From IMG/VR virus record IMGVR_UViG_3300048858_000027, positions 16,944-80,943 of that record: DNA of 64,000 nucleotides. One strand, written 5' to 3'. Each line of letters opens with the position of its first letter. Position 1 is the stretch's first letter. A program made the translations under genes and the position numbers. The stretch is from a virus (Duplodnaviria; Caudoviricetes). Shown here one piece after another: positions 1 through 64,000 of the stretch. Under the pieces are notes generated by a model. That model saw nothing but the letters and a program-made list of their open reading frames with translations, was not told the DNA's origin and ran no database searches.

Positions 1-2
1 CG

Positions 3-3000
3 CGTGGGCTGCTGAACCAGCAGACCAGCGAAGCCCTCCTGGCCAACCCCGAGGGCTTCTCGCAGGGTGTGACCCTGGGCGTCATGCGTCGGAAGATGCA
101 GGACGCGATCAAAGCGGCGGTCCAGACGCCGTTCGAGGAATGGTCGAAAGCCCTCGAAACTCTTGGGTCCGTCCGCACCGCCCGCACCCAGTGGCAGGCT
201 CGCCTCGCTGACATCAAGCAGAGCACCGAAGCACAGCGGCTGGAAGAGGTCGCGGTGCGGGCGGCCGAGACCCGCGCCAACCTGCTGGCCAACAACACCC
301 GGTATCGGACGGCTCAGATCAACGGCGGCGCTGCCAGCCAGCAGCTCAGCCAGGAGGCCCTGCTCCAGAACCTCCGCAACCCGGCCTATGTGTCGGGGCG
401 CGAGTTCGCCGCGGCGCAGGGGCAGCGGATCAACAACGCCGCCTCCCTGCGGAACTATAACGACCCTGATGCTGTCAATGAGATGGTGCGTCTCAGCCTG
501 GCGCGTCAGCGGGCGAACAACCGCAGCCAGCGCGCGCTCATGGACGACCCGGAGCTGGCCGCTGAGACCCGGAGCATCTCCAGCGCCAAGACGATGGATC
601 GTCTGACGGGCGACGGCGGTGCCACGCTGTTGAAGGTGCAGGGCATCCTGCTGCTGCACTACACGCTGCTGAACAAGATTCAGAGCGTCTTCACCAACGC
701 GGCGGGTGCGGTCGTCGCCTTCGACAACGAGCTGAAGCAGCTCCAGGCGATCTCCGCATCCACCAACGGTGAGATGGAGGGTCTGCGGAAGACGATCCTG
801 GATGTCTCCACAGGCACCAAGTTCTCGGCCACTGAGCTGACCGAGGCAGCCACGGCCATGGCCCAGGCTGGTCTCTCGGCCCAGGACATCGGCTCGGCGC
901 TGAAGGGCGTGAGCCTGCTGGCCACCGCCACGGGCACGGATTTGAAGACGGCGGTTGAGATCGCCACGACCTCTATGGGCGTCTTCAAGATGCGCGCCGA
1001 TGAGATGCCCGGCATCGCCAACCAGATGACGGCAGCCCTGAACCTCTCCAAGCTGAGCGTGGAGCAGGTGGGTGTCGGCTTTCAGTATGTCGCCAACACC
1101 GCCGCTGAAGCGGGCCTGACCCTCACGGAAGTCACGGCCGCCATGGCAACCATGGCGAACCAGGGCATCCGCTCCGGTTCGACCATGGGCACTGGTATGC
1201 GCCAGCTCCTGATCGACCTTCAGAACCCATCCGAGGAGCTGACCAAGCGCATCCACCAGCTCGGGCTCGGCATGTCGGACATCGACGTGCGCGCCAACGG
1301 CCTGTCGGGCGTCCTGCAGAACCTGCGCAACGCAGGCTTCACGTCCGCTGACGCCTTCGCCACGATCGAGGTCCGCGCCGCGGCGGCTTTCACCGCCCTC
1401 TCTCGCGGCCAGGCTGACCTGACCAGCCTGACCCAAGGCATCCTGGAGGCGGATGGTGCCGCCAAGGCGAACGCTGTGCAGATGGAGAGCCTGGCGAACA
1501 AGGCGCTCCAGCTCGGCAACGTCATCGTGTCCCTGGCTGCCTCGGCCGCCGAGCCGCTGATGACGGCTCTGAAGGGCGTCGTCGGCGGGCTGACTGAGGT
1601 TCTCGGGCTTATCGACCCGAACAGCACCGCCCTGAAGGTGTTCGGCACGGTCGCCGCTGCCGTGGCAACGGGCGGCCTGGTGATCTGGCTAGGCCGGCTG
1701 GCGGTGAACCTCGTCAGCCTGCCGACCCTCCTCGGCGCGGCGCGCGGTGCAGTCCTCAGCTTCCAGATCGCGACTTCCAGCGCCACCGGAGCCTCGGTCG
1801 CCCTCGGATCCGCCATGAAGGCCATCCCGTTCCTGGCGATCGCAGGCGCCATCGGTGGCGTGATCACCTACATGGCGACCTATAAGAGCGAAGCCGATCT
1901 GGCTGCTGCCAAGAACGAGAAGCTGGCGGAGGCGGTCAACACCGCGAAGGCTGCCGTCGAGGACAAGAAGCAGAGCCTCGACAGCCTGGACCAGTTCCTC
2001 AACACGGTCATTGGCCGCACCGAGCAGCTCAGCCGGAACGAGGAGGAACTGAACCGGGTCATCCTCCAGGCACGGGACCGCTTCGGCAGCCTCTCGTCCA
2101 CCATCTACGACCACATTGGCACCCTGGGTGAACTGGTCGCCAAGATCCGGGAGGTGCGGGCCGAGCTGCGTGGTGCGGCGCTGAACGATCTTCAGACCTT
2201 CCGTGAGACCCTCACCGCCCAGATCGAAGGGCTGCGGACCAATGTGGAGAACGCAGCGAACCAGAGGGCGCTGGCTCCTGTCCTGAGCGCCTTCGGCGTG
2301 CGCCGTGGTTTCCAGGGCCGTGACGTGGACACGATCATGGGTCAGCTCCCCGAGGGGGTGCGGGGCAACGAGAGCATTCGCCGCGCGCTGGAGATCGTCG
2401 GAGGCGCTGGCGCCGAGACCGTCACCGACGACAAGGGCAACAGCACCTATCGGGTGGATCTGCTGGATATCCAGAAGATCCGTCAGCAGATCGGGGAGAT
2501 GAAGGATCTGCCCGAGGCCCAGCGCAAGGCGTTGCAGGAGGCTCTCGGTGGGGTTGCCAGCAGCCGCTCGCGCCTGACCCAGACCCAGAACACGCTCTCG
2601 TCCACCGACCGCCAGATTCGGCAGGAGCAGTATAAGGGAACGCCGGAGTACCGCCGGGCCGAGGAGATCGTCTCCGCGCTCCGCGAACTGAACAGCACGA
2701 CCCCGACCTTCGACAAGTTCAAGACCGAGGCGGAGCGTCAGCAGGCGGCGGAGGAATACAAGAAGCGCGCCAACCCCCTCCAGGCCGAATACGCCAAGCT
2801 GGCGGAGACCGCCCGCGGCCAGGGCATGTCCTTCGACGACCTGGGCATCGGCGCTGATTACAGCAGCGTTAGCGGGGCCTTCACGACGCGGATGCGGCAG
2901 TTCGGCGAGGATGTGCGGCAGAACGCCATCGACCTCGCGACCGCCGAGGTCAGCGCGATCAACCGCCAGGTCCAGCAGATCACCACCTCGCTGAAGGGCC

Positions 3001-4862
3001 AGGCCAGCGCCAAAGCGGCCCGTGACGCGCAGGCCGACATCGGCAGGCTCATGGACCGTGAGCTGGAAATTGAGCTGAAGAAGAATGAGCAGGATGTCGA
3101 GAAGGAGTTCAAGAACCGTCCGGTCGATGTCCGCCAGAGGATCCTGAGCGAGCGCAACGAAGCCGCCCGCTTCTCGAACCAGCAGGCCCGCGCGTCCGCG
3201 AACAACGCGGTCATCGACAACACCTCGCGCGAGATGCAGTCGTTCATCTCCGCGGAGCAGGACCGGCTGCGCACCTTGGTCCAGCGCAAGGGTCGCTCCG
3301 GGGGCACCCGTGGCGGAAGCGACGAGATCGCGGCCTCGCGGAACAAGATCGAGCAGATGGTCCGCGAGCGTGGAGCCCTGGAAGGGTGGTCCTCCGAGGT
3401 CACTGAAGCGAACGTGCGCCGCGCCCTGGGCTCGTCGGAGCGGTCGGAATACAGCGCGAACCACTCGGGCTCCGCGCCCAAGCGCGACCCGAACCGCCCC
3501 TGGGATGTCGATGATCTCGACACCAAGCCGAACTTCTCGCGGCAGCTCTCGCAGATCAACAAGGAAGCCGAGACAGCCCTGAACGCGACCGAGTTGCCGA
3601 TCCAGGCGCGCAAGGCTGAACTGGAAGCGGCCCGCCGGAACCCGAACATGTTCCCGCAGGCTTATTTCGACCAGCGCAACGAAGAGATCAACCAGATGCA
3701 GATCGCGGCAGATGCTGCCGAGGTCAAGATCAGGGAGACCCAGCTCGCACGCCTGGAGAGCTTGAAGACTGAGGCGCAGAACCGCCTGGCAGAAGTCGAG
3801 AAGCGCCTGGCTGACCTGGGCAATCCTGACGAGAAGCTGCGCACCTTCAAGACGGAGGAGGAGCGCAGCGATTACAGGAGCAGCTACACGCGCGCCCAGC
3901 GGGAGGTCGAGCAGCGGCGGCAGGAACTGGAGCAGATCGGCACCCAGAGCCGGCAGGTCACGACCGATCGCAACCGTGCGGCTGCGACAGGTGCTGCCCG
4001 CACCGCTTCAGGGGAACAGACCACCTGGGACGCCTTCACCGTCGCGGGTGACGACTTCAAGAAGAAGTTCGGTCTCGACGACAGCACGTCTGGCTTCAAG
4101 GAATGGGGCGACAACTTCACCAATGTCATGTCCACCATGCAGCAGGCGGCGGGTGGCTTCTTCACCGACTTCGTGACGGGCAATATGAAGGCGAGTCAAG
4201 CCATCAAGGGCTTCGCCAAGTCCGTGCTGACCAGCGTGGCTCAAATGGCGGCGAACAAGTTCGCAGCGCAGATGATCGGCCTCGGCATCAGCCTGATCTC
4301 CAGCCTCGGCGGCGCAGCCGCGGGCGGCGGATTCACCGACGCGGGCACCGCTGTCGGTGGCTCCACGATGTATGCCTATAACGGCGGCCCCGTGAAGCGT
4401 TTCGCTGCAGGAGGCAAGGTCCAGGGGACGCATCTCGGCCGCGATAGCGTGAAGGCCCTGCTGGCACCAGGCGAGGGCGTGCTGAACCGCCGCGCCATGG
4501 CGATCATCGGAGAGGAGGGTCTGGCCGCCCTGAACCGCGGCCAGGCTGTGGTTGAGCAGGCGCGCACGCGGGTCCGTCGCTACGAAGGTGGTAGCAGCCC
4601 GTTGGGTAGCACCATGCAGCAGCCTGCCTCTTCCCTGGTGGGGGCCGGAACCTTCGCCGGCATCAACAAGGCGGTGGGCAATATCCAGGGGGGCCTCAAG
4701 CCCGTCCCGACCCGCAAGCCCGATGAGGTGAATGTCTTCGTCATGGCGCCGGATCAGAAGCCCAGCCTGGGGCCGAAGGACGTGCTGGCCATCATCGGTG
4801 AGGACATCGCCACGGGCGGCAGCACCAAGAAGCTCATCAAGCAAGTGACGGTAGGAGCCTGA
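3..4862 (+). CDS. Tail tape measure protein (5'-truncated by the window edge)
   Basis: Frame is open from position 3; >1600 aa, Ala/Gln-rich helical protein with TP901-type TMP core (LKQLQAISASTNGEMEGLRKTILDVSTGTKFSATE...); directly upstream of tail-tip genes. Confidence 0.93.
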   Translation, partial: RGLLNQQTSEALLANPEGFSQGVTLGVMRRKMQDAIKAAVQTPFEEWSKALETLGSVRTARTQWQARLADIKQSTEAQRLEEVAVRAAETRANLLANNTRYRTAQINGGAASQQLSQEALLQNLRNPAYVSGREFAAAQGQRINNAASLRNYNDPDAVNEMVRLSLARQRANNRSQRALMDDPELAAETRSISSAKTMDRLTGDGGATLLKVQGILLLHYTLLNKIQSVFTNAAGAVVAFDNELKQLQAISASTNGEMEGLRKTILDVSTGTKFSATELTEAATAMAQAGLSAQDIGSALKGVSLLATATGTDLKTAVEIATTSMGVFKMRADEMPGIANQMTAALNLSKLSVEQVGVGFQYVANTAAEAGLTLTEVTAAMATMANQGIRSGSTMGTGMRQLLIDLQNPSEELTKRIHQLGLGMSDIDVRANGLSGVLQNLRNAGFTSADAFATIEVRAAAAFTALSRGQADLTSLTQGILEADGAAKANAVQMESLANKALQLGNVIVSLAASAAEPLMTALKGVVGGLTEVLGLIDPNSTALKVFGTVAAAVATGGLVIWLGRLAVNLVSLPTLLGAARGAVLSFQIATSSATGASVALGSAMKAIPFLAIAGAIGGVITYMATYKSEADLAAAKNEKLAEAVNTAKAAVEDKKQSLDSLDQFLNTVIGRTEQLSRNEEELNRVILQARDRFGSLSSTIYDHIGTLGELVAKIREVRAELRGAALNDLQTFRETLTAQIEGLRTNVENAANQRALAPVLSAFGVRRGFQGRDVDTIMGQLPEGVRGNESIRRALEIVGGAGAETVTDDKGNSTYRVDLLDIQKIRQQIGEMKDLPEAQRKALQEALGGVASSRSRLTQTQNTLSSTDRQIRQEQYKGTPEYRRAEEIVSALRELNSTTPTFDKFKTEAERQQAAEEYKKRANPLQAEYAKLAETARGQGMSFDDLGIGADYSSVSGAFTTRMRQFGEDVRQNAIDLATAEVSAINRQVQQITTSLKGQASAKAARDAQADIGRLMDRELEIELKKNEQDVEKEFKNRPVDVRQRILSERNEAARFSNQQARASANNAVIDNTSREMQSFISAEQDRLRTLVQRKGRSGGTRGGSDEIAASRNKIEQMVRERGALEGWSSEVTEANVRRALGSSERSEYSANHSGSAPKRDPNRPWDVDDLDTKPNFSRQLSQINKEAETALNATELPIQARKAELEAARRNPNMFPQAYFDQRNEEINQMQIAADAAEVKIRETQLARLESLKTEAQNRLAEVEKRLADLGNPDEKLRTFKTEEERSDYRSSYTRAQREVEQRRQELEQIGTQSRQVTTDRNRAAATGAARTASGEQTTWDAFTVAGDDFKKKFGLDDSTSGFKEWGDNFTNVMSTMQQAAGGFFTDFVTGNMKASQAIKGFAKSVLTSVAQMAANKFAAQMIGLGISLISSLGGAAAGGGFTDAGTAVGGSTMYAYNGGPVKRFAAGGKVQGTHLGRDSVKALLAPGEGVLNRRAMAIIGEEGLAALNRGQAVVEQARTRVRRYEGGSSPLGSTMQQPASSLVGAGTFAGINKAVGNIQGGLKPVPTRKPDEVNVFVMAPDQKPSLGPKDVLAIIGEDIATGGSTKKLIKQVTVGA

Positions 4863-4863
4863 T

Positions 4864-5850
4864 ATGGCGCGCGTAGAAAACCTTCTGCTCTACTCGGGCC
4901 GGTTCGATCAGACTGCCTGGGTCAAAAGTGCTTCTCTGGCGCCGCTGTCGTCCACCTTCAGTGCCAGCTCGCCCACAAAGCGGGTATCCACCTGGAGGGT
5001 TACGGCAACAAGCTCACCGAACCTGGGGCAGCGCGCCGATAAAGCCTACCGCGCTCCCGGCGCGCGTTACGTCGCATCGGTGTGGTTGCAGCCGCAGTTC
5101 CACTCCGGCCCGATGCGTCTCGTCTTGCAGGATACCCCCACCGAGACAAGTCGGATAGATATGTGGTTCGATCCGATCAAGATGATCTTGAAGGGCATCA
5201 CCGGCACGCCCTCCCCATCGGGGCGCAGTTGGTCCCAGCCGGAGGCAGGATTCGAGGCACTGGCCGATGGATGGTATCGGGTGTGGCTTGCGGCCACGCT
5301 CACCACGGCCACGCAGGCTGACAATGGTATCACCGTGCGTCTCTACACCGACCTGCCCGCCACGGTCGGATGGGTGATGACGATCGGGGGGATCCAGCTT
5401 TCCAGGGCCGATACCCTCTCCAGCTATTACGTGGAGACCAACAACACCGTTGTTTTCGGAGTCTCCTACGACCCCTTCGACTTCCCGTTCCACACTTTCT
5501 CGACCATCTACCCCGACAACTCAACGCGGGTACAACTAGGCAAGAGCTACATCTTCACTTCGCGCCCGCAGGGGCCGCCGCAGCGGATCTTCAAGCTGCG
5601 CTTCGAGGGTATGCGCTGGTTCCTGACCTCCGAAGGCTTGCGGGATATCTCGACGATGCCGCAGCACAACCTGGCGCGGATGGAAGACTTCTACCGGGGC
5701 GTCGAACTGTGGAAGTCGTTCCTCTGGAACCACCCCCTGGAGGGTACGAAGACCGTGCGGTTCAACAAGCCTCTGGAGATCCCGGAGCAGATCAAGGGCG
5801 GCTCCGGCGTGGTGAACCCGTTCGACATTGAGTTGCTGGAGCAGCCATGA
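4864..5850 (+). CDS. Distal tail / lambda gpM-like protein with N-terminal carbohydrate-binding-like domain
   Basis: Follows TMP; C-half (FSTIYPDNSTRVQLGKSY...FYRGVELWKSFLWNHP) resembles gpM/DUF2460; N-half NLLLYS...DGWYRVW resembles phage CBM-like beta-sandwich. Confidence 0.65.
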   Translation: MARVENLLLYSGRFDQTAWVKSASLAPLSSTFSASSPTKRVSTWRVTATSSPNLGQRADKAYRAPGARYVASVWLQPQFHSGPMRLVLQDTPTETSRIDMWFDPIKMILKGITGTPSPSGRSWSQPEAGFEALADGWYRVWLAATLTTATQADNGITVRLYTDLPATVGWVMTIGGIQLSRADTLSSYYVETNNTVVFGVSYDPFDFPFHTFSTIYPDNSTRVQLGKSYIFTSRPQGPPQRIFKLRFEGMRWFLTSEGLRDISTMPQHNLARMEDFYRGVELWKSFLWNHPLEGTKTVRFNKPLEIPEQIKGGSGVVNPFDIELLEQP

Positions 5851-6335
5851 GCGAGTCTCTTCCCAGCTCCCATCTTGAATCCGCCCGTGGGCTGGAGGCG
5901 GACGCCTTTGTCTACCTTTACCGGATCAACCTCTATCCTGCTGGCAAGGTCTGCCTCACGGAAGTGAAGTCTGTCTTCTGGCAGGGCGAGACCTACGAAC
6001 AGATCGGCATCAAGATGGGCAACGTCTCAGCCTATGCGGATGAGCAATCGTCCAGGCCGAAGCTCCAGGTGCAGAACCCTGATGCTATCTTCTCGGAACT
6101 CATTTCCCAGGGACAGCTCGATGGCGCCTCGGTCACACGCTACCGCGTGCTGCTCGATGACCTTCTGAACGACCGGAACGTCTTCATCAAGCAGAGCTGG
6201 CGGGTCGGTCGCGTCACCGGGCTGAATCGCATCAGTCTTTCGCTGGAACTCCGCGATCTGACGGACGGTCCTAACTTCGTCATCCCGACCATGACGTTCA
6301 GCCCACCGAAGTTTCCTGTCGTGAGGATCCGCTGA
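5847..6335 (+). CDS. Minor tail protein, lambda gpL-like
   Basis: Position, size, WQGETYEQIGI...PKLQVQNPD and GASVTRYRVL motifs. Confidence 0.7.
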   Translation: MSESLPSSHLESARGLEADAFVYLYRINLYPAGKVCLTEVKSVFWQGETYEQIGIKMGNVSAYADEQSSRPKLQVQNPDAIFSELISQGQLDGASVTRYRVLLDDLLNDRNVFIKQSWRVGRVTGLNRISLSLELRDLTDGPNFVIPTMTFSPPKFPVVRIR

Positions 6336-6886
6336 TGTTGATTGCCTGGGACAACCTGCTGGACCTGCCTTACGAGCATGGCACAGCCGACTGCTACCAG
6401 CTCGTGAAGCAGTTCTATTCTCAAACATTCAGTATTTCGTTCGCGGATTACGCCTATCCCGAAGTCTGGTGGGATACCAACCCCGAACTGAATCTGTATC
6501 TGAAGAACTACGACAAGGAAGGCTTCCAACTTGTAGATGCCGATTCGGCTCGTCATCTGCAATTCGGTGATGTATTCCTCATGGCATGTGCCAGTCGTGT
6601 TGCGAATCATGCAGGAATCTGGTTGGGGAATGGGGATTTTCTCCATCACCCGTACCAAGCGCTCAGCACGACCGCACGCTGGGCGGGAGGGTGGATGACC
6701 CGAACGGTGGGCGTCCTTCGCCACCCGGATGTGGCCGCGCTGATTCCGCAGGAAGTGATCGGCGTGGAGACCTTGATACCCAAAGGAAAGCGGGACCGTT
6801 ACCGTGAACTCCTCGCTAAACACACGTCTTCTCAGCTTCCTACCTGGACACAACGAGAGGGTGGGATTGGTCCTCAAGAGTGGTGA
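6335..6886 (+). CDS. NlpC/P60 peptidase tail protein (gpK C-terminal domain)
   Basis: YEHGTADCYQLV catalytic Cys motif, GDVFLM, NHAGIWLGNGDFLHH. Confidence 0.88.
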   Translation: MLIAWDNLLDLPYEHGTADCYQLVKQFYSQTFSISFADYAYPEVWWDTNPELNLYLKNYDKEGFQLVDADSARHLQFGDVFLMACASRVANHAGIWLGNGDFLHHPYQALSTTARWAGGWMTRTVGVLRHPDVAALIPQEVIGVETLIPKGKRDRYRELLAKHTSSQLPTWTQREGGIGPQEW

Positions 6887-7136
6887 AGTGATCGAGCTGC
6901 GCAACATCGCAGCCGATCCCCTGCTCGCCTTTGATGTCGATGGACGCGACATGATTGCACATGAAGAGGATGCAGTTGCCACTTGGCACACACATCCCTT
7001 CGGCAAGTCCGAGATGAGCGCCGACGATATGATCGGGTTCCTCATGTGGCCCCACCTGCTGCACTACGTCATCAGCCCTGAAGGCGTGCGGTGCTACCGG
7101 GTGAAGAATGGCGCGGTGCTGCACGATGAAGGTTAA
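6804..7136 (+). CDS. JAB/MPN-domain tail protein (gpK N-terminal domain)
   Basis: ERVGLV and WHTHPFGKSEMSADD (HxH-x7-S-x2-D JAB motif). Confidence 0.85.
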   Translation: MNSSLNTRLLSFLPGHNERVGLVLKSGEVIELRNIAADPLLAFDVDGRDMIAHEEDAVATWHTHPFGKSEMSADDMIGFLMWPHLLHYVISPEGVRCYRVKNGAVLHDEG

Positions 7137-7752
7137 GATCCACGTTCACGGGGCTCTGCGCGAACATCTCCCGGCCGTCTGGGAATGCGACGCAGCAACT
7201 GCGGCTGAGGCGATCAGCGGCCTGACCCGACAGTTCAAGCTGCGCGCTCCAGGTCCAGGCCGGCGGTGGGCTCTGAAGGTGCCGGGGTTCGATACCGAAG
7301 CCTCACTGAAATCACCACTCGCGGTCGATGAGCTCCACCTGGTCCCCTACTTTGGTGGGTCTGGTGGTAAGGGTGGTGGCATCTTCCAGGTCGTCATCGG
7401 CGTCGTGCTGATCGTGCTTGCTGCTGTGGCAGCCTACTACGGCAACTTTCAGTTGGCTGCGGCCCTCGCTGCCGCTGGTGTCTCCAGCCTGGCGGGCGGC
7501 CTCGTCGCATTGATGTCGGCAGCTCCGAAGGTAGAGCCCAACACCAATGAGGAGATCGAGGACTCGAAGTATCTCGGCGCAGCGGGGAACACCACCAAGT
7601 CCGGTACGCGCATCCCCCGCGGCTTCGGCAGGTTCCTGGTCTACGGCCACTACATCTCATTCGACATCGAAGCTGATCCTGCGCCTGTGCTGGGCCAGCC
7701 CCCGCGTGCGGATCAACGCCGTCTCCTTGGCACCTATCGAGTGACAACCTGA
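7126..7752 (+). CDS. Tail assembly protein, lambda gpI-like
   Basis: KIHVHGALRE ubiquitin-like N-terminus, hydrophobic Gly/Ala stretch, NTTKSGTRIPRGFGRFLVYGHYIS C-terminal motif. Confidence 0.85.
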   Translation: MKVKIHVHGALREHLPAVWECDAATAAEAISGLTRQFKLRAPGPGRRWALKVPGFDTEASLKSPLAVDELHLVPYFGGSGGKGGGIFQVVIGVVLIVLAAVAAYYGNFQLAAALAAAGVSSLAGGLVALMSAAPKVEPNTNEEIEDSKYLGAAGNTTKSGTRIPRGFGRFLVYGHYISFDIEADPAPVLGQPPRADQRRLLGTYRVTT

Positions 7753-10700
7753 TGCAGAACTTCTCCGGTGCTGGTGGCGGAACCACCACGAAGCAGAAGA
7801 CGCCGACCGAGACCAAGGACAACCTCCGGTCCAAAGACAAGATCGAGGTGCTGCTGGGGCTCTGCCGCGGGCCTATCCACGGTCTGGTGGATGGGCACAA
7901 GTCCGTCTACATCGGTGACACCAAGCTGCAGAACGCGGATGGCACCTACAACTTTCCTGACGCCGGCTTCACCGTCTATCCTGGGAACAACCCTGGCGAG
8001 ACGATCTATCCGTTGCTGGGAGGGTTCGAGGACTGGCGCCAGGTCGGCAAGGATCTTGCCTACAATGTGCCGCATCAGGCCAACACGCAGACAGTGAACC
8101 CGTCGCAGGTCATCCTGCGCTTTCAGGTCAAGAAGCTGTATCAGACCACCGACTATGTGGTGGACGATTACAGCACGCGCGGCACCATCCCACACCGTGC
8201 GCGGTTCAACATCCGCTACAAGATGGTCGGCAACGACGAGTGGATCTACCCTTACGCGGAACCCTACGAGATCCTGGGTCGCACTCTCGACGGGGAAGTC
8301 CACGAGATCCGCGTGCCCAACAACTCTGGTCTCCCCGGCCCCTTCACCTTCGAGGTGACGCTGCTGACGGCCGACACGGAGATGGCTCCGTGTCAGGTCT
8401 ATTGGGAGGGCTTCTATGACGTGATGGCGGGGCTCTATGGCCTGACCCGCTCGACCACGATCAACACCCGCCTGGAACCCTCCTCGGCCATTACCCGCAC
8501 GACCGACACGCCGGGTGAGCGGCTGGATGGCTCGACGGGCATCGACATGATCGACCTGCGTTTCACGGTCAGCTCCCTCTACATCGCCAACCCTCAAGGC
8601 ACCTTCGACGACGAGATCGACCTGCTGATCGAGGCGAAGCCGACCACCAGCAACACCTGGCAGAAGCCTTTCGGTGGCACGGTGAAGATCCGCGGTAAGA
8701 CCACCAGCGCGGTGGTGTTCGAGTATCGCTTCAACGTCCAGCCGATCAATGTCCCGTATGACATCAGGGTCACGCGCATCTCGGGCGACCTGCCGGAGCA
8801 CTACCGTGATATCGTCTGGGAGTCGTTCCAGGAGATCGTCGGCGGCCCGGCGCGGTTCGATGATGTGGCGGTCGCCCATCTGACGGCGCGGGCCAGTGAC
8901 CAGTTCTCCAGCCTGCCCGACTTCTCGGCGGAATACTATCTGGAGAAGTGCCGCGTCCCGACGAACTACGATCCCTGGACGCGGACCTACACTGGTACAT
9001 GGGACGGCGCCTGGAAGGTCGAGTGGACGAACAACCCGGCCTTCTGCTTCTACCAGCTCGCCATGGATGCCGTGGATGGTGCCAAGAAGTTCTGGCCCGA
9101 CCTCAGCATCAACAAGTTCGACATCTACGATGCTGCCCGCTGGTGCGATGAACTGGTGCCCAATGGGAAGGGCGGCTGGCAGCCGCGCTACACCTTCAAT
9201 GGACTGATCACCGAAGCACGCGGCATCAAGGACCAGCTCCGCTACATGGCGGGCGTCTTCAACGCCACCTTCGTGGATGACCTGAACGGTGCAATCCGCC
9301 TGGTCATTGACAAGGACGACGCGGCCACCGCCATCTTCGGGCCGGAGAACATCTACGAGGAAGGGTTCCAATACAGCTATACGGACCCGTCCACGCGCTT
9401 CAATGACTTCACCGTCAAGTTCGCCAATCCCGATCTGAAGTACGAGACTGACACCAGGGTCCTGCGGGATTCGGATCACCAGGCGCGTTATGGTGCGATC
9501 CCTTATGACTTCATCGGCATCGGTTGCACCGATGCCCATGAAGCCATGCGGCGGGCGGCGCACAAGATGATCACGGCGACGACCGAGGTGGAGATGGTGA
9601 GTTTCACCACGAACCGCCGGGGTCTCTATGTCCGCCCCTATGACATCATCCTGGTGAGCGACCCTGACATGGGTTACGCGCTCTCGGGGCGCATCAAGTC
9701 CCTCAACGAGAACCGCACGATCGTGTCCGTGCGCGATCCGCTCTACCTGGAAGATGGTGTGGTCTACACCCTGCAGGTCGAGGTTCCGAACCCCACGACT
9801 GGCAGCTTCGATCTCGTTTCTGTGCCTCTGGTTGGCCCCTATGACGGCTATGTCTACGACTTCGAGCTGTCGGCACAGCTCCCGGAAGGGCTGCCCGCCT
9901 ATGCCTACTTCACGCTCGGTGCGGTGGGCAGTCTCGCTGGCACCCCGAAGCCCTATCGGGTCCTCTCCATGGAGGAGGTCGAGAGCAACCCCGATCAGGT
10001 GATGATCTCGGCTGTTGAGGTCAATCGGAACAAGACCATCCTCTCGGATTCGGTCAAGGATTCCGCGGTCCTCGAATACACCAACATGCCGTCCGAGATC
10101 GCGCCTCCGGTGGGGCTGCAGGTCTACACCACCACTGCCAATGTGAACGGCAAGATCGTCGCCTCGGTCACGCTGACCTGGACACCTTCGCCCGACCCGC
10201 GTGTGAACCGCTACCAGGTCCACTATCGCCTGAGCGGCGAGACCGCCTGGCAGGTCGGCCCGACCGTCAGCGGCACGCGCGCCGAGATCCTGAACATCCC
10301 GAACGGCACCTACGATTTCCGGGTTGGTGCCGTGGCGGGCGTGCTGGGCGTGACCTCCAGCATCACGGCGGATGGCGTTCCGGCGGGCCTGATGGTGCCG
10401 CCCTCGAACGTGCCCTACCTGGATGTGGGCGTGATTGGCGATGGTATCCGGCTCACCTGGGGTGCCGTGCCTGATGCCGACCTGGCCTATTACTGGATCC
10501 GCTACACGCCCCTCATCGGTCCCGATGCAACCTGGGGCGTGGCGATGGACTTGGTTGCACAGGTCACTGGCACCAGCGTGCAGGTGCCTCTGGCTGCGGG
10601 AACCTATTTCATCAAAGCGGTGGATGTCACCGGAACGGCCTCGCGCCAGGCAACCGGGGGCAGCACCGCCGCCACGCCTATGGGGTTGAACGCGGTCTCG

Positions 10701-11369
10701 CGCGTCGATCATCACCCGCTCTGGTCCGGTGAGAAGGTCGGTTGCTACGTCGATCAGGGAATGCTGAAGAAGATTCCAGGCTTTGAAGGCCCGCCCTATT
10801 ACGTGGCCTATACCGAAGATCTAGGCGTGGATTACGTCTGCCGGCTCAGCCTGGAGATGGTCGGGTCCGCGGAGATCGACGGCTACAACATGATCAACTG
10901 GCCCCGGCTGGCTGACATGCCGAACCTGACAGGCGCGGCGCCTGGCGACTTCGAGTTCCGGGTGACGTTCAATGTCAACCGTGGTGGTATCTGGCAGGGT
11001 TGGCAGAACTTCGTGCCTGGTGAGTATGAGGGCAGGCACTTCGCCTTCCTCATCAGCATGGTCTCGAACCGCGACAAGGTTATGCCGGTTCTGATGCGCG
11101 TAACCACTGTGGTGGACATGCCCGATCGCATCGAGTCGAACAGCTACGCGATCGTGCCAAGCGGTGGTCTGGATGTGACATTCTCCCGGCCCTTCCGCGT
11201 TACGCCGAGCATCGGTGTCACTGGCAAGAACGCTCAGACAGGCGATTACTACATTATTTCAAACGAAAGCCCGAGCGGCTTCCGCGTGCAATATTACAAC
11301 GCAGCAGGAAGCCCTGTGAGCAGGACGATCGCTTGGATCGGTGCCGGGTATGGATACGGAGTCATCTGA
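7752..11369 (+). CDS. Central tail fibre / host specificity protein, lambda gpJ-like, with FnIII domains
   Basis: 1205 aa; VLLGLCRGPIHGL, WTNNPAFCFY, RYTFNG motifs; FnIII-like repeats in the C-terminal third. Confidence 0.92.
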   Translation: MQNFSGAGGGTTTKQKTPTETKDNLRSKDKIEVLLGLCRGPIHGLVDGHKSVYIGDTKLQNADGTYNFPDAGFTVYPGNNPGETIYPLLGGFEDWRQVGKDLAYNVPHQANTQTVNPSQVILRFQVKKLYQTTDYVVDDYSTRGTIPHRARFNIRYKMVGNDEWIYPYAEPYEILGRTLDGEVHEIRVPNNSGLPGPFTFEVTLLTADTEMAPCQVYWEGFYDVMAGLYGLTRSTTINTRLEPSSAITRTTDTPGERLDGSTGIDMIDLRFTVSSLYIANPQGTFDDEIDLLIEAKPTTSNTWQKPFGGTVKIRGKTTSAVVFEYRFNVQPINVPYDIRVTRISGDLPEHYRDIVWESFQEIVGGPARFDDVAVAHLTARASDQFSSLPDFSAEYYLEKCRVPTNYDPWTRTYTGTWDGAWKVEWTNNPAFCFYQLAMDAVDGAKKFWPDLSINKFDIYDAARWCDELVPNGKGGWQPRYTFNGLITEARGIKDQLRYMAGVFNATFVDDLNGAIRLVIDKDDAATAIFGPENIYEEGFQYSYTDPSTRFNDFTVKFANPDLKYETDTRVLRDSDHQARYGAIPYDFIGIGCTDAHEAMRRAAHKMITATTEVEMVSFTTNRRGLYVRPYDIILVSDPDMGYALSGRIKSLNENRTIVSVRDPLYLEDGVVYTLQVEVPNPTTGSFDLVSVPLVGPYDGYVYDFELSAQLPEGLPAYAYFTLGAVGSLAGTPKPYRVLSMEEVESNPDQVMISAVEVNRNKTILSDSVKDSAVLEYTNMPSEIAPPVGLQVYTTTANVNGKIVASVTLTWTPSPDPRVNRYQVHYRLSGETAWQVGPTVSGTRAEILNIPNGTYDFRVGAVAGVLGVTSSITADGVPAGLMVPPSNVPYLDVGVIGDGIRLTWGAVPDADLAYYWIRYTPLIGPDATWGVAMDLVAQVTGTSVQVPLAAGTYFIKAVDVTGTASRQATGGSTAATPMGLNAVSRVDHHPLWSGEKVGCYVDQGMLKKIPGFEGPPYYVAYTEDLGVDYVCRLSLEMVGSAEIDGYNMINWPRLADMPNLTGAAPGDFEFRVTFNVNRGGIWQGWQNFVPGEYEGRHFAFLISMVSNRDKVMPVLMRVTTVVDMPDRIESNSYAIVPSGGLDVTFSRPFRVTPSIGVTGKNAQTGDYYIISNESPSGFRVQYYNAAGSPVSRTIAWIGAGYGYGVI

Positions 11370-12283
11370 TGGCACAGGCCAACATCGGTAATATCGACCC
11401 GAACGAAACTTCGGGTGTCGATCTCGCGCAGCTTCTTACCCAGGTTGGAGCTGCGCTTGAGACCAACAATCTCGGCGCTGGTCGTCCGTCCTACGCGAAG
11501 CGGGGCACCATCTGGATTCACGACCCCGGTAACGGCACCCTGGGTGTGGCGCTCTTTACCGGCGTGGCAGATGTGCTGATCGGCGTGATCAACATTGCCG
11601 CGAACACCTTCACCCCGCAGGGTGTGGGCGTCACGCTGGACAGCCTCGGAGGCGTACCCTACTGGCGTAATATCGGAACGGGCGCCTCCATCACTGGAGG
11701 TGGAAATCTCGAAGCGAACCGCTGGATTACGCTGGTCGGGGATCACGACGCCCCAGGTGGCAACAAGTATTACGGCACCAACCCGGCGGGGCAGAAGGGC
11801 TTCTTCGACCTCCCTTCGCAGCGCGGCCTTTCCCGCGTCGAGCGCATCACCTGGAACTGGCCCACGGGTGGTTTCTTCACTTGGTCGGTTCCCGCCAACG
11901 TCAACCGCATCAATTTCACAGTCGTCGCTGGCGGCGGTGTCACCCAGATCGGATCCAACCCGGACGGCGACGGTCAGTCCACCCCCTACAACTACCCCGG
12001 CGGGCGTGGTGGGCAGCTCAGTGGTGTGATGATCGTCTCCCCCGGCCAGGTTCTGACCATGCGGGTCGGCGGCGTTGCGGAAGCTTCTGAGATCCAGGGC
12101 TTTGTCTTCTGCGATGCTGGCGGCATCGGCGCCATCGGCGGCGGTGCCACAGGAGGCATGTCTCTCGCCCCTGAGAATGTGGGAGGGGTCATGGGCGGCC
12201 CCCTTCTGCTGAACAGCAACCTGGCCTTTGCAGGCTGGCCCGACACGCACGGCGCCATCCAGTTCGATTTCGTGGCGTCCTAA
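11369..12283 (+). CDS. Tail fibre / receptor-binding protein with glycine-rich C-terminal domain
   Basis: RPSYAKRGTIW N-terminal motif, DAPGGNKYYGTN motif, Gly-rich head; follows gpJ; ATG overlaps J stop. Confidence 0.75.
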   Translation: MAQANIGNIDPNETSGVDLAQLLTQVGAALETNNLGAGRPSYAKRGTIWIHDPGNGTLGVALFTGVADVLIGVINIAANTFTPQGVGVTLDSLGGVPYWRNIGTGASITGGGNLEANRWITLVGDHDAPGGNKYYGTNPAGQKGFFDLPSQRGLSRVERITWNWPTGGFFTWSVPANVNRINFTVVAGGGVTQIGSNPDGDGQSTPYNYPGGRGGQLSGVMIVSPGQVLTMRVGGVAEASEIQGFVFCDAGGIGAIGGGATGGMSLAPENVGGVMGGPLLLNSNLAFAGWPDTHGAIQFDFVAS

Positions 12284-12297
12284 AGGATCCATCCTTC

Positions 12298-13554
12298 ATG
12301 CTCACCAAGCGGCAACCTCCCGCTCAACCTGATGTTTTGCTGAAGGCCCGCGCTCTCTCCGAGCAGGGTCTGAGTAGCACCGAGATCAGTGACCGTCTCG
12401 GCTACTCCCCGCGGGCGATCCGCAACTGGCTCTCGCAAGAGCGTCAGGCAGCACCGGAGGACGCGAGCAACCACATCCGGCTGCTGGAGGTGGAGAACAA
12501 GCTCCGCCTGACACAGCGCCGGCTCCTGGAGATGGAACGCGCGAACCTCTCGGCCGAGCTGGTCCGCCGCGAGATCCTGCAGCTCGCGGAACATTCGCCT
12601 GCACCCTCCGAGTGGTCAGTGCGCCGCAGCCAGGTGGGCGACAACACCACCCCGATCGCCATCCTGTCCGACCTTCACTACGGCGAGGTGACGGACCCTG
12701 CATCCCTCAACTACATCAACGAATACAACACGAAGATCGCCAAGCAGCGCGTCAAGATGTGGGTGGAGAAGGTTCTCTCCAACTGCTTCGACGCCCGCAC
12801 CAACCCCGACTTCCCTGGCCTGATCCTCTGCCTGGGTGGCGACCTGATCTCCGGCGACATCCACGAGGAGCTGGAGATCTCGAACGAGATCACGGTCCCC
12901 GTCGCGCTGCTGGAGCTGCTCGACCTGCTGGTCCCCGCCATCCGTGCGCTGAAGAAGGAGTTCGGCCGCATCCTGATCCCGGCGACCTTCGGCAACCACG
13001 GGCGCAACACGCGCCAGGTTCGGTTCAAGCGCCGGGCCTTCGGTAACTTCGACTGGTTGCTGAGTGGCTTGCTGGAGCGGGCGCTGAAGGATGATGAGGG
13101 AATCGAGTTCCTGACGCCCAGCTCCACCGATACCTACTTCACCATTCAGGGGCGCCGGATGCTGCTGACCCACGGTGACACGCTGGGCGCCAAAGGCGGC
13201 GACGGGTTCATTGGCCCGCTGGGTCCGAGCAAGCGTGGTGAGGGCAAGGCCCGTCGCGTGTCGGAGTCAATCGGGCTGCCCTTCGAGCACCTGATCCATG
13301 GGCACTGGCACACCCAGTTCGTGCTGCCGCGCGTTCTCGCGAACGGGTGCGTCTGCGGCTACAACGAATATGCCAAGGATTGCCTGCGGGCTGAGCCAGA
13401 GCCGCCGCAGCAGATCCTGGCTTTCATCCATCCTGACCACGGTGTGGTGGAATACCGCCCGATCCTGCTGAGCACGCCGAAATCGGGGAAGGTCGATGAT
13501 CGCGCCTTCGACCGCATGAAGGCGCAGTTCGGGGCGAAGAGGGGGCGGGCATGA
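12298..13554 (+). CDS. HTH + calcineurin-like metallophosphoesterase
   Basis: N-terminal HTH (GLSSTEISDRLGYSPRAIRNWL); SDLHYG, GGDLISG, GNHGR, THGD, HGHWH metal-binding motifs. Confidence 0.85.
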   Translation: MLTKRQPPAQPDVLLKARALSEQGLSSTEISDRLGYSPRAIRNWLSQERQAAPEDASNHIRLLEVENKLRLTQRRLLEMERANLSAELVRREILQLAEHSPAPSEWSVRRSQVGDNTTPIAILSDLHYGEVTDPASLNYINEYNTKIAKQRVKMWVEKVLSNCFDARTNPDFPGLILCLGGDLISGDIHEELEISNEITVPVALLELLDLLVPAIRALKKEFGRILIPATFGNHGRNTRQVRFKRRAFGNFDWLLSGLLERALKDDEGIEFLTPSSTDTYFTIQGRRMLLTHGDTLGAKGGDGFIGPLGPSKRGEGKARRVSESIGLPFEHLIHGHWHTQFVLPRVLANGCVCGYNEYAKDCLRAEPEPPQQILAFIHPDHGVVEYRPILLSTPKSGKVDDRAFDRMKAQFGAKRGRA

Positions 13555-13886
13555 CACTGGACGCTCCGACCCTTCTCCTGCTCCTGCTGGCAGGACATGC
13601 CCTGGCGGACTATCCGCTCCAGGGCGACTTCCTGGCGCAAGCCAAGAGCCGTCACACGAAGCTGGGCGCCCTCTACTGGCCCCACGCTCTCACGGCCCAC
13701 TCGTTGATCCACGGCGGCGTGGTGACGCTGCTGACAGGTTCTGCGCTGCTGGGGTTGGCCGAGACGGTGATCCACGGGATCACCGACTGGCTGAAGTGCG
13801 AGGGGAAGATCGACCTCAACACTGATCAGGCAATCCACGCCGCCTGCAAGGTAGCGTGGTGTGTGCTGGTTATGTGGGGTGCCTAG
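13551..13886 (+). CDS. DUF3307-like membrane protein
   Basis: AGHALADYPLQ, HSLIHG, IHGITDWLK, DQAIH His-rich membrane motifs. Confidence 0.8.
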   Translation: MTLDAPTLLLLLLAGHALADYPLQGDFLAQAKSRHTKLGALYWPHALTAHSLIHGGVVTLLTGSALLGLAETVIHGITDWLKCEGKIDLNTDQAIHAACKVAWCVLVMWGA

Positions 13887-14188
13887 CGAACGTGCTCGAT
13901 AGCACGGTTCGGGTCGGCCGTGCGCCAATCCGGCCAGTTCCGCCGCTCGTTCTTGAGCTGCTTCGCCTGAAGGGCGTCCACGATCTGCTCCGGGGTGGCG
14001 CCTGACCTCCAGGCACCATCCAGCGCCAGGAGCACCACGTCGATCCACTCGCTGAGATCCTCGGGCGCGGCCTCGATCTCCTTCAGCTCCTTGCGGATGT
14101 GATCAACGACACCTTCCGTGCGGCGACCGGGGCCGAAGGTGGCCAGGCTGAAGGCGCGCTGGCGGTGGAGGTGGAGGGCGAGGTTCAT
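13883..14188 (-). CDS. DUF550-like dATP/dGTP pyrophosphohydrolase (MazG-like fold)
   Basis: FSLATFGPGRRTEGVVDHIRKELKEIE...EWIDVVLLALDGAWR...KNERRNWPDWR. Confidence 0.8.
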   Translation of the reverse strand: MNLALHLHRQRAFSLATFGPGRRTEGVVDHIRKELKEIEAAPEDLSEWIDVVLLALDGAWRSGATPEQIVDALQAKQLKNERRNWPDWRTADPNRAIEHVR

Positions 14189-14388
14189 GTCATATCCTGA
14201 TAGGGTGAGCGCCGCAGGTCGGCCAGGGCGCGGGTTAGGTCCATGCTGGCCCGCTTCACGGCGCCCATCTGGCGCGGGTGGAAGCCATCCCACTTCTTCT
14301 CGATGTCCCGCAGCTCCTTGATCCGCTGGAGGAAGCGTTTCGCTTCCTCCTCCGCGGTCTTCAGACGGGCTTCCTGGATGTCGATCAT
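14185..14388 (-). CDS. Hypothetical protein
   Basis: 67 aa, coupled overlaps with both neighbours. Confidence 0.6.
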   Translation of the reverse strand: MIDIQEARLKTAEEEAKRFLQRIKELRDIEKKWDGFHPRQMGAVKRASMDLTRALADLRRSPYQDMT

Positions 14389-14624
14389 GCCCGCCCCGCC
14401 ACACCGGCTGGCAGGTCCACGACCAGGGCGACGGGCGGCTGGTGCCCCATCACCCACAGCTCCACGTCACCACCTGTCATCAGGATGCCCAGCTCCTCGG
14501 GCGTCGGCCGCCAGCGGGAAACGCTGTAGCCTCCAGCCACCCGCACCAGCAGGTCGCCTACCTCGGGGTGTCCCTCGGGGGCTTTCATGAGGTGGGTGGC
14601 GCCCTCGATCTCGACGGGATTCAT
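14385..14624 (-). CDS. Hypothetical protein
   Basis: 79 aa, coupled; SRWRPTPEEL...GGDVELWVMG motif typical of phage proteins. Confidence 0.65.
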   Translation of the reverse strand: MNPVEIEGATHLMKAPEGHPEVGDLLVRVAGGYSVSRWRPTPEELGILMTGGDVELWVMGHQPPVALVVDLPAGVAGRA

Positions 14625-15208
14625 TCGCCCGTCCTCCAGGCGTGACCCTGCACAGCGGTCAGCGCTGCGTAGACGAACTCCTGTGGCGAGGAGTAATCGT
14701 TGATCAGCCGGAGGGTGAACATCCGATCGTCCAGCGCGCCTTCGGAAGCGTGCCCGCCCTTGAAGTCCACACCGGGGCGGGTGAGCATCACCGTGGTGGC
14801 GTCTTCGTCCTCCGCGAACTCGAACTCATTCGGGAAGCGCATGTCGTCGTTGACGACTGGCTGGCCCGCCTGGCGGAGAGCTGCCGTCTTCATGGCGGTG
14901 ATGTTCACCCAGAAGCGGTCGCCCATCATGATGCGCCCCCACTCGGTGCCCAGGGTCTGCATCCCATAGCGGCAGGTGTGCCCACCCAGGTACGGGCAAG
15001 GCTCCTCCTTCAGATCCCCTTCGACGTAGCGCTCGATCAGCTCCTCGGGGCATCCAGCCTCGCGCAGCAGCGCCCGCATCATGGCCTTCAGCGGCCCGGC
15101 GAACTTGACCAGAACCCACCCCTGGTTGATCAGGGCCTGGGCCAGTGTGGACTTCCCCGAGCCCGGCGCGGGGGAGTAGATCGCGACGAAGGGTGCGAGG
15201 TTCTTCAC
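14621..15208 (-). CDS. Deoxynucleoside monophosphate kinase
   Basis: P-loop APGSGKSTLA, FAGPLKAM, RYGMQTLGTEWGR, DDMRFPNE, HASE. Confidence 0.9.
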   Translation of the reverse strand: MKNLAPFVAIYSPAPGSGKSTLAQALINQGWVLVKFAGPLKAMMRALLREAGCPEELIERYVEGDLKEEPCPYLGGHTCRYGMQTLGTEWGRIMMGDRFWVNITAMKTAALRQAGQPVVNDDMRFPNEFEFAEDEDATTVMLTRPGVDFKGGHASEGALDDRMFTLRLINDYSSPQEFVYAALTAVQGHAWRTGE

Positions 15209-15420
15209 AGCACGCCCTCCAGGGAGCCGAACAGGTGCTGGACGGCCAGCTCGATCTTGCGGAGGCGGGCGATTTCCAGCCGGAGAGGTTCGACATCCTC
15301 CTCGCTGTAGCGGAGCACCTTCAGCTCATCGCGGGGACCAAGCAGCTTCTGCTCGATCCGCGCCCGATCGGCGGGCGTCAGGTATCCGAACTCGATGGAT
15401 CCAACGGTCATCGTCATCAT
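15205..15420 (-). CDS. Hypothetical protein
   Basis: 71 aa, coupled overlaps. Confidence 0.55.
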   Translation of the reverse strand: MMTMTVGSIEFGYLTPADRARIEQKLLGPRDELKVLRYSEEDVEPLRLEIARLRKIELAVQHLFGSLEGVL

Positions 15421-15554
15421 GGGGCCTTTTCGGGCTCAGGATCATGATCCGGCACCGCCGGATTGATTGGTTGAATGATTGAAATCCCGGCTTCGGTGAG
15501 GAACCCGAGGTCCCCCGCAGCAGCCAGGCACTCCAGGGCTTGCTCGATATTCAC
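15417..15554 (-). CDS. Small hypothetical protein (45 aa, not in ORF track)
   Basis: GTG overlaps upstream TGA, its TGA overlaps downstream ATG; MNIEQALECLAAAGDLGFLTEAGISIIQPINPAVPDHDPEPEKAP. Confidence 0.5.
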   Translation of the reverse strand: MNIEQALECLAAAGDLGFLTEAGISIIQPINPAVPDHDPEPEKAP

Positions 15555-16135
15555 CCGAGCAGGCTCTTGATCACGGCCGAAGCGCCCTTCCACTCACTGA
15601 TCCGGGCATCGCAGTAATCGACGCCCCGGTTCCAGGGCTGGTCGAACACGATCGTCCTGATATCCAGCGCAGCGGCGGCTTTCAGGTGGCCCGGATGGTC
15701 CTCGACGACGACCGACCCTGGGGCGTAATTCGAGAAGGCGATGCCTTTGTGGGCATGGGGCTCGACCGGGATCAGGGTGTTGATCGGCAGGCCGCGGAGC
15801 TGCCAGCGGCGGGAGTCCACCACCTTTTCCTCGACGCCGCAGGCGGACACCACCGCAATCTCCAGGCTGGGAAGTTCCTCGCGGAGATGGCGCAGGGTGA
15901 TCTCGACCCAGGGGAGTGGCGTCAGACGCCGGTATTCATAGGAGCGGTGGAACTCCTCGACGCAGGCGTTCGCCTCCTCGCGGGAGATCTGCGGATAGAT
16001 CGTGGTGAGGGAATAGTCGTCGCGAGCGCGCCAGTCGGGCGCCAGCTTCTTGTTGTGCTCCATCCAGCGCTTGAACGGGCCGATCCAGTCGATCAGGACG
16101 CCATCGACATCCAGGATAAGGGCGGGGGGCCTCAC
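15551..16135 (-). CDS. HAD-family 5'(3')-deoxyribonucleotidase-like protein
   Basis: LILDVDGVLIDW motif I, VSAC motif II, VVEDHPGHL motif IV, VFDQPWNR. Confidence 0.85.
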   Translation of the reverse strand: MRPPALILDVDGVLIDWIGPFKRWMEHNKKLAPDWRARDDYSLTTIYPQISREEANACVEEFHRSYEYRRLTPLPWVEITLRHLREELPSLEIAVVSACGVEEKVVDSRRWQLRGLPINTLIPVEPHAHKGIAFSNYAPGSVVVEDHPGHLKAAAALDIRTIVFDQPWNRGVDYCDARISEWKGASAVIKSLLG

Positions 16136-16569
16136 GAATGATTCCCCGTGCTGCCGATACCGGCGGTGCCACGGCGAGATTCAGGCAAAGAGTCCACCCA
16201 TTCGGGCTCCATGATCTCGCACTTGGTGACGATGAACTGTGCGATCCGCATCCCTTCCTCCACCTCGAAGATCGTCTCTCCGTGGTTGATGACGCAGACC
16301 AGCAGCTCGCCCCGGTAATCGGAGTCGATGACGCCCGCCAGGATGTTGAGGCCCTTCTTGACGGCCAGGCCAGACCGCGGGGCGATGCGCCCATAGAACC
16401 CGAACGGGATCGCCACGGCGATTCCGGTGCGGATCACAGTCCGCTCGCCGGGGAGAATGATTGCAGGCTTGATCGCGCAAAGGTCGAGCCCTGCAGCTTC
16501 GTCGCTGCCCCGTGTGGGTAGCGTTGCCTTCGGGTGCATCTGCATGAAATGCAGAGGAGGAAGTGTCAT
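16132..16569 (-). CDS. dut: dUTPase (trimeric)
   Basis: AAGLDL, RIAPRSGLA, GVIDSDYRGE, RIAQFIV, RRGTAGIGSTG; start moved to ATG 16569. Confidence 0.95.
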   Translation of the reverse strand: MTLPPLHFMQMHPKATLPTRGSDEAAGLDLCAIKPAIILPGERTVIRTGIAVAIPFGFYGRIAPRSGLAVKKGLNILAGVIDSDYRGELLVCVINHGETIFEVEEGMRIAQFIVTKCEIMEPEWVDSLPESRRGTAGIGSTGNHS

Positions 16570-16618
16570 GATGAATCCAGCAGGATTTGAGAGAAAGAAG
16601 GTGGAAGGAGACGAGCCC

Positions 16619-16927
16619 TTATTCGGGTTCGATGCCGTTGCCCCAGCGGCTGAAGTAGGCGCGGCGTGGCGCTGTCTTCTTGCGGGGGAACTCGTAGAGC
16701 ACGAAATGGTCCCCGTGCCGGCCCTGGCACATCTCGCTCTGACCAGCCTCATAGCGACTGCGAGCATCGCGAATGCGCGCCCAGTCTTCGAGGGGCCACT
16801 CTTCCCAGACGTGTCGGGCCGACACGATGCGACGAGCGTGCCGAATCTCCAGGGCAACCCCGGCTTCGGCGTGGCTAAAACCGTGCTTCAGACGGTATTT
16901 GGTGAAATCAAAGCGATCGAGGTTCAT
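16619..16927 (-). CDS. Hypothetical protein
   Basis: 102 aa ORF in operon orientation. Confidence 0.55.
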   Translation of the reverse strand: MNLDRFDFTKYRLKHGFSHAEAGVALEIRHARRIVSARHVWEEWPLEDWARIRDARSRYEAGQSEMCQGRHGDHFVLYEFPRKKTAPRRAYFSRWGNGIEPE

Positions 16928-16982
16928 GCAAAGGATTTACATTCCCCGATCGCTTCTCATCTACGGCGTAGTAGGTTCTTGA

Positions 16983-18989
16983 TTATTCAAGATGGATGTA
17001 GTTGTCAGCCTCGTGCCGCTTATGGCTCACGAGGATGATCTGGCTGATGCCAGGGATCAGAGACCGCAGTGCCTCGCTGGTGAAACCCGCACGGTCAGCG
17101 TCCATGGCGGCGTCGATCTCGTCCGCCATGAAGACAGAGAACACCTGGTTGGTGAGCACCTGTCCCAGCCCGATCCGCAGGGCGAGGTTCGCAGCCGCCT
17201 TCGCGCTGCCGGAGAGCGTATCGACACCCTGGCCGTCCACCAGGATGTCGAAGTCCTCGTCCACCTCGATCTGCGTGCGGGCGCCGCCCGTCATGCGGGA
17301 CAGCAGGATGCTAGCCGCACGGGACAAGCTGGGAACCAGGTGCCCCTTCACCCGCGCCTTCACCTCAACCAGCGCCTCCTTGACGAGCTTGTACTGCTCG
17401 GCCTGGAGCTTAACCTCCGCCAGCTTGGTCTCCAGCTCCGCCCGCTTCGCACTGGCCTTCTCATAGGCAGCCAGCGCAGCGTGGTAGGTGCGGATCTCGA
17501 CGATGAGGGTCGTCAGCTCCTCGATCTTGGCTGCAGGGTCGCCCAGCAACACCAGCTCATCACGGAGAGCGGGCGCCTTCTGGTGCCATTCCTTGTGCTG
17601 CTGGTCGAGCTTCTCCCACCGTGCGAGCTGGATCTCGTACTCGCGGCGCATGGTGAGAGCGGAATCAACCGCAGGAATGGCCCGCAGCTTCAGGTCCAAC
17701 TCCCTGACCTGGGCACGGATCGGAGCATTCGCCTCCTCGGCCGCGAGCCTGTCCAGCAGCATGTCCGCCTGAGTGGCGTTCATGTCGAGACGCTTGCCTG
17801 AGAGGTTGGCCTCCGCGACCAGGAGAGCGCACCGCTCGTATTCAGCGACCTGCATGTCCCATGCGGACAGGGCGCGACGAGCGGCCTGGATCTGCGCACG
17901 GGTCATCTTGGGCTCGGGGACGGGCTTCCCCTCCCAGTCGCCCAGCTCCGCCATGGCACCCGCCTCGACGGGCCAGGAATGGGTGCAGGACGGGCAGGTG
18001 TGCGTCCCCTTGGCCCGCAGGTCCGACCAGCGCTTCCAGGCGTGGTGCTGGTCGCAGAGGGCTTCCTGCTGGTCCAGCAGTGCATGGTCGAAGCCTGGCT
18101 GGGTCTGCGACCGGATGTAAGCCTCCGCCTTCAGGACCGCCTTGTGATCGAGCAACTGCTCCCGCGTCAGGTTCAACCAGCCATCAGGGGTGTCGTTGTA
18201 GGTGGGGATGGGCTTGATCGACTTCTGCGCCCGGTCCAGGGCGATCCTCACCCCTTCGCGCTGGACCCGCAGGGCCTCTAGCTCGGAGAGGGCGCGGGGC
18301 TCATCGCACTGAGGAACCAGACCAGGGGCGAGCGGCTCATTGGCCAGGAACCGCTCGATCTCCAGCTTGCGGACGGAGGCGGCGTTCAAGGTTCGCACCT
18401 CGGCCTGGAGGTCGTCGATCGACGCCATCCGGCTGGGCGGTGAGGGCTCGGAAACGATTTCCGGCATGGCGCGCTCGATGGCGGTCGCCTCGCGGGAGGC
18501 GGTCAGTGCCTCCTCCCCCGCCCACTTCGCCAGGTCATCGAGCACCGAAAGACCAATGGTGCTGTCCACCAGGCGCTTGCGGTCGCCGGCCCGCATGGAG
18601 GACAGCGCCTCGATCATGCCCTGATTGGCGCAGTTGGCCACGTCGAACACGTCCAGGCCGTAGCCAAACAGCTCAGCCATCTTCAGGTTGACGGGCTTGG
18701 TGCCCGTTGCGATCACCTCACCGCCTCGGGAGAGCTTCGCCGTGCTGGTCGTGCGGACCACTTCGTAGTCCTGGCCCCGCGCGGTGAAGCTCAGCGTGAT
18801 CTTCGCGCCCTTTAGGGCCTCGGCCTTGTCACGCAGCGCGGCGGTGCCGTGCAGGGCGAAGCGCATCATCTCCAGGGTCAGGCTCTTGCCCGCCTCGTTG
18901 CGGCCCGTGATGCAGGTCAGGCCGCGGTCGAAGGTGATCGTCCGGTCCCGGTGGACCAGAGCATTTTCCATCTTCAGAGTGTGGAACAT
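16983..18989 (-). CDS. SbcC/Rad50-like SMC ATPase
   Basis: Walker A GRNEAGKS, coiled coil with CPSC hook, LSGS signature, ADEIDAAMD Walker B, VSH. Confidence 0.92.
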   Translation of the reverse strand: MFHTLKMENALVHRDRTITFDRGLTCITGRNEAGKSLTLEMMRFALHGTAALRDKAEALKGAKITLSFTARGQDYEVVRTTSTAKLSRGGEVIATGTKPVNLKMAELFGYGLDVFDVANCANQGMIEALSSMRAGDRKRLVDSTIGLSVLDDLAKWAGEEALTASREATAIERAMPEIVSEPSPPSRMASIDDLQAEVRTLNAASVRKLEIERFLANEPLAPGLVPQCDEPRALSELEALRVQREGVRIALDRAQKSIKPIPTYNDTPDGWLNLTREQLLDHKAVLKAEAYIRSQTQPGFDHALLDQQEALCDQHHAWKRWSDLRAKGTHTCPSCTHSWPVEAGAMAELGDWEGKPVPEPKMTRAQIQAARRALSAWDMQVAEYERCALLVAEANLSGKRLDMNATQADMLLDRLAAEEANAPIRAQVRELDLKLRAIPAVDSALTMRREYEIQLARWEKLDQQHKEWHQKAPALRDELVLLGDPAAKIEELTTLIVEIRTYHAALAAYEKASAKRAELETKLAEVKLQAEQYKLVKEALVEVKARVKGHLVPSLSRAASILLSRMTGGARTQIEVDEDFDILVDGQGVDTLSGSAKAAANLALRIGLGQVLTNQVFSVFMADEIDAAMDADRAGFTSEALRSLIPGISQIILVSHKRHEADNYIHLE

Positions 18990-19025
18990 GTTGGATCAGA
19001 TCCAGTGTCAGTTCGGGGTTGAGGG

Positions 19026-19289
19026 TCAGATCGCGGGGTGTGTGAGTATGAGGGTCCGTGTGAACTTGATGCCCATCTCTCGGGCCGGGCCATACCCTTC
19101 GATGAACTGGTTAGGGCAATCGTCCACCAGGCCCCGAGCGTAAAGCTGCGCCAAATGCTCGACGTGTTCCTGCAAGGTCTCGAAGGGATAGAACCCTTGG
19201 CGAAACTCTTCCATGAACTCGGACGTGAACTTGGTCTCGTCCACTGTCACCTTGATGGTCTGGATGACATCTATCTCGTGGATGCTCAT
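19026..19289 (-). CDS. Hypothetical protein
   Basis: 87 aa from ATG 19289, coupled to upstream stop. Confidence 0.6.
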   Translation of the reverse strand: MSIHEIDVIQTIKVTVDETKFTSEFMEEFRQGFYPFETLQEHVEHLAQLYARGLVDDCPNQFIEGYGPAREMGIKFTRTLILTHPAI

Positions 19290-19459
19290 CAGCGCGCTTC
19301 CTCGTGGTAGGCGCGGACGGCGGATCCGACCACCTTGGCGAGACCCTCCGGCCCGGCCTGGACCACCTGGAAGAACGTCCAGCCAACGGCTCCGAAGACG
19401 CACAGCACCAGGGTAGCGATGAATGCAAACCACAGCTTGAAGAACAACGGCATCTTCAT
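19289..19459 (-). CDS. Small single-pass membrane protein
   Basis: MKMPLFFKLWFAFIATLVLCVFGAVGWTFF hydrophobic segment. Confidence 0.6.
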   Translation of the reverse strand: MKMPLFFKLWFAFIATLVLCVFGAVGWTFFQVVQAGPEGLAKVVGSAVRAYHEEAR

Positions 19460-19484
19460 GTGGTCGTGATTGCGACGGATCATC

Positions 19485-19745
19485 TCAGAACTCCAACTTC
19501 TCGATCTTCTCAATCGACTTCTTCAGGGAAGCGATCTTCCGCTTCCGCATCTCTTCGGCGCGGGTCACGGCACTCTCGCGGGTGCGGTGCCACTCCCGAC
19601 CTTCGCCATGGAAGTGGGTCGTGTATCGAGCGCCAACCTTGCTCACCATGCTGGAACAGGTTCTGGCGTGCCGCACCTGCATCTCCTCGATCCCGCTGGT
19701 CAGCGCATACTTCGTGATGAAAGCTGTGAAGATTTCGTCGCTCAC
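19485..19745 (-). CDS. Hypothetical protein
   Basis: 86 aa, GTG overlaps upstream TGA; ITKYALTSGI motif common in phages. Confidence 0.6.
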   Translation of the reverse strand: MSDEIFTAFITKYALTSGIEEMQVRHARTCSSMVSKVGARYTTHFHGEGREWHRTRESAVTRAEEMRKRKIASLKKSIEKIEKLEF

Positions 19746-20089
19746 GCCACCAGGCTCCACTTCCGTTCCTTGATCAGTTTACGCGCGGCGTCCAGCTCGG
19801 TCTTCGGTATCGAGATGACGATCTGGGTATGGCTCTGTGCCTTGAGCCATCTGCGGATCAGGGTGCGAATGGTGAAGCCGTTACCACCGCAGAGCAGCTC
19901 GCCTTCGACACCATCCCAGGAGCAGGTCCACCACTCAGGGATCTGGATAACAAGGTCGCCTGGTTCCGATGACGCGGCGAGATCATCAATGTCGCGACCA
20001 TCGTTCAGCTTGCTCTCGTCGTCCCAAACGTAGCCTGCAGGCCAGTGGTTCTTCTCCCACTCGCGCCACTGGGCTAAGGTAATCTTCAT
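19742..20089 (-). CDS. Hypothetical protein
   Basis: 115 aa from ATG 20089. Confidence 0.6.
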   Translation of the reverse strand: MKITLAQWREWEKNHWPAGYVWDDESKLNDGRDIDDLAASSEPGDLVIQIPEWWTCSWDGVEGELLCGGNGFTIRTLIRRWLKAQSHTQIVISIPKTELDAARKLIKERKWSLVA

Positions 20090-20090
20090 C

Positions 20091-21104
20091 TCACACACGC
20101 TCCGTGCGATAGCGGTCCATGACCAGCTTGGTAATCTCGGGGCTGATACCCTTCGACGCAAAAACATCAGCGAAGATCGAGGCCATGTCGAAGGTCTCGA
20201 AGCTGACACTCAACTCTTCCTCCAGCGCCTTCTGACGCATGGGCTTCACCTGGAGGGCGTCCACCTCCGGCATCTCCTCGCCATCAGCCAGCACGACCCG
20301 GAGGCAGAGGTTGCGGGTGTCCTCGATCCGCGCCAGCTCGGCTAGCGAGACCGTGCGATACATCTCACCCGTCACATCCTCACCGTGGGCGTAGGGCTGC
20401 ATCGAGCCCGTCACCAGCACCTGCAGGTCGCCGCCGTAGTTCATCAGGCGGCGGCGGTGGTCGTGGCCTGTGATGATCAGATCCGTGCGACCGCGCACCG
20501 TCTCGACGGGCACGATGTTGTGGTCGCTCCCCGGATTGATGATGTCCCAGTGACCGAAGATCGCGGTGAGGTGGCGGGCGCTGTAGTTCAGCATGTCCTG
20601 CGCCATCTCGGCCGAGGACTTCACCGGGTGCCAGGGAACGAAGCCGAAGGCGCGACCCTTCACCACCTCAGTCATCGGATGGTCACGCAGCACCGTGATG
20701 TTCGACCGCTCCGCGGTCTCGATGATCTGGCGGAAGATGTCGTAGGCCGAGACAGCCTCCAGGTTCCGCGAGAGATCATGGTTGCCGGGGTAGACGATGA
20801 ACTGCGTCTCGGGGAAAGCATCCACCGCATTCATGTAAGCTTTGGCAGCGAACATGATCGTATCGAGGGATACGACCGCCTTGTCGAAGAGGTCCCCGAC
20901 ACAGACATGAAGATCGGCGTCCTCTGCCATGGCGAGGTGGCGGCAGAAGTCATCCTCGATCATTCGCTCGCGCTCACCCCGGCGGTGCAGCGGCACATCG
21001 TTGACGAACTTCCGGCCTAAGTGGGCGTCAGGCAGCAGAGCCACCCGAACCCCGTCCAGGTTCAGCGGCTTGCCGTGCCAATCGTCGGAGATCGGAAAGG
21101 GCAT
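20091..21104 (-). CDS. SbcD/Mre11-like nuclease
   Basis: PDAHLG, VGDLFD, PGNHD, FGHWD, TGHDH phosphoesterase motifs; near SbcC-like gene. Confidence 0.9.
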   Translation of the reverse strand: MPFPISDDWHGKPLNLDGVRVALLPDAHLGRKFVNDVPLHRRGERERMIEDDFCRHLAMAEDADLHVCVGDLFDKAVVSLDTIMFAAKAYMNAVDAFPETQFIVYPGNHDLSRNLEAVSAYDIFRQIIETAERSNITVLRDHPMTEVVKGRAFGFVPWHPVKSSAEMAQDMLNYSARHLTAIFGHWDIINPGSDHNIVPVETVRGRTDLIITGHDHRRRLMNYGGDLQVLVTGSMQPYAHGEDVTGEMYRTVSLAELARIEDTRNLCLRVVLADGEEMPEVDALQVKPMRQKALEEELSVSFETFDMASIFADVFASKGISPEITKLVMDRYRTERV

Positions 21105-21273
21105 TCTTGTAACTCCTGTGGTCAGAGGGGGACATGGAGCAGATGTAGATCGCTCCGGTGAGGTGCCTGAGCTGGAGATGCTGGCTCCGGGTTGATCGCG
21201 TAGGCGACCAACCCAGAGCTTCAGCCTCAGCCAATAACTTGCGGAGCTCTGGTCTTCCGCGCGTTGAGGGCAT
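21028..21273 (-). CDS. HicA-like (dsRBD-fold) protein
   Basis: RKLLAEAEALGW...SQHLQLRH...SPSDHRSYKNALSDLRR pattern; start uncertain, overlaps both neighbours. Confidence 0.55.
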   Translation of the reverse strand: MPSTRGRPELRKLLAEAEALGWSPTRSTRSQHLQLRHLTGAIYICSMSPSDHRSYKNALSDLRRLARQAAEPGRGSGGSAA

Positions 21274-21805
21274 GGAAGATCACCTTGATCTGGTGCAGCA
21301 CATCGAAGATCGCGTCGTGAGCGCCGACCCCATCCACGGGGACGCTGCGATCATCGAAAGGCGCGTCGGGAAAGGAGAGCCCTGCCAGGAAGCTGCGGAG
21401 ATCCCGGCCCTTCGAGTGGTTGAAGGGCATCGGATAACCGAACCGCCGGAAGTAGCTCTGCACGAACGGGAAGTCGAAGGAGAGTGGCTTCGCGACGAAA
21501 CATTCCTCGCAATACGCGCCGCCCGCCCAGTCATAGAAGTCCTTCATGACAACAGCAGGATCTTCCATCCGAGCGAAGATGCTCATCAGGATGTCCTTGT
21601 TCTGCTTCATCCACCAGGAGCGAGTTTCCTCGTCCCAGAACCGCTGCGGAGGAATCCCCAGACAGCGGTTGAACATGTTGGCGGTGTCGATCGTTCCCGT
21701 GAACGGGTTGAACCGCACCGCCGCGATCTGGATGATAGCGTTGTCATCAGGGGAAGTGCCGGTGGTCTCAATATCGACCATCACCCAGCTTTGGGAGTCA
21801 GACAT
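21227..21805 (-). CDS. DEDDh 3'-5' exonuclease
   Basis: VDIETTG, SFDFPFV, HDAIFDV; ATG at 21805. Confidence 0.88.
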   Translation of the reverse strand: MSDSQSWVMVDIETTGTSPDDNAIIQIAAVRFNPFTGTIDTANMFNRCLGIPPQRFWDEETRSWWMKQNKDILMSIFARMEDPAVVMKDFYDWAGGAYCEECFVAKPLSFDFPFVQSYFRRFGYPMPFNHSKGRDLRSFLAGLSFPDAPFDDRSVPVDGVGAHDAIFDVLHQIKVIFHALNARKTRAPQVIG

Positions 21806-22224
21806 GGTTCTTTGGTGCTCCAGAGCCAGGGGCGGAATGTCTCCCAAAGGACACGCCCCTTGGCGTTGATCAGGACACCTGCTGGTACGAAATACACATC
21901 GTTGGTTTTTAGGTTCTTGATGCAGAAGCGGTAGTCGCCTCCTGCTGCGGTCAGGCGAATAGCCGCCTTGATCTGGCCCCGCTTGATGTTCGACATCGGA
22001 AAGCCAACGGGGTTGATCGTCGTCTTGCACTCAACCAGACCCGTCCAGCCTTTCCAGGCGCAGATGTAATCGGACGGAAGTTCGCTGGTGACGATGATCT
22101 TCTTGTCGTTCAAGCCGTAGAGGTCGGCAGGATCTTGGAAGCGGTGAAACCAGGCAGTCTTGCCGAGGCGGCCCCACCTATCTTCAAACTCTTCCTCGAA
22201 CCGCTTACCTTCTGTCTTAGCCAT
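21781..22224 (-). CDS. RecU-like Holliday junction resolvase (PD-(D/E)xK)
   Basis: GKRFEEEF, PSDYI, LVECKTT, GQ motifs. Confidence 0.8.
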   Translation of the reverse strand: MAKTEGKRFEEEFEDRWGRLGKTAWFHRFQDPADLYGLNDKKIIVTSELPSDYICAWKGWTGLVECKTTINPVGFPMSNIKRGQIKAAIRLTAAGGDYRFCIKNLKTNDVYFVPAGVLINAKGRVLWETFRPWLWSTKEPCLTPKAG

Positions 22225-22259
22225 GTCCGACCCTCGATTGAGGATCGGACCATAGCGTC

Positions 22260-22628
22260 TCAGAAGTGCGCGTTCCCGGCGAAACTCCGCAGGGAATGAT
22301 CAGTAATCTTCACGACGCGCAATTCTGGATACTTGTGGTAGGCGCGCTTCCGCACATAGCCGAGGTGAGCACCGAGTTCCCTGCTCAACTCCTCGTCGGG
22401 CACTCCCTGCACGAACTTCTGGATCGCCGCCTCGACAGCTTGGTCATCGAATTTACAGTGACCATGCCGCCGGGGCTTGAAGGAGGGATCCTTCCAGGAA
22501 CGGTTGCGGCAGATGTCCGTCAGAGTGGACTTGTTCAGCCCATAGCGGCGGCCCAGGTCAGTCTGAGGAACACCCGCCAGGTAAGCCTGGCGGATCTCCT
22601 TCACGATCGCAGAAGTCAGCTTTTTCAC
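22260..22628 (-). CDS. Double HTH DNA-binding protein
   Basis: KLTSAIVKEIRQAYLAGVPQTDLGRRYGLNKSTLTDICRNRSWK plus second KFDDQAV...ELSRELG repeat. Confidence 0.7.
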   Translation of the reverse strand: MKKLTSAIVKEIRQAYLAGVPQTDLGRRYGLNKSTLTDICRNRSWKDPSFKPRRHGHCKFDDQAVEAAIQKFVQGVPDEELSRELGAHLGYVRKRAYHKYPELRVVKITDHSLRSFAGNAHF

Positions 22629-25234
22629 GCCGCCAGCCGCTCCCGTTCGGCAAACAGCCAGTCCACGGCGTCACCCCACAGCTCCGGCGGCAGGGCGCCA
22701 CCAATGCAGTCGCGGGGCACGAAGGGAAGGTCAGGCGCCTCACGCAGCTCGATCTGGCCGGTGCGTGCCTTCTTCTCGTGCCAGGGCTCGAAGGTCAGGC
22801 CGATCGACGGCGTGCAGTCCAGCACCACACGGCTGAAGATGTCGGGGTGCAACGTGGTCATCACCTCGGTGGCCAGCTCGATGAACTCGCGCACCTTCGA
22901 GCGATGCACCGACCAGACCAGCTCGTCGTGGATGGGCATCATGAAGCGCCCTTCCCGCTTGGTCCAACCCATCTCAGCCATCCGACGCTTGATGGTGCGG
23001 ATGGCACGCTTCGCCAGGGTGGCGCAGGTGCCCTGAATCTCCGCATTGACTGCCTGGTTGCCAGCGCGGGATTGGGTGCGGCGGATCACCTGCTCAATGA
23101 ACCAGGCCACTTCCGGCGTGTTGAAGCGGCGCCACTTCGCGCGGAACTGCGCCGCCCACATTGGGGTGGCCTCGTAGCGCACGCGGCGATGCCCATCCGG
23201 CAACTGGACGAAGCCCTGCCGCTGAACGGTGTGGATCGCGCCGACGCGCCATGCCTCGAAGTCCGGGAATTGGTTCCGGTAGTTGTCGCAGGCTGCGAAC
23301 ATCTCGTCCCGCGACCAGCCCAGCTTCTCGGCCACGTTCATCAGCAGGCCGGAATAGATATACTCGAAGTTGGCACCCTTCCCGACCTCGGTGCGCCAGA
23401 ACTTGTAAGCCTTGGCAGGCTCCATGCTCTCGCCGCGTGGGTTGATCAGCAGCTTGGGATCGACATTGGCGTTGCCGCCCTTCAGGCTCTTGAACTCCTC
23501 CAGGTCCACCTGCAGGCAGCCGGAGCAGGCGAACTCATGTAGGTCGCGGTAAGGAAGCTGCGAGTAGCAGGCCAAGAACGCCGCGTCTCCCGACCGCTGT
23601 GCGGCCAGCACCAGCTCAATCTGCGACCAGTCCAGCGAGACGATCAGGTGATCATCGTAGTCTGCCTCGTAGAAGCCGCGGACGTAGACGCTCTCGCCGC
23701 GCTTGGCGAGCTGCATCCCGTTCGGGTCCTTCATCGCCATGCGGCGGGTAGCCAGCATGGAGGTGATGACCGGGTAGACGCGATCGGTCTCAGGGTCCAG
23801 CAGCTTCAGGTAGGGCGTCAGGTAGAGCTTGGACACCTGCTCGATCGAGGCGATCTCGCCCAGGTAGCCGAGGATCTCCGCCTGGGTCGTCCGACCCTCC
23901 TTCAACATGCGCTCCTTCAGGCGCCCACGGGCGTTGCCGTCCGACTGGACCTTGCCCTGGTCGAGAATCAGCTTCTCCACCCGGAACAGGTCATACATCA
24001 GCACGCGCATCGGCATGTAATGCGTCAGGTTGAGCTGCTTGGCTTCCTTGCGTCCGAGCGCCGCCGCCCAGGTGGACGAGATCGAGCCGCTGAGCTGCTG
24101 CGCCACCTCGTAGGGATCGGCAGGATCAGCGGAGCAGGCCCAGGTCGCCAGGCGGGTGCGGTAGGAGGCGCCGTTCTTCTGATACCAGCTCTCGCGCTCA
24201 GCCAGGGCGGGGTGCAGCTCCGCAGGGAACGGCAGCAGCGACTTGACGGCCGCCTTCAGCTTCTTCAGCACATCGACGTAGCGGAGCCGGTTCTCAGCCT
24301 CCCGCGCCTCCACGGCGGGGCGGTTGACCCGCAGACCCTCGCGCCAGCATTCCGAGAAGTCCCCGATCATCGGCAGCTCTTGCTCGAAGAACGTCTGGAT
24401 GACCTGCGGATTGGTCGCCATCATGTGGGCGAGCAGTTTGTGGAACAGCCGCACGCACCACACGGCGTCTTCACAGCCGTAGCTCACGACCTCTTCGGTG
24501 GTGAGCTGACCCATATGGTCACGGCCACCCAGCACCTGCTCGTAGGTGGTCATCTGGTGGCCGAAGTGCGCCTGGACGGCAGCCTTCAGGCCGTAGCCAT
24601 AGGCCATCTGCTTGACGTAGCCGTTGTAGGAATGGCTGGCGTCAGATTCCTTGGCGATGATCTTGCTGAGGGTCTCCTGCACCGCGGAGGAGTCCTTCAT
24701 GCCCAGCGAGACGCGCTGGATCTCACCGACCAGTTTGGCCATGTCGCCCAGGTCGCGCTGCGCGAAGACCTCGGGGTCGTATTCGTCCGGGCCATAGGCG
24801 GAGACTGCCATCTGCAGGGTGCAGATGAAATCCTTCATCTCCCAGCCGACCGTCATGAGCAGCATGGTCAGCTCGAACATCGCGTTGTGGACGATCCACT
24901 TCGCGGCTGGCGCCTTGGCGGCCAGGATGCTCTCGACCACTGCCCAGGGGATCTGCCCATCGGTGTCAGCGTGACCGATGTTGAAGTAGTAGGCTTCCGG
25001 CGAACCGTCGATCCAGAGCGACAGGCCGCACAAGGTGGTGCGGCGGATGTCGAAGACCAGCTTCTTGCCCTTGTTGATGGCCTTGATACCATCGTGGGCA
25101 CGGTCGTTGTGGGTCTCGATGTCGAGCCCGACCAGGCTGGCGGTGGAGAGCTGCTGCGCAATCCGAGGCGCGATCTCGTGGATGTTGTGCAGCGTGACCG
25201 CCACGCTGGTGACGGCAGATTGGATGATGCTCAT
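22625..25234 (-). CDS. polA: DNA polymerase, family A, with 3'-5' exonuclease domain
   Basis: Exo I GLDIETH, Exo II HNAMFEL, Exo III YGCEDA; motif A DWSQIEL, motif B R..K...NF...Y, motif C IHDELV. Confidence 0.93.
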   Translation of the reverse strand: MSIIQSAVTSVAVTLHNIHEIAPRIAQQLSTASLVGLDIETHNDRAHDGIKAINKGKKLVFDIRRTTLCGLSLWIDGSPEAYYFNIGHADTDGQIPWAVVESILAAKAPAAKWIVHNAMFELTMLLMTVGWEMKDFICTLQMAVSAYGPDEYDPEVFAQRDLGDMAKLVGEIQRVSLGMKDSSAVQETLSKIIAKESDASHSYNGYVKQMAYGYGLKAAVQAHFGHQMTTYEQVLGGRDHMGQLTTEEVVSYGCEDAVWCVRLFHKLLAHMMATNPQVIQTFFEQELPMIGDFSECWREGLRVNRPAVEAREAENRLRYVDVLKKLKAAVKSLLPFPAELHPALAERESWYQKNGASYRTRLATWACSADPADPYEVAQQLSGSISSTWAAALGRKEAKQLNLTHYMPMRVLMYDLFRVEKLILDQGKVQSDGNARGRLKERMLKEGRTTQAEILGYLGEIASIEQVSKLYLTPYLKLLDPETDRVYPVITSMLATRRMAMKDPNGMQLAKRGESVYVRGFYEADYDDHLIVSLDWSQIELVLAAQRSGDAAFLACYSQLPYRDLHEFACSGCLQVDLEEFKSLKGGNANVDPKLLINPRGESMEPAKAYKFWRTEVGKGANFEYIYSGLLMNVAEKLGWSRDEMFAACDNYRNQFPDFEAWRVGAIHTVQRQGFVQLPDGHRRVRYEATPMWAAQFRAKWRRFNTPEVAWFIEQVIRRTQSRAGNQAVNAEIQGTCATLAKRAIRTIKRRMAEMGWTKREGRFMMPIHDELVWSVHRSKVREFIELATEVMTTLHPDIFSRVVLDCTPSIGLTFEPWHEKKARTGQIELREAPDLPFVPRDCIGGALPPELWGDAVDWLFAERERLAA

Positions 25235-25249
25235 CGCATTGGTTCCAGG

Positions 25250-25381
25250 TTATCGACCGAGGATGTAGAGGCAGTAGAGTGGCGTGTGTGTCATCCGGCA
25301 CTCCTGCCAAAGCGCTACGTTCAGCGCCGCGAGGATCGGGAAGAACACGATGAGCGTCACAAGGATGAGGAGGATGCGCAT
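25250..25381 (-). CDS. Small membrane protein (43 aa, not in ORF track)
   Basis: MRILLILVTLIVFFPILAALNVALW...; ATG overlaps upstream TGA. Confidence 0.5.
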   Translation of the reverse strand: MRILLILVTLIVFFPILAALNVALWQECRMTHTPLYCLYILGR

Positions 25382-25545
25382 CAGGCGGCGCGCTCCCGCA
25401 TCTCTTCCTCGACAGCTAACTGGGCGTGCTGGGCATCACGCTTCCAGAGGCGTCGGGCCTGGTCGTCCAATGCCTTCCAACTGATGCCTTTCAACGCCGC
25501 GAGTTTCTTGGCGATCGTCTCGATCGTCTTCTCGTCTGCGGTCAC
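25381..25545 (-). CDS. Hypothetical protein
   Basis: 54 aa, GTG overlaps exonuclease stop. Confidence 0.55.
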   Translation of the reverse strand: MTADEKTIETIAKKLAALKGISWKALDDQARRLWKRDAQHAQLAVEEEMRERAA

Positions 25546-26342
25546 AGCATGTATTCCTTCAGCAGCGCCTCGACCTTGCTCAGATCCTGCAGGCCGACCA
25601 GCAGGCAGGAGTTGATCTCCTGGGCGGGCACGCCGAACAGGCCCACGATGTCCCACATGACCAGCAGCTCGTCGAAGTTCTCCTGGCACCAGGTGAAGTG
25701 GCTGGGACGCAGGCCCATCTCTTCCGCCGTGCGGGAGGTGTCCCACTTGCGATTGATGAGCTGGACTTCCATCACCGGCTTGTTCAGCAGCACCCAGCTC
25801 TTGGGGCCAAAGCCAGGGATGCCGCGGATGTTGTCCGCGCTGTCACCCGTGGTCGCCTTGAACAACCGGATCTGACGCGGAGTGATGTCCTCGTAGCCCG
25901 CCGACACTTCGATCTTCGGGTGGGCGGCGAGTTGTGCAAGATCGCGGTCCACCGTGACGACGCGGACCCGTTCACCAACCGAAGCACGCTGCATGGCGAG
26001 CGTGCCGATCACGTCATCCGCTTCCCAACCTGGCACAGTGATCTGCACCGTGGGGAGATGGGACATGGCATCGCGGATGAGCTGGATGCTGGTGAAGAGA
26101 TCTTCGCCCGGAGAAGTGCGCTTGGTCTTGTAAGCGGGGTAGAGCGCGCGGCGGCGATCGTTACCGCCCTTGCCGTCGAACACGAAGACTGGCGGGAAGA
26201 GGCACCCGCGGATCTGGTCGATGACGTTGCGGACGATCATGCCGTTCTGCACGGCGCGAAGCTGGTTCAGCAGGAAAGCGTTCCCGTCCACGATCTGGAG
26301 GACACGGTTCTCGCTGTCGAGCCGAAGAAGGGGTTGAGCCAT
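25542..26342 (-). CDS. 5'-3' exonuclease / flap endonuclease (Pol I N-terminal-like)
   Basis: IVDGNA, FVFDG, RRALYPAYK, WEADDVIGTL, TVDRDLAQL, GDSADNIRGIPGFGPK. Confidence 0.93.
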   Translation of the reverse strand: MAQPLLRLDSENRVLQIVDGNAFLLNQLRAVQNGMIVRNVIDQIRGCLFPPVFVFDGKGGNDRRRALYPAYKTKRTSPGEDLFTSIQLIRDAMSHLPTVQITVPGWEADDVIGTLAMQRASVGERVRVVTVDRDLAQLAAHPKIEVSAGYEDITPRQIRLFKATTGDSADNIRGIPGFGPKSWVLLNKPVMEVQLINRKWDTSRTAEEMGLRPSHFTWCQENFDELLVMWDIVGLFGVPAQEINSCLLVGLQDLSKVEALLKEYML

Positions 26343-26361
26343 GAATGTTCCTGTCGGAATG

Positions 26362-26396
26362 AAAAAGCCCGCCGGAGTGGGGGTCCCCGGCGGGCT
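26362..26396 (-). terminator. Intrinsic terminator downstream of SSB-like gene
   Basis: 10-bp stem AGCCCGCCGG/CCGGCGGGCT followed on - strand by T5. Confidence 0.75.
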
Positions 26397-26399
26397 CTA

Positions 26400-26564
26400 T
26401 CGAGGCGGCTTTCCCGACCTTTCCCCTAACTGTTTGCCGAGGGGCAGGGTTTGCTCACTGCTGCCTGGCAAGGGGAGTCATGGGTCCAGGCAGCTAGAGA
26501 GGTCAGGCTTCGCACTCCCTGCCGGGGAGTGTTGGAGGACGCCCCTCACCCAAACTGGTGAGGG
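26400..26564 (-). ncRNA. Candidate structured intergenic RNA / 3' UTR
   Basis: Hairpins CCCTCACC/GGTGAGGG, CACTCCC/GGGAGTG, GCTGCCTGG/CCAGGCAGC packed into 165 nt with no convincing ORF. Confidence 0.3.
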
Positions 26565-27275
26565 TTAGCCGGCGTACTCGCCCATGAACTTGAAGGTGAC
26601 GATGCCCCAGGCATTGCCGTTCTTGTTCGTGCGGCGCTCGCTGCCGAGTTCGACCTCGACGACCGAGCCAGCCAGGCCCGCCTTCAGCGCCTCACGATAC
26701 ACCGCTTCCCAGGCCGCCCAGTTGGTGGTGGACAGCGAGTAGCCGAGCTTGGTGCCAGCGGTCAGGACCGGCTCCTTCGCCTTGGGCAACGTGACATCGT
26801 GCAGCAGCAGCATCGGCAGATCGGCCGAGCGATACTCGCGAGCGCGGGGATCGACCTGCTGGGCACGCTGGATGGCCTGAGCCCAGGAGCCGCCCTGCGC
26901 GCAGATCACACGGTCATAGGTCTTCAGGTAGGTGGGCGGGTTGCCGAACTTGATGGCGAAGTGCGGCGCCACGGCCGTCATGTCGATGGCGACCTTCATG
27001 ACATCCGTGAAGAGTTCCTTGTTCGGACCAACAACAAGGCCGAACTCCTTCACGCCCAGCCAGGAGTCCACGCTGATGCCACCGGCCAGCATGTCGTCCA
27101 TGGTGACGGGCTTGCCCGGAGCGACGGGCGCCACAGCGGTGGAAGCCGCGGGGGCAACGGTCGTCGAGATGGCGCCGGCGGAAGCGGCCTGGAGGTTGGA
27201 CAGCTCGGCAGCGGCGGCCTGGGCCTTGGCGATGGCGGCGGCGATCGGGTCGTGGATGGTGACAGCTTCGGACAT
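26565..27275 (-). CDS. Putative ssDNA-binding / recombination protein
   Basis: Ala-rich N-terminus, beta-rich aromatic C-terminal domain (YSLSTTNW, NAWGIVTFKF), replication-module context, own terminator; function inferred. Confidence 0.5.
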   Translation of the reverse strand: MSEAVTIHDPIAAAIAKAQAAAAELSNLQAASAGAISTTVAPAASTAVAPVAPGKPVTMDDMLAGGISVDSWLGVKEFGLVVGPNKELFTDVMKVAIDMTAVAPHFAIKFGNPPTYLKTYDRVICAQGGSWAQAIQRAQQVDPRAREYRSADLPMLLLHDVTLPKAKEPVLTAGTKLGYSLSTTNWAAWEAVYREALKAGLAGSVVEVELGSERRTNKNGNAWGIVTFKFMGEYAG

Positions 27276-27393
27276 TTTCTGTTTCCAGTTCGGTTGAATG
27301 AGCAGCCTTGCGGCGGCTTGAGGAAGTTATGCTTGGGTCAGGACGATTACACGCGCCAAATGCTTCGATAATAGTCAGTAATTCCGACTTTTA

Positions 27394-27621
27394 TTATCGA
27401 ACCTTCTGTTTTGGTTTGCGTGCTCGGACATGGGCTTCAATATTCGTAGGATCAGTCCATACGATAACCTTCCCTTCTGCATCGGTGTTGGCCTCACCGC
27501 AGACCATATCGACTGCGGTATCCTTCGCCTCCTCAGCGTCCTCGGCATGGACGGTGAAGGTGGCTTCGACGCGGGTGGTGGTGTCCACCCGCACCGTGAT
27601 CTCGTAAGGGCGCTTCGTCAT
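27394..27621 (-). CDS. Hypothetical protein
   Basis: 75 aa from ATG 27621 overlapping helicase stop. Confidence 0.55.
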   Translation of the reverse strand: MTKRPYEITVRVDTTTRVEATFTVHAEDAEEAKDTAVDMVCGEANTDAEGKVIVWTDPTNIEAHVRARKPKQKVR

Positions 27622-28973
27622 GTCTTGGTCCTCAGATCGAAAACTTCCCTGGAAGGATCGACCTCGGCCGCAAGCGCCGATTTCCGCTTGATGATGTCGA
27701 AGATCCGCTGATCCAGGCTGTCCTCGTATTCGAGGATGGTGATCAGCAGCGGCGTGCTGCGCTTGCCACGGATCGCCCGACGATACCCCTGCACGAACTC
27801 GTCGTCGCCATAAGATAGCGACGAGAAGATCACATGATTGCAGTGATCCCAGTTGTAACCAACCGCCGCAACTGCCGGGCTTCCGACCAGAACCTGCACC
27901 TTCCCAGCACAGAAGTCCTCGTCGAGCTGGAGGCGCTTGGTGTTGGAGACGGTGCCGTTCATCAGCCCCACCGTCATGCCACGCTCCTGCACCCACTTCA
28001 CAAGGCGTTCTTGCTCGGGCACGAAGCAGGAGAAGAGGATCAACGGCTCACCAGACATCTCATGGTGCGCCAAGTGGATCTCCAGCAGCTCGTCCTTGCC
28101 CGTCCGCTCACCCTCGGTCAGCCCGAAAGTCTCGGGGTGCGACATGATCTGTCGGCACCGGAGGGCGTGGACGCCTTGGTTCGGGCTCTCCAGGAAGCTG
28201 TCCTCCAGCTCCAGCAGCGCCTGGGTTTCCCACTGGTCGTAGACCTCGCGCTGCTTGGTCGCCATCGGTGCCAGCTCTGGCACGATGACCTTCGCTTCCT
28301 TGCCGTAGATGGACTCGAATGAGCGACGGATGCAGTGTTTACCGATGATCTTGGAAACCCGATCGGCGTTATGCCAGCCAATCGTCTTCCCGTTCATGTC
28401 CACCAGGGCGTGGTGATTCATGAAACCCTGGTAGCTGCCGTAATAGCGGGGCTCGATCACCGCGATCATCGGATAGCAGGAATCCAGGCGGCCCTTGATC
28501 GGCGTCCCTGTCATGCCGACGAACCGCTCGATGCGGTTGCTGGCCTGGTAGAGCGCCTGGGTCGCCGCGGATTCCGTCTTGGTCCAATAGAGGTGGATCT
28601 CGTCACCGATGACTTGCTGCACATCCTTGGGCAGCAGGTGCCAGCAAAGGCGGAAGCGCGCTGGCCCCATCAGGAAGACCTTGGCCTGTGGATCTTCGAG
28701 GCGGTCCTTCCACTTAGGGCCGTCGATGATCACCACCTCCTCCGCCTTGAAGTGCGTGAAGCGGAGCAGTTCCTTTTTGTTCTTGCGCATGAGCTGCTTG
28801 GGCATCACCCAGCAGGTGCGTTCCTTGGCGCTGTCCCAGCGCCACCAGGCCATAACAGCGCAGGTCGGTGTCTTGCCCCCGCCCGGATCATGCAAGATCC
28901 CGGCACGGGGGTTAGCCATCAGGAAGCAGAGATCTTCAACTTGGTAGTCGCGTAGTGGAAGGATCGTGTTCAC
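27618..28973 (-). CDS. Superfamily 2 (SNF2-like) helicase
   Basis: LRDYQ Q-motif, DPGGGKT, GDEIH, MTGTPI, GYNWDHCNHVIF, QGYRRAIRG. Confidence 0.9.
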   Translation of the reverse strand: MNTILPLRDYQVEDLCFLMANPRAGILHDPGGGKTPTCAVMAWWRWDSAKERTCWVMPKQLMRKNKKELLRFTHFKAEEVVIIDGPKWKDRLEDPQAKVFLMGPARFRLCWHLLPKDVQQVIGDEIHLYWTKTESAATQALYQASNRIERFVGMTGTPIKGRLDSCYPMIAVIEPRYYGSYQGFMNHHALVDMNGKTIGWHNADRVSKIIGKHCIRRSFESIYGKEAKVIVPELAPMATKQREVYDQWETQALLELEDSFLESPNQGVHALRCRQIMSHPETFGLTEGERTGKDELLEIHLAHHEMSGEPLILFSCFVPEQERLVKWVQERGMTVGLMNGTVSNTKRLQLDEDFCAGKVQVLVGSPAVAAVGYNWDHCNHVIFSSLSYGDDEFVQGYRRAIRGKRSTPLLITILEYEDSLDQRIFDIIKRKSALAAEVDPSREVFDLRTKT

Positions 28974-29700
28974 GATTGCGGACCTTGGCCTCGTTGGCCG
29001 GAGTTGGTTCACGGTCGAACCAAACACCGTTCCACTCGTTCCGCATGTAGGCCCTGGTCACGATCGCCCCGAGAGATTCCCACGGCAGCGCAGCCAGATC
29101 AGCGGGGTGTTGCGAGAGGAGATGCTGGCTGTCGTGACCCGGCAGGTTGATAGGCACATCCTGGTCCGCGACGATCAGCAGGCGGCGGGGTGAAACCATC
29201 GCGGCTTGTGCAGCTATGTCGCGGATCATGGCTGTGTGTTTGGCTTGCACGCCCATCAGCACGAGCGGCTGGACGTTCGTTGCTTCCAGCTCGTTCATGA
29301 TGAGCGCCTGGGATGCCATGTTCATCCACAGAAAGGGCGGCTTGATAGGGCTGCTCATCTTCGCGAGGAGGGTGAGCCGCAGGTAGTCCACGTCCCCACG
29401 CAGCACCGTCACCCCCGATGGGGTTTCAGGGTCCACGTTCTTGGGCAGGGGAAGCATGAACCGCATCAGGCTGTTCGAGCGAAGTAGGTTCTCGAAGGCG
29501 ACCAGGTGGGGTCGGGCCGGGTTGAAAGCGTTCAGAGCAATCAGGTGATTGCAGATCTTCCGCTTCGGTGCCCGGACGATGAACGGGCTGACTTCCCGAA
29601 GGCCCATCGCGTTGACGCCGGAGCGTCCTTGTTCGAGCCAGGCTAGACCGTTGCTGGCCCAATGGATGCCGTAATGGGAAACCTCGATATGGTAGGACAT
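28936..29700 (-). CDS. Hypothetical protein
   Basis: 254 aa from ATG 29700; no recognised motif. Confidence 0.65.
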   Translation of the reverse strand: MSYHIEVSHYGIHWASNGLAWLEQGRSGVNAMGLREVSPFIVRAPKRKICNHLIALNAFNPARPHLVAFENLLRSNSLMRFMLPLPKNVDPETPSGVTVLRGDVDYLRLTLLAKMSSPIKPPFLWMNMASQALIMNELEATNVQPLVLMGVQAKHTAMIRDIAAQAAMVSPRRLLIVADQDVPINLPGHDSQHLLSQHPADLAALPWESLGAIVTRAYMRNEWNGVWFDREPTPANEAKVRNREHDPSTTRLPS

Positions 29701-29836
29701 GTTCGGATCACCGAGTGCTTGACTGGTGACTAGGTAGCACGCCCCACCGAGCGAAGGCACCGCCGGGCCACGGCCGGATGTGCCCACGTAGCCAGGGCCG
29801 TGAGGCCCTGTTCAGCCCGAGCGGGTGATTTCCCGA

Positions 29837-30325
29837 TCAGGCGCCTGATGTTCCAGTAGAGGAGAGCTTGCCCGGAGAGCGTGTGGTGCGATTCACGATC
29901 GTGGTCGCCTCCAGCATCAGCTTGTCCGGTGTGGTTTTCAGAAATATGCACAGTTTTTCGATCTCCAGAACGGTGAAATTGTGGAGGCCGCACCGCATCC
30001 GGGCCAGCAGATTGCTGTTGAAGCCCGTTTCGAGATCCACCCGAGCGTTCTCCTTGTCGAGAATCAGCTCGTTGCAGGCCCGGTCGAGGATCGTGCCCAG
30101 GGCGGCGAGGAGGTTGGACGCCGGGCGCTGCTCCTCGGTCGGGGTCCGGGGACGGCGGGTAGCGCGGGAGATCAGCCCAGCATCCCGGAGGATGCGGCCG
30201 ATCGTCACGGCATCGACGCCGAACATCTGCCCCAGCGTCTTGTCAGACTGCGAGGGGTTCCGGCGGAACTCTTCGCAGATTTTGGCATTACGCTCGACCT
30301 TGTGGGGATCGACGGTGCGGGCCAT
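29837..30325 (-). CDS. Transcriptional regulator with two HTH domains (repressor candidate)
   Basis: SDKTLGQMFGVDAVTIGRILRDAG HTH and XRE-like ETGFNSNLLARMRCG...TVLEIEKLCIFLKTTPDKLM; GAGGG SD; divergent from rep. Confidence 0.75.
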   Translation of the reverse strand: MARTVDPHKVERNAKICEEFRRNPSQSDKTLGQMFGVDAVTIGRILRDAGLISRATRRPRTPTEEQRPASNLLAALGTILDRACNELILDKENARVDLETGFNSNLLARMRCGLHNFTVLEIEKLCIFLKTTPDKLMLEATTIVNRTTRSPGKLSSTGTSGA

Positions 30326-30645
30326 ATTTTAACCCTCGCAAAAATGATGCCCAGTTTAGGGCATTCTTCAGACCGAGATATGCAGGAGCTGACACTCCTG
30401 CATTGTGCTCCTGCTGGGTCGCACCCCGGCAGGAGCTGTTTTATCTGAGCACTATTGCTCAGTTTGAATAACGTCAGTTCACAGTGACTGAAGCTCCGCT
30501 CCGGGTTGACGCAGATCAACTATAGGATTGAAACAGCACCTTGGTGGTCTTCTTCACCGCGGGTGCCGTGACTTGTCCCGGATTTACGCGGAGGTTTCTT
30601 TTGCCGCAACAAATTAACGACCTTTATCCCACGGAAAAGTGACCG

Positions 30646-30655
30646 TGAACCTTCA
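30646..30655. promoter_or_regulatory. TGA-N4-TCA box (TGAACCTTCA) between repressor-like gene and rep
   Basis: Exact reverse complement of TGAAGGTTCA in a low-GC intergenic gap. Confidence 0.55.
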
Positions 30656-30982
30656 TTAATCCCAACGCTCATGTGGCGCCTAAGTTCCCTGTTTGTTCTC
30701 TTATACGGGAACACCGGGAGGGTGTCGCTAGATTCGGAGGGAGTTGCGCGGAAGGGGCCGTCTGAGTAGCTTGGGCTTCTCATCCACCCAAAAAGAAAGG
30801 CCGTCTGAGACGAAGCACCGAAGCACCCCTCCCAAACGACCCCTACACTTACTGAACTGAACCGGCCCCATACTAAGCCAGCTTGTGATCTTGACACTCC
30901 CAAGCTAGGCCGGTCGGAAAAAAACCGCAAGGGGCGCGGAGGGGGAATCGCGTGCTTTCGACGAGGCGCCAAGCGAGGCCCT

Positions 30983-31540
30983 GTGCGGAAGATCCTTCGT
31001 AACGTGACCCCCCGCCCCGCTCGTCGGGGATCCCTGCCCATTGCGGCCTGGCAGCGCCAGCGGCTGGATGATCGGGAAAAGCGGGAGCTTCTCCAGCACG
31101 CCTATAACCTGGAGAAGCTCACCTACCGTCAGGGTACTGGCCGCCATGGTGGGGTGTTGCGTGATACGGCGCTGAAGGTGCTGCGGGCGCTTCTGTTCCG
31201 TGCCTGGAGCCGCCATAGCGTGTGCGACCCCTCCCTTTCCCAGCTCGCCACATGGACGCAGCTCGACCGCAAGACGGTCCAGGCTGCGATCAAGCGGCTG
31301 GAGGAGGCCAATCTGTTGAGGAAGATCCGGCGTGGCCTGGTCGTTGGGGTGCGCTTCGTCCAGTGGACGAATGCTTACCTCTTCCTCAGCTCTGCTTCGT
31401 GGCGGAGCGAGGGGAGTTACTCCCAAGCCGTAGAACATCTTTTAAAAGAAAAGAGGCTTAGGAGGCAGAAAACCCCCGTTGAGACCTTAACTGACGAACT
31501 AATCAATCAGTTAAGGCTTGCAGGGGGTCCAGGGCTCTAA
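30983..31540 (+). CDS. Plasmid-type winged-HTH replication initiator (Rep)
   Basis: GRHGGVLRDTALKVLRALLF...CDPSLSQLATWTQLDRKTVQAAIKRLEEANLLRKIRR...QWTNAY matches the HTH Rep pattern of small alphaproteobacterial plasmids; GAGG SD; counter-oriented. Confidence 0.65.
   Translation: MRKILRNVTPRPARRGSLPIAAWQRQRLDDREKRELLQHAYNLEKLTYRQGTGRHGGVLRDTALKVLRALLFRAWSRHSVCDPSLSQLATWTQLDRKTVQAAIKRLEEANLLRKIRRGLVVGVRFVQWTNAYLFLSSASWRSEGSYSQAVEHLLKEKRLRRQKTPVETLTDELINQLRLAGGPGL
31485..31516. repeat. Perfect 10-bp inverted repeat in AT-rich 3' end of rep
   Basis: CCTTAACTGA-12 nt-TCAGTTAAGG. Confidence 0.8.
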
Positions 31541-31541
31541 A

Positions 31542-31754
31542 TCAGCCCTCAGCCTTCGAGTCGTCCAGCTTTCCGCTCTTGATCTCCTCGTGGGTTGCCC
31601 ACGCGGATATGAGCTGCTGCCCCGCGGCCGACATGATCATGGCAGACACCCCATTGTCGGAGATGGCGACCACAACCTCCCCACCTCCCGTTAGGGGGAG
31701 ATGGACGAACGTGGACACGCCGTCCTGCTCGATGTGGAAATCCATGGTCGCCAT
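31542..31754 (-). CDS. Hypothetical protein
   Basis: 70 aa, AGGAG SD. Confidence 0.6.
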   Translation of the reverse strand: MATMDFHIEQDGVSTFVHLPLTGGGEVVVAISDNGVSAMIMSAAGQQLISAWATHEEIKSGKLDDSKAEG

Positions 31755-31765
31755 AGTAGTAGCTC

Positions 31766-32545
31766 CTAATTCAACCTATGGGTTATTAGCGCGTCCCGGA
31801 CCATCGTGTGGATGGTCTGGGTGTCTTCGACGTTCAGAATTTCCTGGAGCGTGCCCGCCAGGTCGGCCACTGCCTGCGACGACAACCGCCGTTGCTGTGG
31901 ATTCAGGTCACGAGCGGTTGCCCGCTTGCGTCCTGATGCCTCTGCCGCCTCAACCGCCTCGACGATCGCCTGGGCGGCTTCCTCGGTATCTTCGCTGCCG
32001 CGGAGAGCGCCGATCACGGTTGTGGCGGCCACCTTCCCGGCAACAATCATTTCCTTCACCTCAGTCGGGGCAGTCAGCAGGGTGAGGATGTTCTGCACCT
32101 GCCTGACCGTCACACCCGCCTTCTTGGCGATCTGCTCCTCGTCCCAGCCGAACCCCAGGAGACGCTGGAAGACCTCAGCCTTCTCCAGTGCCTCCAGCGG
32201 CTTTCCCGAGTTACGGGTGATGAGAGTCAGTGTCCTGTCGGCTTCGGAGGCATAGCTACCCTCGGGCACACAAGGGACGGTCTCGATAGGAACGCCATTC
32301 TCGATCGCCCGCATGGTCGCAGCCAGTCGGCAGTGACCGTCAACCAGGAACACCTGGTTCGATTGCAGACGAACGGTAAGGGCGTTCTGCACCCCGTTCT
32401 CGCTGATACTCGCTGTGAGATCTTCCAGATGAGCGTCGAGCGCCGGGCCAGGCTTGCGAACATTGAAGCCTGGTTGGACGACGATTTTTCGTGGGTCGAT
32501 CTGAAGAAGGTCACGGACCTTCTTCGCGTGGTCTTTGAGAGCCAT
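31766..32545 (-). CDS. ParB/Srx-like N-terminal domain protein with HTH
   Basis: GFNVR, LTASISENGVQNALTVR, LVDGHCRLAA, LEALEKA...GWDEEQIAKKAGVT HTH. Confidence 0.85.
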   Translation of the reverse strand: MALKDHAKKVRDLLQIDPRKIVVQPGFNVRKPGPALDAHLEDLTASISENGVQNALTVRLQSNQVFLVDGHCRLAATMRAIENGVPIETVPCVPEGSYASEADRTLTLITRNSGKPLEALEKAEVFQRLLGFGWDEEQIAKKAGVTVRQVQNILTLLTAPTEVKEMIVAGKVAATTVIGALRGSEDTEEAAQAIVEAVEAAEASGRKRATARDLNPQQRRLSSQAVADLAGTLQEILNVEDTQTIHTMVRDALITHRLN

Positions 32546-32551
32546 GGGATG

Positions 32552-32563
32552 TTCCTATCGGAG
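32552..32563 (-). promoter_or_regulatory. SD-hairpin variant (TCC-GATA-GGA) before ParB-like gene
   Basis: - strand CTCCGATAGGAACATCCC-ATG. Confidence 0.45.
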
Positions 32564-32616
32564 TGCCCGGAATGTGTCCGGGATGAGCTAAAGGGTGAAG
32601 AGGGATTTAGTATTAG

Positions 32617-32626
32617 TGAGGGTTCA
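32617..32626. promoter_or_regulatory. TGA-N4-TCA box (TGAGGGTTCA)
   Basis: One mismatch to TGAAGGTTCA, in gap upstream of ParB-like gene. Confidence 0.45.
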
Positions 32627-32908
32627 AAATAGCTTTTTAGTCTCGATTAGCTCCATGAGTGCGAGCGTCAGAGCGTCGGTCGTTCGACGCCCATGAGGCT
32701 CCTCGGGGAGCTTGCTGAGGTCAGGGCGTAAGTGTCTGATATCAAATATAAAGAGCTGGGTGCCGCTGCTGTCGGTAAACTGTGGATTGGTTGTCAGGAT
32801 AAATGTCTCGGGTTGCGCTATATCGTCATCCTCGTAACAGCGAAAGACTTTTACGCCCTGGTAGTCGAGTATCAGCTCAGGCTCCATGTAGACCTGGGCA
32901 AACGGCAT
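32624..32908 (-). CDS. Hypothetical protein
   Basis: 94 aa from ATG 32908; lower GC than flanks. Confidence 0.6.
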   Translation of the reverse strand: MPFAQVYMEPELILDYQGVKVFRCYEDDDIAQPETFILTTNPQFTDSSGTQLFIFDIRHLRPDLSKLPEEPHGRRTTDALTLALMELIETKKLF

Positions 32909-33548
32909 GATCGTCCTCGTCCTCCTCCTCGGTTTCGGGGTCCTCGTCCTCCTCCTCGGGCTCGTAGGTTTCCTCCCAACGAGCCCTCTGAAAGAGCATC
33001 CGGTAGGTGATCTCATCGGTGAGCCATTCGTCTGTCATCACTCGGTCAAACCCGACGAGCCAAACGTAGAGCTTACGAAGTTCTTCGAGAGTGAAGGGAT
33101 CGAGCGGATCGCTGTCAGGGTAATCGGGGTCGGGATAGAGGTGCAGGTCTCGCCCGTCCGGTAGTTTCTTCCCCTCGAAACGGACGAGCGTATAGGTATC
33201 GCCTCGTCTATCCGACTCCAGTTCGTAGTCGATGTCTTCACCTGGGTAGCTGGTCCATTCCTTACGGATGAAATTCCAGATGTCCTGCCACTCGCAGTTC
33301 TCGACCTCATAGTTCAAGTCTATGACATATTGCTCCCAAACCTTGTCGAGCTTGGGATCAAGCGGCTCCTCGAACTTCCCGTGCTTGCGCTCGTAGTCCT
33401 CGCGGTCGTCCGGGTAGCAATTCTGAGGGATACTCCACTCGAAGGGGTTGTTACCTCGCGCCTTGATCAGCTCGATGAGCTGCTGGCGATCGTCGCAGAG
33501 TGCGACTTGCACACTCGCGACGATCTCAGGATTTACATCCTCGTCCAT
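32877..33548 (-). CDS. Highly acidic hypothetical protein
   Basis: 223 aa, very Asp/Glu-rich, ends YEPEEEDEDPETEEEDEDD; lower GC. Confidence 0.7.
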   Translation of the reverse strand: MDEDVNPEIVASVQVALCDDRQQLIELIKARGNNPFEWSIPQNCYPDDREDYERKHGKFEEPLDPKLDKVWEQYVIDLNYEVENCEWQDIWNFIRKEWTSYPGEDIDYELESDRRGDTYTLVRFEGKKLPDGRDLHLYPDPDYPDSDPLDPFTLEELRKLYVWLVGFDRVMTDEWLTDEITYRMLFQRARWEETYEPEEEDEDPETEEEDEDDHAVCPGLHGA

Positions 33549-33549
33549 C

Positions 33550-34806
33550 TCAGCCCACCTTGATGTGAATCGTTTCAGCCCATGCCGGGCCTTTCTGCTG
33601 CGTCGTCGAGATGCAGAGCACCGGATAGGGCGGTGGTTCCTTGGGGAAGATGATCATCATGTCCGAGATGACGATCGCACAGGCAGGTTGGATCCCCTGC
33701 TCCTCGATCAGCTCGAAGGCTGGCCGGAAGTCGCTTCCGCCACCCCCTGTGAACCGCGGCTCGAAGGGCTCACCCTGCTCGAAGCTTTGGATCTCCGTCG
33801 CGTGGGCGTCACAGGAGATGAAGTGGGCTCGCTCAGGAAACATATCCTCGACGATATATTTCTGCTCAGCAAATGCCTGGCTCAGCTCGTCCTCGCCCAT
33901 CGAGCCGGAGGTGTCGGTGATCAATGCGAACTCGCCTGTGCCTTCCCGCAGGATGCCGGGCAGGTAGATCCCCTGCCAGATGAAGCGGCGGTTCGGCCGC
34001 GCCCAGGTTCGGTCGGTCTTCTGGGTCTGCGATACGAACTGGCGGAGGACGTTCTTCCAATCGACCTGCGGCTCACAGACATCCTCGACCAGACGATCCA
34101 TCCAACCGGGGGTGGTGCCTTGGTTCTTCATCCGCTGGGCCATGTGCGCCTGGCGGATCGCGATCTTCATCTCGTGCTCGTGGTGAGCGCGCTCGGCACC
34201 AGTGAGGGGCGCGTCTTGCACGGCACCCCAGCCGTCACCCGTCTCAGGGCTGCCAGCAGAGCCGTGGGAGGGGTCCTTGCCAGCCTGGCCCGGAGACTGT
34301 CCTGGAGACTGCTCAGGCTGCCCCTGGTCGTCCCCCTGCCCCTGCTGGGACTGGTCGCTCTGACCACCTTGCTGTGGCTTCTTGCCGCCGCCGTTCTGCT
34401 CCTCCTGCTGCAGCTTGTCGTAGATAACCTCGGTGGCCATGTCCTTGAATTGAGGCATGTCAACGCCGCCCTTCGGGAGAGCGAATTTCGCTTCCTTCAG
34501 GATGGCGTTGATCGCCGCGTCGGCCGCGATGTTGAACCGCTTTGGCTCGCGGTGGGCGCGGCGCAGGTGGTGCAGGTTCGCGACGTGCAGGATCTCGTGA
34601 GCGTAGACGCCGATCACCTCGTCCAGAGAGCACTTCTCGACGAACTCGGCGCACCAATAGAGATGCACCCCGTCCGTCGCCATGGTTCCGCTCGGGATCT
34701 CGATGGGCTTCAGGCGGAGGGCCAGGCTGCCGAAGAAGGGCTGGTGCATCAGGAGCTGCATCCGTGCCTTCAGCAGCTTCTGGGGAGGTGTCAGCTTTAC
34801 GTTCAT
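33550..34806 (-). CDS. DUF2201-like metallopeptidase + vWA protein
   Basis: MATDG, AHEILHV (HExxH), NIAADAAIN, Gln/Gly-rich linker, DTSGSM MIDAS, GGGGSDF, ISD. Confidence 0.9.
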   Translation of the reverse strand: MNVKLTPPQKLLKARMQLLMHQPFFGSLALRLKPIEIPSGTMATDGVHLYWCAEFVEKCSLDEVIGVYAHEILHVANLHHLRRAHREPKRFNIAADAAINAILKEAKFALPKGGVDMPQFKDMATEVIYDKLQQEEQNGGGKKPQQGGQSDQSQQGQGDDQGQPEQSPGQSPGQAGKDPSHGSAGSPETGDGWGAVQDAPLTGAERAHHEHEMKIAIRQAHMAQRMKNQGTTPGWMDRLVEDVCEPQVDWKNVLRQFVSQTQKTDRTWARPNRRFIWQGIYLPGILREGTGEFALITDTSGSMGEDELSQAFAEQKYIVEDMFPERAHFISCDAHATEIQSFEQGEPFEPRFTGGGGSDFRPAFELIEEQGIQPACAIVISDMMIIFPKEPPPYPVLCISTTQQKGPAWAETIHIKVG

Positions 34807-34812
34807 CGCGAT

Positions 34813-34828
34813 GATCCTTTTACGGATT
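34813..34828 (-). promoter_or_regulatory. SD-hairpin (AATCC-GTAAAA-GGATC)
   Basis: 6 nt before ATG 34806. Confidence 0.7.
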
Positions 34829-35032
34829 GGCGTTCTTGGCGGCGGCTGCGTCGAGCTGGTCCGCGAAGCCCAAGAACTGGGACCATAAGGCGGGGCGCTT
34901 AGCGGCCAGGGTGTGGATCTCAGCAGCCGTCAGTGGGTTGTCGCTGGCCATCACAGCCATGAACTGCTGCTGAACCTCAGACGTGTTCCTGCTCGCGGCA
35001 TAGAACATCTGAGCCTGGGTCATCTGGGACAT
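34820..35032 (-). CDS. Hypothetical protein
   Basis: 70 aa, preceded by SD-hairpin. Confidence 0.7.
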   Translation of the reverse strand: MSQMTQAQMFYAASRNTSEVQQQFMAVMASDNPLTAAEIHTLAAKRPALWSQFLGFADQLDAAAAKNANP

Positions 35033-35038
35033 TGGGAT

Positions 35039-35053
35039 GATCCTCTATGGATT
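35039..35053 (-). promoter_or_regulatory. SD-hairpin (AATCC-ATAGA-GGATC)
   Basis: 6 nt before ATG 35032; preceded by GC-rich hairpin 35057-35078. Confidence 0.7.
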
Positions 35054-35083
35054 GAGGGGCGGGCCGTGGCCCGCCCCAGAGCC

Positions 35084-35299
35084 TCAGCTTTTCCCGCTGC
35101 TGGCGAGAGATGTTCCATCGTCCAAAGAGACTTCCTCCAGGATCCAGTTCGAGATGAACATCTCGACCCCTCCCGCCGCCTGGATCTGATCCGCTACGTG
35201 TGCAGCGATGGTCTCTTTGGTGATAGGACCGGCGTAGACGCCGAGAGTGATGGAGAACTCCGCCTGGACAGCCAGGCGGATGTTGAGGTCGTCCATCAC
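35084..35299 (-). CDS. Hypothetical protein
   Basis: 71 aa, coupled to upstream stop. Confidence 0.55.
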   Translation of the reverse strand: MMDDLNIRLAVQAEFSITLGVYAGPITKETIAAHVADQIQAAGGVEMFISNWILEEVSLDDGTSLASSGKS

Positions 35300-36198
35300 A
35301 GGAACATCGCCGCCTTGTCGTAGATGGCCTTCGCCTTCGCCGCGGTATCCTGGCGGAAGCCCTCGTCGGCGCGCAGCGCCGAGGCGTCGTGGCGGGTCAG
35401 CTCGCGCAGCTCCAGCACCAGGGCGGCCAGCTCGGGGTCGTTGGTGATGTTCAGGGTCGGCAGCAGATCCACCAGGTCCTTGATGTTCTCGACCAGGCTG
35501 TCCCGGAAGATGCCGTCCACCACCTTGCCCGTCTCAGGGTCCACGCGGTAGGCCGTCAGCTTATCGACCATCTTCTTGGTCTTGTCCGCGATCCGACCCC
35601 AGACCTCCTTCATGGCTTCGGTCACAGCCTGCTCCACCCGCAGATCCGTCGAGCGGCGCAGCTCCGCCATCTCGGTCTCCGCGATGTTCAGGAACCAGTT
35701 GTTCGACACCGGCAGGGGGCTGGCGTTGATCTGGAAGGTGAACCGCTCGCGCAGCTTAGAGACGGGCGGATAGTCCTCATGGTCGAACATCCCGCCCAAC
35801 CGTGCCTTGGCCTGGTCGATGAGCTGCGGATATGCCTGCAGGAACTCCTCGACCGCGGCCTCGAACTGGCTGGTGAAGGCCCGCATCTTCTCCATGTAGG
35901 TGAAATAACCGTCCACCGAGAGCAAGCGGGCGCCCTCGTCGGTCCAGGGCAGCGTCACATCATAGTGGTGGGCGCGAGCGGCCGAGGCGATCTTCTTGAT
36001 CCGCTCCAGCGCCTGCTTGCCGATGATCTTCTTCTGGTAGCGCCCGCTATCGGTCACGTCCGCATTGTGCGTCTCCGCGATCTCCTCGGAGAAGCGGCGA
36101 TCCGTCTTCTCTCCCGTGAAGGTGCGGATGTTCAGGGAGATGAGCAGCACGCGGTTGGCGAGGGTGGTGCTGTCCGACATGGTGGAATCCAGCGGCAT
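35296..36198 (-). CDS. DUF3150-like protein
   Basis: LISLNIRTFTGEKTD, TLPW..EGARLL, YPQLI..A...LG.MF...DYP, FRDSLVENI...LNITNDPEL; between AAA and DUF2201 genes. Confidence 0.7.
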   Translation of the reverse strand: MPLDSTMSDSTTLANRVLLISLNIRTFTGEKTDRRFSEEIAETHNADVTDSGRYQKKIIGKQALERIKKIASAARAHHYDVTLPWTDEGARLLSVDGYFTYMEKMRAFTSQFEAAVEEFLQAYPQLIDQAKARLGGMFDHEDYPPVSKLRERFTFQINASPLPVSNNWFLNIAETEMAELRRSTDLRVEQAVTEAMKEVWGRIADKTKKMVDKLTAYRVDPETGKVVDGIFRDSLVENIKDLVDLLPTLNITNDPELAALVLELRELTRHDASALRADEGFRQDTAAKAKAIYDKAAMFL

Positions 36199-36204
36199 GG
36201 GTTT

Positions 36205-36240
36205 GATCCTGACGGATTGAGTGATTGAGTGGTTGAAATC
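36205..36240 (-). promoter_or_regulatory. SD-hairpin (AATCC-GTCA-GGATC) with upstream TCAATCAC repeats
   Basis: - strand GATTTCAACCACTCAATCACTCAATCCGTCAGGATC-6 nt-ATG. Confidence 0.75.
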
Positions 36241-37255
36241 AGACCATCATGGGCGCGTTGACCGTCGCCCATTTGATGCCATTGCGGCATTGCATGATGG
36301 ACACGTTCTTCCGCTGGGCGTCCTTCACCGCCATCACGGCGAAGTCCTGCGGAATACGGCCCATGTAGGTGAAGAAGTTCTCGCGAGTGGCGTTGGTCAC
36401 ACGCATCGAGAGCGCTGTGCAGAGCGCATACATGATGGCGACCTCATCGGTCGGGACCGGCGCCTTCTCCGGGTTCTTCAGCACCTCGTCGATGTCGGGC
36501 ATCCGGCTGATCAGCCGCAGGAAGCCCGTGAACTCGGTCGCGGCCCCCTCACCCACTGCACCGGAGACCATCTCGAACTGGAGGCCGAGATGTTCCTGCG
36601 GCAGCTTCAGCAGGCCAGGCAGCATGTCGGAAACAGCTTCCCAGGAGCGCGGCGTCGGGAAGCTGCGCTCCTTCGGGTTGAACTGGTCCAGCAGGTGGGG
36701 ACGGTGCTTGATGAAGGCGATTACCTCCTCGCGGACACCGAAGGGGATGGCGAAGTTGGCGACCCACTCCTCCATGTCCGTCTCGACATCCATGAACACC
36801 ACGCGGTTGCGGATGTGGCTCGGGAGGTCTCGGGCGCCGGCTCGGTCGGAGAGGCGGTTGGAGGCGGCGACGATGCGGTGCTGCGGCGCCAGCTTGAAGG
36901 TGTGAGCACCGCGCAGGGTGCCATCCAGGATGAACTCGGCCGCGGCGTTGTAGACCATGCGCTCCGCGTCAGCGATCTCGTCCAGGAAGACGATCGTGGG
37001 GGCGTCGTTCTCACCGGGCAGGGTGTCCGGGAGGGCGTAGCTCATCCGGTGGTTGTTCACCTCCGGCATACCGCCGACTTCCGAGGCGTCCATCTGTCCC
37101 AGGCGCCAGGTGATCAGGCGCATTGCTCGCTCATTGGCGATCTGCTCGACCGTGCTGGACTTGCCGACACCCGGCGAGGACTGGATCAGCGGCACGCGCT
37201 GGCGCGGCAGGCTGAAGAAGATGTCGAGGGCGGGCTTGAGCTGCGAGAGCTTCAT
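36239..37255 (-). CDS. MoxR/dynein-related AAA+ ATPase
   Basis: SSPGVGKS Walker A, VFLDE Walker B, VAASNR sensor I, HIRNR Arg finger, FPTPRSWE. Confidence 0.92.
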   Translation of the reverse strand: MKLSQLKPALDIFFSLPRQRVPLIQSSPGVGKSSTVEQIANERAMRLITWRLGQMDASEVGGMPEVNNHRMSYALPDTLPGENDAPTIVFLDEIADAERMVYNAAAEFILDGTLRGAHTFKLAPQHRIVAASNRLSDRAGARDLPSHIRNRVVFMDVETDMEEWVANFAIPFGVREEVIAFIKHRPHLLDQFNPKERSFPTPRSWEAVSDMLPGLLKLPQEHLGLQFEMVSGAVGEGAATEFTGFLRLISRMPDIDEVLKNPEKAPVPTDEVAIMYALCTALSMRVTNATRENFFTYMGRIPQDFAVMAVKDAQRKNVSIMQCRNGIKWATVNAPMMV

Positions 37256-37262
37256 AGTCGTT

Positions 37263-37277
37263 GATCCTTTGCGGATT
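37263..37277 (-). promoter_or_regulatory. SD-hairpin (AATCC-GCAAA-GGATC)
   Basis: 7 nt before ATG 37255. Confidence 0.75.
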
Positions 37278-37818
37278 AAGCGAGAGCTTCCTGGACCAGT
37301 CGGGCCAGGGCCTTGGGTGGTAGGATGGAGGACAGGTATCCACCCAGCGTGTCACCGGGTTCGGGCACATCGTCTGGGTAGGGGAGCTGATAGACCCTGC
37401 AGTATTCGTATAGGCGGAGGGACTGACTTCGGATGCGGGTCATGGTGAGGTGCCGCATACTGGTGTCTCTGGACCTGCCCAGAGCCACAGCCAGGGACTT
37501 CATCTCCTCCTTCATGTGGAGGACTTGGTGCCCTGGGGTGATGTCGAGGCTGGGGACGTAGAAGAAGTCCATCCCCCTGTCGATGTCGATCTTCTTGAGC
37601 GACTGATTGAACTTCACCGTCGCCGGAAGATCGTTGTCACGCAGGGTGATCTGAACCGGCGTTCCGTTGGGAGCCCATTCGAGGCGAGCGATGCGCTTGT
37701 CACCGAAATACATCGCCCAGCGATCCACGGATGTCTTGCTGGCCACGCCACCTCGATACTTCGTGGCCCTGGCGCAGAACATGGACCGCCATGTGTCGAG
37801 GAGGAGTTCGACGCTCAT
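37276..37818 (-). CDS. Hypothetical protein (paralogue of 37815-38318)
   Basis: Shares VPxLDx, HQ, YC..xxLxxP and C-terminal YL...L..KxL..LVQxxLA. Confidence 0.7.
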   Translation of the reverse strand: MSVELLLDTWRSMFCARATKYRGGVASKTSVDRWAMYFGDKRIARLEWAPNGTPVQITLRDNDLPATVKFNQSLKKIDIDRGMDFFYVPSLDITPGHQVLHMKEEMKSLAVALGRSRDTSMRHLTMTRIRSQSLRLYEYCRVYQLPYPDDVPEPGDTLGGYLSSILPPKALARLVQEALA

Positions 37819-38318
37819 GCCGCGAGCCGATCCTGCACCAGCTTCACGAGCGTCTTCGCGCTCAGGTTCTCAGCCAGGTAGGCGCTGACATCCTCGAACT
37901 CTTCGGGCAGCTCCAGGTCGAACTGGTCGCAATAGCGGCGCACCTTATCCTTCAGATCGTCGATCTGACGGCGATCGGACAGGCGGGCGCTGCTCATCCG
38001 GCGCGCTTCCAGGCTCACCTTCAGCGTGATCAACTCGGTCTTGAAGAAGGCCAGGTTCTTCTGGTGGCCCCAGAGCACATCGAGGTCGGGGACGTTGAAG
38101 CGCGGGTGATCCCAACCGATGTAGCGGATCTGCTTGTCCGTGGTGGGACCGTAGCGCCGGTTGGTAACGAGGAGACAGACACCCTTCGGCGTCTCGAATC
38201 GTCGGGCGATCAGCGTCCAGTAGGAGTAGAGCTTATCACCTTCAAAGGAAACGTTGTGCCCCTTCGCTCGGGGCTTGCTCTGTCGGACCCAATGACCGAC
38301 GACATCTTCGTTATTCAT
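37815..38318 (-). CDS. Hypothetical protein (paralogue of 37276-37818)
   Basis: 167 aa, preceded by SD-hairpin. Confidence 0.75.
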   Translation of the reverse strand: MNNEDVVGHWVRQSKPRAKGHNVSFEGDKLYSYWTLIARRFETPKGVCLLVTNRRYGPTTDKQIRYIGWDHPRFNVPDLDVLWGHQKNLAFFKTELITLKVSLEARRMSSARLSDRRQIDDLKDKVRRYCDQFDLELPEEFEDVSAYLAENLSAKTLVKLVQDRLAA

Positions 38319-38323
38319 GTGAT

Positions 38324-38337
38324 GATCCTTTCGGATT
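38324..38337 (-). promoter_or_regulatory. SD-hairpin (AATCC-GAAA-GGATC)
   Basis: 5 nt before ATG 38318; GNRA loop. Confidence 0.75.
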
Positions 38338-38692
38338 ATTTGTCGAGCAGGACTTCAAGTTTGTCCGCGAGCTTCCGAACAGTGGCGACGGCGACTGGAG
38401 CGGGATCTTCGGGATCGAGCAGCGCGGTGGAACCGCGGAACAGCGTGATCGTCTGCTCCAGGTATTCGTGGTCGGGGATCAGTTGGCGGATCGTCTTCAG
38501 CTTAGGGTCAGCGAGCAGACGCTGGGTCCCGCTCACATTCTCCGTCTTGCCCAGGAGAACCGCCGTGAACTCCTGGTTGAAGTCCTTCCACACTTTGCTT
38601 TTGAGAGCACTCTGCGTCAGCGACCGTTCAAGCCTGGTGTGGAGGAGGTGGCAGAGGTGGGTCAACTGATCAATGCGTTGGTCTTTATCCAT
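38336..38692 (-). CDS. Hypothetical protein
   Basis: 118 aa. Confidence 0.6.
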   Translation of the reverse strand: MDKDQRIDQLTHLCHLLHTRLERSLTQSALKSKVWKDFNQEFTAVLLGKTENVSGTQRLLADPKLKTIRQLIPDHEYLEQTITLFRGSTALLDPEDPAPVAVATVRKLADKLEVLLDK

Positions 38693-38730
38693 TGGACGAG
38701 TTTCCCCGTTGATCTCTCACGAAGCGAGAG

Positions 38731-38760
38731 ACCGAATGGTTGTTGAATAATCAGGAAAGA
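38731..38760. promoter_or_regulatory. Extended TGA-N4-TCA element (GAATGGTTGT-TGAATAATCA-GGAAAG)
   Basis: Aligns with elements at 40289, 44254, 49993; intergenic. Confidence 0.5.
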
Positions 38761-38761
38761 C

Positions 38762-39043
38762 TTAGGAGCGGATGAGAGCGGCCACCGTGAGGATGGCGTC
38801 GGCGTTCTCTTCGTTGGGACCGAAGTAGAAGGTGGAGAACTTCCCTTCTCCAGCGCCCTTCTTCGGTATCTTACCTCGAACGACCCGCAGCCCGACCCAG
38901 AACAGTGGTTTGCCGAAGGGCCAGTTGGTCTCTTTGACCAGTCGCAGGTTCGGATCGGTGAGCGCTCGCTGGAGAGCCTGGTCGCTGAGGTCCAATCGGC
39001 CCCCAGCGAACGCAATGGTCTCCCTAACTTCCCTGAGACTCAC
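38762..39043 (-). CDS. Hypothetical protein
   Basis: 93 aa, GTG start. Confidence 0.55.
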   Translation of the reverse strand: MSLREVRETIAFAGGRLDLSDQALQRALTDPNLRLVKETNWPFGKPLFWVGLRVVRGKIPKKGAGEGKFSTFYFGPNEENADAILTVAALIRS

Positions 39044-39239
39044 GATCTCGATCTCGCTTCGGCATCGGGAAGTAGGCTTTGTAGCCCTTGGTCCCTCGGG
39101 TGTAGTGACCGATCACGGCGATGCCCTGATCGGTCAGCAGGAGAACTTTGGTGCCTTCGGGGCAATTCTCCATGTCGTAGCGGAAGATGAAACCCGGCTC
39201 GGTGTAGGCTTGCTGAGTGGGATGGAGCGAGGGTTTCAC
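39024..39239 (-). CDS. Hypothetical protein (DUF551-like)
   Basis: MENCPEGTKVLLL...YFPMPK pattern. Confidence 0.5.
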   Translation of the reverse strand: MKPSLHPTQQAYTEPGFIFRYDMENCPEGTKVLLLTDQGIAVIGHYTRGTKGYKAYFPMPKRDRDRESQGS

Positions 39240-39361
39240 TTGTTGATCTGGAACAGCTCCTCCAGCTCCCTGACCCGCTGCTCCGCAGCCCGCCGCCGCT
39301 CAACCTCGCGGTTGATGGCTTCGAGCAGCTCCTGGATGCGTTCCCTGGGGTTACGGTCCAT
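39236..39361 (-). CDS. Small coiled-coil protein (41 aa)
   Basis: MDRNPRERIQELLEAINREVERRRAAEQRVRELEELFQINK. Confidence 0.5.
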   Translation of the reverse strand: MDRNPRERIQELLEAINREVERRRAAEQRVRELEELFQINK

Positions 39362-39518
39362 CGCGGGTCCACCGGGCAGCGATCAGCTCGTCGATCAGGA
39401 AGACGACGAGGAAGAGGTGCAGGATGAAGCTGAACTGCTCCAAGAACATCTGGACCAAAAGATCCAGGAGAAGGAGCACCACTGTGAGCGCCCGCACCCA
39501 GGGCGGTAAGATGGGCAT
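39351..39518 (-). CDS. Small two-pass membrane protein (55 aa, not in ORF track)
   Basis: MPILPPWVRALTVVLLLLDLLVQMFLEQFSFILHLFLVVFLIDEL...; preceded by SD-hairpin variant. Confidence 0.6.
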   Translation of the reverse strand: MPILPPWVRALTVVLLLLDLLVQMFLEQFSFILHLFLVVFLIDELIAARWTRDGP

Positions 39519-39524
39519 CGGATG

Positions 39525-39538
39525 TTCCTTTGCAGGAA
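39525..39538 (-). promoter_or_regulatory. SD-hairpin compensatory variant (TTCCT-GCAA-AGGAA)
   Basis: Both arms changed A-T to T-A, pairing and GNRA loop kept; 6 nt before ATG 39518. Confidence 0.7.
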
Positions 39539-39546
39539 AGGGGAAG

Positions 39547-39735
39547 TTACGAAGCTGACTGCTTCGCCTTCAACTTGGCGACCTCGGCCTTGTGGAGCCG
39601 ATACATCAGCACGACCCCGAAACTCAGCAGGATCATCAGCAGGCCGTCTGATGCGATGGAGAGCACCTTGCTGGAGAAGTCCATCAAGGTAGCGAGGGCG
39701 GCGATCGCGAAGATCGCCGCCATCAGCAGACGCAT
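39547..39735 (-). CDS. Small two-pass membrane protein
   Basis: 62 aa, two hydrophobic segments, directly after terB. Confidence 0.65.
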   Translation of the reverse strand: MRLLMAAIFAIAALATLMDFSSKVLSIASDGLLMILLSFGVVLMYRLHKAEVAKLKAKQSAS

Positions 39736-39736
39736 G

Positions 39737-40183
39737 TTACAGGCCGACCTGATCGGCTGCCACGCCGAGCACGCTGGCGCACTTCAGCAGGAAGGTGCGC
39801 TCGGCAGGCTCGATCTCGCCGTCCGCCTTGGCGGTCGCGACACCCATCCGCATGATGGCGATGCGCTTCTCCTCGCTGGCGCCGCGGGAGACGACATCAC
39901 GCAGCTCCTTCAGGCAGGCGTCGAAGCCGGAGTCCACGTCGAACTCCAGTTGCTCGGCCAGCTCGCGGTGCTTGGCGAAGAGGATGCTCTGGTCATACTG
40001 CTTCAGGATCGGGTTGATCTTGAAGCCGCCGACCAGCTTCTTCTTCTCGGACTCTTCCAGCTCACCATCGGCATAGGCGGTGCCGGTCATCACGGCGACA
40101 ATGCCTTCGGCCGTCTCACGGTCGTTGAAGCGAGAGGCTGCGGCTTCCAGGTCGGAGAGCTTGGACTTGAAGAAATTGAGCAA
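39737..40183 (-). CDS. terB: TerB-family (tellurite resistance-like) protein
   Basis: AYADGELEESEK and AKADGEIEPAER repeats; TTG start with AGGA SD. Confidence 0.85.
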   Translation of the reverse strand: MLNFFKSKLSDLEAAASRFNDRETAEGIVAVMTGTAYADGELEESEKKKLVGGFKINPILKQYDQSILFAKHRELAEQLEFDVDSGFDACLKELRDVVSRGASEEKRIAIMRMGVATAKADGEIEPAERTFLLKCASVLGVAADQVGL

Positions 40184-40190
40184 GGGGATG

Positions 40191-40249
40191 TTCCTGTTGT
40201 GGATGTGAGATGATCCCCGAAGGGATTGGGTCGGTGATCCGTGAGGATT
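40191..40249 (-). promoter_or_regulatory. Three tandem hairpins in terB leader
   Basis: - strand AATCC-TCAC-GGATC, AATCCC-TTCG-GGGATC, then ATCC-ACAACA-GGAAC carrying the SD. Confidence 0.65.
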
Positions 40250-40288
40250 GAGTGGATGGATAATCCTCCCTCACGGACCCGTGTAGAG

Positions 40289-40317
40289 GTGGAATCGTTT
40301 ATGAAGGTTCAGGAATG
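40289..40317. promoter_or_regulatory. Extended TGA-N4-TCA element (GTGGAATCGTTTA-TGAAGGTTCA-GGAATG)
   Basis: Aligns with 44254 and 49993; overlaps stop of 40299-41015. Confidence 0.65.
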
Positions 40318-41015
40318 CTTTTGGCCCGCTCCTGTTCCACCTTCCACTGGGCGCGCAGCAGGTCGTGCTCCGCCTCGGTGATCTCGCGCAGACCCTCGGG
40401 GAGCGGCGGCCATTCCCCTTCAGTGATAACGGCGTCGGGGTGTTCCTCGCGGATCTTGGCGATCTGCCTCGTGGTGTTCGGCCCACAGATGACGAAGGTT
40501 TCGCCAAACCAGGTCATCTGGATGGGGTTGAAGAAGAAGCTCCAGGAATCTCCTGCGGCCGAGTTGCCCCAACCCCCTTCCCTCTTCCAGCCATTCTCGG
40601 CGCAGGGGCGAACGTATCCTGGCGTGTGCCAGTTGACGTTGCGTGGGACGCCGATAGCTTCAGCGATGGGCTGCAGGTTATCGGCGCCTGGCAGGGCGTC
40701 CAGCGCCTTCCTGGCCTCGATCCCCGCCGCCTTCTGCGCCTTATCGCGGGCGCGGTCGTGCGGCACCATGTAGTCGGGCTTCCCCTGCTTGCCGCGGACG
40801 AGCCTCCAGCCTGGCGGGGTCGGGTGCATGGCGTAGACCCCAGACAGCTTGTGCGTGTCCAGGTTCTCGTAACCGCCTGTGGAGCCCATCGCCTCGACGA
40901 ACTGACGCCCAGCCTCTTTGGCGGCCAGGTAGCTGGCCCGCCAGTCTTGGCACATCTTCAGCCAGGGCTCGCCAGTCACGAGTAGACGGCGGAACTGGTC
41001 GGGTTTGTCGCTCAT
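40299..41015 (-). CDS. Hypothetical protein
   Basis: 238 aa, Trp/Gly/Pro-rich. Confidence 0.7.
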   Translation of the reverse strand: MSDKPDQFRRLLVTGEPWLKMCQDWRASYLAAKEAGRQFVEAMGSTGGYENLDTHKLSGVYAMHPTPPGWRLVRGKQGKPDYMVPHDRARDKAQKAAGIEARKALDALPGADNLQPIAEAIGVPRNVNWHTPGYVRPCAENGWKREGGWGNSAAGDSWSFFFNPIQMTWFGETFVICGPNTTRQIAKIREEHPDAVITEGEWPPLPEGLREITEAEHDLLRAQWKVEQERAKSIPEPS

Positions 41016-41419
41016 GTCCTCAGTCCCTTCAGCCGAGCCAGCGCCAGCTCGGCGCCGTCCTTCAGGCCGTAAGCGTGTCCTGCTTCCCAGGCAGTGTGAG
41101 GTTCCTCGGCGTCATGGTCCGCGATCGCGTTCTTCTCAGAAGCGATCGCGATATCCACTTCGAGCGTGGCCTGGAGATAGTCCAGGAACCCCGCCGTGGG
41201 GCAGGCTCCGCGGTAGGTGTAGGAACCCATCTCGCTGCTAGGGATCGGCCTGGAGGTGGCCATGAGCCACCAGCTCGTGCCGTTCCAGTAGGCAGGCATC
41301 GCACCGGCCAGGCCATCATCCAGATCATTGGGGTGGATCAGGTAGTGGCAGCCCTTCCGCTCGGGGTTGAGGGGCACGCCCGGCCGATTTGGGTCCGGCC
41401 ACTTGCTCTCACCCGTCAT
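41012..41419 (-). CDS. Hypothetical protein with WPDPNxPGVPLNP N-terminal module
   Basis: ATG 41419; N-terminus shared with 51107-51475. Confidence 0.7.
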   Translation of the reverse strand: MTGESKWPDPNRPGVPLNPERKGCHYLIHPNDLDDGLAGAMPAYWNGTSWWLMATSRPIPSSEMGSYTYRGACPTAGFLDYLQATLEVDIAIASEKNAIADHDAEEPHTAWEAGHAYGLKDGAELALARLKGLRT

Positions 41420-41771
41420 GGCGCGGCTCCAGGGCAGGGGCAGGAGGGGGTGGGGCTGCGATTTCCTTCGTGAGTTCGCTCGCCCCGACAATCGCGGCTG
41501 TAGCAGCAACGCGGATCGGCTCTGGCGCAATGGGGCTGCCCTGGATGTGTGACAGGCAGTTCGCCAGGAGACCCACCTGCCGCTTGCGGATTTCCAGTTC
41601 TGCCACCTCCACCCCCTGCACCTCCGTGCGGCTCAACGACGCGCGGGCGAGGGCGCAGAGGGCGCGAATGTTGTCATGGCTCAGCGGAGGCGTGCTTGGC
41701 GTCCACGGTGCCGTGTAATACTGCTCAATCTCCGCGATCTGCTCCACCGTCAGCGTCATGGCATCAGCCAT
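41409..41771 (-). CDS. Hypothetical protein
   Basis: 120 aa from ATG 41771. Confidence 0.5.
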   Translation of the reverse strand: MADAMTLTVEQIAEIEQYYTAPWTPSTPPLSHDNIRALCALARASLSRTEVQGVEVAELEIRKRQVGLLANCLSHIQGSPIAPEPIRVAATAAIVGASELTKEIAAPPPPAPALEPRHDG

Positions 41772-41991
41772 TGGTGCGGGCCTCCACCATCGCCGTTGCG
41801 TCATCGTAGATGGCAAGCTGCCTCGCCTGCTCGCGCTGGCAGAGAGCGATAATCTTGGCGGCAGTAGCGCGAGCAGGCACGCCATAGACGTTGCTCTCAA
41901 GCATCCTCTCGACCGAGGCAAAGAGGACGAGCGTGGTATGGGCCTCCGCCGCGACACGGGCGTGCTGCTTCGGCGTGTTCTTCTTGCTCAT
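41764..41991 (-). CDS. Hypothetical protein
   Basis: 75 aa, GGAGGA SD. Confidence 0.65.
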   Translation of the reverse strand: MSKKNTPKQHARVAAEAHTTLVLFASVERMLESNVYGVPARATAAKIIALCQREQARQLAIYDDATAMVEARTNG

Positions 41992-42323
41992 GTCCGGTCC
42001 TCCTGGCTGGGCGTGGGGATGAGGGCGATACCTTCGATCGCTCTCTGACAATCGTCACAACCATTCGCCCATGCTGCGGCGAGATTGCCGTCCCCTGGCT
42101 TAATCACGCTTGCAAGCTGCTCACACTTTGCCGATGCCTTCTTGATCCCCTCCCGAGCCTGCGCGACCGCTTGGGCGTGGGCGGCGCGCTCGGTGAGGAG
42201 GGCGCGGAGAGTTGCCGCGCCGTCCGTCATTGCCCGAGCAATCGGCTTGCTATCGACAAATAAGGCGCACTGTTCCAGATCGACGGCGCGCGACTTGATC
42301 TCCGCATCCGTGGGCGTGCTCAT
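41988..42323 (-). CDS. Hypothetical protein
   Basis: 111 aa, coupled overlaps. Confidence 0.6.
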   Translation of the reverse strand: MSTPTDAEIKSRAVDLEQCALFVDSKPIARAMTDGAATLRALLTERAAHAQAVAQAREGIKKASAKCEQLASVIKPGDGNLAAAWANGCDDCQRAIEGIALIPTPSQEDRT

Positions 42324-42700
42324 GACTGGTTCCTCGGCTTCCCGGCCGCTTCCCAGGAGTGGACGGCTTCGAGCCAGCTCTCGGCCTCATCCAACTGCGT
42401 CTCTGCAGACCTGACCTCCTCAGCGATCTCCTCATCGGACATGCTGTCGAAGTCGCCGCGGTATTCTTGCCAGGCGTTGTTGACCGGAGCATGTGGTGGC
42501 TCTGGCTCCGGCACCACGATTTCCTCGAAGCGACCGTCGAGAAACTCATCTTCCCGGCGGGTCCAGACGCGCAGCATATCCACGTCCTGGTAGACAACCA
42601 TCAGGGCGTTGTCGTGCGGCCCATCCAGTTGCAGCATGGCGTGATGAAGGATGCGGTAGGTGCCGCCGCGCTTCTTGTGGCGATACAATTTCACGGTCAT
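42320..42700 (-). CDS. DUF1653-like protein with acidic C-terminal extension
   Basis: LYRHKKRGGTYRIL...MVVYQD...VWTRREDEFLDGRFE. Confidence 0.75.
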   Translation of the reverse strand: MTVKLYRHKKRGGTYRILHHAMLQLDGPHDNALMVVYQDVDMLRVWTRREDEFLDGRFEEIVVPEPEPPHAPVNNAWQEYRGDFDSMSDEEIAEEVRSAETQLDEAESWLEAVHSWEAAGKPRNQS

Positions 42701-42921
42701 CAGTTCCAAACTCCAGACCATTTCGCCGCCCGCTCAGGTGGGCGAACATGTGCAAGGGCCAGGCAACATTCCCGCACGAAGCGGGCCACCTCCGGCGGCA
42801 CCGGGGATATACCCAAGCGCCACTTGCGAACGGTCTGACGGGTGGTGCCCAGCTTGTTCGCCAGGCGTTGGTCAGACCAGCCGAGTGCCCGCATGTCGTA
42901 GGGGAACTGCTCGGTGGTCAC
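42700..42921 (-). CDS. Small XRE-type HTH protein
   Basis: [37 protein letters not shown]; GTG overlaps thyX stop. Confidence 0.75.
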
Positions 42922-43835
42922 GCCAGCGTTTCCCACAGCTCCTGCCACTCGCGCTTGCTCAGGCCGGAGCTGGCCTGGTCCACGGGGAGGCCATCCATCC
43001 GGCGGCGCAACACCTTCAGCATCTGCGCCGAGAGGGTGAAGGAACCCAGGCGGTAGTCGCAGAACGCTTCGGCCGTGATCGGCGCCCAGGCCCGGAGGAT
43101 CTGCATCATGATCTCGGCGTAGGCGCGGATCTCGTACTGAGCATGGGCGTCGGCGCGCAGCCGCAGGAAGTTCAGGAAGTTGTGGAGATCCACCTTCCAA
43201 TACCACTGCGTGTAGGTGTTGAGGGTGAGGTTCATCCGGGCCAGCTCGCGGGCCAGGCCGGCGCCACACTTTTCCTCGGGGCCGATCATAAACTCATAGT
43301 CGGAATAGTTCTGATGAGCATCCCTCATCAGGATCTGCCGCACCACCTGTGCAGTGTCCTGATCCAGCACATCGCCCCTGCCCTGCTTGTTGTCGGAGGA
43401 CTGGACGGCCAGGTGCTGCGGCTCGGGGATGTAGAACTCACGGTCCATCACCGAGTAGCGCGCCGAATACTCGTTCACATTGGCGGTGCGGTGCCGGATC
43501 CACTGCCGCGCCACGAAGATCGGCAGCTTCACATGCAGCTTGATCTCGCACATCTCGAAGGGCGTGCTGTGCCAGTGACGCATCAGGTAGCGGATCAGGC
43601 CGCGGTCCTCGCTCACGGCCTTGGTGCCGCGGCCGTAGGAGACGCGGGCGGCCTGCACCACGGCACTGTCGTCGCCCATGTAATCGACCACGCGGATGAA
43701 GCCATGGTCGAGCACCGGGATCGGCTCGAACAGCAGAGCTTCCAGGGCGGGAACGGTGGGGCGGAGAGTCGTCACGCCCTGCGAACGGGCTTCGGTCAGC
43801 TCAGCGAGCTGAGTGTCGGTGAGGTCGGTCATCAC
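42918..43835 (-). CDS. thyX: Flavin-dependent thymidylate synthase
   Basis: [52 protein letters not shown]. Confidence 0.97.
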
Positions 43836-44215
43836 AGGGTCCAGTTCGCTTCAACCACGTCCTTGGCTTCCTTCAGCCCCATCCCGGACAGGTTGCGCTG
43901 CTCCTTGATCGCACCGATCTTGTCGCCCTGGTTGATGTAGGCGCGGACGCTCGGCGGCAGCGGATCAGGGCCAGTGTTGATCAGCTTGTTGGCCTTGATG
44001 GCGAACTCCTGGAGCAGCGTCATCGCGGGGTTGACCGGCGGGCCTCCGGTGATGGCCCGCAGGCCGATCGCCGCGCGCCAGAACTGCGCGATCCGCAGAG
44101 CGTCCTCGGGCTTGCCGCAGAACACCGTGGTGCCATCGGGCCAGGTGATGCTGTTTATCGGCTCATGCTGCACGACCACATCGGTCGTCAGCATCTCGAA
44201 GGTGATGTCTTGCAT
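43832..44215 (-). CDS. Protein with C-terminal ribosomal bL12 (L7/L12) CTD-like domain
   Basis: [24 protein letters not shown] matches the bL12 KIxVIKxVRxxTGLGLKEAKxxVE motif. Confidence 0.75.
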
Positions 44216-44226
44216 GTCGCGGATGT

Positions 44227-44238
44227 TCCCTACCGGGA
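44227..44238 (-). promoter_or_regulatory. SD-hairpin variant (TCCC-GGTA-GGGA)
   Basis: - strand CTCCCGGTAGGGAACATCCGCGAC-ATG 44215. Confidence 0.5.
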
Positions 44239-44253
44239 GTGGGAAAAGAAGCT

Positions 44254-44283
44254 GTGGATTCGTTTCTGAATGATCAGAAACGA
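44254..44283. promoter_or_regulatory. Extended TGA-N4-TCA palindrome (TCGTTTCTGA-ATGA-TCAGAAACGA)
   Basis: Perfect 10-bp arms at 44260-44269 and 44274-44283; between divergent genes. Confidence 0.75.
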
Positions 44284-44424
44284 TTTGGGCCACCAGAATG
44301 CGGCGAGCCGCACGTACTTAGGGCGTGAGAACGATAAGCATGAGTTATCGTGCCTGGCGGGGTGTGGGTCTGGCGCATTTCCGAGCTGGAGCTAATCTGT
44401 ATCCTTCAAGAATTGGGGCGAAGG

Positions 44425-44832
44425 ATGCAGATTTTCGGGGCGCTGATCGCAGTCGGGCTGCTCGCGGGGTGCTCCAGCGCCCCGATCTCCCTGGCCGATG
44501 CCAAGCCAGTTATGGCGGTGGGGCAGTTCCAGGCTGCCGCGCCTGGCACCGCACCTGTGGTGGTGCGGCGGGACACAGGTTTTGGGGGCGGCGGCTGCAC
44601 CACCACCCTCTACGTCAATGGCGAGGCGGCGGGGCGGATCAATACCGGGGAGATGGTGACGATACACGCCCCGGTCGGGGGCGTGATCCTCGGCGCCTCC
44701 AACACAAGCGCGATGTGTCCGAACGCCCTGGTCGAGCAGGAAGTCGTGCTGGAGGAGGGTAAGCCTCGACACTTCCGGGTTGGGATCGACCAATCGGGGT
44801 CGCTCGGCCTCTTCCGCACGAACGCTAGCTGA
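44425..44832 (+). CDS. Lipoprotein (DUF2846-like), counter-oriented moron
   Basis: Signal peptide with LAGC lipobox; VVVRRDTGFGGGGCTTTLYVNGEAAGRINTGE; GAAGG SD. Confidence 0.8.
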   Translation: MQIFGALIAVGLLAGCSSAPISLADAKPVMAVGQFQAAAPGTAPVVVRRDTGFGGGGCTTTLYVNGEAAGRINTGEMVTIHAPVGGVILGASNTSAMCPNALVEQEVVLEEGKPRHFRVGIDQSGSLGLFRTNAS

Positions 44833-44835
44833 GGG

Positions 44836-45060
44836 TCAGATCCTGGGTGCCTCCGGCCGAGGCATCCAGTGCGTCGGCGTCCCATTTATGGGGAAGAAGT
44901 TGGGCACCTCAGCATATTTCTGCTGCCATCCTGTATTGCCGAACCCGTGTGGGTCCCAGCAGCAATCCGGTAGGCGCTCGCCATCACACCAGATGTCGAT
45001 CAAGGTCCCGTCACGCGGCGCGGTTTCGATGGGGCGCCATGGGGACGTGCCGCAGCTCAT
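44836..45060 (-). CDS. DUF551-like protein
   Basis: WRPIETAPRDGT...PTHWMPRPEAP. Confidence 0.8.
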   Translation of the reverse strand: MSCGTSPWRPIETAPRDGTLIDIWCDGERLPDCCWDPHGFGNTGWQQKYAEVPNFFPINGTPTHWMPRPEAPRI

Positions 45061-45071
45061 TCATGCCCTCC

Positions 45072-45263
45072 TCAGATCCGCGGTGGATTTAGCTCGGCGC
45101 CCAGGATCTCGATTTCCCGGTCGTGGAAGGGCTCATCGTGGCCCGTCAGCATCCACTGACCATCCTGGCGCTTGGCCACCTCGGGTGGCCAGAGCCCGTG
45201 CTTCAGCCTGATCCAGTAGAAGCCTCCCTCCTTCGGCGGAGGGGCAGCGATCTTCCGCGGCAT
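45072..45263 (-). CDS. Hypothetical protein
   Basis: PKEGGFYWIRL...WMLTG pattern, 63 aa. Confidence 0.65.
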   Translation of the reverse strand: MPRKIAAPPPKEGGFYWIRLKHGLWPPEVAKRQDGQWMLTGHDEPFHDREIEILGAELNPPRI

Positions 45264-45481
45264 CAGTGCGGGCTGGAGGGCGCCTCGCTGATATCCAGCC
45301 TGCGCTCGATCCTGTCGATGTGGTCGCCCGTGCGGTCGATGCGGCGGCTGATGGAAGAGGCGATCTCCTCCAGACGGCCGACCCGCTCCTTCAGTTCCCG
45401 CACGTCAGCTCGCACGTCATCCATCTTCTGGTCGATGCGCCTCAGCATGACCAGCGTTAGGTTGTCGGGTTGGTCGGACAT
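45263..45481 (-). CDS. Small coiled-coil protein
   Basis: NLTLVMLRRIDQKMDDV...IDRIERRLD; heptad repeat. Confidence 0.75.
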   Translation of the reverse strand: MSDQPDNLTLVMLRRIDQKMDDVRADVRELKERVGRLEEIASSISRRIDRTGDHIDRIERRLDISEAPSSPH

Positions 45482-45697
45482 TCAGGTTCCCTCGATCTGT
45501 TGCAGGAATTTCACCACAGCCTCATCCACAAGCTGTTGGATCGGCCTCCGGGTCTGGTAGCTCAAGGCCCGGAGCTTGTCGTGGACATCCATGGTCGGTC
45601 GGTAGGAGACGAAGACCCTCGCGTCCCTTCCGGCCCGTGCAGTCTCTACCTTCGGAGGCACTTCCAGGCCCGTCAGGACCACCGGCTTCTTGCTCAT
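45482..45697 (-). CDS. Ribbon-helix-helix protein (ParG/omega-like centromere-binding candidate)
   Basis: Flexible N-terminus, beta strand VFVSYRP, helices DVHDKLRALSYQTRRPIQQLVDEAVVKFL; coupled to parA. Confidence 0.75.
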   Translation of the reverse strand: MSKKPVVLTGLEVPPKVETARAGRDARVFVSYRPTMDVHDKLRALSYQTRRPIQQLVDEAVVKFLQQIEGT

Positions 45698-46329
45698 ACC
45701 ACCGCCACCTTACCCATGCGGGCCTTTGCTCCGCTCCAGATTGCACTGATCTCGGTCGGAGTGGGACCCTTTGGTTCCATTTCCGGCGCCGTTTGCCCGA
45801 CGCTCATAGCGCGCTTGTAGTCCTCGCGGTCAGTGAGGAACTGCTTGCACACAGGGCCGTGGGTCTGGAGCAGCTCGACAGCCTGCTGGTTCGCACGGGC
45901 GCGGTGCTTTGTCCGCGTAACGACGAACTGCATCGGCTTCCCAGCATCCTCCACCAGACGAATGGTCACGCCGATGGCGCGGAGGTCGTTGGGGCTGGGC
46001 TGGACCGGGATGATCACCAGGTCGGAGAGGCGGATCGCCTCGGCCACGAGCGGGTCGATCGAGGGTGGCGTGTCGATGATCACCGTCTTGTAGCCCAGGC
46101 CCCGGAGCTGGGTCAGCGTGGCTGCTAGATCGGCGTGGCGGACGAAGGCGGGGGTCTGAGCCTCCCGCACATCCCACCACTTCGTCAGGGACTGCATGGA
46201 GTCCAGGTCGATCATGGCCACCGGGCCGTCGAGCCGTTCAGCCTCGACGGCGAGGTGTGTCGCCAGGGTGGTTTTGCCCGCGCCTCCCTTGCGGGAGGCC
46301 AGCGTGATGGTCTGCACGGAGTGCTCCAT
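45694..46329 (-). CDS. parA: ParA partition ATPase (short, type Ib)
   Basis: RKGGAGKTT deviant Walker A, DLDSMQS, IIDTPPS, IPVQPSPNDL; no N-terminal HTH. Confidence 0.92.
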   Translation of the reverse strand: MEHSVQTITLASRKGGAGKTTLATHLAVEAERLDGPVAMIDLDSMQSLTKWWDVREAQTPAFVRHADLAATLTQLRGLGYKTVIIDTPPSIDPLVAEAIRLSDLVIIPVQPSPNDLRAIGVTIRLVEDAGKPMQFVVTRTKHRARANQQAVELLQTHGPVCKQFLTDREDYKRAMSVGQTAPEMEPKGPTPTEISAIWSGAKARMGKVAVV

Positions 46330-46378
46330 TACCGAATGCTCGGTAATGATTGCATGAGTGATTGAACGCGGTCAATCA
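46327..46378. promoter_or_regulatory. parA operator region: two inverted repeats
   Basis: CATTACCGA-ATGC-TCGGTAATG covering the start codon and TGATTGA-ACGCGG-TCAATCA. Confidence 0.65.
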
Positions 46379-46627
46379 GTTGCCACGGCGGGCGCGTTCG
46401 GCCAGTAGCGAGCTGAGGCGACTGGCGTGCTGCTGCTTGGTGCTTGCGAAACGGATGCAGTGTCCAAGGTGGAAGTCGGTCATCTCATGCATGTAAGTCA
46501 CCTCGTTGCGGTCGCGGGTGCGCCACTGGTCCGCTCCGCATCGTGGTTCCTCATCCGTTCGTTGGGCGTGCCAGTCGCCCGCCTCAACTGGCACCTTGTG
46601 TGGGTCAAGGTTGGCTTCGTTCCTCAT
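46376..46627 (-). CDS. Hypothetical protein
   Basis: 83 aa, ATG overlaps upstream stop. Confidence 0.55.
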   Translation of the reverse strand: MRNEANLDPHKVPVEAGDWHAQRTDEEPRCGADQWRTRDRNEVTYMHEMTDFHLGHCIRFASTKQQHASRLSSLLAERARRGN

Positions 46628-46878
46628 GAGTGGAAGCTGTAGCTGCCGGCGTCGTGGTCGCGGACGCCTAGCATGGCGAACTTCGGGCGGACGCCCCGCC
46701 ACTCCAGGGTGTCATAGTAGCAGGCCGAGATATCGCCATCGGGCAGGACATGCAGCACAGCCACGGGGTAGCTGGCGCTCTGCATGGCCCAGGTCGCGGC
46801 ATAACCCAGCGCGGCCGTGAACGCCTGGTGGTTCGGCGGCTGGTGGTCGGTCTCGTTGTGGATGAGAGTCGTTCGCAT
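46624..46878 (-). CDS. Hypothetical protein
   Basis: 84 aa, preceded by SD-hairpin. Confidence 0.7.
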   Translation of the reverse strand: MRTTLIHNETDHQPPNHQAFTAALGYAATWAMQSASYPVAVLHVLPDGDISACYYDTLEWRGVRPKFAMLGVRDHDAGSYSFHS

Positions 46879-46884
46879 GTTGTT

Positions 46885-46918
46885 GATCCTCGCGGATTGA
46901 GTGATTGAAGTCAGTCAG
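46885..46918 (-). promoter_or_regulatory. SD-hairpin (AATCC-GCGA-GGATC) with TCAATCAC repeats
   Basis: - strand CTGACTGACTTCAATCACTCAATCCGCGAGGATC-6 nt-ATG. Confidence 0.75.
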
Positions 46919-47378
46919 CCGGAGCGTATTCCGACATCAGCTCCGCCTTGACCTGCTGAGCTATGGCCACGGCGGCGTCATGGGCCGTCTTCCAGGCCAT
47001 GCTCTGGAGCTGTTGCTGGAGCTGGGCCTCGAAGTCCTTCTTGATGGCCGAGAGGTACTGCTTCTTCAGCCTCTCGCTGGAGCTGGCCAGGATCTCCCGG
47101 AGAGCTTCAGCCAGCCAGGCGTGCAGGGTGCTCTCGTTTACAGACTTGGTGACAAGTTCCCCGACCAGGGAGGTTCGTCCGTTGGTCCGATCGACGCGCC
47201 ACTCCCCGAAGGCTTTCTCGATACCCAGCATGGCACCGATGACCTGACGCTTCTGGGCGTTGAGGTCGGCCAGGATGTCGCGGGTCATCTGCTCAGCGTC
47301 GAACTCGTTGATCTGGGCAGCAACCGCCTTGGCGAACTCCTCGTGGAACCGCTGGCGTGCTTGAGTGAGGTCAATCAT
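46911..47378 (-). CDS. Hypothetical protein
   Basis: 155 aa, helical; FGEWRVDRTNGRTSLV motif. Confidence 0.7.
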   Translation of the reverse strand: MIDLTQARQRFHEEFAKAVAAQINEFDAEQMTRDILADLNAQKRQVIGAMLGIEKAFGEWRVDRTNGRTSLVGELVTKSVNESTLHAWLAEALREILASSSERLKKQYLSAIKKDFEAQLQQQLQSMAWKTAHDAAVAIAQQVKAELMSEYAPAD

Positions 47379-47381
47379 TCA

Positions 47382-47666
47382 TCAAATCCACGGATCATTC
47401 GCCAGCGTCCAGGCCATGGCACCGAGGCCACACTTGGTGCAGACCTGCTCGCCGCCACGGCCGTCCTCGAACTCACGCCAGCCCTGGAAGTCGTGGAGGC
47501 AGACGCGCTTCTCCATCCTCCAGGTGCGGCGGTTGAGCCGAAGGTTCCCCAACCTCGCCAGGGTGTGCAGCGACTTGTTGCTACCCGTCCAACCTCTGCG
47601 GTGTCGGTTCGCCTTCTTGAACTCGCGCTTGCGGCGGCGCCAGTCAGCTTGATTGATGTCACTCAT
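47382..47666 (-). CDS. Arg-rich N-terminus, Zn-finger-like C-terminus protein
   Basis: QADWRRRKREFKKANRHRR; CLH...CTKC. Confidence 0.6.
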   Translation of the reverse strand: MSDINQADWRRRKREFKKANRHRRGWTGSNKSLHTLARLGNLRLNRRTWRMEKRVCLHDFQGWREFEDGRGGEQVCTKCGLGAMAWTLANDPWI

Positions 47667-47814
47667 CTCTCAATCCCGCCTTGTAGAGCTTCGCGGCCTC
47701 GGTGAAGCTCACGCTGCCGATCATCTTCGGGTGGCACCACCAGACGCCCGTGGCGTTCGAGACCTGGTGCCACCCTCCGAGGAGGAGGGTGGCTATGGTG
47801 ACGCGCTGGCTCAC
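47659..47814 (-). CDS. Small hypothetical protein
   Basis: 51 aa, GTG overlaps ligase stop. Confidence 0.5.
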   Translation of the reverse strand: MSQRVTIATLLLGGWHQVSNATGVWWCHPKMIGSVSFTEAAKLYKAGLRDE

Positions 47815-48722
47815 GCGGCCATGTCCAGGCGGCTGCGGATGGCGTGGTGCTGCGGGTGGCGGGGCTTGTCCTTGCAGCCGATCGGGAAGAACCGATAGGT
47901 CGAGATCTGGCCGATCAGACTGTCCCGGATGGACCAGAGGCGGTCGCATTCCTTCTGGTCCACCGCCATGCCCAGGCTGAACTCGACGCCGGCGAAGCGG
48001 GTGCCAGGCAGGCCGCGGACGATCAGCTTGCCCATGGTGCCCTTGCCCACCTTGCCCGCCTTGTGGGTGGAGCGCTTGGCGAGACCCCGCTCGTCGCGGA
48101 CCTTCTCGTTGGTGTTCTGCATCTCCTCCTCGAAGCCGACGATCTCGGCCTCGGCGTCCTCGAAGCGCTTCACCTTCAGGAGATAGCCCTCGCGGACGGT
48201 GCTGCGGTTCTGCTTGTAGGGGCCATCCGGGGACCGGAGCATGACGCCCTCGTAGCCGTGGTCGAGAAGCATGGACTCGAAAGCGTCGAGCGCCTCGACA
48301 TCACGCAGGAATTTCTGCGGGATGATCTCGACGAAGGGCGGCGGAGCCTCTGTGGTCCAGAGACCCAGGCTGACCTGGCGCCGCTGGTAGGTGCCGGGGT
48401 GGTTCCAGAGGTCGAACACCAGGAACCGGAAGTCGGGCTCACCATCGGCCGACATGATCGCGCTGCTGGTGGTGCGATAGACATCCGGCGCGGCGGGATC
48501 TCCCACCACGATCTCGCCGTCCAGGCCCTCCAGCAGATCGGCGTACTGCGCGAACTGCGCCTGCAGGTGGCGGTTGGGCAGGGGCTTCATGGAGCGGGAC
48601 ATGGCCCGTCCGCCCATGGCCAGGCAGCGGAGCCCGTCGATCTTGGCCGAGCCGTAGAGCGGGAAGCGGAGGTCAGCGATACTGGCCGGGGCGGCGAGCA
48701 TCGGGCGGAAGGGGCCGCTCAC
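47811..48722 (-). CDS. ATP-dependent DNA ligase
   Basis: PMLA, KIDGLR adenylation motif, LDGEI, VFD, YEGVMLR, LLKVK, RHP. Confidence 0.93.
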   Translation of the reverse strand: MSGPFRPMLAAPASIADLRFPLYGSAKIDGLRCLAMGGRAMSRSMKPLPNRHLQAQFAQYADLLEGLDGEIVVGDPAAPDVYRTTSSAIMSADGEPDFRFLVFDLWNHPGTYQRRQVSLGLWTTEAPPPFVEIIPQKFLRDVEALDAFESMLLDHGYEGVMLRSPDGPYKQNRSTVREGYLLKVKRFEDAEAEIVGFEEEMQNTNEKVRDERGLAKRSTHKAGKVGKGTMGKLIVRGLPGTRFAGVEFSLGMAVDQKECDRLWSIRDSLIGQISTYRFFPIGCKDKPRHPQHHAIRSRLDMAA

Positions 48723-49000
48723 GGCGCCGAGACCGTGATCTTGACGTTGTTGCGGATCAGCTCCTGGACCTCACGGCGGGCCGTAGTGTCGATCTCGGTC
48801 ATGATCCGCTTGACCGAGTAGCTGGCCAGCAGGCTCTCGATGACGGTGCGCTTCACGATCTGCTCGATGCGGTCGGTGCTCAGGTGAGCCCGCACCGTGT
48901 CCACGACGATCTGCTCGGCGTGCTGCCGGATGCTCTCGCGCGTCAGGCCGAGCTCGTTCATGAGCACCTGGCGCACGGAGTTGGTGGTGGTTTTGTCCAT
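48719..49000 (-). CDS. Hypothetical protein
   Basis: 93 aa from ATG 49000, preceded by SD-hairpin. Confidence 0.7.
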   Translation of the reverse strand: MDKTTTNSVRQVLMNELGLTRESIRQHAEQIVVDTVRAHLSTDRIEQIVKRTVIESLLASYSVKRIMTEIDTTARREVQELIRNNVKITVSAP

Positions 49001-49010
49001 GTGAGTGAAT

Positions 49011-49032
49011 GATCCAGTGATGGATTGAGTGA
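49011..49032 (-). promoter_or_regulatory. SD-hairpin (AATCCA-TCAC-TGGATC)
   Basis: 10 nt before ATG 49000; identical to 49252 copy. Confidence 0.7.
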
Positions 49033-49038
49033 GGGAAA

Positions 49039-49245
49039 TTAGGCGCGCTTGAAGCCGATGATCGTCCCATCCTCCTGGAGCTGGCCGTCGAGGTAATGGG
49101 TTCCGTGGGAGCAGTGGACGAACAGGTCGGTGCCCTCCCCGAAGACGGGACACACCTCGCCGTCCTTCAGACAGGTGAAGCCGTCATCCGCGACCAGTTT
49201 GTCGCCGTGCTTGAGGTCTTCGAGCTTGATGTCGTTGGGGCGCAT
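49039..49245 (-). CDS. Hypothetical protein
   Basis: GDKLVADDGFTCL...HYLDGQ motif, 68 aa. Confidence 0.75.
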   Translation of the reverse strand: MRPNDIKLEDLKHGDKLVADDGFTCLKDGEVCPVFGEGTDLFVHCSHGTHYLDGQLQEDGTIIGFKRA

Positions 49246-49251
49246 TTGGAT

Positions 49252-49272
49252 GATCCAGTGATGGATTGATTG
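49252..49272 (-). promoter_or_regulatory. SD-hairpin (AATCCA-TCAC-TGGATC) with TCAATCAATCC
   Basis: 6 nt before ATG 49245. Confidence 0.7.
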
Positions 49273-49279
49273 ATCGAAG

Positions 49280-49495
49280 TCAGCAGGGTTTGGCGTCAGC
49301 CGCCTCGATCCAGACCCGCGCCCCGCAGCTCAGCGGGTTGTGCGGGGAGTGGATGATCTTGGCAGGGCCGATCAGCTCCACCTCGTGGGCGTATTCCCGC
49401 TTGGAGCCCCGGCGGATGATCAGCGGGGGCTCGTTGGTCAGGTGCTTCGCGTTGGAGGCGATCGTGTTGCGGTTGACGTGGACGATGACGGTCAT
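49280..49495 (-). CDS. Hypothetical protein
   Basis: IVHVNRNTIASN...PLSCGARVWIE conserved phage pattern. Confidence 0.75.
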   Translation of the reverse strand: MTVIVHVNRNTIASNAKHLTNEPPLIIRRGSKREYAHEVELIGPAKIIHSPHNPLSCGARVWIEAADAKPC

Positions 49496-49728
49496 GCGTC
49501 GCGCTCCCGGCGGCGGCGGGCGTCATCCTCCTTAATGCGGGCCTTCCGTTCCCGGAGTCTGGCCTGGGCGACGAGGGTTCCCTTGTGCCCGGCGCGCTTG
49601 GCCAGCTCGCGGTCAACACTGAAGGCCCGCTTCTCGGAAGGGATGGCCTTGCCGCCCAGGGAGGCGATCTCGCGGCGGCGCTCGGGAGGCAGCGTGGTTA
49701 GGCCCCGCGGTTTGTGGGAAGGATTCAT
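49492..49728 (-). CDS. KGG-repeat general stress protein-like (YciG family)
   Basis: RGLTTLPPERRREIASLGGKAIPSEKRAFSVDRELAKRAGHKG. Confidence 0.8.
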   Translation of the reverse strand: MNPSHKPRGLTTLPPERRREIASLGGKAIPSEKRAFSVDRELAKRAGHKGTLVAQARLRERKARIKEDDARRRRERDA

Positions 49729-49734
49729 ATGAAT

Positions 49735-49760
49735 GATCCACTGAAGGATTGAATGATTGA
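49735..49760 (-). promoter_or_regulatory. SD-hairpin (AATCC-TTCAGT-GGATC) with TCAATCATTCAATCC
   Basis: 6 nt before ATG 49728. Confidence 0.7.
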
Positions 49761-49766
49761 AGGAAA

Positions 49767-49934
49767 TCAGCGCCCCTTCAGGGCCACGGAAATGACTTCC
49801 TGGGTGTCGGCCACCAGGGCGCGATCGCCTCCGGTGATCCTGGCGCCGGGGATGGCGCAGAGGGTTTCCCAGAGAGCCGTGATCAGGTCGCGGCTCTGCT
49901 TCAGGGCGTCCCTGATGAGCGGGGTGGGTGGCAT
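49767..49934 (-). CDS. Small hypothetical protein (55 aa, not in ORF track)
   Basis: MPPTPLIRDALKQSRDLITALWETLCAIPGARITGGDRALVADTQEVISVALKGR; preceded by SD-hairpin. Confidence 0.6.
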   Translation of the reverse strand: MPPTPLIRDALKQSRDLITALWETLCAIPGARITGGDRALVADTQEVISVALKGR

Positions 49935-49936
49935 AT

Positions 49937-49950
49937 GATCCTCACGGATT
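49937..49950 (-). promoter_or_regulatory. SD-hairpin (AATCC-GTGA-GGATC)
   Basis: Just before ATG 49934; GNRA loop. Confidence 0.65.
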
Positions 49951-49992
49951 GGCGGGGGATTGATATCAGTCGGGGTGAGCCGGTGGCGACTG

Positions 49993-50028
49993 GTGGAATC
50001 GTTCCTGAATGATCAGGAACGATTCCAC
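49993..50028. promoter_or_regulatory. Perfect 16-bp inverted repeat centred on TGAATGATCA
   Basis: GTGGAATCGTTCCTGA-ATGA-TCAGGAACGATTCCAC. Confidence 0.8.
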
Positions 50029-50385
50029 TTACCAGTCATGGGTGGGCAGCGTTTCGATGGTGTCGGCATCGGCGTCGAGGTTGATCCACCAGCAGCCGTG
50101 CTCGCGGGCTAGGGCCTGCAGGGCGAAGAAGGCATCACTGATGCCGTCTTCCTTTGCATTAGCCTCGAACTCCAGGCGGTCGGCATCCTCGCTGCCATCG
50201 GCAGACCCTTCCAGGCGGACGTGGACGAACCAACCGTAGAGATGCTTGATCACCCGATAGGGTGGTGCCAGGGCAGTCTCATCGTCAGATGCGGCTGCCC
50301 AAGCATCCAAGAGCTCGGTGTCGGCCTTGGTGATGTGGCAGGTGCTGCAGTCGAGGAAGCTGTGGATGAAGGGGGGCTTGCTCAT
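50029..50385 (-). CDS. DUF5983-like hypothetical protein
   Basis: FLDCSTCHIT, YGWFV, WINLDADA...LPTHDW. Confidence 0.7.
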   Translation of the reverse strand: MSKPPFIHSFLDCSTCHITKADTELLDAWAAASDDETALAPPYRVIKHLYGWFVHVRLEGSADGSEDADRLEFEANAKEDGISDAFFALQALAREHGCWWINLDADADTIETLPTHDW

Positions 50386-50645
50386 TCCTCGGTGTCCTCT
50401 TCCTCGGGTGCTTCCACCCAGACCCAGGCGGCGACCCAGCAGCCGTTATCGCCTTCGGAGCCGAGGGGCGTCTCCAGCAGCTCGATGTTGTCATTGAACC
50501 AGGTGTATTGGTCGCGTGCCTTATCCACCGCCCATTCGGGTGTGGGGTTCAGGCGACTGGCCGCGGCCAGGATGTCGCCCTGGTTGAAGCCGTGCTCGGT
50601 CAGGAAGGTGTCGAGCAGGGCCTGGCGGTCAGTAGCCTGTGTCAT
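50382..50645 (-). CDS. Hypothetical protein
   Basis: SEGDNGCWVAAWVWV motif, acidic tail. Confidence 0.7.
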   Translation of the reverse strand: MTQATDRQALLDTFLTEHGFNQGDILAAASRLNPTPEWAVDKARDQYTWFNDNIELLETPLGSEGDNGCWVAAWVWVEAPEEEDTEE

Positions 50646-50904
50646 GGAGCACCTTCTGGGCTTCGGTGTCGGTCAGCTCACCATCCGCGGCCTGCCTCAC
50701 AGCCCGGAGAAGGGCATAGGCGTCCTCCGCCTCCGGCGGCTCTATCTCCTCCAGACTGCGTTCTTCGCCACACTCGTTGCAGGAGCCCTGATCCTGAACA
50801 CCCGCCAGCTCCCAGGTCTGGGAGTTGAAGTCCCAGGACGCGGTAGCGTCGCGGGTCACATCGGTGGACCCACATTCAGAGCAGACGATCAGAATCCGAG
50901 CCAT
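50629..50904 (-). CDS. Zn-ribbon hypothetical protein
   Basis: CSECGSTDV...DATASWD...Q.WEL...CNECG. Confidence 0.7.
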   Translation of the reverse strand: MARILIVCSECGSTDVTRDATASWDFNSQTWELAGVQDQGSCNECGEERSLEEIEPPEAEDAYALLRAVRQAADGELTDTEAQKVLHDTGY

Positions 50905-51110
50905 TGCTTGATCCTCTCGCAGATGGTGGGTGGGGTGTTGGTCACGCGGTCGAGGAAGCGCTCCAGCTCCTGGAGGTTGATGGAGAGGACGGCGCTGTAA
51001 TACTCGTCAGCGTGGGCGCCGCCGGATTCCTCGTCCTTGCGGCCGATGATGTTGATGAGGCCGATGGTGTTCGCCCAGGTGAGGGCCTCGCCGCGCAGGT
51101 CGGGGGTCAT
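50889..51110 (-). CDS. Hypothetical protein
   Basis: 73 aa, coupled. Confidence 0.55.
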   Translation of the reverse strand: MTPDLRGEALTWANTIGLINIIGRKDEESGGAHADEYYSAVLSINLQELERFLDRVTNTPPTICERIKQWLGF

Positions 51111-51475
51111 ATCAGCTTCTCGATTTCCACGCGGATGCGCCAGGCGGCGTGACTTTGCGGAGGGTTGCTCAGGAGCTGGCTGGTGTCCTTCAGGTGGCTG
51201 CGTGCGATATCCGCCGCCTCCTTCAGAGCCTGGACCCGCACCTGCTGGGCCTCGGCCGGAGTGAGGCAGGGGCCGACATAATCATAGTCGTGGGCACACC
51301 GTTTAACGGTGAAGTCCAACCAAGCCCCGTGGACAGGCCCCCGTTCAGGACCTTCCCACCAGTATGTGCGCTCCTTCCCTGAGAGACGGTTTCGCAGCAC
51401 ATGCGCACCGGGTCGCACAGGGTTGAGCGGCACGCCTGGCTTGTTGGGGTCGGGCCAGGTGCTGGTGGTGGTCAT
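51107..51475 (-). CDS. Hypothetical protein with WPDPNxPGVPLNP N-terminal module
   Basis: N-terminus shared with 41012-41419; GAGAGG SD. Confidence 0.7.
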   Translation of the reverse strand: MTTTSTWPDPNKPGVPLNPVRPGAHVLRNRLSGKERTYWWEGPERGPVHGAWLDFTVKRCAHDYDYVGPCLTPAEAQQVRVQALKEAADIARSHLKDTSQLLSNPPQSHAAWRIRVEIEKLI

Positions 51476-51741
51476 GTCGCCGTCCTCTCCTCAGCCGCCC
51501 GCATCATCTGGATGACGATGTTGTCCTTGGGCCAGAGATTGCCCATCGTGTCGGTGTAGCTGCCGTCCTCCTGCCAACCGCCGTTGCCAGCGTGGTGGTC
51601 GTATTCCTCGCTCTCGGACCAGCCACAGGGGCAGCCATAGGGGCCGTAGATGATGCCCACCCCGACATTCGCGGAATCACGGTCACACTCGTTGCCGCAA
51701 TGAGGGCAGATGCCCTCGGTGAGCATGGGGAGGTGGGTCAC
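51472..51741 (-). CDS. Zn-finger hypothetical protein
   Basis: CPHCGNECDRDSANVGVGIIYGPYGCPCGWS. Confidence 0.7.
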   Translation of the reverse strand: MTHLPMLTEGICPHCGNECDRDSANVGVGIIYGPYGCPCGWSESEEYDHHAGNGGWQEDGSYTDTMGNLWPKDNIVIQMMRAAEERTAT

Positions 51742-52034
51742 AGCGGCACATCCCGGATCGTGAGGGTGCGGGTGGTCGGGTCCCACTCCACATCATCCCG
51801 CTCCACCTGGATGTGGATGGTGCTGTATTGGAGGTGGTTTTGGACCGGACCCTCGACCTGCATCAGAAACAGCGGGTCGTGCCCCGCCGGGGTGAAGGCC
51901 GAGATCAGCTTCTCGTCCTCCATGTCGCACTCCAGCAACCAACCGCGGGAGCAGTCGGAGCCGAACAGGATGGAGTGCTTCCAGCCCTCGGCTTCCGAAT
52001 CGTGGAAGAGGAGGATCTCGTTGGGGTCGCTCAT
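51738..52034 (-). CDS. Acidic hypothetical protein
   Basis: 98 aa, coupled. Confidence 0.65.
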   Translation of the reverse strand: MSDPNEILLFHDSEAEGWKHSILFGSDCSRGWLLECDMEDEKLISAFTPAGHDPLFLMQVEGPVQNHLQYSTIHIQVERDDVEWDPTTRTLTIRDVPL

Positions 52035-52321
52035 GACAGGTTCGTTCCTGTGTGCTGCTCGATCGCGGTGATCTCCTGTGGGTTGTGTTCCCGCAGGAAG
52101 CGCAGTGCGCGGAGGTGGAGTGGGGAGTGGAGGTGGAGCAGGTGGACGAAGTGTTCCCAGGCACCCTGATCGTCAGCGAAGATCTCAGTCTCGTCCACAC
52201 GCTGGATCTGGAACGGTCCAGCGTCGGAGGTGGCGCTGAAGATGTCCCAGCCCTCGCGGAGTGCGGCGTTGGAATCCTCGACCGTCCAGCCTGTGTAGGG
52301 CGGGTGGGCTAGGTTGCTCAT
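52031..52321 (-). CDS. Hypothetical protein
   Basis: WTVEDSNAALREGWDIF...FQIQRVD...DDQGAWE pattern. Confidence 0.7.
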   Translation of the reverse strand: MSNLAHPPYTGWTVEDSNAALREGWDIFSATSDAGPFQIQRVDETEIFADDQGAWEHFVHLLHLHSPLHLRALRFLREHNPQEITAIEQHTGTNLS

Positions 52322-52560
52322 TCCGCAATCTCCACGCTGATGATCTTGTCCAGGGCGATGAACATGACCTTGCGGCTCATGCAGATCGGCTGGGCGCCGT
52401 GGTATTCAGCAATAACTTCGCAGTGGACCACCCCATCCTTCGGGCGATGGGGCGACACATCCAGCCTCCGCCCATCGGCCAGGGTGAGGAGCACGGAGTA
52501 GCCATCGCCGTATTCGCTCTTGTCCGCCCAGTTCATGAAGGACGTGAGGATGTCAGCCAT
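52318..52560 (-). CDS. Hypothetical protein (Sm-like beta pattern possible)
   Basis: 80 aa, beta-rich; ends FIALDKIISVE; preceded by hairpin ATCCT-AGGC-AGGAT at 52569-52582. Confidence 0.6.
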   Translation of the reverse strand: MADILTSFMNWADKSEYGDGYSVLLTLADGRRLDVSPHRPKDGVVHCEVIAEYHGAQPICMSRKVMFIALDKIISVEIAE

Positions 52561-52945
52561 TCTCATGAATCCTGCCTAGGATGACCCTCGCCAGTTCCGC
52601 CCGATCACGCAGGGACAGGATGTAGTCGAGGTTCGGGTTCTCGCCGTGGACGTGGACCAGACGATCCGCGATCCAGTTCAGGAAGTCGGGCAGCTTGGTC
52701 GGCCCGCCCTCCAGCAGCAGGAGCAGGGACATGCGCTCGTCCCACACCCGGTCCTCTGGACGATCCAGATATGCCAGGCTGTCGCAGGCGGGGCAGCGGC
52801 CCGCCGGAGATGGGCATCCGGGGTTGAGGGAACATCCGCCAATGATTCCGAGATCTTCCAGCGGACCCTTCCAGTCGCAGTTCCCGCAGGCGCAGGGGGT
52901 GCTGTCGTCGGTCGGGTAGGCGATGTGGGCGGAGTAGGTGCTCAT
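52553..52945 (-). CDS. Zn-finger hypothetical protein
   Basis: CGNCDW...PAGRCPACDSLAY; PDFLNWIADRLVHVHGE. Confidence 0.7.
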   Translation of the reverse strand: MSTYSAHIAYPTDDSTPCACGNCDWKGPLEDLGIIGGCSLNPGCPSPAGRCPACDSLAYLDRPEDRVWDERMSLLLLLEGGPTKLPDFLNWIADRLVHVHGENPNLDYILSLRDRAELARVILGRIHENG

Positions 52946-53169
52946 GACTGATCCACCACTTCCCAGCTTACCGGATTGCCCGACGCCACGCGGCGCACCT
53001 TGCCCCGCCGGAGCAGACCCTTCAGGACCAGGTGGGCGCGCGGGGTGGGCAGGCCAGCAGCGTAGGCGATGTCCTTCGTCCACATCGCACCCTCCTTCCG
53101 CCACTTGTGCATGAGGCCGAACACTCGGTCGTAATCCGGGTGTGGCTGTGGGGAGAGCTTACGAGGCAT
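52942..53169 (-). CDS. Small winged-helix protein
   Basis: TKDIAYAAGLPTPRAHLVLKGLLRRGKVRR...WEV. Confidence 0.6.
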   Translation of the reverse strand: MPRKLSPQPHPDYDRVFGLMHKWRKEGAMWTKDIAYAAGLPTPRAHLVLKGLLRRGKVRRVASGNPVSWEVVDQS

Positions 53170-53605
53170 CAAGCATCGCCTGCGGAGCCGGGCGCCGCAG
53201 GATCTCCAGGAGCTGGGCGGCTTCCGGGTTGGTCTTCGCCAGGTTCTCGAAGACCTGCATCTCGGCCTGGTCCTCGATCATCTGCTTCAGCTTGGTGCGG
53301 GCGTCCTTGCGTGCGACCTCGACCGCCATGATCTGGTCGCGCAGCACCTTGCGGGCGTGCAGCAGCTTCTTGGACACCAGCATGAGGTAGGGCTTGGTCG
53401 CCTTGTGCTTCGCACCCTCGACGGCCAGGCCGATGACGGTCGCGAACTTGGGCTCCCGGACATCCTCGAAGCCGTTGAAGCGGTTGCGGACACATTCCTC
53501 GAAGCTGGTGATGATGAAATCACCGATCTCGGGCTTGTCCCCCGGCGGGGCGAAATAGTCGTAGTTGTTGGGGCCGGAGGGGAACTGAACGCGGACGACT
53601 TGCAT
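53159..53605 (-). CDS. Hypothetical protein
   Basis: VVRVQFPSG..YDYF, C-terminal LAKTNPEAAQLLE; preceded by SD-hairpin. Confidence 0.8.
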   Translation of the reverse strand: MQVVRVQFPSGPNNYDYFAPPGDKPEIGDFIITSFEECVRNRFNGFEDVREPKFATVIGLAVEGAKHKATKPYLMLVSKKLLHARKVLRDQIMAVEVARKDARTKLKQMIEDQAEMQVFENLAKTNPEAAQLLEILRRPAPQAMLDAS

Positions 53606-53613
53606 GTTGGTTT

Positions 53614-53627
53614 GATCCTTGCGGATT
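53614..53627 (-). promoter_or_regulatory. SD-hairpin (AATCC-GCAA-GGATC)
   Basis: 8 nt before ATG 53605. Confidence 0.75.
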
Positions 53628-53642
53628 GGGTTGGAGGGTTGG

Positions 53643-53783
53643 TTATTTCGGCTGGGGCGTTACGCCCACCACGCGGACGTATTCGCCCGTAGTGTTGTCC
53701 TGGATGTAGACGACATCGCCCCGAGCCAACGCTTCGATGACGTGCTGGAGCATGAGGCGGGTTTTGCCCATTTGCTGGGTCAT
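53643..53783 (-). CDS. Small hypothetical protein (46 aa, not in ORF track)
   Basis: MTQQMGKTRLMLQHVIEALARGDVVYIQDNTTGEYVRVVGVTPQPK; ATG overlaps upstream TGA. Confidence 0.5.
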   Translation of the reverse strand: MTQQMGKTRLMLQHVIEALARGDVVYIQDNTTGEYVRVVGVTPQPK

Positions 53784-53980
53784 TTGCGGTTCGCTCTCCG
53801 CGCCATGCGCTGTGCCTTCTGCGCAGCCTTCTTCGGGTTCACCCGCTTCTTGGGCGCGGGAGGTGTCCAGACAGGCGGAGCGTAGTAACGCTCACGCCGC
53901 ATCGGAGGGATCGGAGGGATGCCACACATTGCTGCAGCCAGTGCGTAGACGGTCAGCGGAGGGAGTTTAGTTTGCAGCAT
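53780..53980 (-). CDS. Small Pro/Arg/Lys-rich protein
   Basis: C-terminal KKRVNPKKAAQKAQRMARRANRK. Confidence 0.6.
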   Translation of the reverse strand: MLQTKLPPLTVYALAAAMCGIPPIPPMRRERYYAPPVWTPPAPKKRVNPKKAAQKAQRMARRANRK

Positions 53981-54158
53981 TCTTCAGAGCCTCCTTGCCC
54001 TCGGGCGTGATCCGCCAGCCGCGGCCGTCATAGTCAGCCAGCCCCCGCTCCAGGAGCTGCCAGCACTTCGCGTCCGAGATCGGGTAGGTCCATGACGGGC
54101 CGAGCGCGGCCAGCTCAGCCAGGCGACGAAGGCGCGGGAGGCGAAGGGAGCGGGTCAT
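53967..54158 (-). CDS. Small winged-helix-like protein
   Basis: CWQLLERGLADYDGRGWRITPEGKEAL. Confidence 0.6.
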   Translation of the reverse strand: MTRSLRLPRLRRLAELAALGPSWTYPISDAKCWQLLERGLADYDGRGWRITPEGKEALKNAAN

Positions 54159-54712
54159 GCCAGCAGCTCCCCCAGGATCTGATGACCCAGACCCGACTCG
54201 CCCCGCTCGTGCTCCATGAAGGCGAGGGCGTAGAGTTCGTGGTCGTCCTTCAGCACCACGGTGATGGTGTCGTTCCAGGAAGAACGCAGCATACCCCTCC
54301 AGCGAGTGTTCCAGGCCCGCTGGAATGCCTTGCGCACATCAATCCGTATCTCGGTGTGGAAATCGGCGTGAGGCGCGTGGTCCTGTGCGATCCGAGCCAG
54401 CTTCAGAGCGAACTCACCATGCGTGCCGAGCATGGCGGCGGGGTTACGCAGGAAGTCAGCCGGGCTGCGCCCGCTGTCGTTCACGGCGGCCAGCATCGCT
54501 GCCTCGAAGCGCGTGATGCCGAGGACACGGGCGACTGCCTCCTCGGCTTCCTCCTGGGTGGTGCGCATCAGCTCATCATCCGAGAACCCGGCGACATGCA
54601 GAACATCACCCTGCGCACAGTGAGTGCATGTGTTTTCGTCGAAGAGGGTGTAGGTGGCGAAGCGAGGCGCGTCGGGGCCGGTCCAGCGCGCGATGATGTC
54701 CTGGATATTCAC
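54155..54712 (-). CDS. Hypothetical protein (paralogue of 54709-55251)
   Basis: IARWTGPDAPRFATYTLFD...CAQGDVLHVAG...VLGITRFE...VND. Confidence 0.8.
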   Translation of the reverse strand: MNIQDIIARWTGPDAPRFATYTLFDENTCTHCAQGDVLHVAGFSDDELMRTTQEEAEEAVARVLGITRFEAAMLAAVNDSGRSPADFLRNPAAMLGTHGEFALKLARIAQDHAPHADFHTEIRIDVRKAFQRAWNTRWRGMLRSSWNDTITVVLKDDHELYALAFMEHERGESGLGHQILGELLA

Positions 54713-55251
54713 AGGTGCGCCTCCAGAACCCGGTGCCCATAGCCGGGCAGGTCTGTCACGGCTTCACGCAGGGTGAGGGCGTAGATGATGGGGTAGTTGT
54801 CGTGACGGAGTGCCCGCCACATGCATTCCTCGACCTCAGTGGCGTAGGGCAGGTACGCGAAACGAGCCTGCGCCGTGATCGGGTCGTAGTCGAGGAGCGG
54901 GTAGGTCTCCGCGAGATGCGCCAGCTTCAGTGCGAAGGGATAGTGCGGGCCGCACAGCTTGATCGGGTCGGCCAGGAACTCCGCGGCCGAGGTGGTGCCG
55001 ATGTGATCATTGACCCGCCGGATCATGATGCTCTCGAAGATGGTGATGCCGAGGATGTTGGCCACTTCCTGATCTGCCCAGCGCTGCTGGGCCTTGTTCA
55101 GAAAGTCCTTCGAGAGCCCGGCCAGATGCAAGATGTCGCCCTGCGCGCAGAAGCAGTCGCTGTTCGGATCGTAGAGCGTGCATTGCGCGAGGCGGGGCGC
55201 GTCGGGGGAGGTCCAGCGCTCGATGAGAGCGGGGATGGTGATGGTGGTCAT
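54709..55251 (-). CDS. Hypothetical protein (paralogue of 54155-54712)
   Basis: IERWTSPDAPRLAQCTLYD...CAQGDILHLAG...ILGITIFE...VND. Confidence 0.8.
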   Translation of the reverse strand: MTTITIPALIERWTSPDAPRLAQCTLYDPNSDCFCAQGDILHLAGLSKDFLNKAQQRWADQEVANILGITIFESIMIRRVNDHIGTTSAAEFLADPIKLCGPHYPFALKLAHLAETYPLLDYDPITAQARFAYLPYATEVEECMWRALRHDNYPIIYALTLREAVTDLPGYGHRVLEAHL

Positions 55252-55260
55252 GGAATGGAT

Positions 55261-55274
55261 GATCCTTGCGGATT
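55261..55274 (-). promoter_or_regulatory. SD-hairpin (AATCC-GCAA-GGATC)
   Basis: 9 nt before ATG 55251. Confidence 0.75.
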
Positions 55275-55283
55275 AGAGGGGTG

Positions 55284-55454
55284 TCAGAACCAGGCTGCGA
55301 GGTTGTCGATGTCCGCACCCAAAGCCTGAAGGATTCGCGATTGTTCGCGGACCCTCCTGAGCAAGTAGGCCAGCAGAACCTGCATCTCGTCCTGGGTCAG
55401 AGGTATGCCCTCATCGAGAGCATGGATTGCCTCGTTAATGGTGTGAGCGTCCAT
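55284..55454 (-). CDS. Small hypothetical protein
   Basis: 56 aa, TGATG coupling. Confidence 0.55.
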   Translation of the reverse strand: MDAHTINEAIHALDEGIPLTQDEMQVLLAYLLRRVREQSRILQALGADIDNLAAWF

Positions 55455-55642
55455 CAGAACCAGTCCCAGGTCTTCTTCAGATCGTCCCACCAGCGCGCCA
55501 GCCAGGTGCCCGAATGACCAGGCCAGCCCATGAACCGCGCCACGCTGTCGGGGGTCTCACCCGAAGGGACGTTGTTGAATTGGAGGAGGTGGTTCATGCG
55601 ACCGTTGCGCGACTGCCAACGGTAGACGTGTTGGTAGGACAT
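55454..55642 (-). CDS. Small Trp-rich hypothetical protein
   Basis: 62 aa. Confidence 0.55.
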   Translation of the reverse strand: MSYQHVYRWQSRNGRMNHLLQFNNVPSGETPDSVARFMGWPGHSGTWLARWWDDLKKTWDWF

Positions 55643-55645
55643 GGA

Positions 55646-55891
55646 TCAGACGCTCAGCTTGATGCTGATGGTGGTGCCGGCGGGGACGATCTGGATCTGG
55701 TGGTGATGCCCGTTTTGGGTATCGAAGGTGGTCTCGGGGTCCATCAGGCTCACGAAACCATCGTAGGTCCGCATCACGATGTGACCCTTGTAGGTTTGGG
55801 AGATGATCTCCCCGACCTGGCCTACCTTGAGATCCTCCAAGGTGGGTGGGTTGCGGGAAGGGAGAGCGGGGGTGACGGTGAGGTGGTGCAT
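55646..55891 (-). CDS. Hypothetical protein
   Basis: 81 aa, preceded by SD-hairpin. Confidence 0.7.
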   Translation of the reverse strand: MHHLTVTPALPSRNPPTLEDLKVGQVGEIISQTYKGHIVMRTYDGFVSLMDPETTFDTQNGHHHQIQIVPAGTTISIKLSV

Positions 55892-55900
55892 GGGGCAGGT

Positions 55901-55914
55901 GATCCTTGCGGATT
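55901..55914 (-). promoter_or_regulatory. SD-hairpin (AATCC-GCAA-GGATC)
   Basis: 9 nt before ATG 55891. Confidence 0.75.
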
Positions 55915-56137
55915 AGGAAGCGGTGAGGCCCGCGGTGCGTTCGATGCGGCGCAGGAGGTTGATGCTGCAAGCCATGTGGTGCATGGCGAGGCGGCGATGC
56001 TCCTTGCCCCCGGCCCACGCCGGCACCTTGTTGGCCTCGCGCAGATCGCTTGAGGCCCGGACGACCAGCATCCAGATGCTGTCGGAGCAGTAGCGGGGGA
56101 GGCGGCGGGCACGCTGGGCCAGGGTGAGCTTGAGCAT
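55913..56137 (-). CDS. Basic hypothetical protein
   Basis: 74 aa, preceded by SD-hairpin. Confidence 0.7.
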   Translation of the reverse strand: MLKLTLAQRARRLPRYCSDSIWMLVVRASSDLREANKVPAWAGGKEHRRLAMHHMACSINLLRRIERTAGLTAS

Positions 56138-56140
56138 AGG

Positions 56141-56154
56141 GATCCTCTCGGATT
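56141..56154 (-). promoter_or_regulatory. SD-hairpin (AATCC-GAGA-GGATC)
   Basis: 3 nt before ATG 56137; GNRA loop. Confidence 0.7.
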
Positions 56155-56182
56155 GGGTGGCAAGTATTCGTGTGGACGAATA

Positions 56183-56383
56183 CTAGGTGTTTACTGTTGG
56201 TGTGGTGAGGCGGACGGCTTCCCAGACGACCTGGAACAGCACCTGGTTGGTGGGCTCGATGCCATCCTCGATCTGACGGAGGAGCAGTCGCAGCTCACGG
56301 AGGATGAGGGGTGTGAGGGTCGTGGAGGGCCTCCAGGGTTCAGGGGGTGGTGGGGATACCGAGCCAGGCTTTGATGGCGTCAC
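56183..56383 (-). CDS. Small hypothetical protein
   Basis: 66 aa, start uncertain. Confidence 0.45.
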   Translation of the reverse strand: MTPSKPGSVSPPPPEPWRPSTTLTPLILRELRLLLRQIEDGIEPTNQVLFQVVWEAVRLTTPTVNT

Positions 56384-57080
56384 GCCAGGGTTTGTCGGTG
56401 TCCAGGCGGAAGTCTGGATCGGAGAGGACTTCCCGGATGACGGCGGGGGGCAGGCCGACCTCCTCCCACTCGGTGAACAGGGCCGGGATGTCGGGCTCAG
56501 GATGCCTCAGCGTGTAGCTGAGGATGTCGTCCCGCACGTCAGCAGCCGTGACGCCGCTGGTGTCGATGGTGGGGGGCTGGAGGGCCGCGAAAGGCACCGG
56601 AGAGTGGACACAGAAGGGGTTGCAGCAGCGCCCGTGGTCCTGGTGCCGGTAGTGGCACCGGATCAGGCTGATGCGCTGCTTGCCGACCACCTTGGCGCCG
56701 TTCTCGAAGCGGGTGGTGGAGGTGGTGCGCAGGTTGAGGTCAGGGAACTCGTGGCCCCGAAAGTGGATCACCAGCGCGCGGTAGAGGGAGAACACACGAC
56801 GATCCATCCACACGCTGGGCTCGATCTCCCGCGGCCGAGGACGATAGGTGGTCATGTGCGGAGACGGCACGATGTTGCCGTCACGACGCATCCGAGCATT
56901 CCGCATGTAGGGCCTGGGAGCGCCATTGGGCAGCAGGCGCTTGGACGCGGCACCGCCCTTAGCATTCAAGACGTGCCGCGGGGCGGTCCAGAACCAGTGC
57001 TCGTCGCGGTTGGTGGATGAGAGCCTCGCCAACCAGGACGGCGGCGGGATGACCGGAGTGGGGATCGTGGGGAAGATCAT
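56340..57080 (-). CDS. Degenerate HNH / His-Me finger-like protein
   Basis: HWFWT...YRALVIHFRG...CHYRHQDHGRCCNPFCV resembles the phage HNH W.WTG...HR.AY...H.C.N..CCNP.HL scaffold with the last His missing. Confidence 0.5.
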   Translation of the reverse strand: MIFPTIPTPVIPPPSWLARLSSTNRDEHWFWTAPRHVLNAKGGAASKRLLPNGAPRPYMRNARMRRDGNIVPSPHMTTYRPRPREIEPSVWMDRRVFSLYRALVIHFRGHEFPDLNLRTTSTTRFENGAKVVGKQRISLIRCHYRHQDHGRCCNPFCVHSPVPFAALQPPTIDTSGVTAADVRDDILSYTLRHPEPDIPALFTEWEEVGLPPAVIREVLSDPDFRLDTDKPWRDAIKAWLGIPTTP

Positions 57081-57089
57081 GGGACAGGT

Positions 57090-57630
57090 GATGCCTGTGG
57101 ATTGGTTGGAGGTTCAATCGGGAAGTAGGTTCTTGAAGGTTCAGAAATAAGATTGGGCGCGGGAGGGTGCCGCGAGGGTGTCTGAAGACCCTATTTCTGA
57201 CACACCCTAACTCAGCCCTTAGAGACCAGTAATACTGAACCTTCAAAACTGTGAAATAGGGTTATTGAATACTCATTATTCTTGGTTCCGAGCTAGCTAT
57301 TTAGGTTGTTACAGAAGTAGTATAACAAACAATCATTAATCCCTTCAGGATTGGAGGGAGAGGATTAATGATTGCTCGTTAAACCACCAATTCCTGGCTG
57401 AATGTGCCGAAATACGGTTATTGATGGTTCAATATTGGCCAAAACCGCGATTTTGGGTTTATGAATGGTCAATATAAGCTGATTACTGACCATTCAGAAA
57501 GCGATGTGATTATCGACCAGTCGATATAGCCCTTATTCTGACCATTCAAAAATGAGCTTGAATATCGAATGGTCGAAATAAGGGCTATCTTGAAGGATCA
57601 AGATAGCCCTCTGATTACTGAAGGTTCAGT
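57090..57630. promoter_or_regulatory. AT-rich master control region / candidate origin with nine TGA-N4-TCA boxes
   Basis: Boxes at 57134, 57236, 57266, 57422, 57462, 57487, 57539, 57591, 57619; direct repeats GAAATASGGTTATTGA (57253, 57409) and GATTACTGA (57481, 57613); several inverted repeats; roughly 40% GC by eye. Confidence 0.8.
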
Positions 57631-57809
57631 CTCTCCAGCACCGCATCGACGGTCTTCTCGACCTTGCCAACCCGTTCATATCGGGTCTCGGTGATCTGAC
57701 GGCGGAGACCGAACCGCTCCACTCCCTTGGGGTAGAGGATCTGGGTGACGATGTGGCCGTTGTGGTGGTGGATCTCGTTGACAGAGATCGGACGCTGAGG
57801 ATTGCGCAT
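57615..57809 (-). CDS. Small basic hypothetical protein
   Basis: 64 aa ending inside the control region. Confidence 0.6.
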   Translation of the reverse strand: MRNPQRPISVNEIHHHNGHIVTQILYPKGVERFGLRRQITETRYERVGKVEKTVDAVLERLNLQ

Positions 57810-57877
57810 TTAGAGTATCCGTAAGTAGTTTCATGAACAGGATGAGGGCCATTCGGCCCTCATAAGTAAACCTGTTC

Positions 57878-58432
57878 TTACCTCATCCTACGGCCTCCCC
57901 TTACCGGAGCCTGATGGGCATGGAGCCACACCATCCGCCGCTCGAACTGAGGAGCCCCTTCGGCTTCCCGGAACATCTGACGCACTCGTTCCCTGTTTGC
58001 CATCTCCTCCAGGGCAACGGTGAGGGCTTCCTGGGCCTTGCTCTCCCGCTTCATGGCCTGCAGCTCGTCATCCACCTCACCCTTGGTGGGGTTCTTGATC
58101 CCGTAGCTCAGCAGCCGCTCCGCAGCCTTGACCCGCCTCGGGTCCGGGCTGTCCGACGCTCTGCCCCGGTCCACCGGGTCACGCTTCTCCTTCACGGAGA
58201 GGATGGTCTCCATCTTCTCCTTGACCACCTCACGGTCATACTGAGCCCGGCGCTGCTCGGGCTTCAGGCCATCCGCATAGGACGGACCCTTCAGACGCTT
58301 GCACTCCCTCTCGGGCACGTCCGCCAGCACACCCACTGGCAGCTCGGGACGCAGGCGCACGCTCGCACCACGCATCGGGGTGCGAAACTCACGCAGATTG
58401 ATGCCCTGGATGGAAGACATGGAATAGGCCAC
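57878..58432 (-). CDS. Hypothetical protein
   Basis: 184 aa, charged; GTG preceded by SD-hairpin. Confidence 0.7.
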   Translation of the reverse strand: MAYSMSSIQGINLREFRTPMRGASVRLRPELPVGVLADVPERECKRLKGPSYADGLKPEQRRAQYDREVVKEKMETILSVKEKRDPVDRGRASDSPDPRRVKAAERLLSYGIKNPTKGEVDDELQAMKRESKAQEALTVALEEMANRERVRQMFREAEGAPQFERRMVWLHAHQAPVRGGRRMR

Positions 58433-58437
58433 AGGAT

Positions 58438-58471
58438 GATCCCCTAGGGATTGAGTGGGTGATTGATTGAG
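58438..58471 (-). promoter_or_regulatory. SD-hairpin (AATCCC-TAG-GGGATC) with CTCAATCAATCACCCACTCAATCC
   Basis: 5 nt before GTG 58432. Confidence 0.7.
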
Positions 58472-58810
58472 TTAGACGCGCCCGCGGACGACCAGCGCCC
58501 CCGCCTGCCTCTGGACCACGCGCTGGTTCACGCGCGCCCGCTCCCTCTCGGTCAGCACCACACGCTGACGCCAGTAGCTCTTGCGCACAAACCACGCACT
58601 ATGCGCCAGGTCGAACAGGGACGCGCTGGCGAGACCACCCTCGGCACAGCAATCCAACTGGTCCATCACACGAATGGACAGCCGCAGGGGCGTGTTGATC
58701 ATGCGCCGCTCATGGACCTTGCGCAGCTCGATGCGCATCAAGCGGTAGACCAGGCGCCAGTTCTCCCGCGCGCCCGCCTTATTCTGATGCTTAATCCTGG
58801 AGATAAACAT
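58472..58810 (-). CDS. Arg-rich basic hypothetical protein
   Basis: 112 aa, TGATG coupling. Confidence 0.6.
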   Translation of the reverse strand: MFISRIKHQNKAGARENWRLVYRLMRIELRKVHERRMINTPLRLSIRVMDQLDCCAEGGLASASLFDLAHSAWFVRKSYWRQRVVLTERERARVNQRVVQRQAGALVVRGRV

Positions 58811-59052
58811 CAGTGCATCACCTTCGCGGTCAGAGCCTCGCGATCGGCGCCGATCTTCGCCATCAGGTGGTCGAAGACCTCCTTCAGCGCCAGCGCGTTC
58901 CTGAAGGCCGCCTGCCACTCGGGCGTGCCCGGCATCAGGTCATTCAGCGACTTCATCGCCTCGATAGCCTGGAGATATGGCTCCCGCGCCACCTCCGGCA
59001 GACTCAGCGCCAGAACGTCATCAGGGATTCGTTGCTCGATCACTTTGGGCAT
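58810..59052 (-). CDS. Hypothetical protein
   Basis: 80 aa from ATG 59052, preceded by SD-hairpin. Confidence 0.7.
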   Translation of the reverse strand: MPKVIEQRIPDDVLALSLPEVAREPYLQAIEAMKSLNDLMPGTPEWQAAFRNALALKEVFDHLMAKIGADREALTAKVMH

Positions 59053-59058
59053 CAGGAT

Positions 59059-59072
59059 GATCCTTGCGGATA
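59059..59072 (-). promoter_or_regulatory. SD-hairpin (TATCC-GCAA-GGATC)
   Basis: 6 nt before ATG 59052. Confidence 0.7.
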
Positions 59073-59194
59073 TTCCCCAGGCAATGGCGCATGGGGATGA
59101 ATTGTCGGATGTTTTGAATGCCAGCAGCTCGCGTGACATCCGCGCTACCTTCAGCGCCACGCCCACCGCCTGCGCCCCGTCCCGCACCATGCAT

Positions 59195-59236
59195 CAGGCG
59201 CACACGCAGGCACACAGGCAGGCACAGGCACACGCC
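59195..59236. repeat. Five CAGGC(A/G) units in a low-complexity CA-rich tract
   Basis: caggcgcacacgcaggcacacaggcaggcacaggcacacgcc. Confidence 0.6.
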
Positions 59237-59321
59237 AGCGAGCCCACACGGCAAGCCGTGCAGGCGCGGGCGCTGGGCCAGGCGGGGCAGGGTGGGCCGC
59301 CCTGGCGGGCGGCCCTAGGCG

Positions 59322-60113
59322 TCAGGCGGCGCGGGCGGCTTCCTTCGCCTCGGCAAACCCCGCCAGGGCGCTGCGGCGGGACTTGGCCACATCCACCGCC
59401 TTGGACACGGCGGCTTCCGCCTCGTCATCCTCCGCCGGAGTGGCGGCAACCGGCGCCTTGGGCGCATACATGGCGCGAATATCGGCCGTAATCTTTGCCG
59501 ACAACTCCGGCTGCGCCGCCTTGTCCTTCACCGCCTGGGCATAGGACAGGATATGGTTCAACACGGTTTCATCAGCCTGCTTACCGATGCCGATAAGCAG
59601 GTTGAGCACGGCTTCGCGCGCCTTATCTTCCTCGCTCTTTTCCACCTTGGCGCCATCGTTCTTCATGGCAGCATCCAAGCCCTGGAAAGAGCCAAAGGCC
59701 GATTTCAGATAGTCCCGCACATCGTTGACGCGATCCGCCGCCTTGCGCGGGTTGCCATCGGCATCATGCAGCGCGCCATGCAGTTCCAGGATGTCGAAGA
59801 ACTTCTGCGCCAGGATATTGGCCACCGCCACCACCGCATAGGCGTCGGATCGCTTGAAAGCCTTGGCGCTACCTTCCATGGGCGCCGCCTGGATCGCCGC
59901 CACCATCAGGTTGCGGCGCAGTTCCACGGGCATCTTGAACTCATCCGGCGCGGTGCTGGCCGTGCGTGGGTTCATGAAAACGCCGGCATCCTTGGTCGCG
60001 GCCAGCTTCGAGTTGTCATGGAAAGCCACGGCAACGGCGGCAACGGCGCGAATCTTGGAGTTGTCGGCAAGGCCGATTTCAGCGCGGGCAATACGGGCAA
60101 GGCGGTTGAACAT
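59322..60113 (-). CDS. Ala-rich hypothetical protein, probable first early gene
   Basis: 263 aa from ATG 60113 (GAAGG SD); long leader upstream; no recognised family. Confidence 0.75.
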   Translation of the reverse strand: MFNRLARIARAEIGLADNSKIRAVAAVAVAFHDNSKLAATKDAGVFMNPRTASTAPDEFKMPVELRRNLMVAAIQAAPMEGSAKAFKRSDAYAVVAVANILAQKFFDILELHGALHDADGNPRKAADRVNDVRDYLKSAFGSFQGLDAAMKNDGAKVEKSEEDKAREAVLNLLIGIGKQADETVLNHILSYAQAVKDKAAQPELSAKITADIRAMYAPKAPVAATPAEDDEAEAAVSKAVDVAKSRRSALAGFAEAKEAARAA

Positions 60114-60117
60114 GGGA

Positions 60118-60127
60118 TGAACCTTCA
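60118..60127. promoter_or_regulatory. TGA-N4-TCA box overlapping the SD of 59322-60113
   Basis: TGAACCTTCA; - strand GTGAAGGTTCATCCC-ATG. Confidence 0.65.
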
Positions 60128-60210
60128 CGGTTTGGATTGTCAGGTTGTCCGAATTTCGGACGATTTTCGAGTAGACACACCTCTCCTGCCTTCTCGCTTG
60201 CGCGAGGAAC

Positions 60211-60237
60211 AAAAAAAGGTGGCCCCCATGCGGGGGC
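60211..60237 (-). terminator. Terminator-like hairpin within the early leader
   Basis: - strand GCCCCC-GCAT-GGGGGC-CACC-T7. Confidence 0.55.
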
Positions 60238-60472
60238 GTGCAGCACGTTGGGTGCGCGGGGGGTGTGGTGCGGGTGGCGTGGTCTCCTTCTGTCTGATGT
60301 GAACGTAGACGGGGGCAGTAGATGGCAAAAGCAGAGAGTGAGTGAATGAGTGAAGAAAGTTTTTGGTTGAAAAACAAAGGGTTACACCCTTTTTTGCGTC
60401 CGAAACGGCCCTAGGGAGGGTGAGGGTAGGCCCTCTGGCCATGAAAAAATTTTTGAAATTCAGGTCGAATAG

Positions 60473-60482
60473 TGAAGGTTCA
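60473..60482. promoter_or_regulatory. TGAAGGTTCA box next to AT-rich promoter-like tract
   Basis: Exact copy; adjacent TGAAATTCA at 60454 and A6/T5 tract. Confidence 0.6.
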
Positions 60483-60484
60483 AC

Positions 60485-60515
60485 AAAAAAGCCCCCGAAG
60501 CAGAGCTTCGAGGGC
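60485..60515 (-). terminator. Intrinsic terminator after primase-helicase
   Basis: 11-bp stem GCCCTCGAAGC/GCTTCGGGGGC then T6-7 on - strand. Confidence 0.8.
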
Positions 60516-60642
60516 CAAGTTGATGTGTAATCGTGCAGGCGATGAGCAATTTTAGCCGTAGAAACAACTTCCGAACATCACTCTTCCCCTTCTTTATCAA
60601 TCAAGAAAGGGATTTCCAGGGAAGCGGTCACGAAGTCCCAGA

Positions 60643-63150
60643 TCACTTCCTCAAGCTGACCACGTTTCCCTTCGCAAGAGTGATATTTTCGTAAACGCAA
60701 TCCTGACCGCCGCTCTCGGTGTGCCTCACCCGCGTGCGGAAGCCCATCTCGAACCCAAGCTCGCGCATCTGCTGACGAAAGCCAATGACATACGCAGGCT
60801 TCGCATCCCCCGCCGCGAGCGCAAAAGTAAAGTAGGCGTTGTAGATCTCCGTTTCGGAGATATGGATCGAGGAATTGGCGCCGTCTTCCAGTAGACCGCC
60901 CAAGATTACCGAGCCCGAGTCCAGAATGAAGCTCCGCAGGGCGTTGTTCGCCCTGGCGATCTCCGCGATCCGCTCCTTGTGGCTCTCCGGCAGAGTGAAG
61001 TCCTTCTGCTGCCTCAGCCTCACGATCCCCAGGACCGCCCATGCTGCAATTTCCTCCCGCTCCATCGCTGCAATGATGGAGCCAATGTCGATCACGCGGG
61101 TCGCGTCCTTCACCACCCGCTCAAATGTCAGCAGCAGCCAGCGGCGGTTGAACGCATCCGAGGTATCATCCGTGCGCGGGACGTGGTTCGTGGCGAACCA
61201 GTGAGCGCAGCGCGGCTGAAACGAGAAGGCATTCTGGTTCTTGTGCTGACCCGTGATGGTCTCGCCCACCACGATCTGCTTGAACGACTGGCCGTTGATC
61301 TTGTGCTTCTCGCTCAGCTCACCGCAGACATTCAGCAGCTTGTTGTGAAGCTGGGCGGGCAGGAACTTGTCACCCCACTGCTGCGGCGGAATGGCGCACT
61401 GCTGCTGACCGGGCAACAGGCTCTCGATGATTTTCAGCATCTGCGACTTGCCCGACTTCGGCGGGCCGTGCAGACAGAAAGCGCGCTGGAAGTCGGGAGC
61501 CACGCCGAACAGCGTGACGGCCAGCGCCTCCTGGAGCGCGTCCATCTTCTGCTGATAGTCGCGATCCTGACCCCAGCTCGTCTTCAGGAACTCGAAGAAC
61601 ATCTCCCCCTGATCCGCACGCTCCGGCATGTAGCGATAGGGTAGGGTGTAGGTGCAGCCATAGTCGGGATGGTGAGGCACCAGCTCCAGACCGCGGGTCA
61701 GGAACCCGTTGGCGAAGTTGATCCCGGCCTCGGCGTTGTTCTTCAGCTCACCCTTGCAGAGCTGGGCCACATACTTCATCAGCTCCCGGTAATCGCTGGC
61801 GCGCTTCGACACGGCCAGGTTGCCGAACTCCTCACCGATGTGGCGGAGGATCTTGCTCTCGTCCTCCTCCTCCCAGTGGGTGCCGATCCACTTCCAGAAC
61901 TTGTTGCCGTTGAAGCGATACCAGCCCGCGTCATTGGTGTTCTTCATCTCGAAGCCGATGCGACGGTTCAGGTCCATCAGGATCGCTTCCGCGATCTCCT
62001 GGTGGTTGTCGCCCGTCAGCTCACCCTGGCGCAGTTGCCGCAGCTCAGCCTTCAGCGTGGACAGCAGCACGCCGAACTGGCCCGCCGCGACCACATACTT
62101 CAGCAGGCGCTCCTCGTCGAACTTCGACACCTTGGAGCGGGAGAGCTGCTTCATGAACTCGATGCGGGCCTCATCGCGGCCAACGGTGTCGGGTTCATTG
62201 ACCATGAAGGCGTTGCGGATGAACGCCTTCAGGCGCTCATAATCCCACTCTTCATGCTTCGCGTCGAAGATGTCGAAGCCGAAGAGGGCCTTCTCCTCGT
62301 CGGACAGGCCCTCATCCCAGCCTTTCGGCAGGGTCTTCATCTTGGGGCCAGTCACGTCCCCAATGATGAACTCGGCCAGGCGGACGATGCCCTTCTCGAT
62401 GTCGATGTCGTCGCCCGCCACAGCCTCCACGCAGGACGACTTCCAGGCAACCATGCGGTTGATAGCCTGCTGGAAGGTCAGCTCGCCGCGGAGCACGCCA
62501 TTGGCATAGTGGCCGGCGACCGAGATCATCTGCACATCGCGAGCGCCGCGACCCACATAGTCGGTCACGCGGGCACGGCCGGAGACGGAGAGCTTGACGC
62601 CCCCTTCCTCCAGCGCCGAGCGCAGGATCGCCTCGAACTCGGGGGGCAGCTCAGCGAGGCTGTTCAGCACCGCCGGGTCGAAGAGGTCGCTGTCCGCCTC
62701 GTAGGGGAGTTTGGTCTCGGGGTGGATCGAGCCCGGAAGCACGCACTGGGTGCCCGCCGACAGATGCTCGACAAGCATCGCACCATTCGCATCCTTGATG
62801 CGGAAGGTGGGCTGCCCGTTGAAGCGATAGGCGAGGAGCTTGCCCTTCTTGCCGATGCGGGTCCAGGGGCTGAAGGGCAGGAGCCGCTTCAGGATGCCCA
62901 GGACCGTGGTGTCATCGGTGTCGATGTCGATCGCCACGATCCCGGAGGCGGGACCGAGCGCCAGGCCGATATTGCCGTTCGGGTGCTGCGCCAGGAAGGC
63001 GGCGCGCTCCGCGTCGGAGAGCGGCGTCTCCGCGAAGCGAGACCAGTCGTTGATGGCAGGGCGCTTCTCCCCCTGCCACAGCGGGATCGCCTGGAGCCCT
63101 GCAGCCCAGTAGGCGGGTGCGAGGGTGCTGAAGATGGGGTAGCTGCTCAT
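60643..63150 (-). CDS. Bifunctional primase-polymerase (Prim-Pol) fused to D5-like SF3 helicase
   Basis: IPLWQGEKRP, NIGLALG..SGIVAIDIDT, VLPGSIHP; C-terminal GPPKSGKS Walker A, NVCGE, FATNHVP, AFNRRW. Confidence 0.92.
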   Translation of the reverse strand: MSSYPIFSTLAPAYWAAGLQAIPLWQGEKRPAINDWSRFAETPLSDAERAAFLAQHPNGNIGLALGPASGIVAIDIDTDDTTVLGILKRLLPFSPWTRIGKKGKLLAYRFNGQPTFRIKDANGAMLVEHLSAGTQCVLPGSIHPETKLPYEADSDLFDPAVLNSLAELPPEFEAILRSALEEGGVKLSVSGRARVTDYVGRGARDVQMISVAGHYANGVLRGELTFQQAINRMVAWKSSCVEAVAGDDIDIEKGIVRLAEFIIGDVTGPKMKTLPKGWDEGLSDEEKALFGFDIFDAKHEEWDYERLKAFIRNAFMVNEPDTVGRDEARIEFMKQLSRSKVSKFDEERLLKYVVAAGQFGVLLSTLKAELRQLRQGELTGDNHQEIAEAILMDLNRRIGFEMKNTNDAGWYRFNGNKFWKWIGTHWEEEDESKILRHIGEEFGNLAVSKRASDYRELMKYVAQLCKGELKNNAEAGINFANGFLTRGLELVPHHPDYGCTYTLPYRYMPERADQGEMFFEFLKTSWGQDRDYQQKMDALQEALAVTLFGVAPDFQRAFCLHGPPKSGKSQMLKIIESLLPGQQQCAIPPQQWGDKFLPAQLHNKLLNVCGELSEKHKINGQSFKQIVVGETITGQHKNQNAFSFQPRCAHWFATNHVPRTDDTSDAFNRRWLLLTFERVVKDATRVIDIGSIIAAMEREEIAAWAVLGIVRLRQQKDFTLPESHKERIAEIARANNALRSFILDSGSVILGGLLEDGANSSIHISETEIYNAYFTFALAAGDAKPAYVIGFRQQMRELGFEMGFRTRVRHTESGGQDCVYENITLAKGNVVSLRK

Positions 63151-63377
63151 TCCGCCACCTCCAGGTAGTTCAGGCGGAAGGTCTCGATGAAGACGGGCGA
63201 ACCCTTCCGGCGCGGGTCGAAGCGGACACGCACCATGGTCGAACCCGCATGACACCCGAGGGGCACGAAGACCTTCTCGACCGTCCCTACCCGGTTCGCC
63301 ACCTTCTTCTCCATCCAGCGGACGAAACGCTGAGGCTCACGGACCCGCACGCGCGAGCCGACTTGGATATCTGTCAT
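63147..63377 (-). CDS. Small SH3/KOW-like hypothetical protein
   Basis: IQVGSRVRV...RVGTVEKV...VRVRFD. Confidence 0.65.
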   Translation of the reverse strand: MTDIQVGSRVRVREPQRFVRWMEKKVANRVGTVEKVFVPLGCHAGSTMVRVRFDPRRKGSPVFIETFRLNYLEVAE

Positions 63378-63856
63378 TCTGCCGACAACAACTTCATTGC
63401 TGAGGTGCGCTGGTCGGGGGTCAACACGTTGTCAAAAACGCTGATAACACGGGCCTGGAAGTCAGAAATCTGCTTCAGGTTCGCGGCGCGCTCCCCGAGC
63501 GCGATCAGCTTTTCCATCAGCGAGGTCGCCGTCTTGTAGAAGGCGAGCTGCTCCTTCACGTCTTCTTCTGAAATCGTCGTCTTCAGCGCCATCAGCTCCT
63601 CGAACAGCGTGGCGGCGTCCGCGGACAGCGATGTCCACTTGTCGGCACCCTCCACCACCTCACGCGGCGCTGCAGCCGCGGCGGCACGCTGCGGGCGCAC
63701 CTGGTCCCAGAGAGCCGCCAGGCCCTCCAGGATCGGCCCCTCGTAGGGGCAGTCGGGACGCTCCAACCACAGAGGGTCGTCCTGGAGCTGGGTCAGGACC
63801 GACCGCATGGTCAAAACATCCATCGACGAGATGGATGGATAATAATGATTGCTCAT
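63374..63856 (-). CDS. Hypothetical protein
   Basis: 160 aa helical protein; AT-rich promoter-like sequence upstream. Confidence 0.7.
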   Translation of the reverse strand: MSNHYYPSISSMDVLTMRSVLTQLQDDPLWLERPDCPYEGPILEGLAALWDQVRPQRAAAAAAPREVVEGADKWTSLSADAATLFEELMALKTTISEEDVKEQLAFYKTATSLMEKLIALGERAANLKQISDFQARVISVFDNVLTPDQRTSAMKLLSAE

Positions 63857-64000
63857 TTATTTTGCGCTGTTTCTTGTTTCTGCACGATTGTCTAAGCGGA
63901 CAGTATTGCGCAAGGCATTTCGCCGCTAAAGGCATATTCCTTATCTTGAACGATAACAAATACACCTCCGATCTTCTCCATATCCTGGAGAGTCGTTATT

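Follow-up and report, generated by a model that had tools for sequence, protein, structure and literature searches.

Results

Hairpins ahead of leftward genes

The window (the whole stretch of DNA analysed, 64,000 nt) is part of the 80,943-bp genome (~81 kb; 62 % GC) of an uncultured phage, G000, which is a Seuss/JWF-like siphovirus. Relatives of this phage infect Caulobacter and Achromobacter, and the hosts here are of the Gram-negative type. Short hairpins are located at the ribosome sites of its leftward genes (Table 1), the exact form reading AATCC-loop-GGATC on the minus strand (GATCC-N3-6-GGATT in the plus-strand text). This form occurs 18 times in the window versus an average of 1.01, and at most 4, in dinucleotide shuffles; all 18 copies are on the minus strand and 16 end 2–10 nt 5' of an ATG or GTG. 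The full 80,943-bp genome contains 18 copies of the forward pattern and none of the reverse pattern or of a backwards control, the first 16.9 kb, outside the window, holding 0 copies. With variants included the family amounts to ~28 copies before early genes. The family described in an earlier note, made from the sequence alone, is thus present, its coordinates are all right, and its variants at 39525, 44227, 52569 and 32552 are as described; to these can be added a further exact copy at 45075 and the other members marked in Table 1. A covariance model gave 23 minus-strand matches versus one plus-strand match at E < 0.1; formal covariation within the genome is weak. Among 27 plus-strand late genes, before which the earlier note had not seen the family, any TCC-N3-9-GGA is found at three ribosome sites and the family consensus at none. 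These data support a strand-specific family tied to the start codons of leftward early/replication genes.

Table 1. Members of the hairpin family in window coordinates (†, not in the earlier note)
Feature	Position	Strand	Start codon	Remarks
Class I arms extended inwards, 7-bp stem, 3-nt loop	15447..15463†	-		Usual linker upstream; downstream start uncertain
Class I-like site, full 5-bp complement	16575..16586†	-	ATG 16572	
Class II ribosome-site hairpin	26348..26359†	-	ATG 26342	5'-3' exonuclease gene; directly after terminator-like stem
Class II site, 3 pairs, GAUA loop	32552..32563	-	ATG 32545	ParB-like gene
Class I ribosome-site hairpin	34814..34827	-	ATG 34806	Metallopeptidase/vWA gene; upstream TAA stop in loop; L180 ortholog also with hairpin site
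Class I ribosome-site hairpin	35040..35052	-	ATG 35032	GC-rich stem-loop directly upstream
Class I ribosome-site hairpin	36206..36217	-	ATG 36198	DUF3150-like gene; L180 ortholog also with hairpin site
Class I ribosome-site hairpin	37264..37276	-	ATG 37255	MoxR-like ATPase gene
Class I ribosome-site hairpin, GAAA loop	38325..38336	-	ATG 38318	TAA stop overlaps 5' flank
Class II ribosome-site hairpin, 5 bp, GCAA loop	39525..39538	-	ATG 39518	Both arms changed
Weak class II-like site, 3 pairs	40191..40204†	-	TTG 40183	
Second of tandem pair, 5-bp stem, UUCG loop	40213..40226	-		28 nt 5' of TTG
First of tandem pair	40237..40248	-		52 nt 5' of TTG, not directly at start
Class II variant	44227..44238	-	ATG 44215	Second pair changed to C-G
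Class I hairpin	45076..45088†	-	ATG 45060	10 nt 5' of start; strong SD GAGGAGGG between hairpin and ATG
Class I ribosome-site hairpin, GCGA loop	46886..46897	-	ATG 46878	32-nt junction with full linker consensus
Class I, 5-bp stem with inner A-U pair	49012..49025	-	ATG 49000	
Class I, 5-bp stem with inner A-U pair	49253..49266	-	ATG 49245	
Class I ribosome-site hairpin, 6-nt loop	49736..49749	-	ATG 49728	
Class I ribosome-site hairpin, GUGA loop	49938..49949	-	ATG 49934	
Class I variant, 5-bp stem	52569..52582	-	ATG 52566	Extra inner U-A pair
Class I ribosome-site hairpin, GCAA loop	53615..53626	-	ATG 53605	
Class I ribosome-site hairpin, GCAA loop	55262..55273	-	ATG 55251	
Class I ribosome-site hairpin, GCAA loop	55902..55913	-	ATG 55891	Upstream TAA stop overlaps 5' flank
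Class I ribosome-site hairpin, GAGA loop	56142..56153	-	ATG 56137	
Degenerate copy	57090	-		Confirmed as degenerate
Orphan copy	57339..57351†	-		AT-rich 534-bp intergenic region; no gene start behind
Class I ribosome-site hairpin, 5-bp stem	58439..58451	-	GTG 58432	
Class I ribosome-site hairpin, 4-bp stem, GCAA loop	59060..59071	-	ATG 59052	Differs only in base before arm
Variant, second pair swapped on both sides (AACC/GGTT)	60120..60132†	-	ATG 60113	

Cassette and predicted fold

The hairpin is part of a cassette that marks the non-overlapping gene junctions within the long leftward operons of the early/replication arm and is rare at overlapping junctions and at late genes. From the upstream stop codon it runs through a G-poor linker of 0–21 nt (often YTTCAAYCACTC), a hairpin of 4–7 bp with the GGA core of the Shine-Dalgarno sequence (SD) in its 3' arm, and a short G-poor spacer, often CAUC, to the ATG. 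Its flanks contain 10–11.5 % G against 30 % in the background (p ~1e-12 to 1e-15). Of 21 junctions of 8–60 nt, 15 carry TCC-N3-9-GGA at the ribosome site, versus 4 of 39 overlapping junctions, and a comparison of gaps of at least 8 nt with smaller ones gave a Fisher p of 9e-5. No excess of sigma-70-like promoters or of terminators was found in the region, and the cassettes are therefore internal operon junctions. The statement that GGA is always in the 3' arm applies to all copies serving as SD and fails at three that hold no working SD, namely the tandem pair (40213–40248) and the copy at 45075, which does not mask the SD because a separate one sits between hairpin and ATG.

Loop length varies from 3 to 9 nt and, as the earlier note had it, loops are mostly GNRA-type (8 of 13 four-base loops versus a background of 3 %; binomial p ~1e-9, or 6e-6 for distinct loops only). 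Extra inner pairs (A-U, U-A or C-G) are present at five of the seven sites with 6-nt spacing, and one stem reaches 7 bp. Because the loop is variable and enriched in GNRA and UUCG, some changes are compensatory, and hairpins are kept at orthologous genes, a single-stranded (RNA) hairpin is supported as a better explanation than a duplex DNA protein site, as had been proposed; to call the compensatory pairs established was an overstatement, since within this genome two double changes are confined to the outer pair, and of the four core pairs two are invariant. Covariation across genomes rests on hand-picked sites. The stems are weak, with a computed stability of ~-3.7 kcal/mol at 37 °C that rises to between -5 and -7 at 15–25 °C, and they are not more stable than the best chance hairpin near any start (mean ~-2.9 kcal/mol on both strands). 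The arms, with the unpaired A that precedes and the CA that follows them, show much greater uniformity in this genome than a purely structural element would require, and each lineage has a different 3' flank at orthologous genes (GGATCA in G000, GGAACAT in the syntenic metagenome relative L180), which fits a lineage-specific reader or concerted evolution.

Relatives and candidate readers

Related cassettes recur in a distant IMG/VR relative (G005; ~13), in the syntenic contig (7–9 within 20 kb, some of them at orthologs and with altered arms), in Achromobacter phage JWF (~5) and possibly in Caulobacter phage Seuss, where the version has fixed spacing, forms a 15-bp palindrome and stands at the head of early operons. 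Four other relatives with the same core genes are without the cassette. A motif-independent detector (a 4-bp stem over the SD, G-poor flanks and a real ORF behind) gave reverse/forward counts of 20/2 in G000, 21/2 in G005, 7/0 in JWF and 6/0 in Seuss, and 0 to 2 in G001–G003. The ParB ribosome-site hairpin has three versions with different arms (G000, L180 and L197), and for vWA and DUF3150 there are two versions each (G000 and L180), again with changed arms. The genes behind the hairpins in G000, G005 and Seuss are non-homologous to each other. Two sequence classes coexist in G000: class II is the form found in L180 at shared core genes and class I has the arms of G005. A post-stop linker word recurs in G000, L180, L197 and JWF, and GATC shows a 2–3-fold excess in every relative, whether or not it has the hairpin family.

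Thirty small proteins, 20 of them from the early 50–64 kb block, were scanned in full against Pfam, and no RNA-binding, RegA-like, CsrA-like, Com-like or RNase domain was found among them. Apart from one DUF5983 match and one zinc-ribbon match below threshold, the 20 early proteins are ORFans. Only two proteins track the hairpin-bearing genomes, a dNMP kinase and a probable AAA+/clamp-loader-like replication protein, and their co-occurrence may reflect phylogeny only.

Discussion

Hairpins that sequester an SD lead to translational coupling or repression at the MS2 coat/replicase operator, in the T4 lysozyme early transcript and at T4 RegA targets. Here too a local stem would pair with the SD, and initiation would need opening by an upstream ribosome or a protein; each of those precedents, however, has a sequence of its own, at a single site or, for RegA, at unstructured AU-rich sites, whereas one standard cassette, much weaker and with no known protein partner, is reused ~28 times in this phage. 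Lambda boxB, the target of N, is likewise a short stem with a GNRA-like loop on an early phage transcript, but a genome has only ~2 copies of it, which follow the early promoters, are accompanied by boxA and lie away from ribosome sites. The ~28 copies at start codons, with no boxA-like partner, lend no support to the antitermination role once suggested for the hairpins, and the proteins tested included none resembling N. The promoter-early stem-loop (PeSL) cassettes of T4-type phages are mobile, occur repeatedly beside ORFans of the variable early region and have been proposed as agents of modular shuffling. They resemble the present family as short repeated regulatory cassettes with a stem-loop flanking ORFan genes; PeSL carry a sigma-70 early promoter, which would not fit into the short junctions of this phage, where promoter-like sequences are not in excess.

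The closest known analogues, and the best of the precedents named in the earlier note, are the start-associated sequences (SAS/ESAS) of actinobacteriophages, which are present in ten to twenty copies in Cluster K mycobacteriophages (Pope et al. 2011, PMC3203893) and Cluster EF Microbacterium phages (PMC7302621) and whose function and reader, host or phage, RNA or protein, are unknown. These sequences and the present hairpins are both unusually conserved oriented repeats at the ribosome-site position, a few nucleotides before mostly ATG starts, limited to the non-structural arm, preceding genes of different families and conserved across subclusters in lineage-specific versions. Unlike SAS, a fixed-length linear word with a 13-bp consensus to which the present motif has no similarity, the SD here forms part of the 3' arm of a stem whose GNRA-type loop is variable, and the hosts are of the Gram-negative type; the authors of ESAS found little support for a hairpin (PMC3203893, PMC7302621).

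Our working hypothesis, held tentatively and at somewhat less than an even chance, is that the motif is a portable intercistronic translation-initiation cassette acting in cis in the mRNA. Flanks unable to pair would leave the 5' arm as the sole partner of the SD, so that the ribosome site would sit in one defined, weak, local fold. Against this stand the weak covariation, the chance-level stability of the stems, the three copies with no working SD, the relatives that manage without the cassette and the uniformity of arms and flanks, and only ~4–6 copies have an upstream stop so near that a ribosome terminating there could melt the stem.

A phage-specific regulator is a live rival to such a cis-acting module. 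The hairpins would then be operators of a trans-acting, sequence-specific RNA-binding factor (phage or host global regulator) that represses, activates or cleaves ~28 cistrons together, with a logic resembling T4 RegA/RegB or MS2 coat protein and its operator. A near-invariant stem with conserved unpaired flanking bases in >20 copies points this way, as does the fact that the version is homogeneous within a lineage and particular to it, orthologous genes included. The hairpin alone is too weak to block initiation at 37 °C, and a stabilizing protein would therefore give it a purpose; confinement to the early/replication arm would fit a temporal switch. Early ORFans could hide such a factor, but the domain scan lends nothing to the earlier proposal that a phage factor acts on the hairpins by binding, opening or cleaving them, and the two proteins that track the hairpins are those named above. 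Moreover, G000 and G005 have the same arms but no early accessory protein in common, and two classes in one genome are unpredicted by a single reader. We regard this explanation as possible, though on balance unlikely; for the suggested silencing of genes in a plasmid prophage, nothing was found in support.

It is rather improbable, in our judgement, that the cassettes are primarily module boundaries, short conserved linkers at which related phages could exchange or gain accessory genes by recombination, as proposed for the PeSL cassettes, while the ribosome-site function keeps every inserted gene expressed. The small ORFan genes that they flank, the non-homologous genes behind them in different phages, the two coexisting classes with their separate affinities, the common linker word, and the tandem pair and orphan copy with no genes behind them would all suit that explanation. 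Yet the common stretch is only ~25–35 nt, broken by a variable loop and short for homologous exchange, paralogous gene pairs or duplicated cassette-plus-gene units were looked for and none found, and recombination leaves GNRA enrichment and G-poor flanks unexplained; nor would it exclude a translational role, with which it is compatible. We consider it very improbable that the motif acts as duplex DNA, be it an operator, a stoperator-like block, a nick or methylation site or a special-polymerase promoter. The element is a strictly oriented, interrupted inverted repeat with GATC, the Seuss palindrome has fixed spacing, and the stoperators of Cluster A mycobacteriophages, ~30 oriented intergenic DNA sites, are a precedent. 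However, an arm spacing of 3–9 nt is not tolerable for a dimeric DNA binder, junctions down to 13–21 nt with unconserved upstream coding sequence leave no room for a promoter, position is fixed to the start codon and not to any transcription signal, and GATC is in excess regardless of the family. A contrast with Cluster A stoperators has also been drawn in the literature (PMC3203893).

The hairpin family, with its anatomy and its specificity for strand and junction, is real and recurrent in related phages; its reader and purpose we infer. For the cis-acting cassette that we favour, we infer that the fold forms in vivo, gates initiation and needs no dedicated factor. Such a weak local fold, opened by binding of the 30S subunit or melted by a ribosome terminating on the upstream gene, would set a uniform, moderate and context-independent initiation rate, and the cassette, which precedes unrelated genes in different phages, would travel with its genes.

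Copies of the hairpin and the structure of the cassette

Read on the minus strand, AATCC-N3-6-GGATC occurs 18 times in the window, against a mean of 1.01 and a maximum of 4 in dinucleotide shuffles. The whole 80,943-bp genome, a record with direct terminal repeats, gave 18 forward matches, none in reverse, none for a backwards control and none in its first 17 kb, and chance origin is ruled out by the shuffle comparison together with these one-strand counts. Sixteen of the 18 exact copies end 2–10 nt 5' of the ATG or GTG start of a minus-strand ORF. Exceptions are of two kinds: a tandem pair lies 28–52 nt 5' of a TTG start, and one copy has a separate strong Shine–Dalgarno (SD) sequence between hairpin and ATG. 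With variants the family comes to about 28 copies in a single orientation. The earlier note had described some 20 such hairpins, and its coordinates, including those of a near-copy, a degenerate copy and four named variants, were all confirmed. A covariance model trained on the 13 copies with four-base loops also recovered the family, giving 24 matches in the window at E < 0.1, 23 of them on the minus strand; in relatives, this model did not transfer except to two sites in G005, an IMG/VR virus. Rfam gave no match at the curated gathering score in the 64-kb window, thermometers, leaders and riboswitches included. The hairpin family is real and well defined.

The hairpin belongs to an intercistronic cassette, which runs from the upstream stop codon through a linker, an unpaired A, the stem-loop, and CA with a spacer to the start codon. 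The linker (0–21 nt) is G-poor and often YTTCAAYCACTC. The 4-bp stem, AUCC/GGAU, is sometimes extended inwards by A-U, U-A or C-G, with one 7-bp case, and its 3' arm holds the GGA of the SD; the loop has 3–9 nt, with G first and A last in nearly all copies, and the CA that follows the stem leads into a G-poor spacer, often CAUC. Four copies have the upstream TAA stop overlapping the pre-stem A or lying in the loop. Two sequence classes are present in this one genome, class I (GGAUCA) with about 22 copies and class II ((U)UCC ... GGAACAU) with about five. G content is 11.5% in the 12 nt 5' of the stem and 10% in the 8 nt 3' of it, compared with a strand-wide 30% (p about 1e-12 to 1e-15). For the canonical hairpin the folding energy falls from about −3.7 kcal/mol at 37 °C to −5.3 at 25 °C and −6.6 at 15 °C.

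The motif YTTCAAYC, placed directly after the upstream stop codon, recurs in this genome, in the syntenic metagenome contigs L180 and L197 and in Achromobacter phage JWF, and is a second conserved element of the junction. One further site combines the usual linker with another 8-bp hairpin (about −9 kcal/mol), after which come an unmasked GGAG and a GTG start; the linker-plus-hairpin architecture is preserved there with an unrelated stem.

Positions of cassette copies and of other features mentioned in the text (G000, the phage genome under study)
Feature	Genome	Position	Strand	Remarks
Class II copy	G000	26348	-	added member; arms altered on both sides
Class II copy	G000	32552		
Class II copy	G000	39525		arms altered on both sides
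Class II copy	G000	40191	-	added member
Class II copy	G000	44227		arms altered on both sides
Added member	G000	15447	-	7-bp stem
Added member	G000	16575	-	
Added member	G000	60120	-	second pair swapped on both sides
Orphan copy	G000	57339	-	
Near-copy	G000	59059		
Degenerate copy	G000	57090		
Tandem pair	G000	40213-40248		
Copy with separate SD	G000	45076-45088		
YTTCAAYC linker	G000	36218-36238		
YTTCAAYC linker	G000	46898-46910		
YTTCAAYC linker	G000	49267-49279		
YTTCAAYC linker	G000	49750-49766		
YTTCAAYC linker	L180	3953-3966		
YTTCAAYC linker	L197	4630-4649		
Linker with unrelated 8-bp hairpin	G000	46318-46375	-	GTG at 46317
Putative SbcD-type partner	G000	20091-21104		
AAA+/clamp-loader-like protein (low confidence)	G000	28936-29787	-	
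HTH protein and small ORFs	G000	29837-31760		
MoxR/DUF3150/vWA trio	G000	33550-37255	-	
DUF5983 protein	G000	50029-50385	-	
Intrinsic terminator	G000	60490-60516	-	
15-bp palindromes	Seuss (L150)	about 68950, 76135, 82500, 84120, 84918		

Evidence for a probable RNA structure

Comparison of the copies suggests that the element is likely to be an RNA hairpin. Loop length varies among the copies, eight of the 13 four-base loops are of the GNRA type, against a background of 3% (p about 1e-9, or 6e-6 when only distinct loops are counted), and the inner extra pairs are Watson–Crick in five of the seven sites with 6-nt spacing. Four variants have arms altered on both sides, and hairpins are kept at orthologous sites in relatives. 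In the 28 rows from this genome alone, two of the four core pairs are invariant and the outer pair shows only two double changes and four mismatches. Across genomes, at 26 four-base-loop sites chosen by eye, the outer pair is AU in 14, UA in seven and unpaired in five, and the second pair UA in 25 and CG in one; the covariation score, likewise from sites chosen by eye, was 0.189 versus 0.061 ± 0.020 in shuffles (0/500). Folding energy failed to separate early from late genes (mean best hairpin about −2.9 kcal/mol on both strands), and stability alone is therefore no evidence; a comparably stable stem is possible in any 40 nt of this GC-rich genome. A site in duplex DNA is unlikely, because the spacing of the arms is variable and the distance to the start codon is fixed.

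Genomic context

The structural genes form a plus-strand arm, from position 1 to about 31 kb of the genome, from which the family is absent. The minus-strand arm encodes a primase, a family A DNA polymerase, an SNF2 helicase, a ligase, ThyX, an SbcC-like protein with a putative SbcD-type partner, exonucleases, a ParB-like protein, a trio of MoxR, DUF3150 and vWA proteins, and many ORFans. Neither sigma-70-like promoters nor terminators are in excess between 24 and 64 kb, which places the cassettes inside long operons. When junctions were sorted by length, TCC-N3-9-GGA was found at the ribosome site in 15 of 21 junctions of 8–60 nt and in nine of 28 longer than 60 nt, but in only four of 39 overlapping or abutting junctions and only three of 27 late genes (gaps of at least 8 nt vs smaller gaps, Fisher p = 9e-5). 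The cassette is a mark of non-overlapping gene junctions; overlapping genes have ordinary GGAG or GAGG sites within the upstream gene.

Some other features of this arm were observed. All three genes of the conserved trio, which encode a MoxR-like AAA ATPase, a DUF3150-like protein and a metallopeptidase/vWA protein (DUF2201), are preceded by individual hairpin ribosome sites. L180 shares the DUF3150 and vWA genes, and its stretch stops before any MoxR gene. A strong intrinsic terminator (12-bp stem, T run) lies 3' of the primase gene and is separated from the next gene by a 265-bp gap of lower GC. One small early protein matches Pfam DUF5983 (E = 1e-24), the only clear family match among 20 early proteins scanned.

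Distribution among related phages

The polymerase places the phage among the Seuss/JWF-like siphoviruses of about 80 kb, with 43% identity to Caulobacter phage Seuss, 41% to JWF and 43–45% to five IMG/VR relatives (G001–G005). G005, a 78.8-kb genome whose shared core is about 40% identical at the protein level, has about 13 cassette copies on its early strand. Its unit opens with a stop codon and a 4–15 nt A/C-rich linker; the arms are again AUCC/GGAU, often with an outer U-A pair added, around a G...GGA loop, and 3 nt separate the hairpin from ATG. In JWF the copies number about five, and their arms are UUCC/GGAA. A 15-bp palindrome with 6-bp arms and a fixed 3-nt centre occurs five times in Seuss, covering or adjoining the SD of early genes, rIIA among them; the palindromes could be RNA hairpins or a repressor operator, the fixed spacing being the reason to consider a DNA operator. 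G001–G004 were found to lack the hairpin family. A motif-independent detector, which asked for an SD-like triplet covered by a 4-bp stem, flanks poor in G and a genuine ORF downstream, gave 20 reverse and two forward matches in the genome under study, 21 and two in G005, seven and none in JWF, six and none in Seuss (36–85 kb), 0–2 and 0–1 in G001–G003, and two and seven in G004; the arm sequences of the seven forward matches in G004 are assorted and do not form a family.

The search for contigs that encode homologs of the AAA+/clamp-loader-like protein found 39. Through a homolog of this protein the analysis reached L180, a closer, syntenic contig in which 20 kb contain 7–9 copies of class II type. 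Among them are hairpins at the DUF3150, vWA and ParB orthologs, whose counterparts in our phage also bear hairpins, and one at the helicase gene, where G005 has a hairpin and our phage has none. At the ParB ribosome site the hairpin is kept in three lineages with three different arm pairs. The hairpin-preceded genes are otherwise unrelated among our phage, G005 and Seuss. At the nucleotide level, the phage collection gave no match in either near or distant mode; an IMG/VR scan with a 14-base version of the motif gave single chance matches only (at most two copies per locus); the MoxR protein had no close viral relative; and in a scan of metagenomes the vWA protein matched distant homologs only (26–37% identity), none of them with hairpin sites. 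Ligase homologs L129–L131 (56–66% identity) were rejected as relatives, being without the motif and not syntenic, and generic counts of k-mers and of inverted-repeat words carried too much noise for families in relatives to be detected. GATC is over-represented 2–3 fold in the genome and its relatives (here 760 observed vs 279 expected) and GANTC is depleted (observed/expected 0.41 here, 0.03–0.72 in relatives); the GATC excess was rejected as a correlate of the family, as both biases are phage-group-wide, hairpins or not.

The AAA+/clamp-loader-like protein has no Pfam or PHROG match, and its tentative description comes from low-confidence structural neighbours in the Atlas. By tblastn it is present in G005, JWF and Seuss and not in G001–G004, which is the distribution of the hairpin family. 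Its gene always lies just before that of the SNF2 helicase; one homolog stands alone in a 5.1-Mb bacterial contig, surrounded by ABC-transporter genes. In L180, L197 and the contig P0127 a tyrosine integrase lies between the ParB-like gene and the counterpart of this gene; in our phage an HTH protein and small ORFs occupy the integrase slot, where no integrase was seen.

Discussion

The closest described analogues of the cassette are the start-associated sequences (SAS) of Cluster K mycobacteriophages and Cluster EF Microbacterium phages, of which 10–19 conserved, oriented copies lie a few nucleotides 5' of start codons in the non-structural half of the genome, with a 13-bp consensus that frames the SD with GGG...CCC (PMC3203893, PMC7302621). 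The present family likewise has many copies in one orientation close to start codons and is confined to the non-structural arm, and it belongs to this start-associated kind rather than to a new category. The SAS, however, are fixed linear words of another consensus in actinobacterial phages, whereas in the cassette the AUCC and GGAU arms enclose a loop of variable length, and no GGG/CCC frame is present. The earlier note had also offered antitermination as a reading. Lambda-type nut sites (boxA plus boxB) number one or two per genome, lie downstream of early promoters and work with an N-type protein, and were rejected for the present family on copy number and position at ribosome sites; no boxA-like partner is conserved beyond the linker, and no N-like domain was found in the proteins scanned. 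RNase III sites of the kind in T7 early mRNA need at least about 20 bp of double strand, and the stems here have 4–7 bp. CsrA/RsmA sites are short hairpins, commonly overlapping the SD, with GGA exposed in the loop, but here the GGA sits in the 3' arm; such sites may be present in G005, where the first of two GGA triplets lies inside the loop. A stoperator, a fixed-length asymmetric DNA word bound by repressor, does not accommodate arm spacings of 3 to 9 nt, and the junctions are too short for promoters. DNA-level readings of the motif as a whole are highly improbable.

Any explanation has to account for the restriction to non-overlapping early-arm junctions, the G-free flanks, the weak stem that covers the SD, the cassette's portability among unrelated genes, strong uniformity of sequence within a genome and lineage-specific versions. 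Our preferred reading, which we hold tentatively and at somewhat less than an even chance, is that the cassette is a cis-acting, self-insulating initiation module. The SD would be left with exactly one possible pairing partner, so that the same weak fold would form at every independently initiated cistron, whatever the neighbouring gene; opening of the fold would fall to the 30S subunit or, if the stop codon lies within a few nucleotides, to the terminating ribosome. Uniformity within the genome, together with lineage-specific flanks, is the main argument for a dedicated reader of the hairpins, which is possible but rather unlikely: none was found, no RNA-binding domain was seen in the 30 small proteins scanned in full, and phylogenetic profiling showed only a dNMP kinase and the AAA+/clamp-loader-like protein to co-occur with the family. 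It is doubtful, in particular, that one of the ORFan early proteins is an undescribed RNA-binding regulator, specific to its lineage, which uses the hairpins as operators and switches translation of about 28 non-overlapping early cistrons on or off as a block. Such a regulator would co-evolve with arms and flanks (GGAUCA here, GGAACAU in L180, GGAGGAUAU in G005). For a translational operator of the RegA or MS2-coat type, no cognate domain was found among the 30 small proteins, with about half of the minus-strand genes scanned, the early ones being mostly ORFans; to our knowledge no translational regulon of such a kind has been shown in a dsDNA phage outside T4 RegA. The two coexisting classes and the ORFan cargo would fit recombination linkers for module exchange, an improbable explanation in its own right, though such a role can be compatible with either translational reading.

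For actinobacteriophages, descriptions of start-associated repeats go back to 2011 but offer no mechanism. The present family combines SAS-like placement with a clear hairpin over the SD in a different group, the Seuss/JWF-like siphoviruses of proteobacteria, and related versions are found in two cultured phages, JWF and possibly Seuss. The Caulobacter host is highly tractable, and the question of a reader is therefore directly testable. If the cassette is a self-contained, context-independent ribosome site, it would be a natural design for insulated expression in GC-rich operons; a role as regulon operator would make it a new post-transcriptional switch in phage development, and a hidden regulator, if there is one, would be a likely key to the unexplained SAS of other phages.
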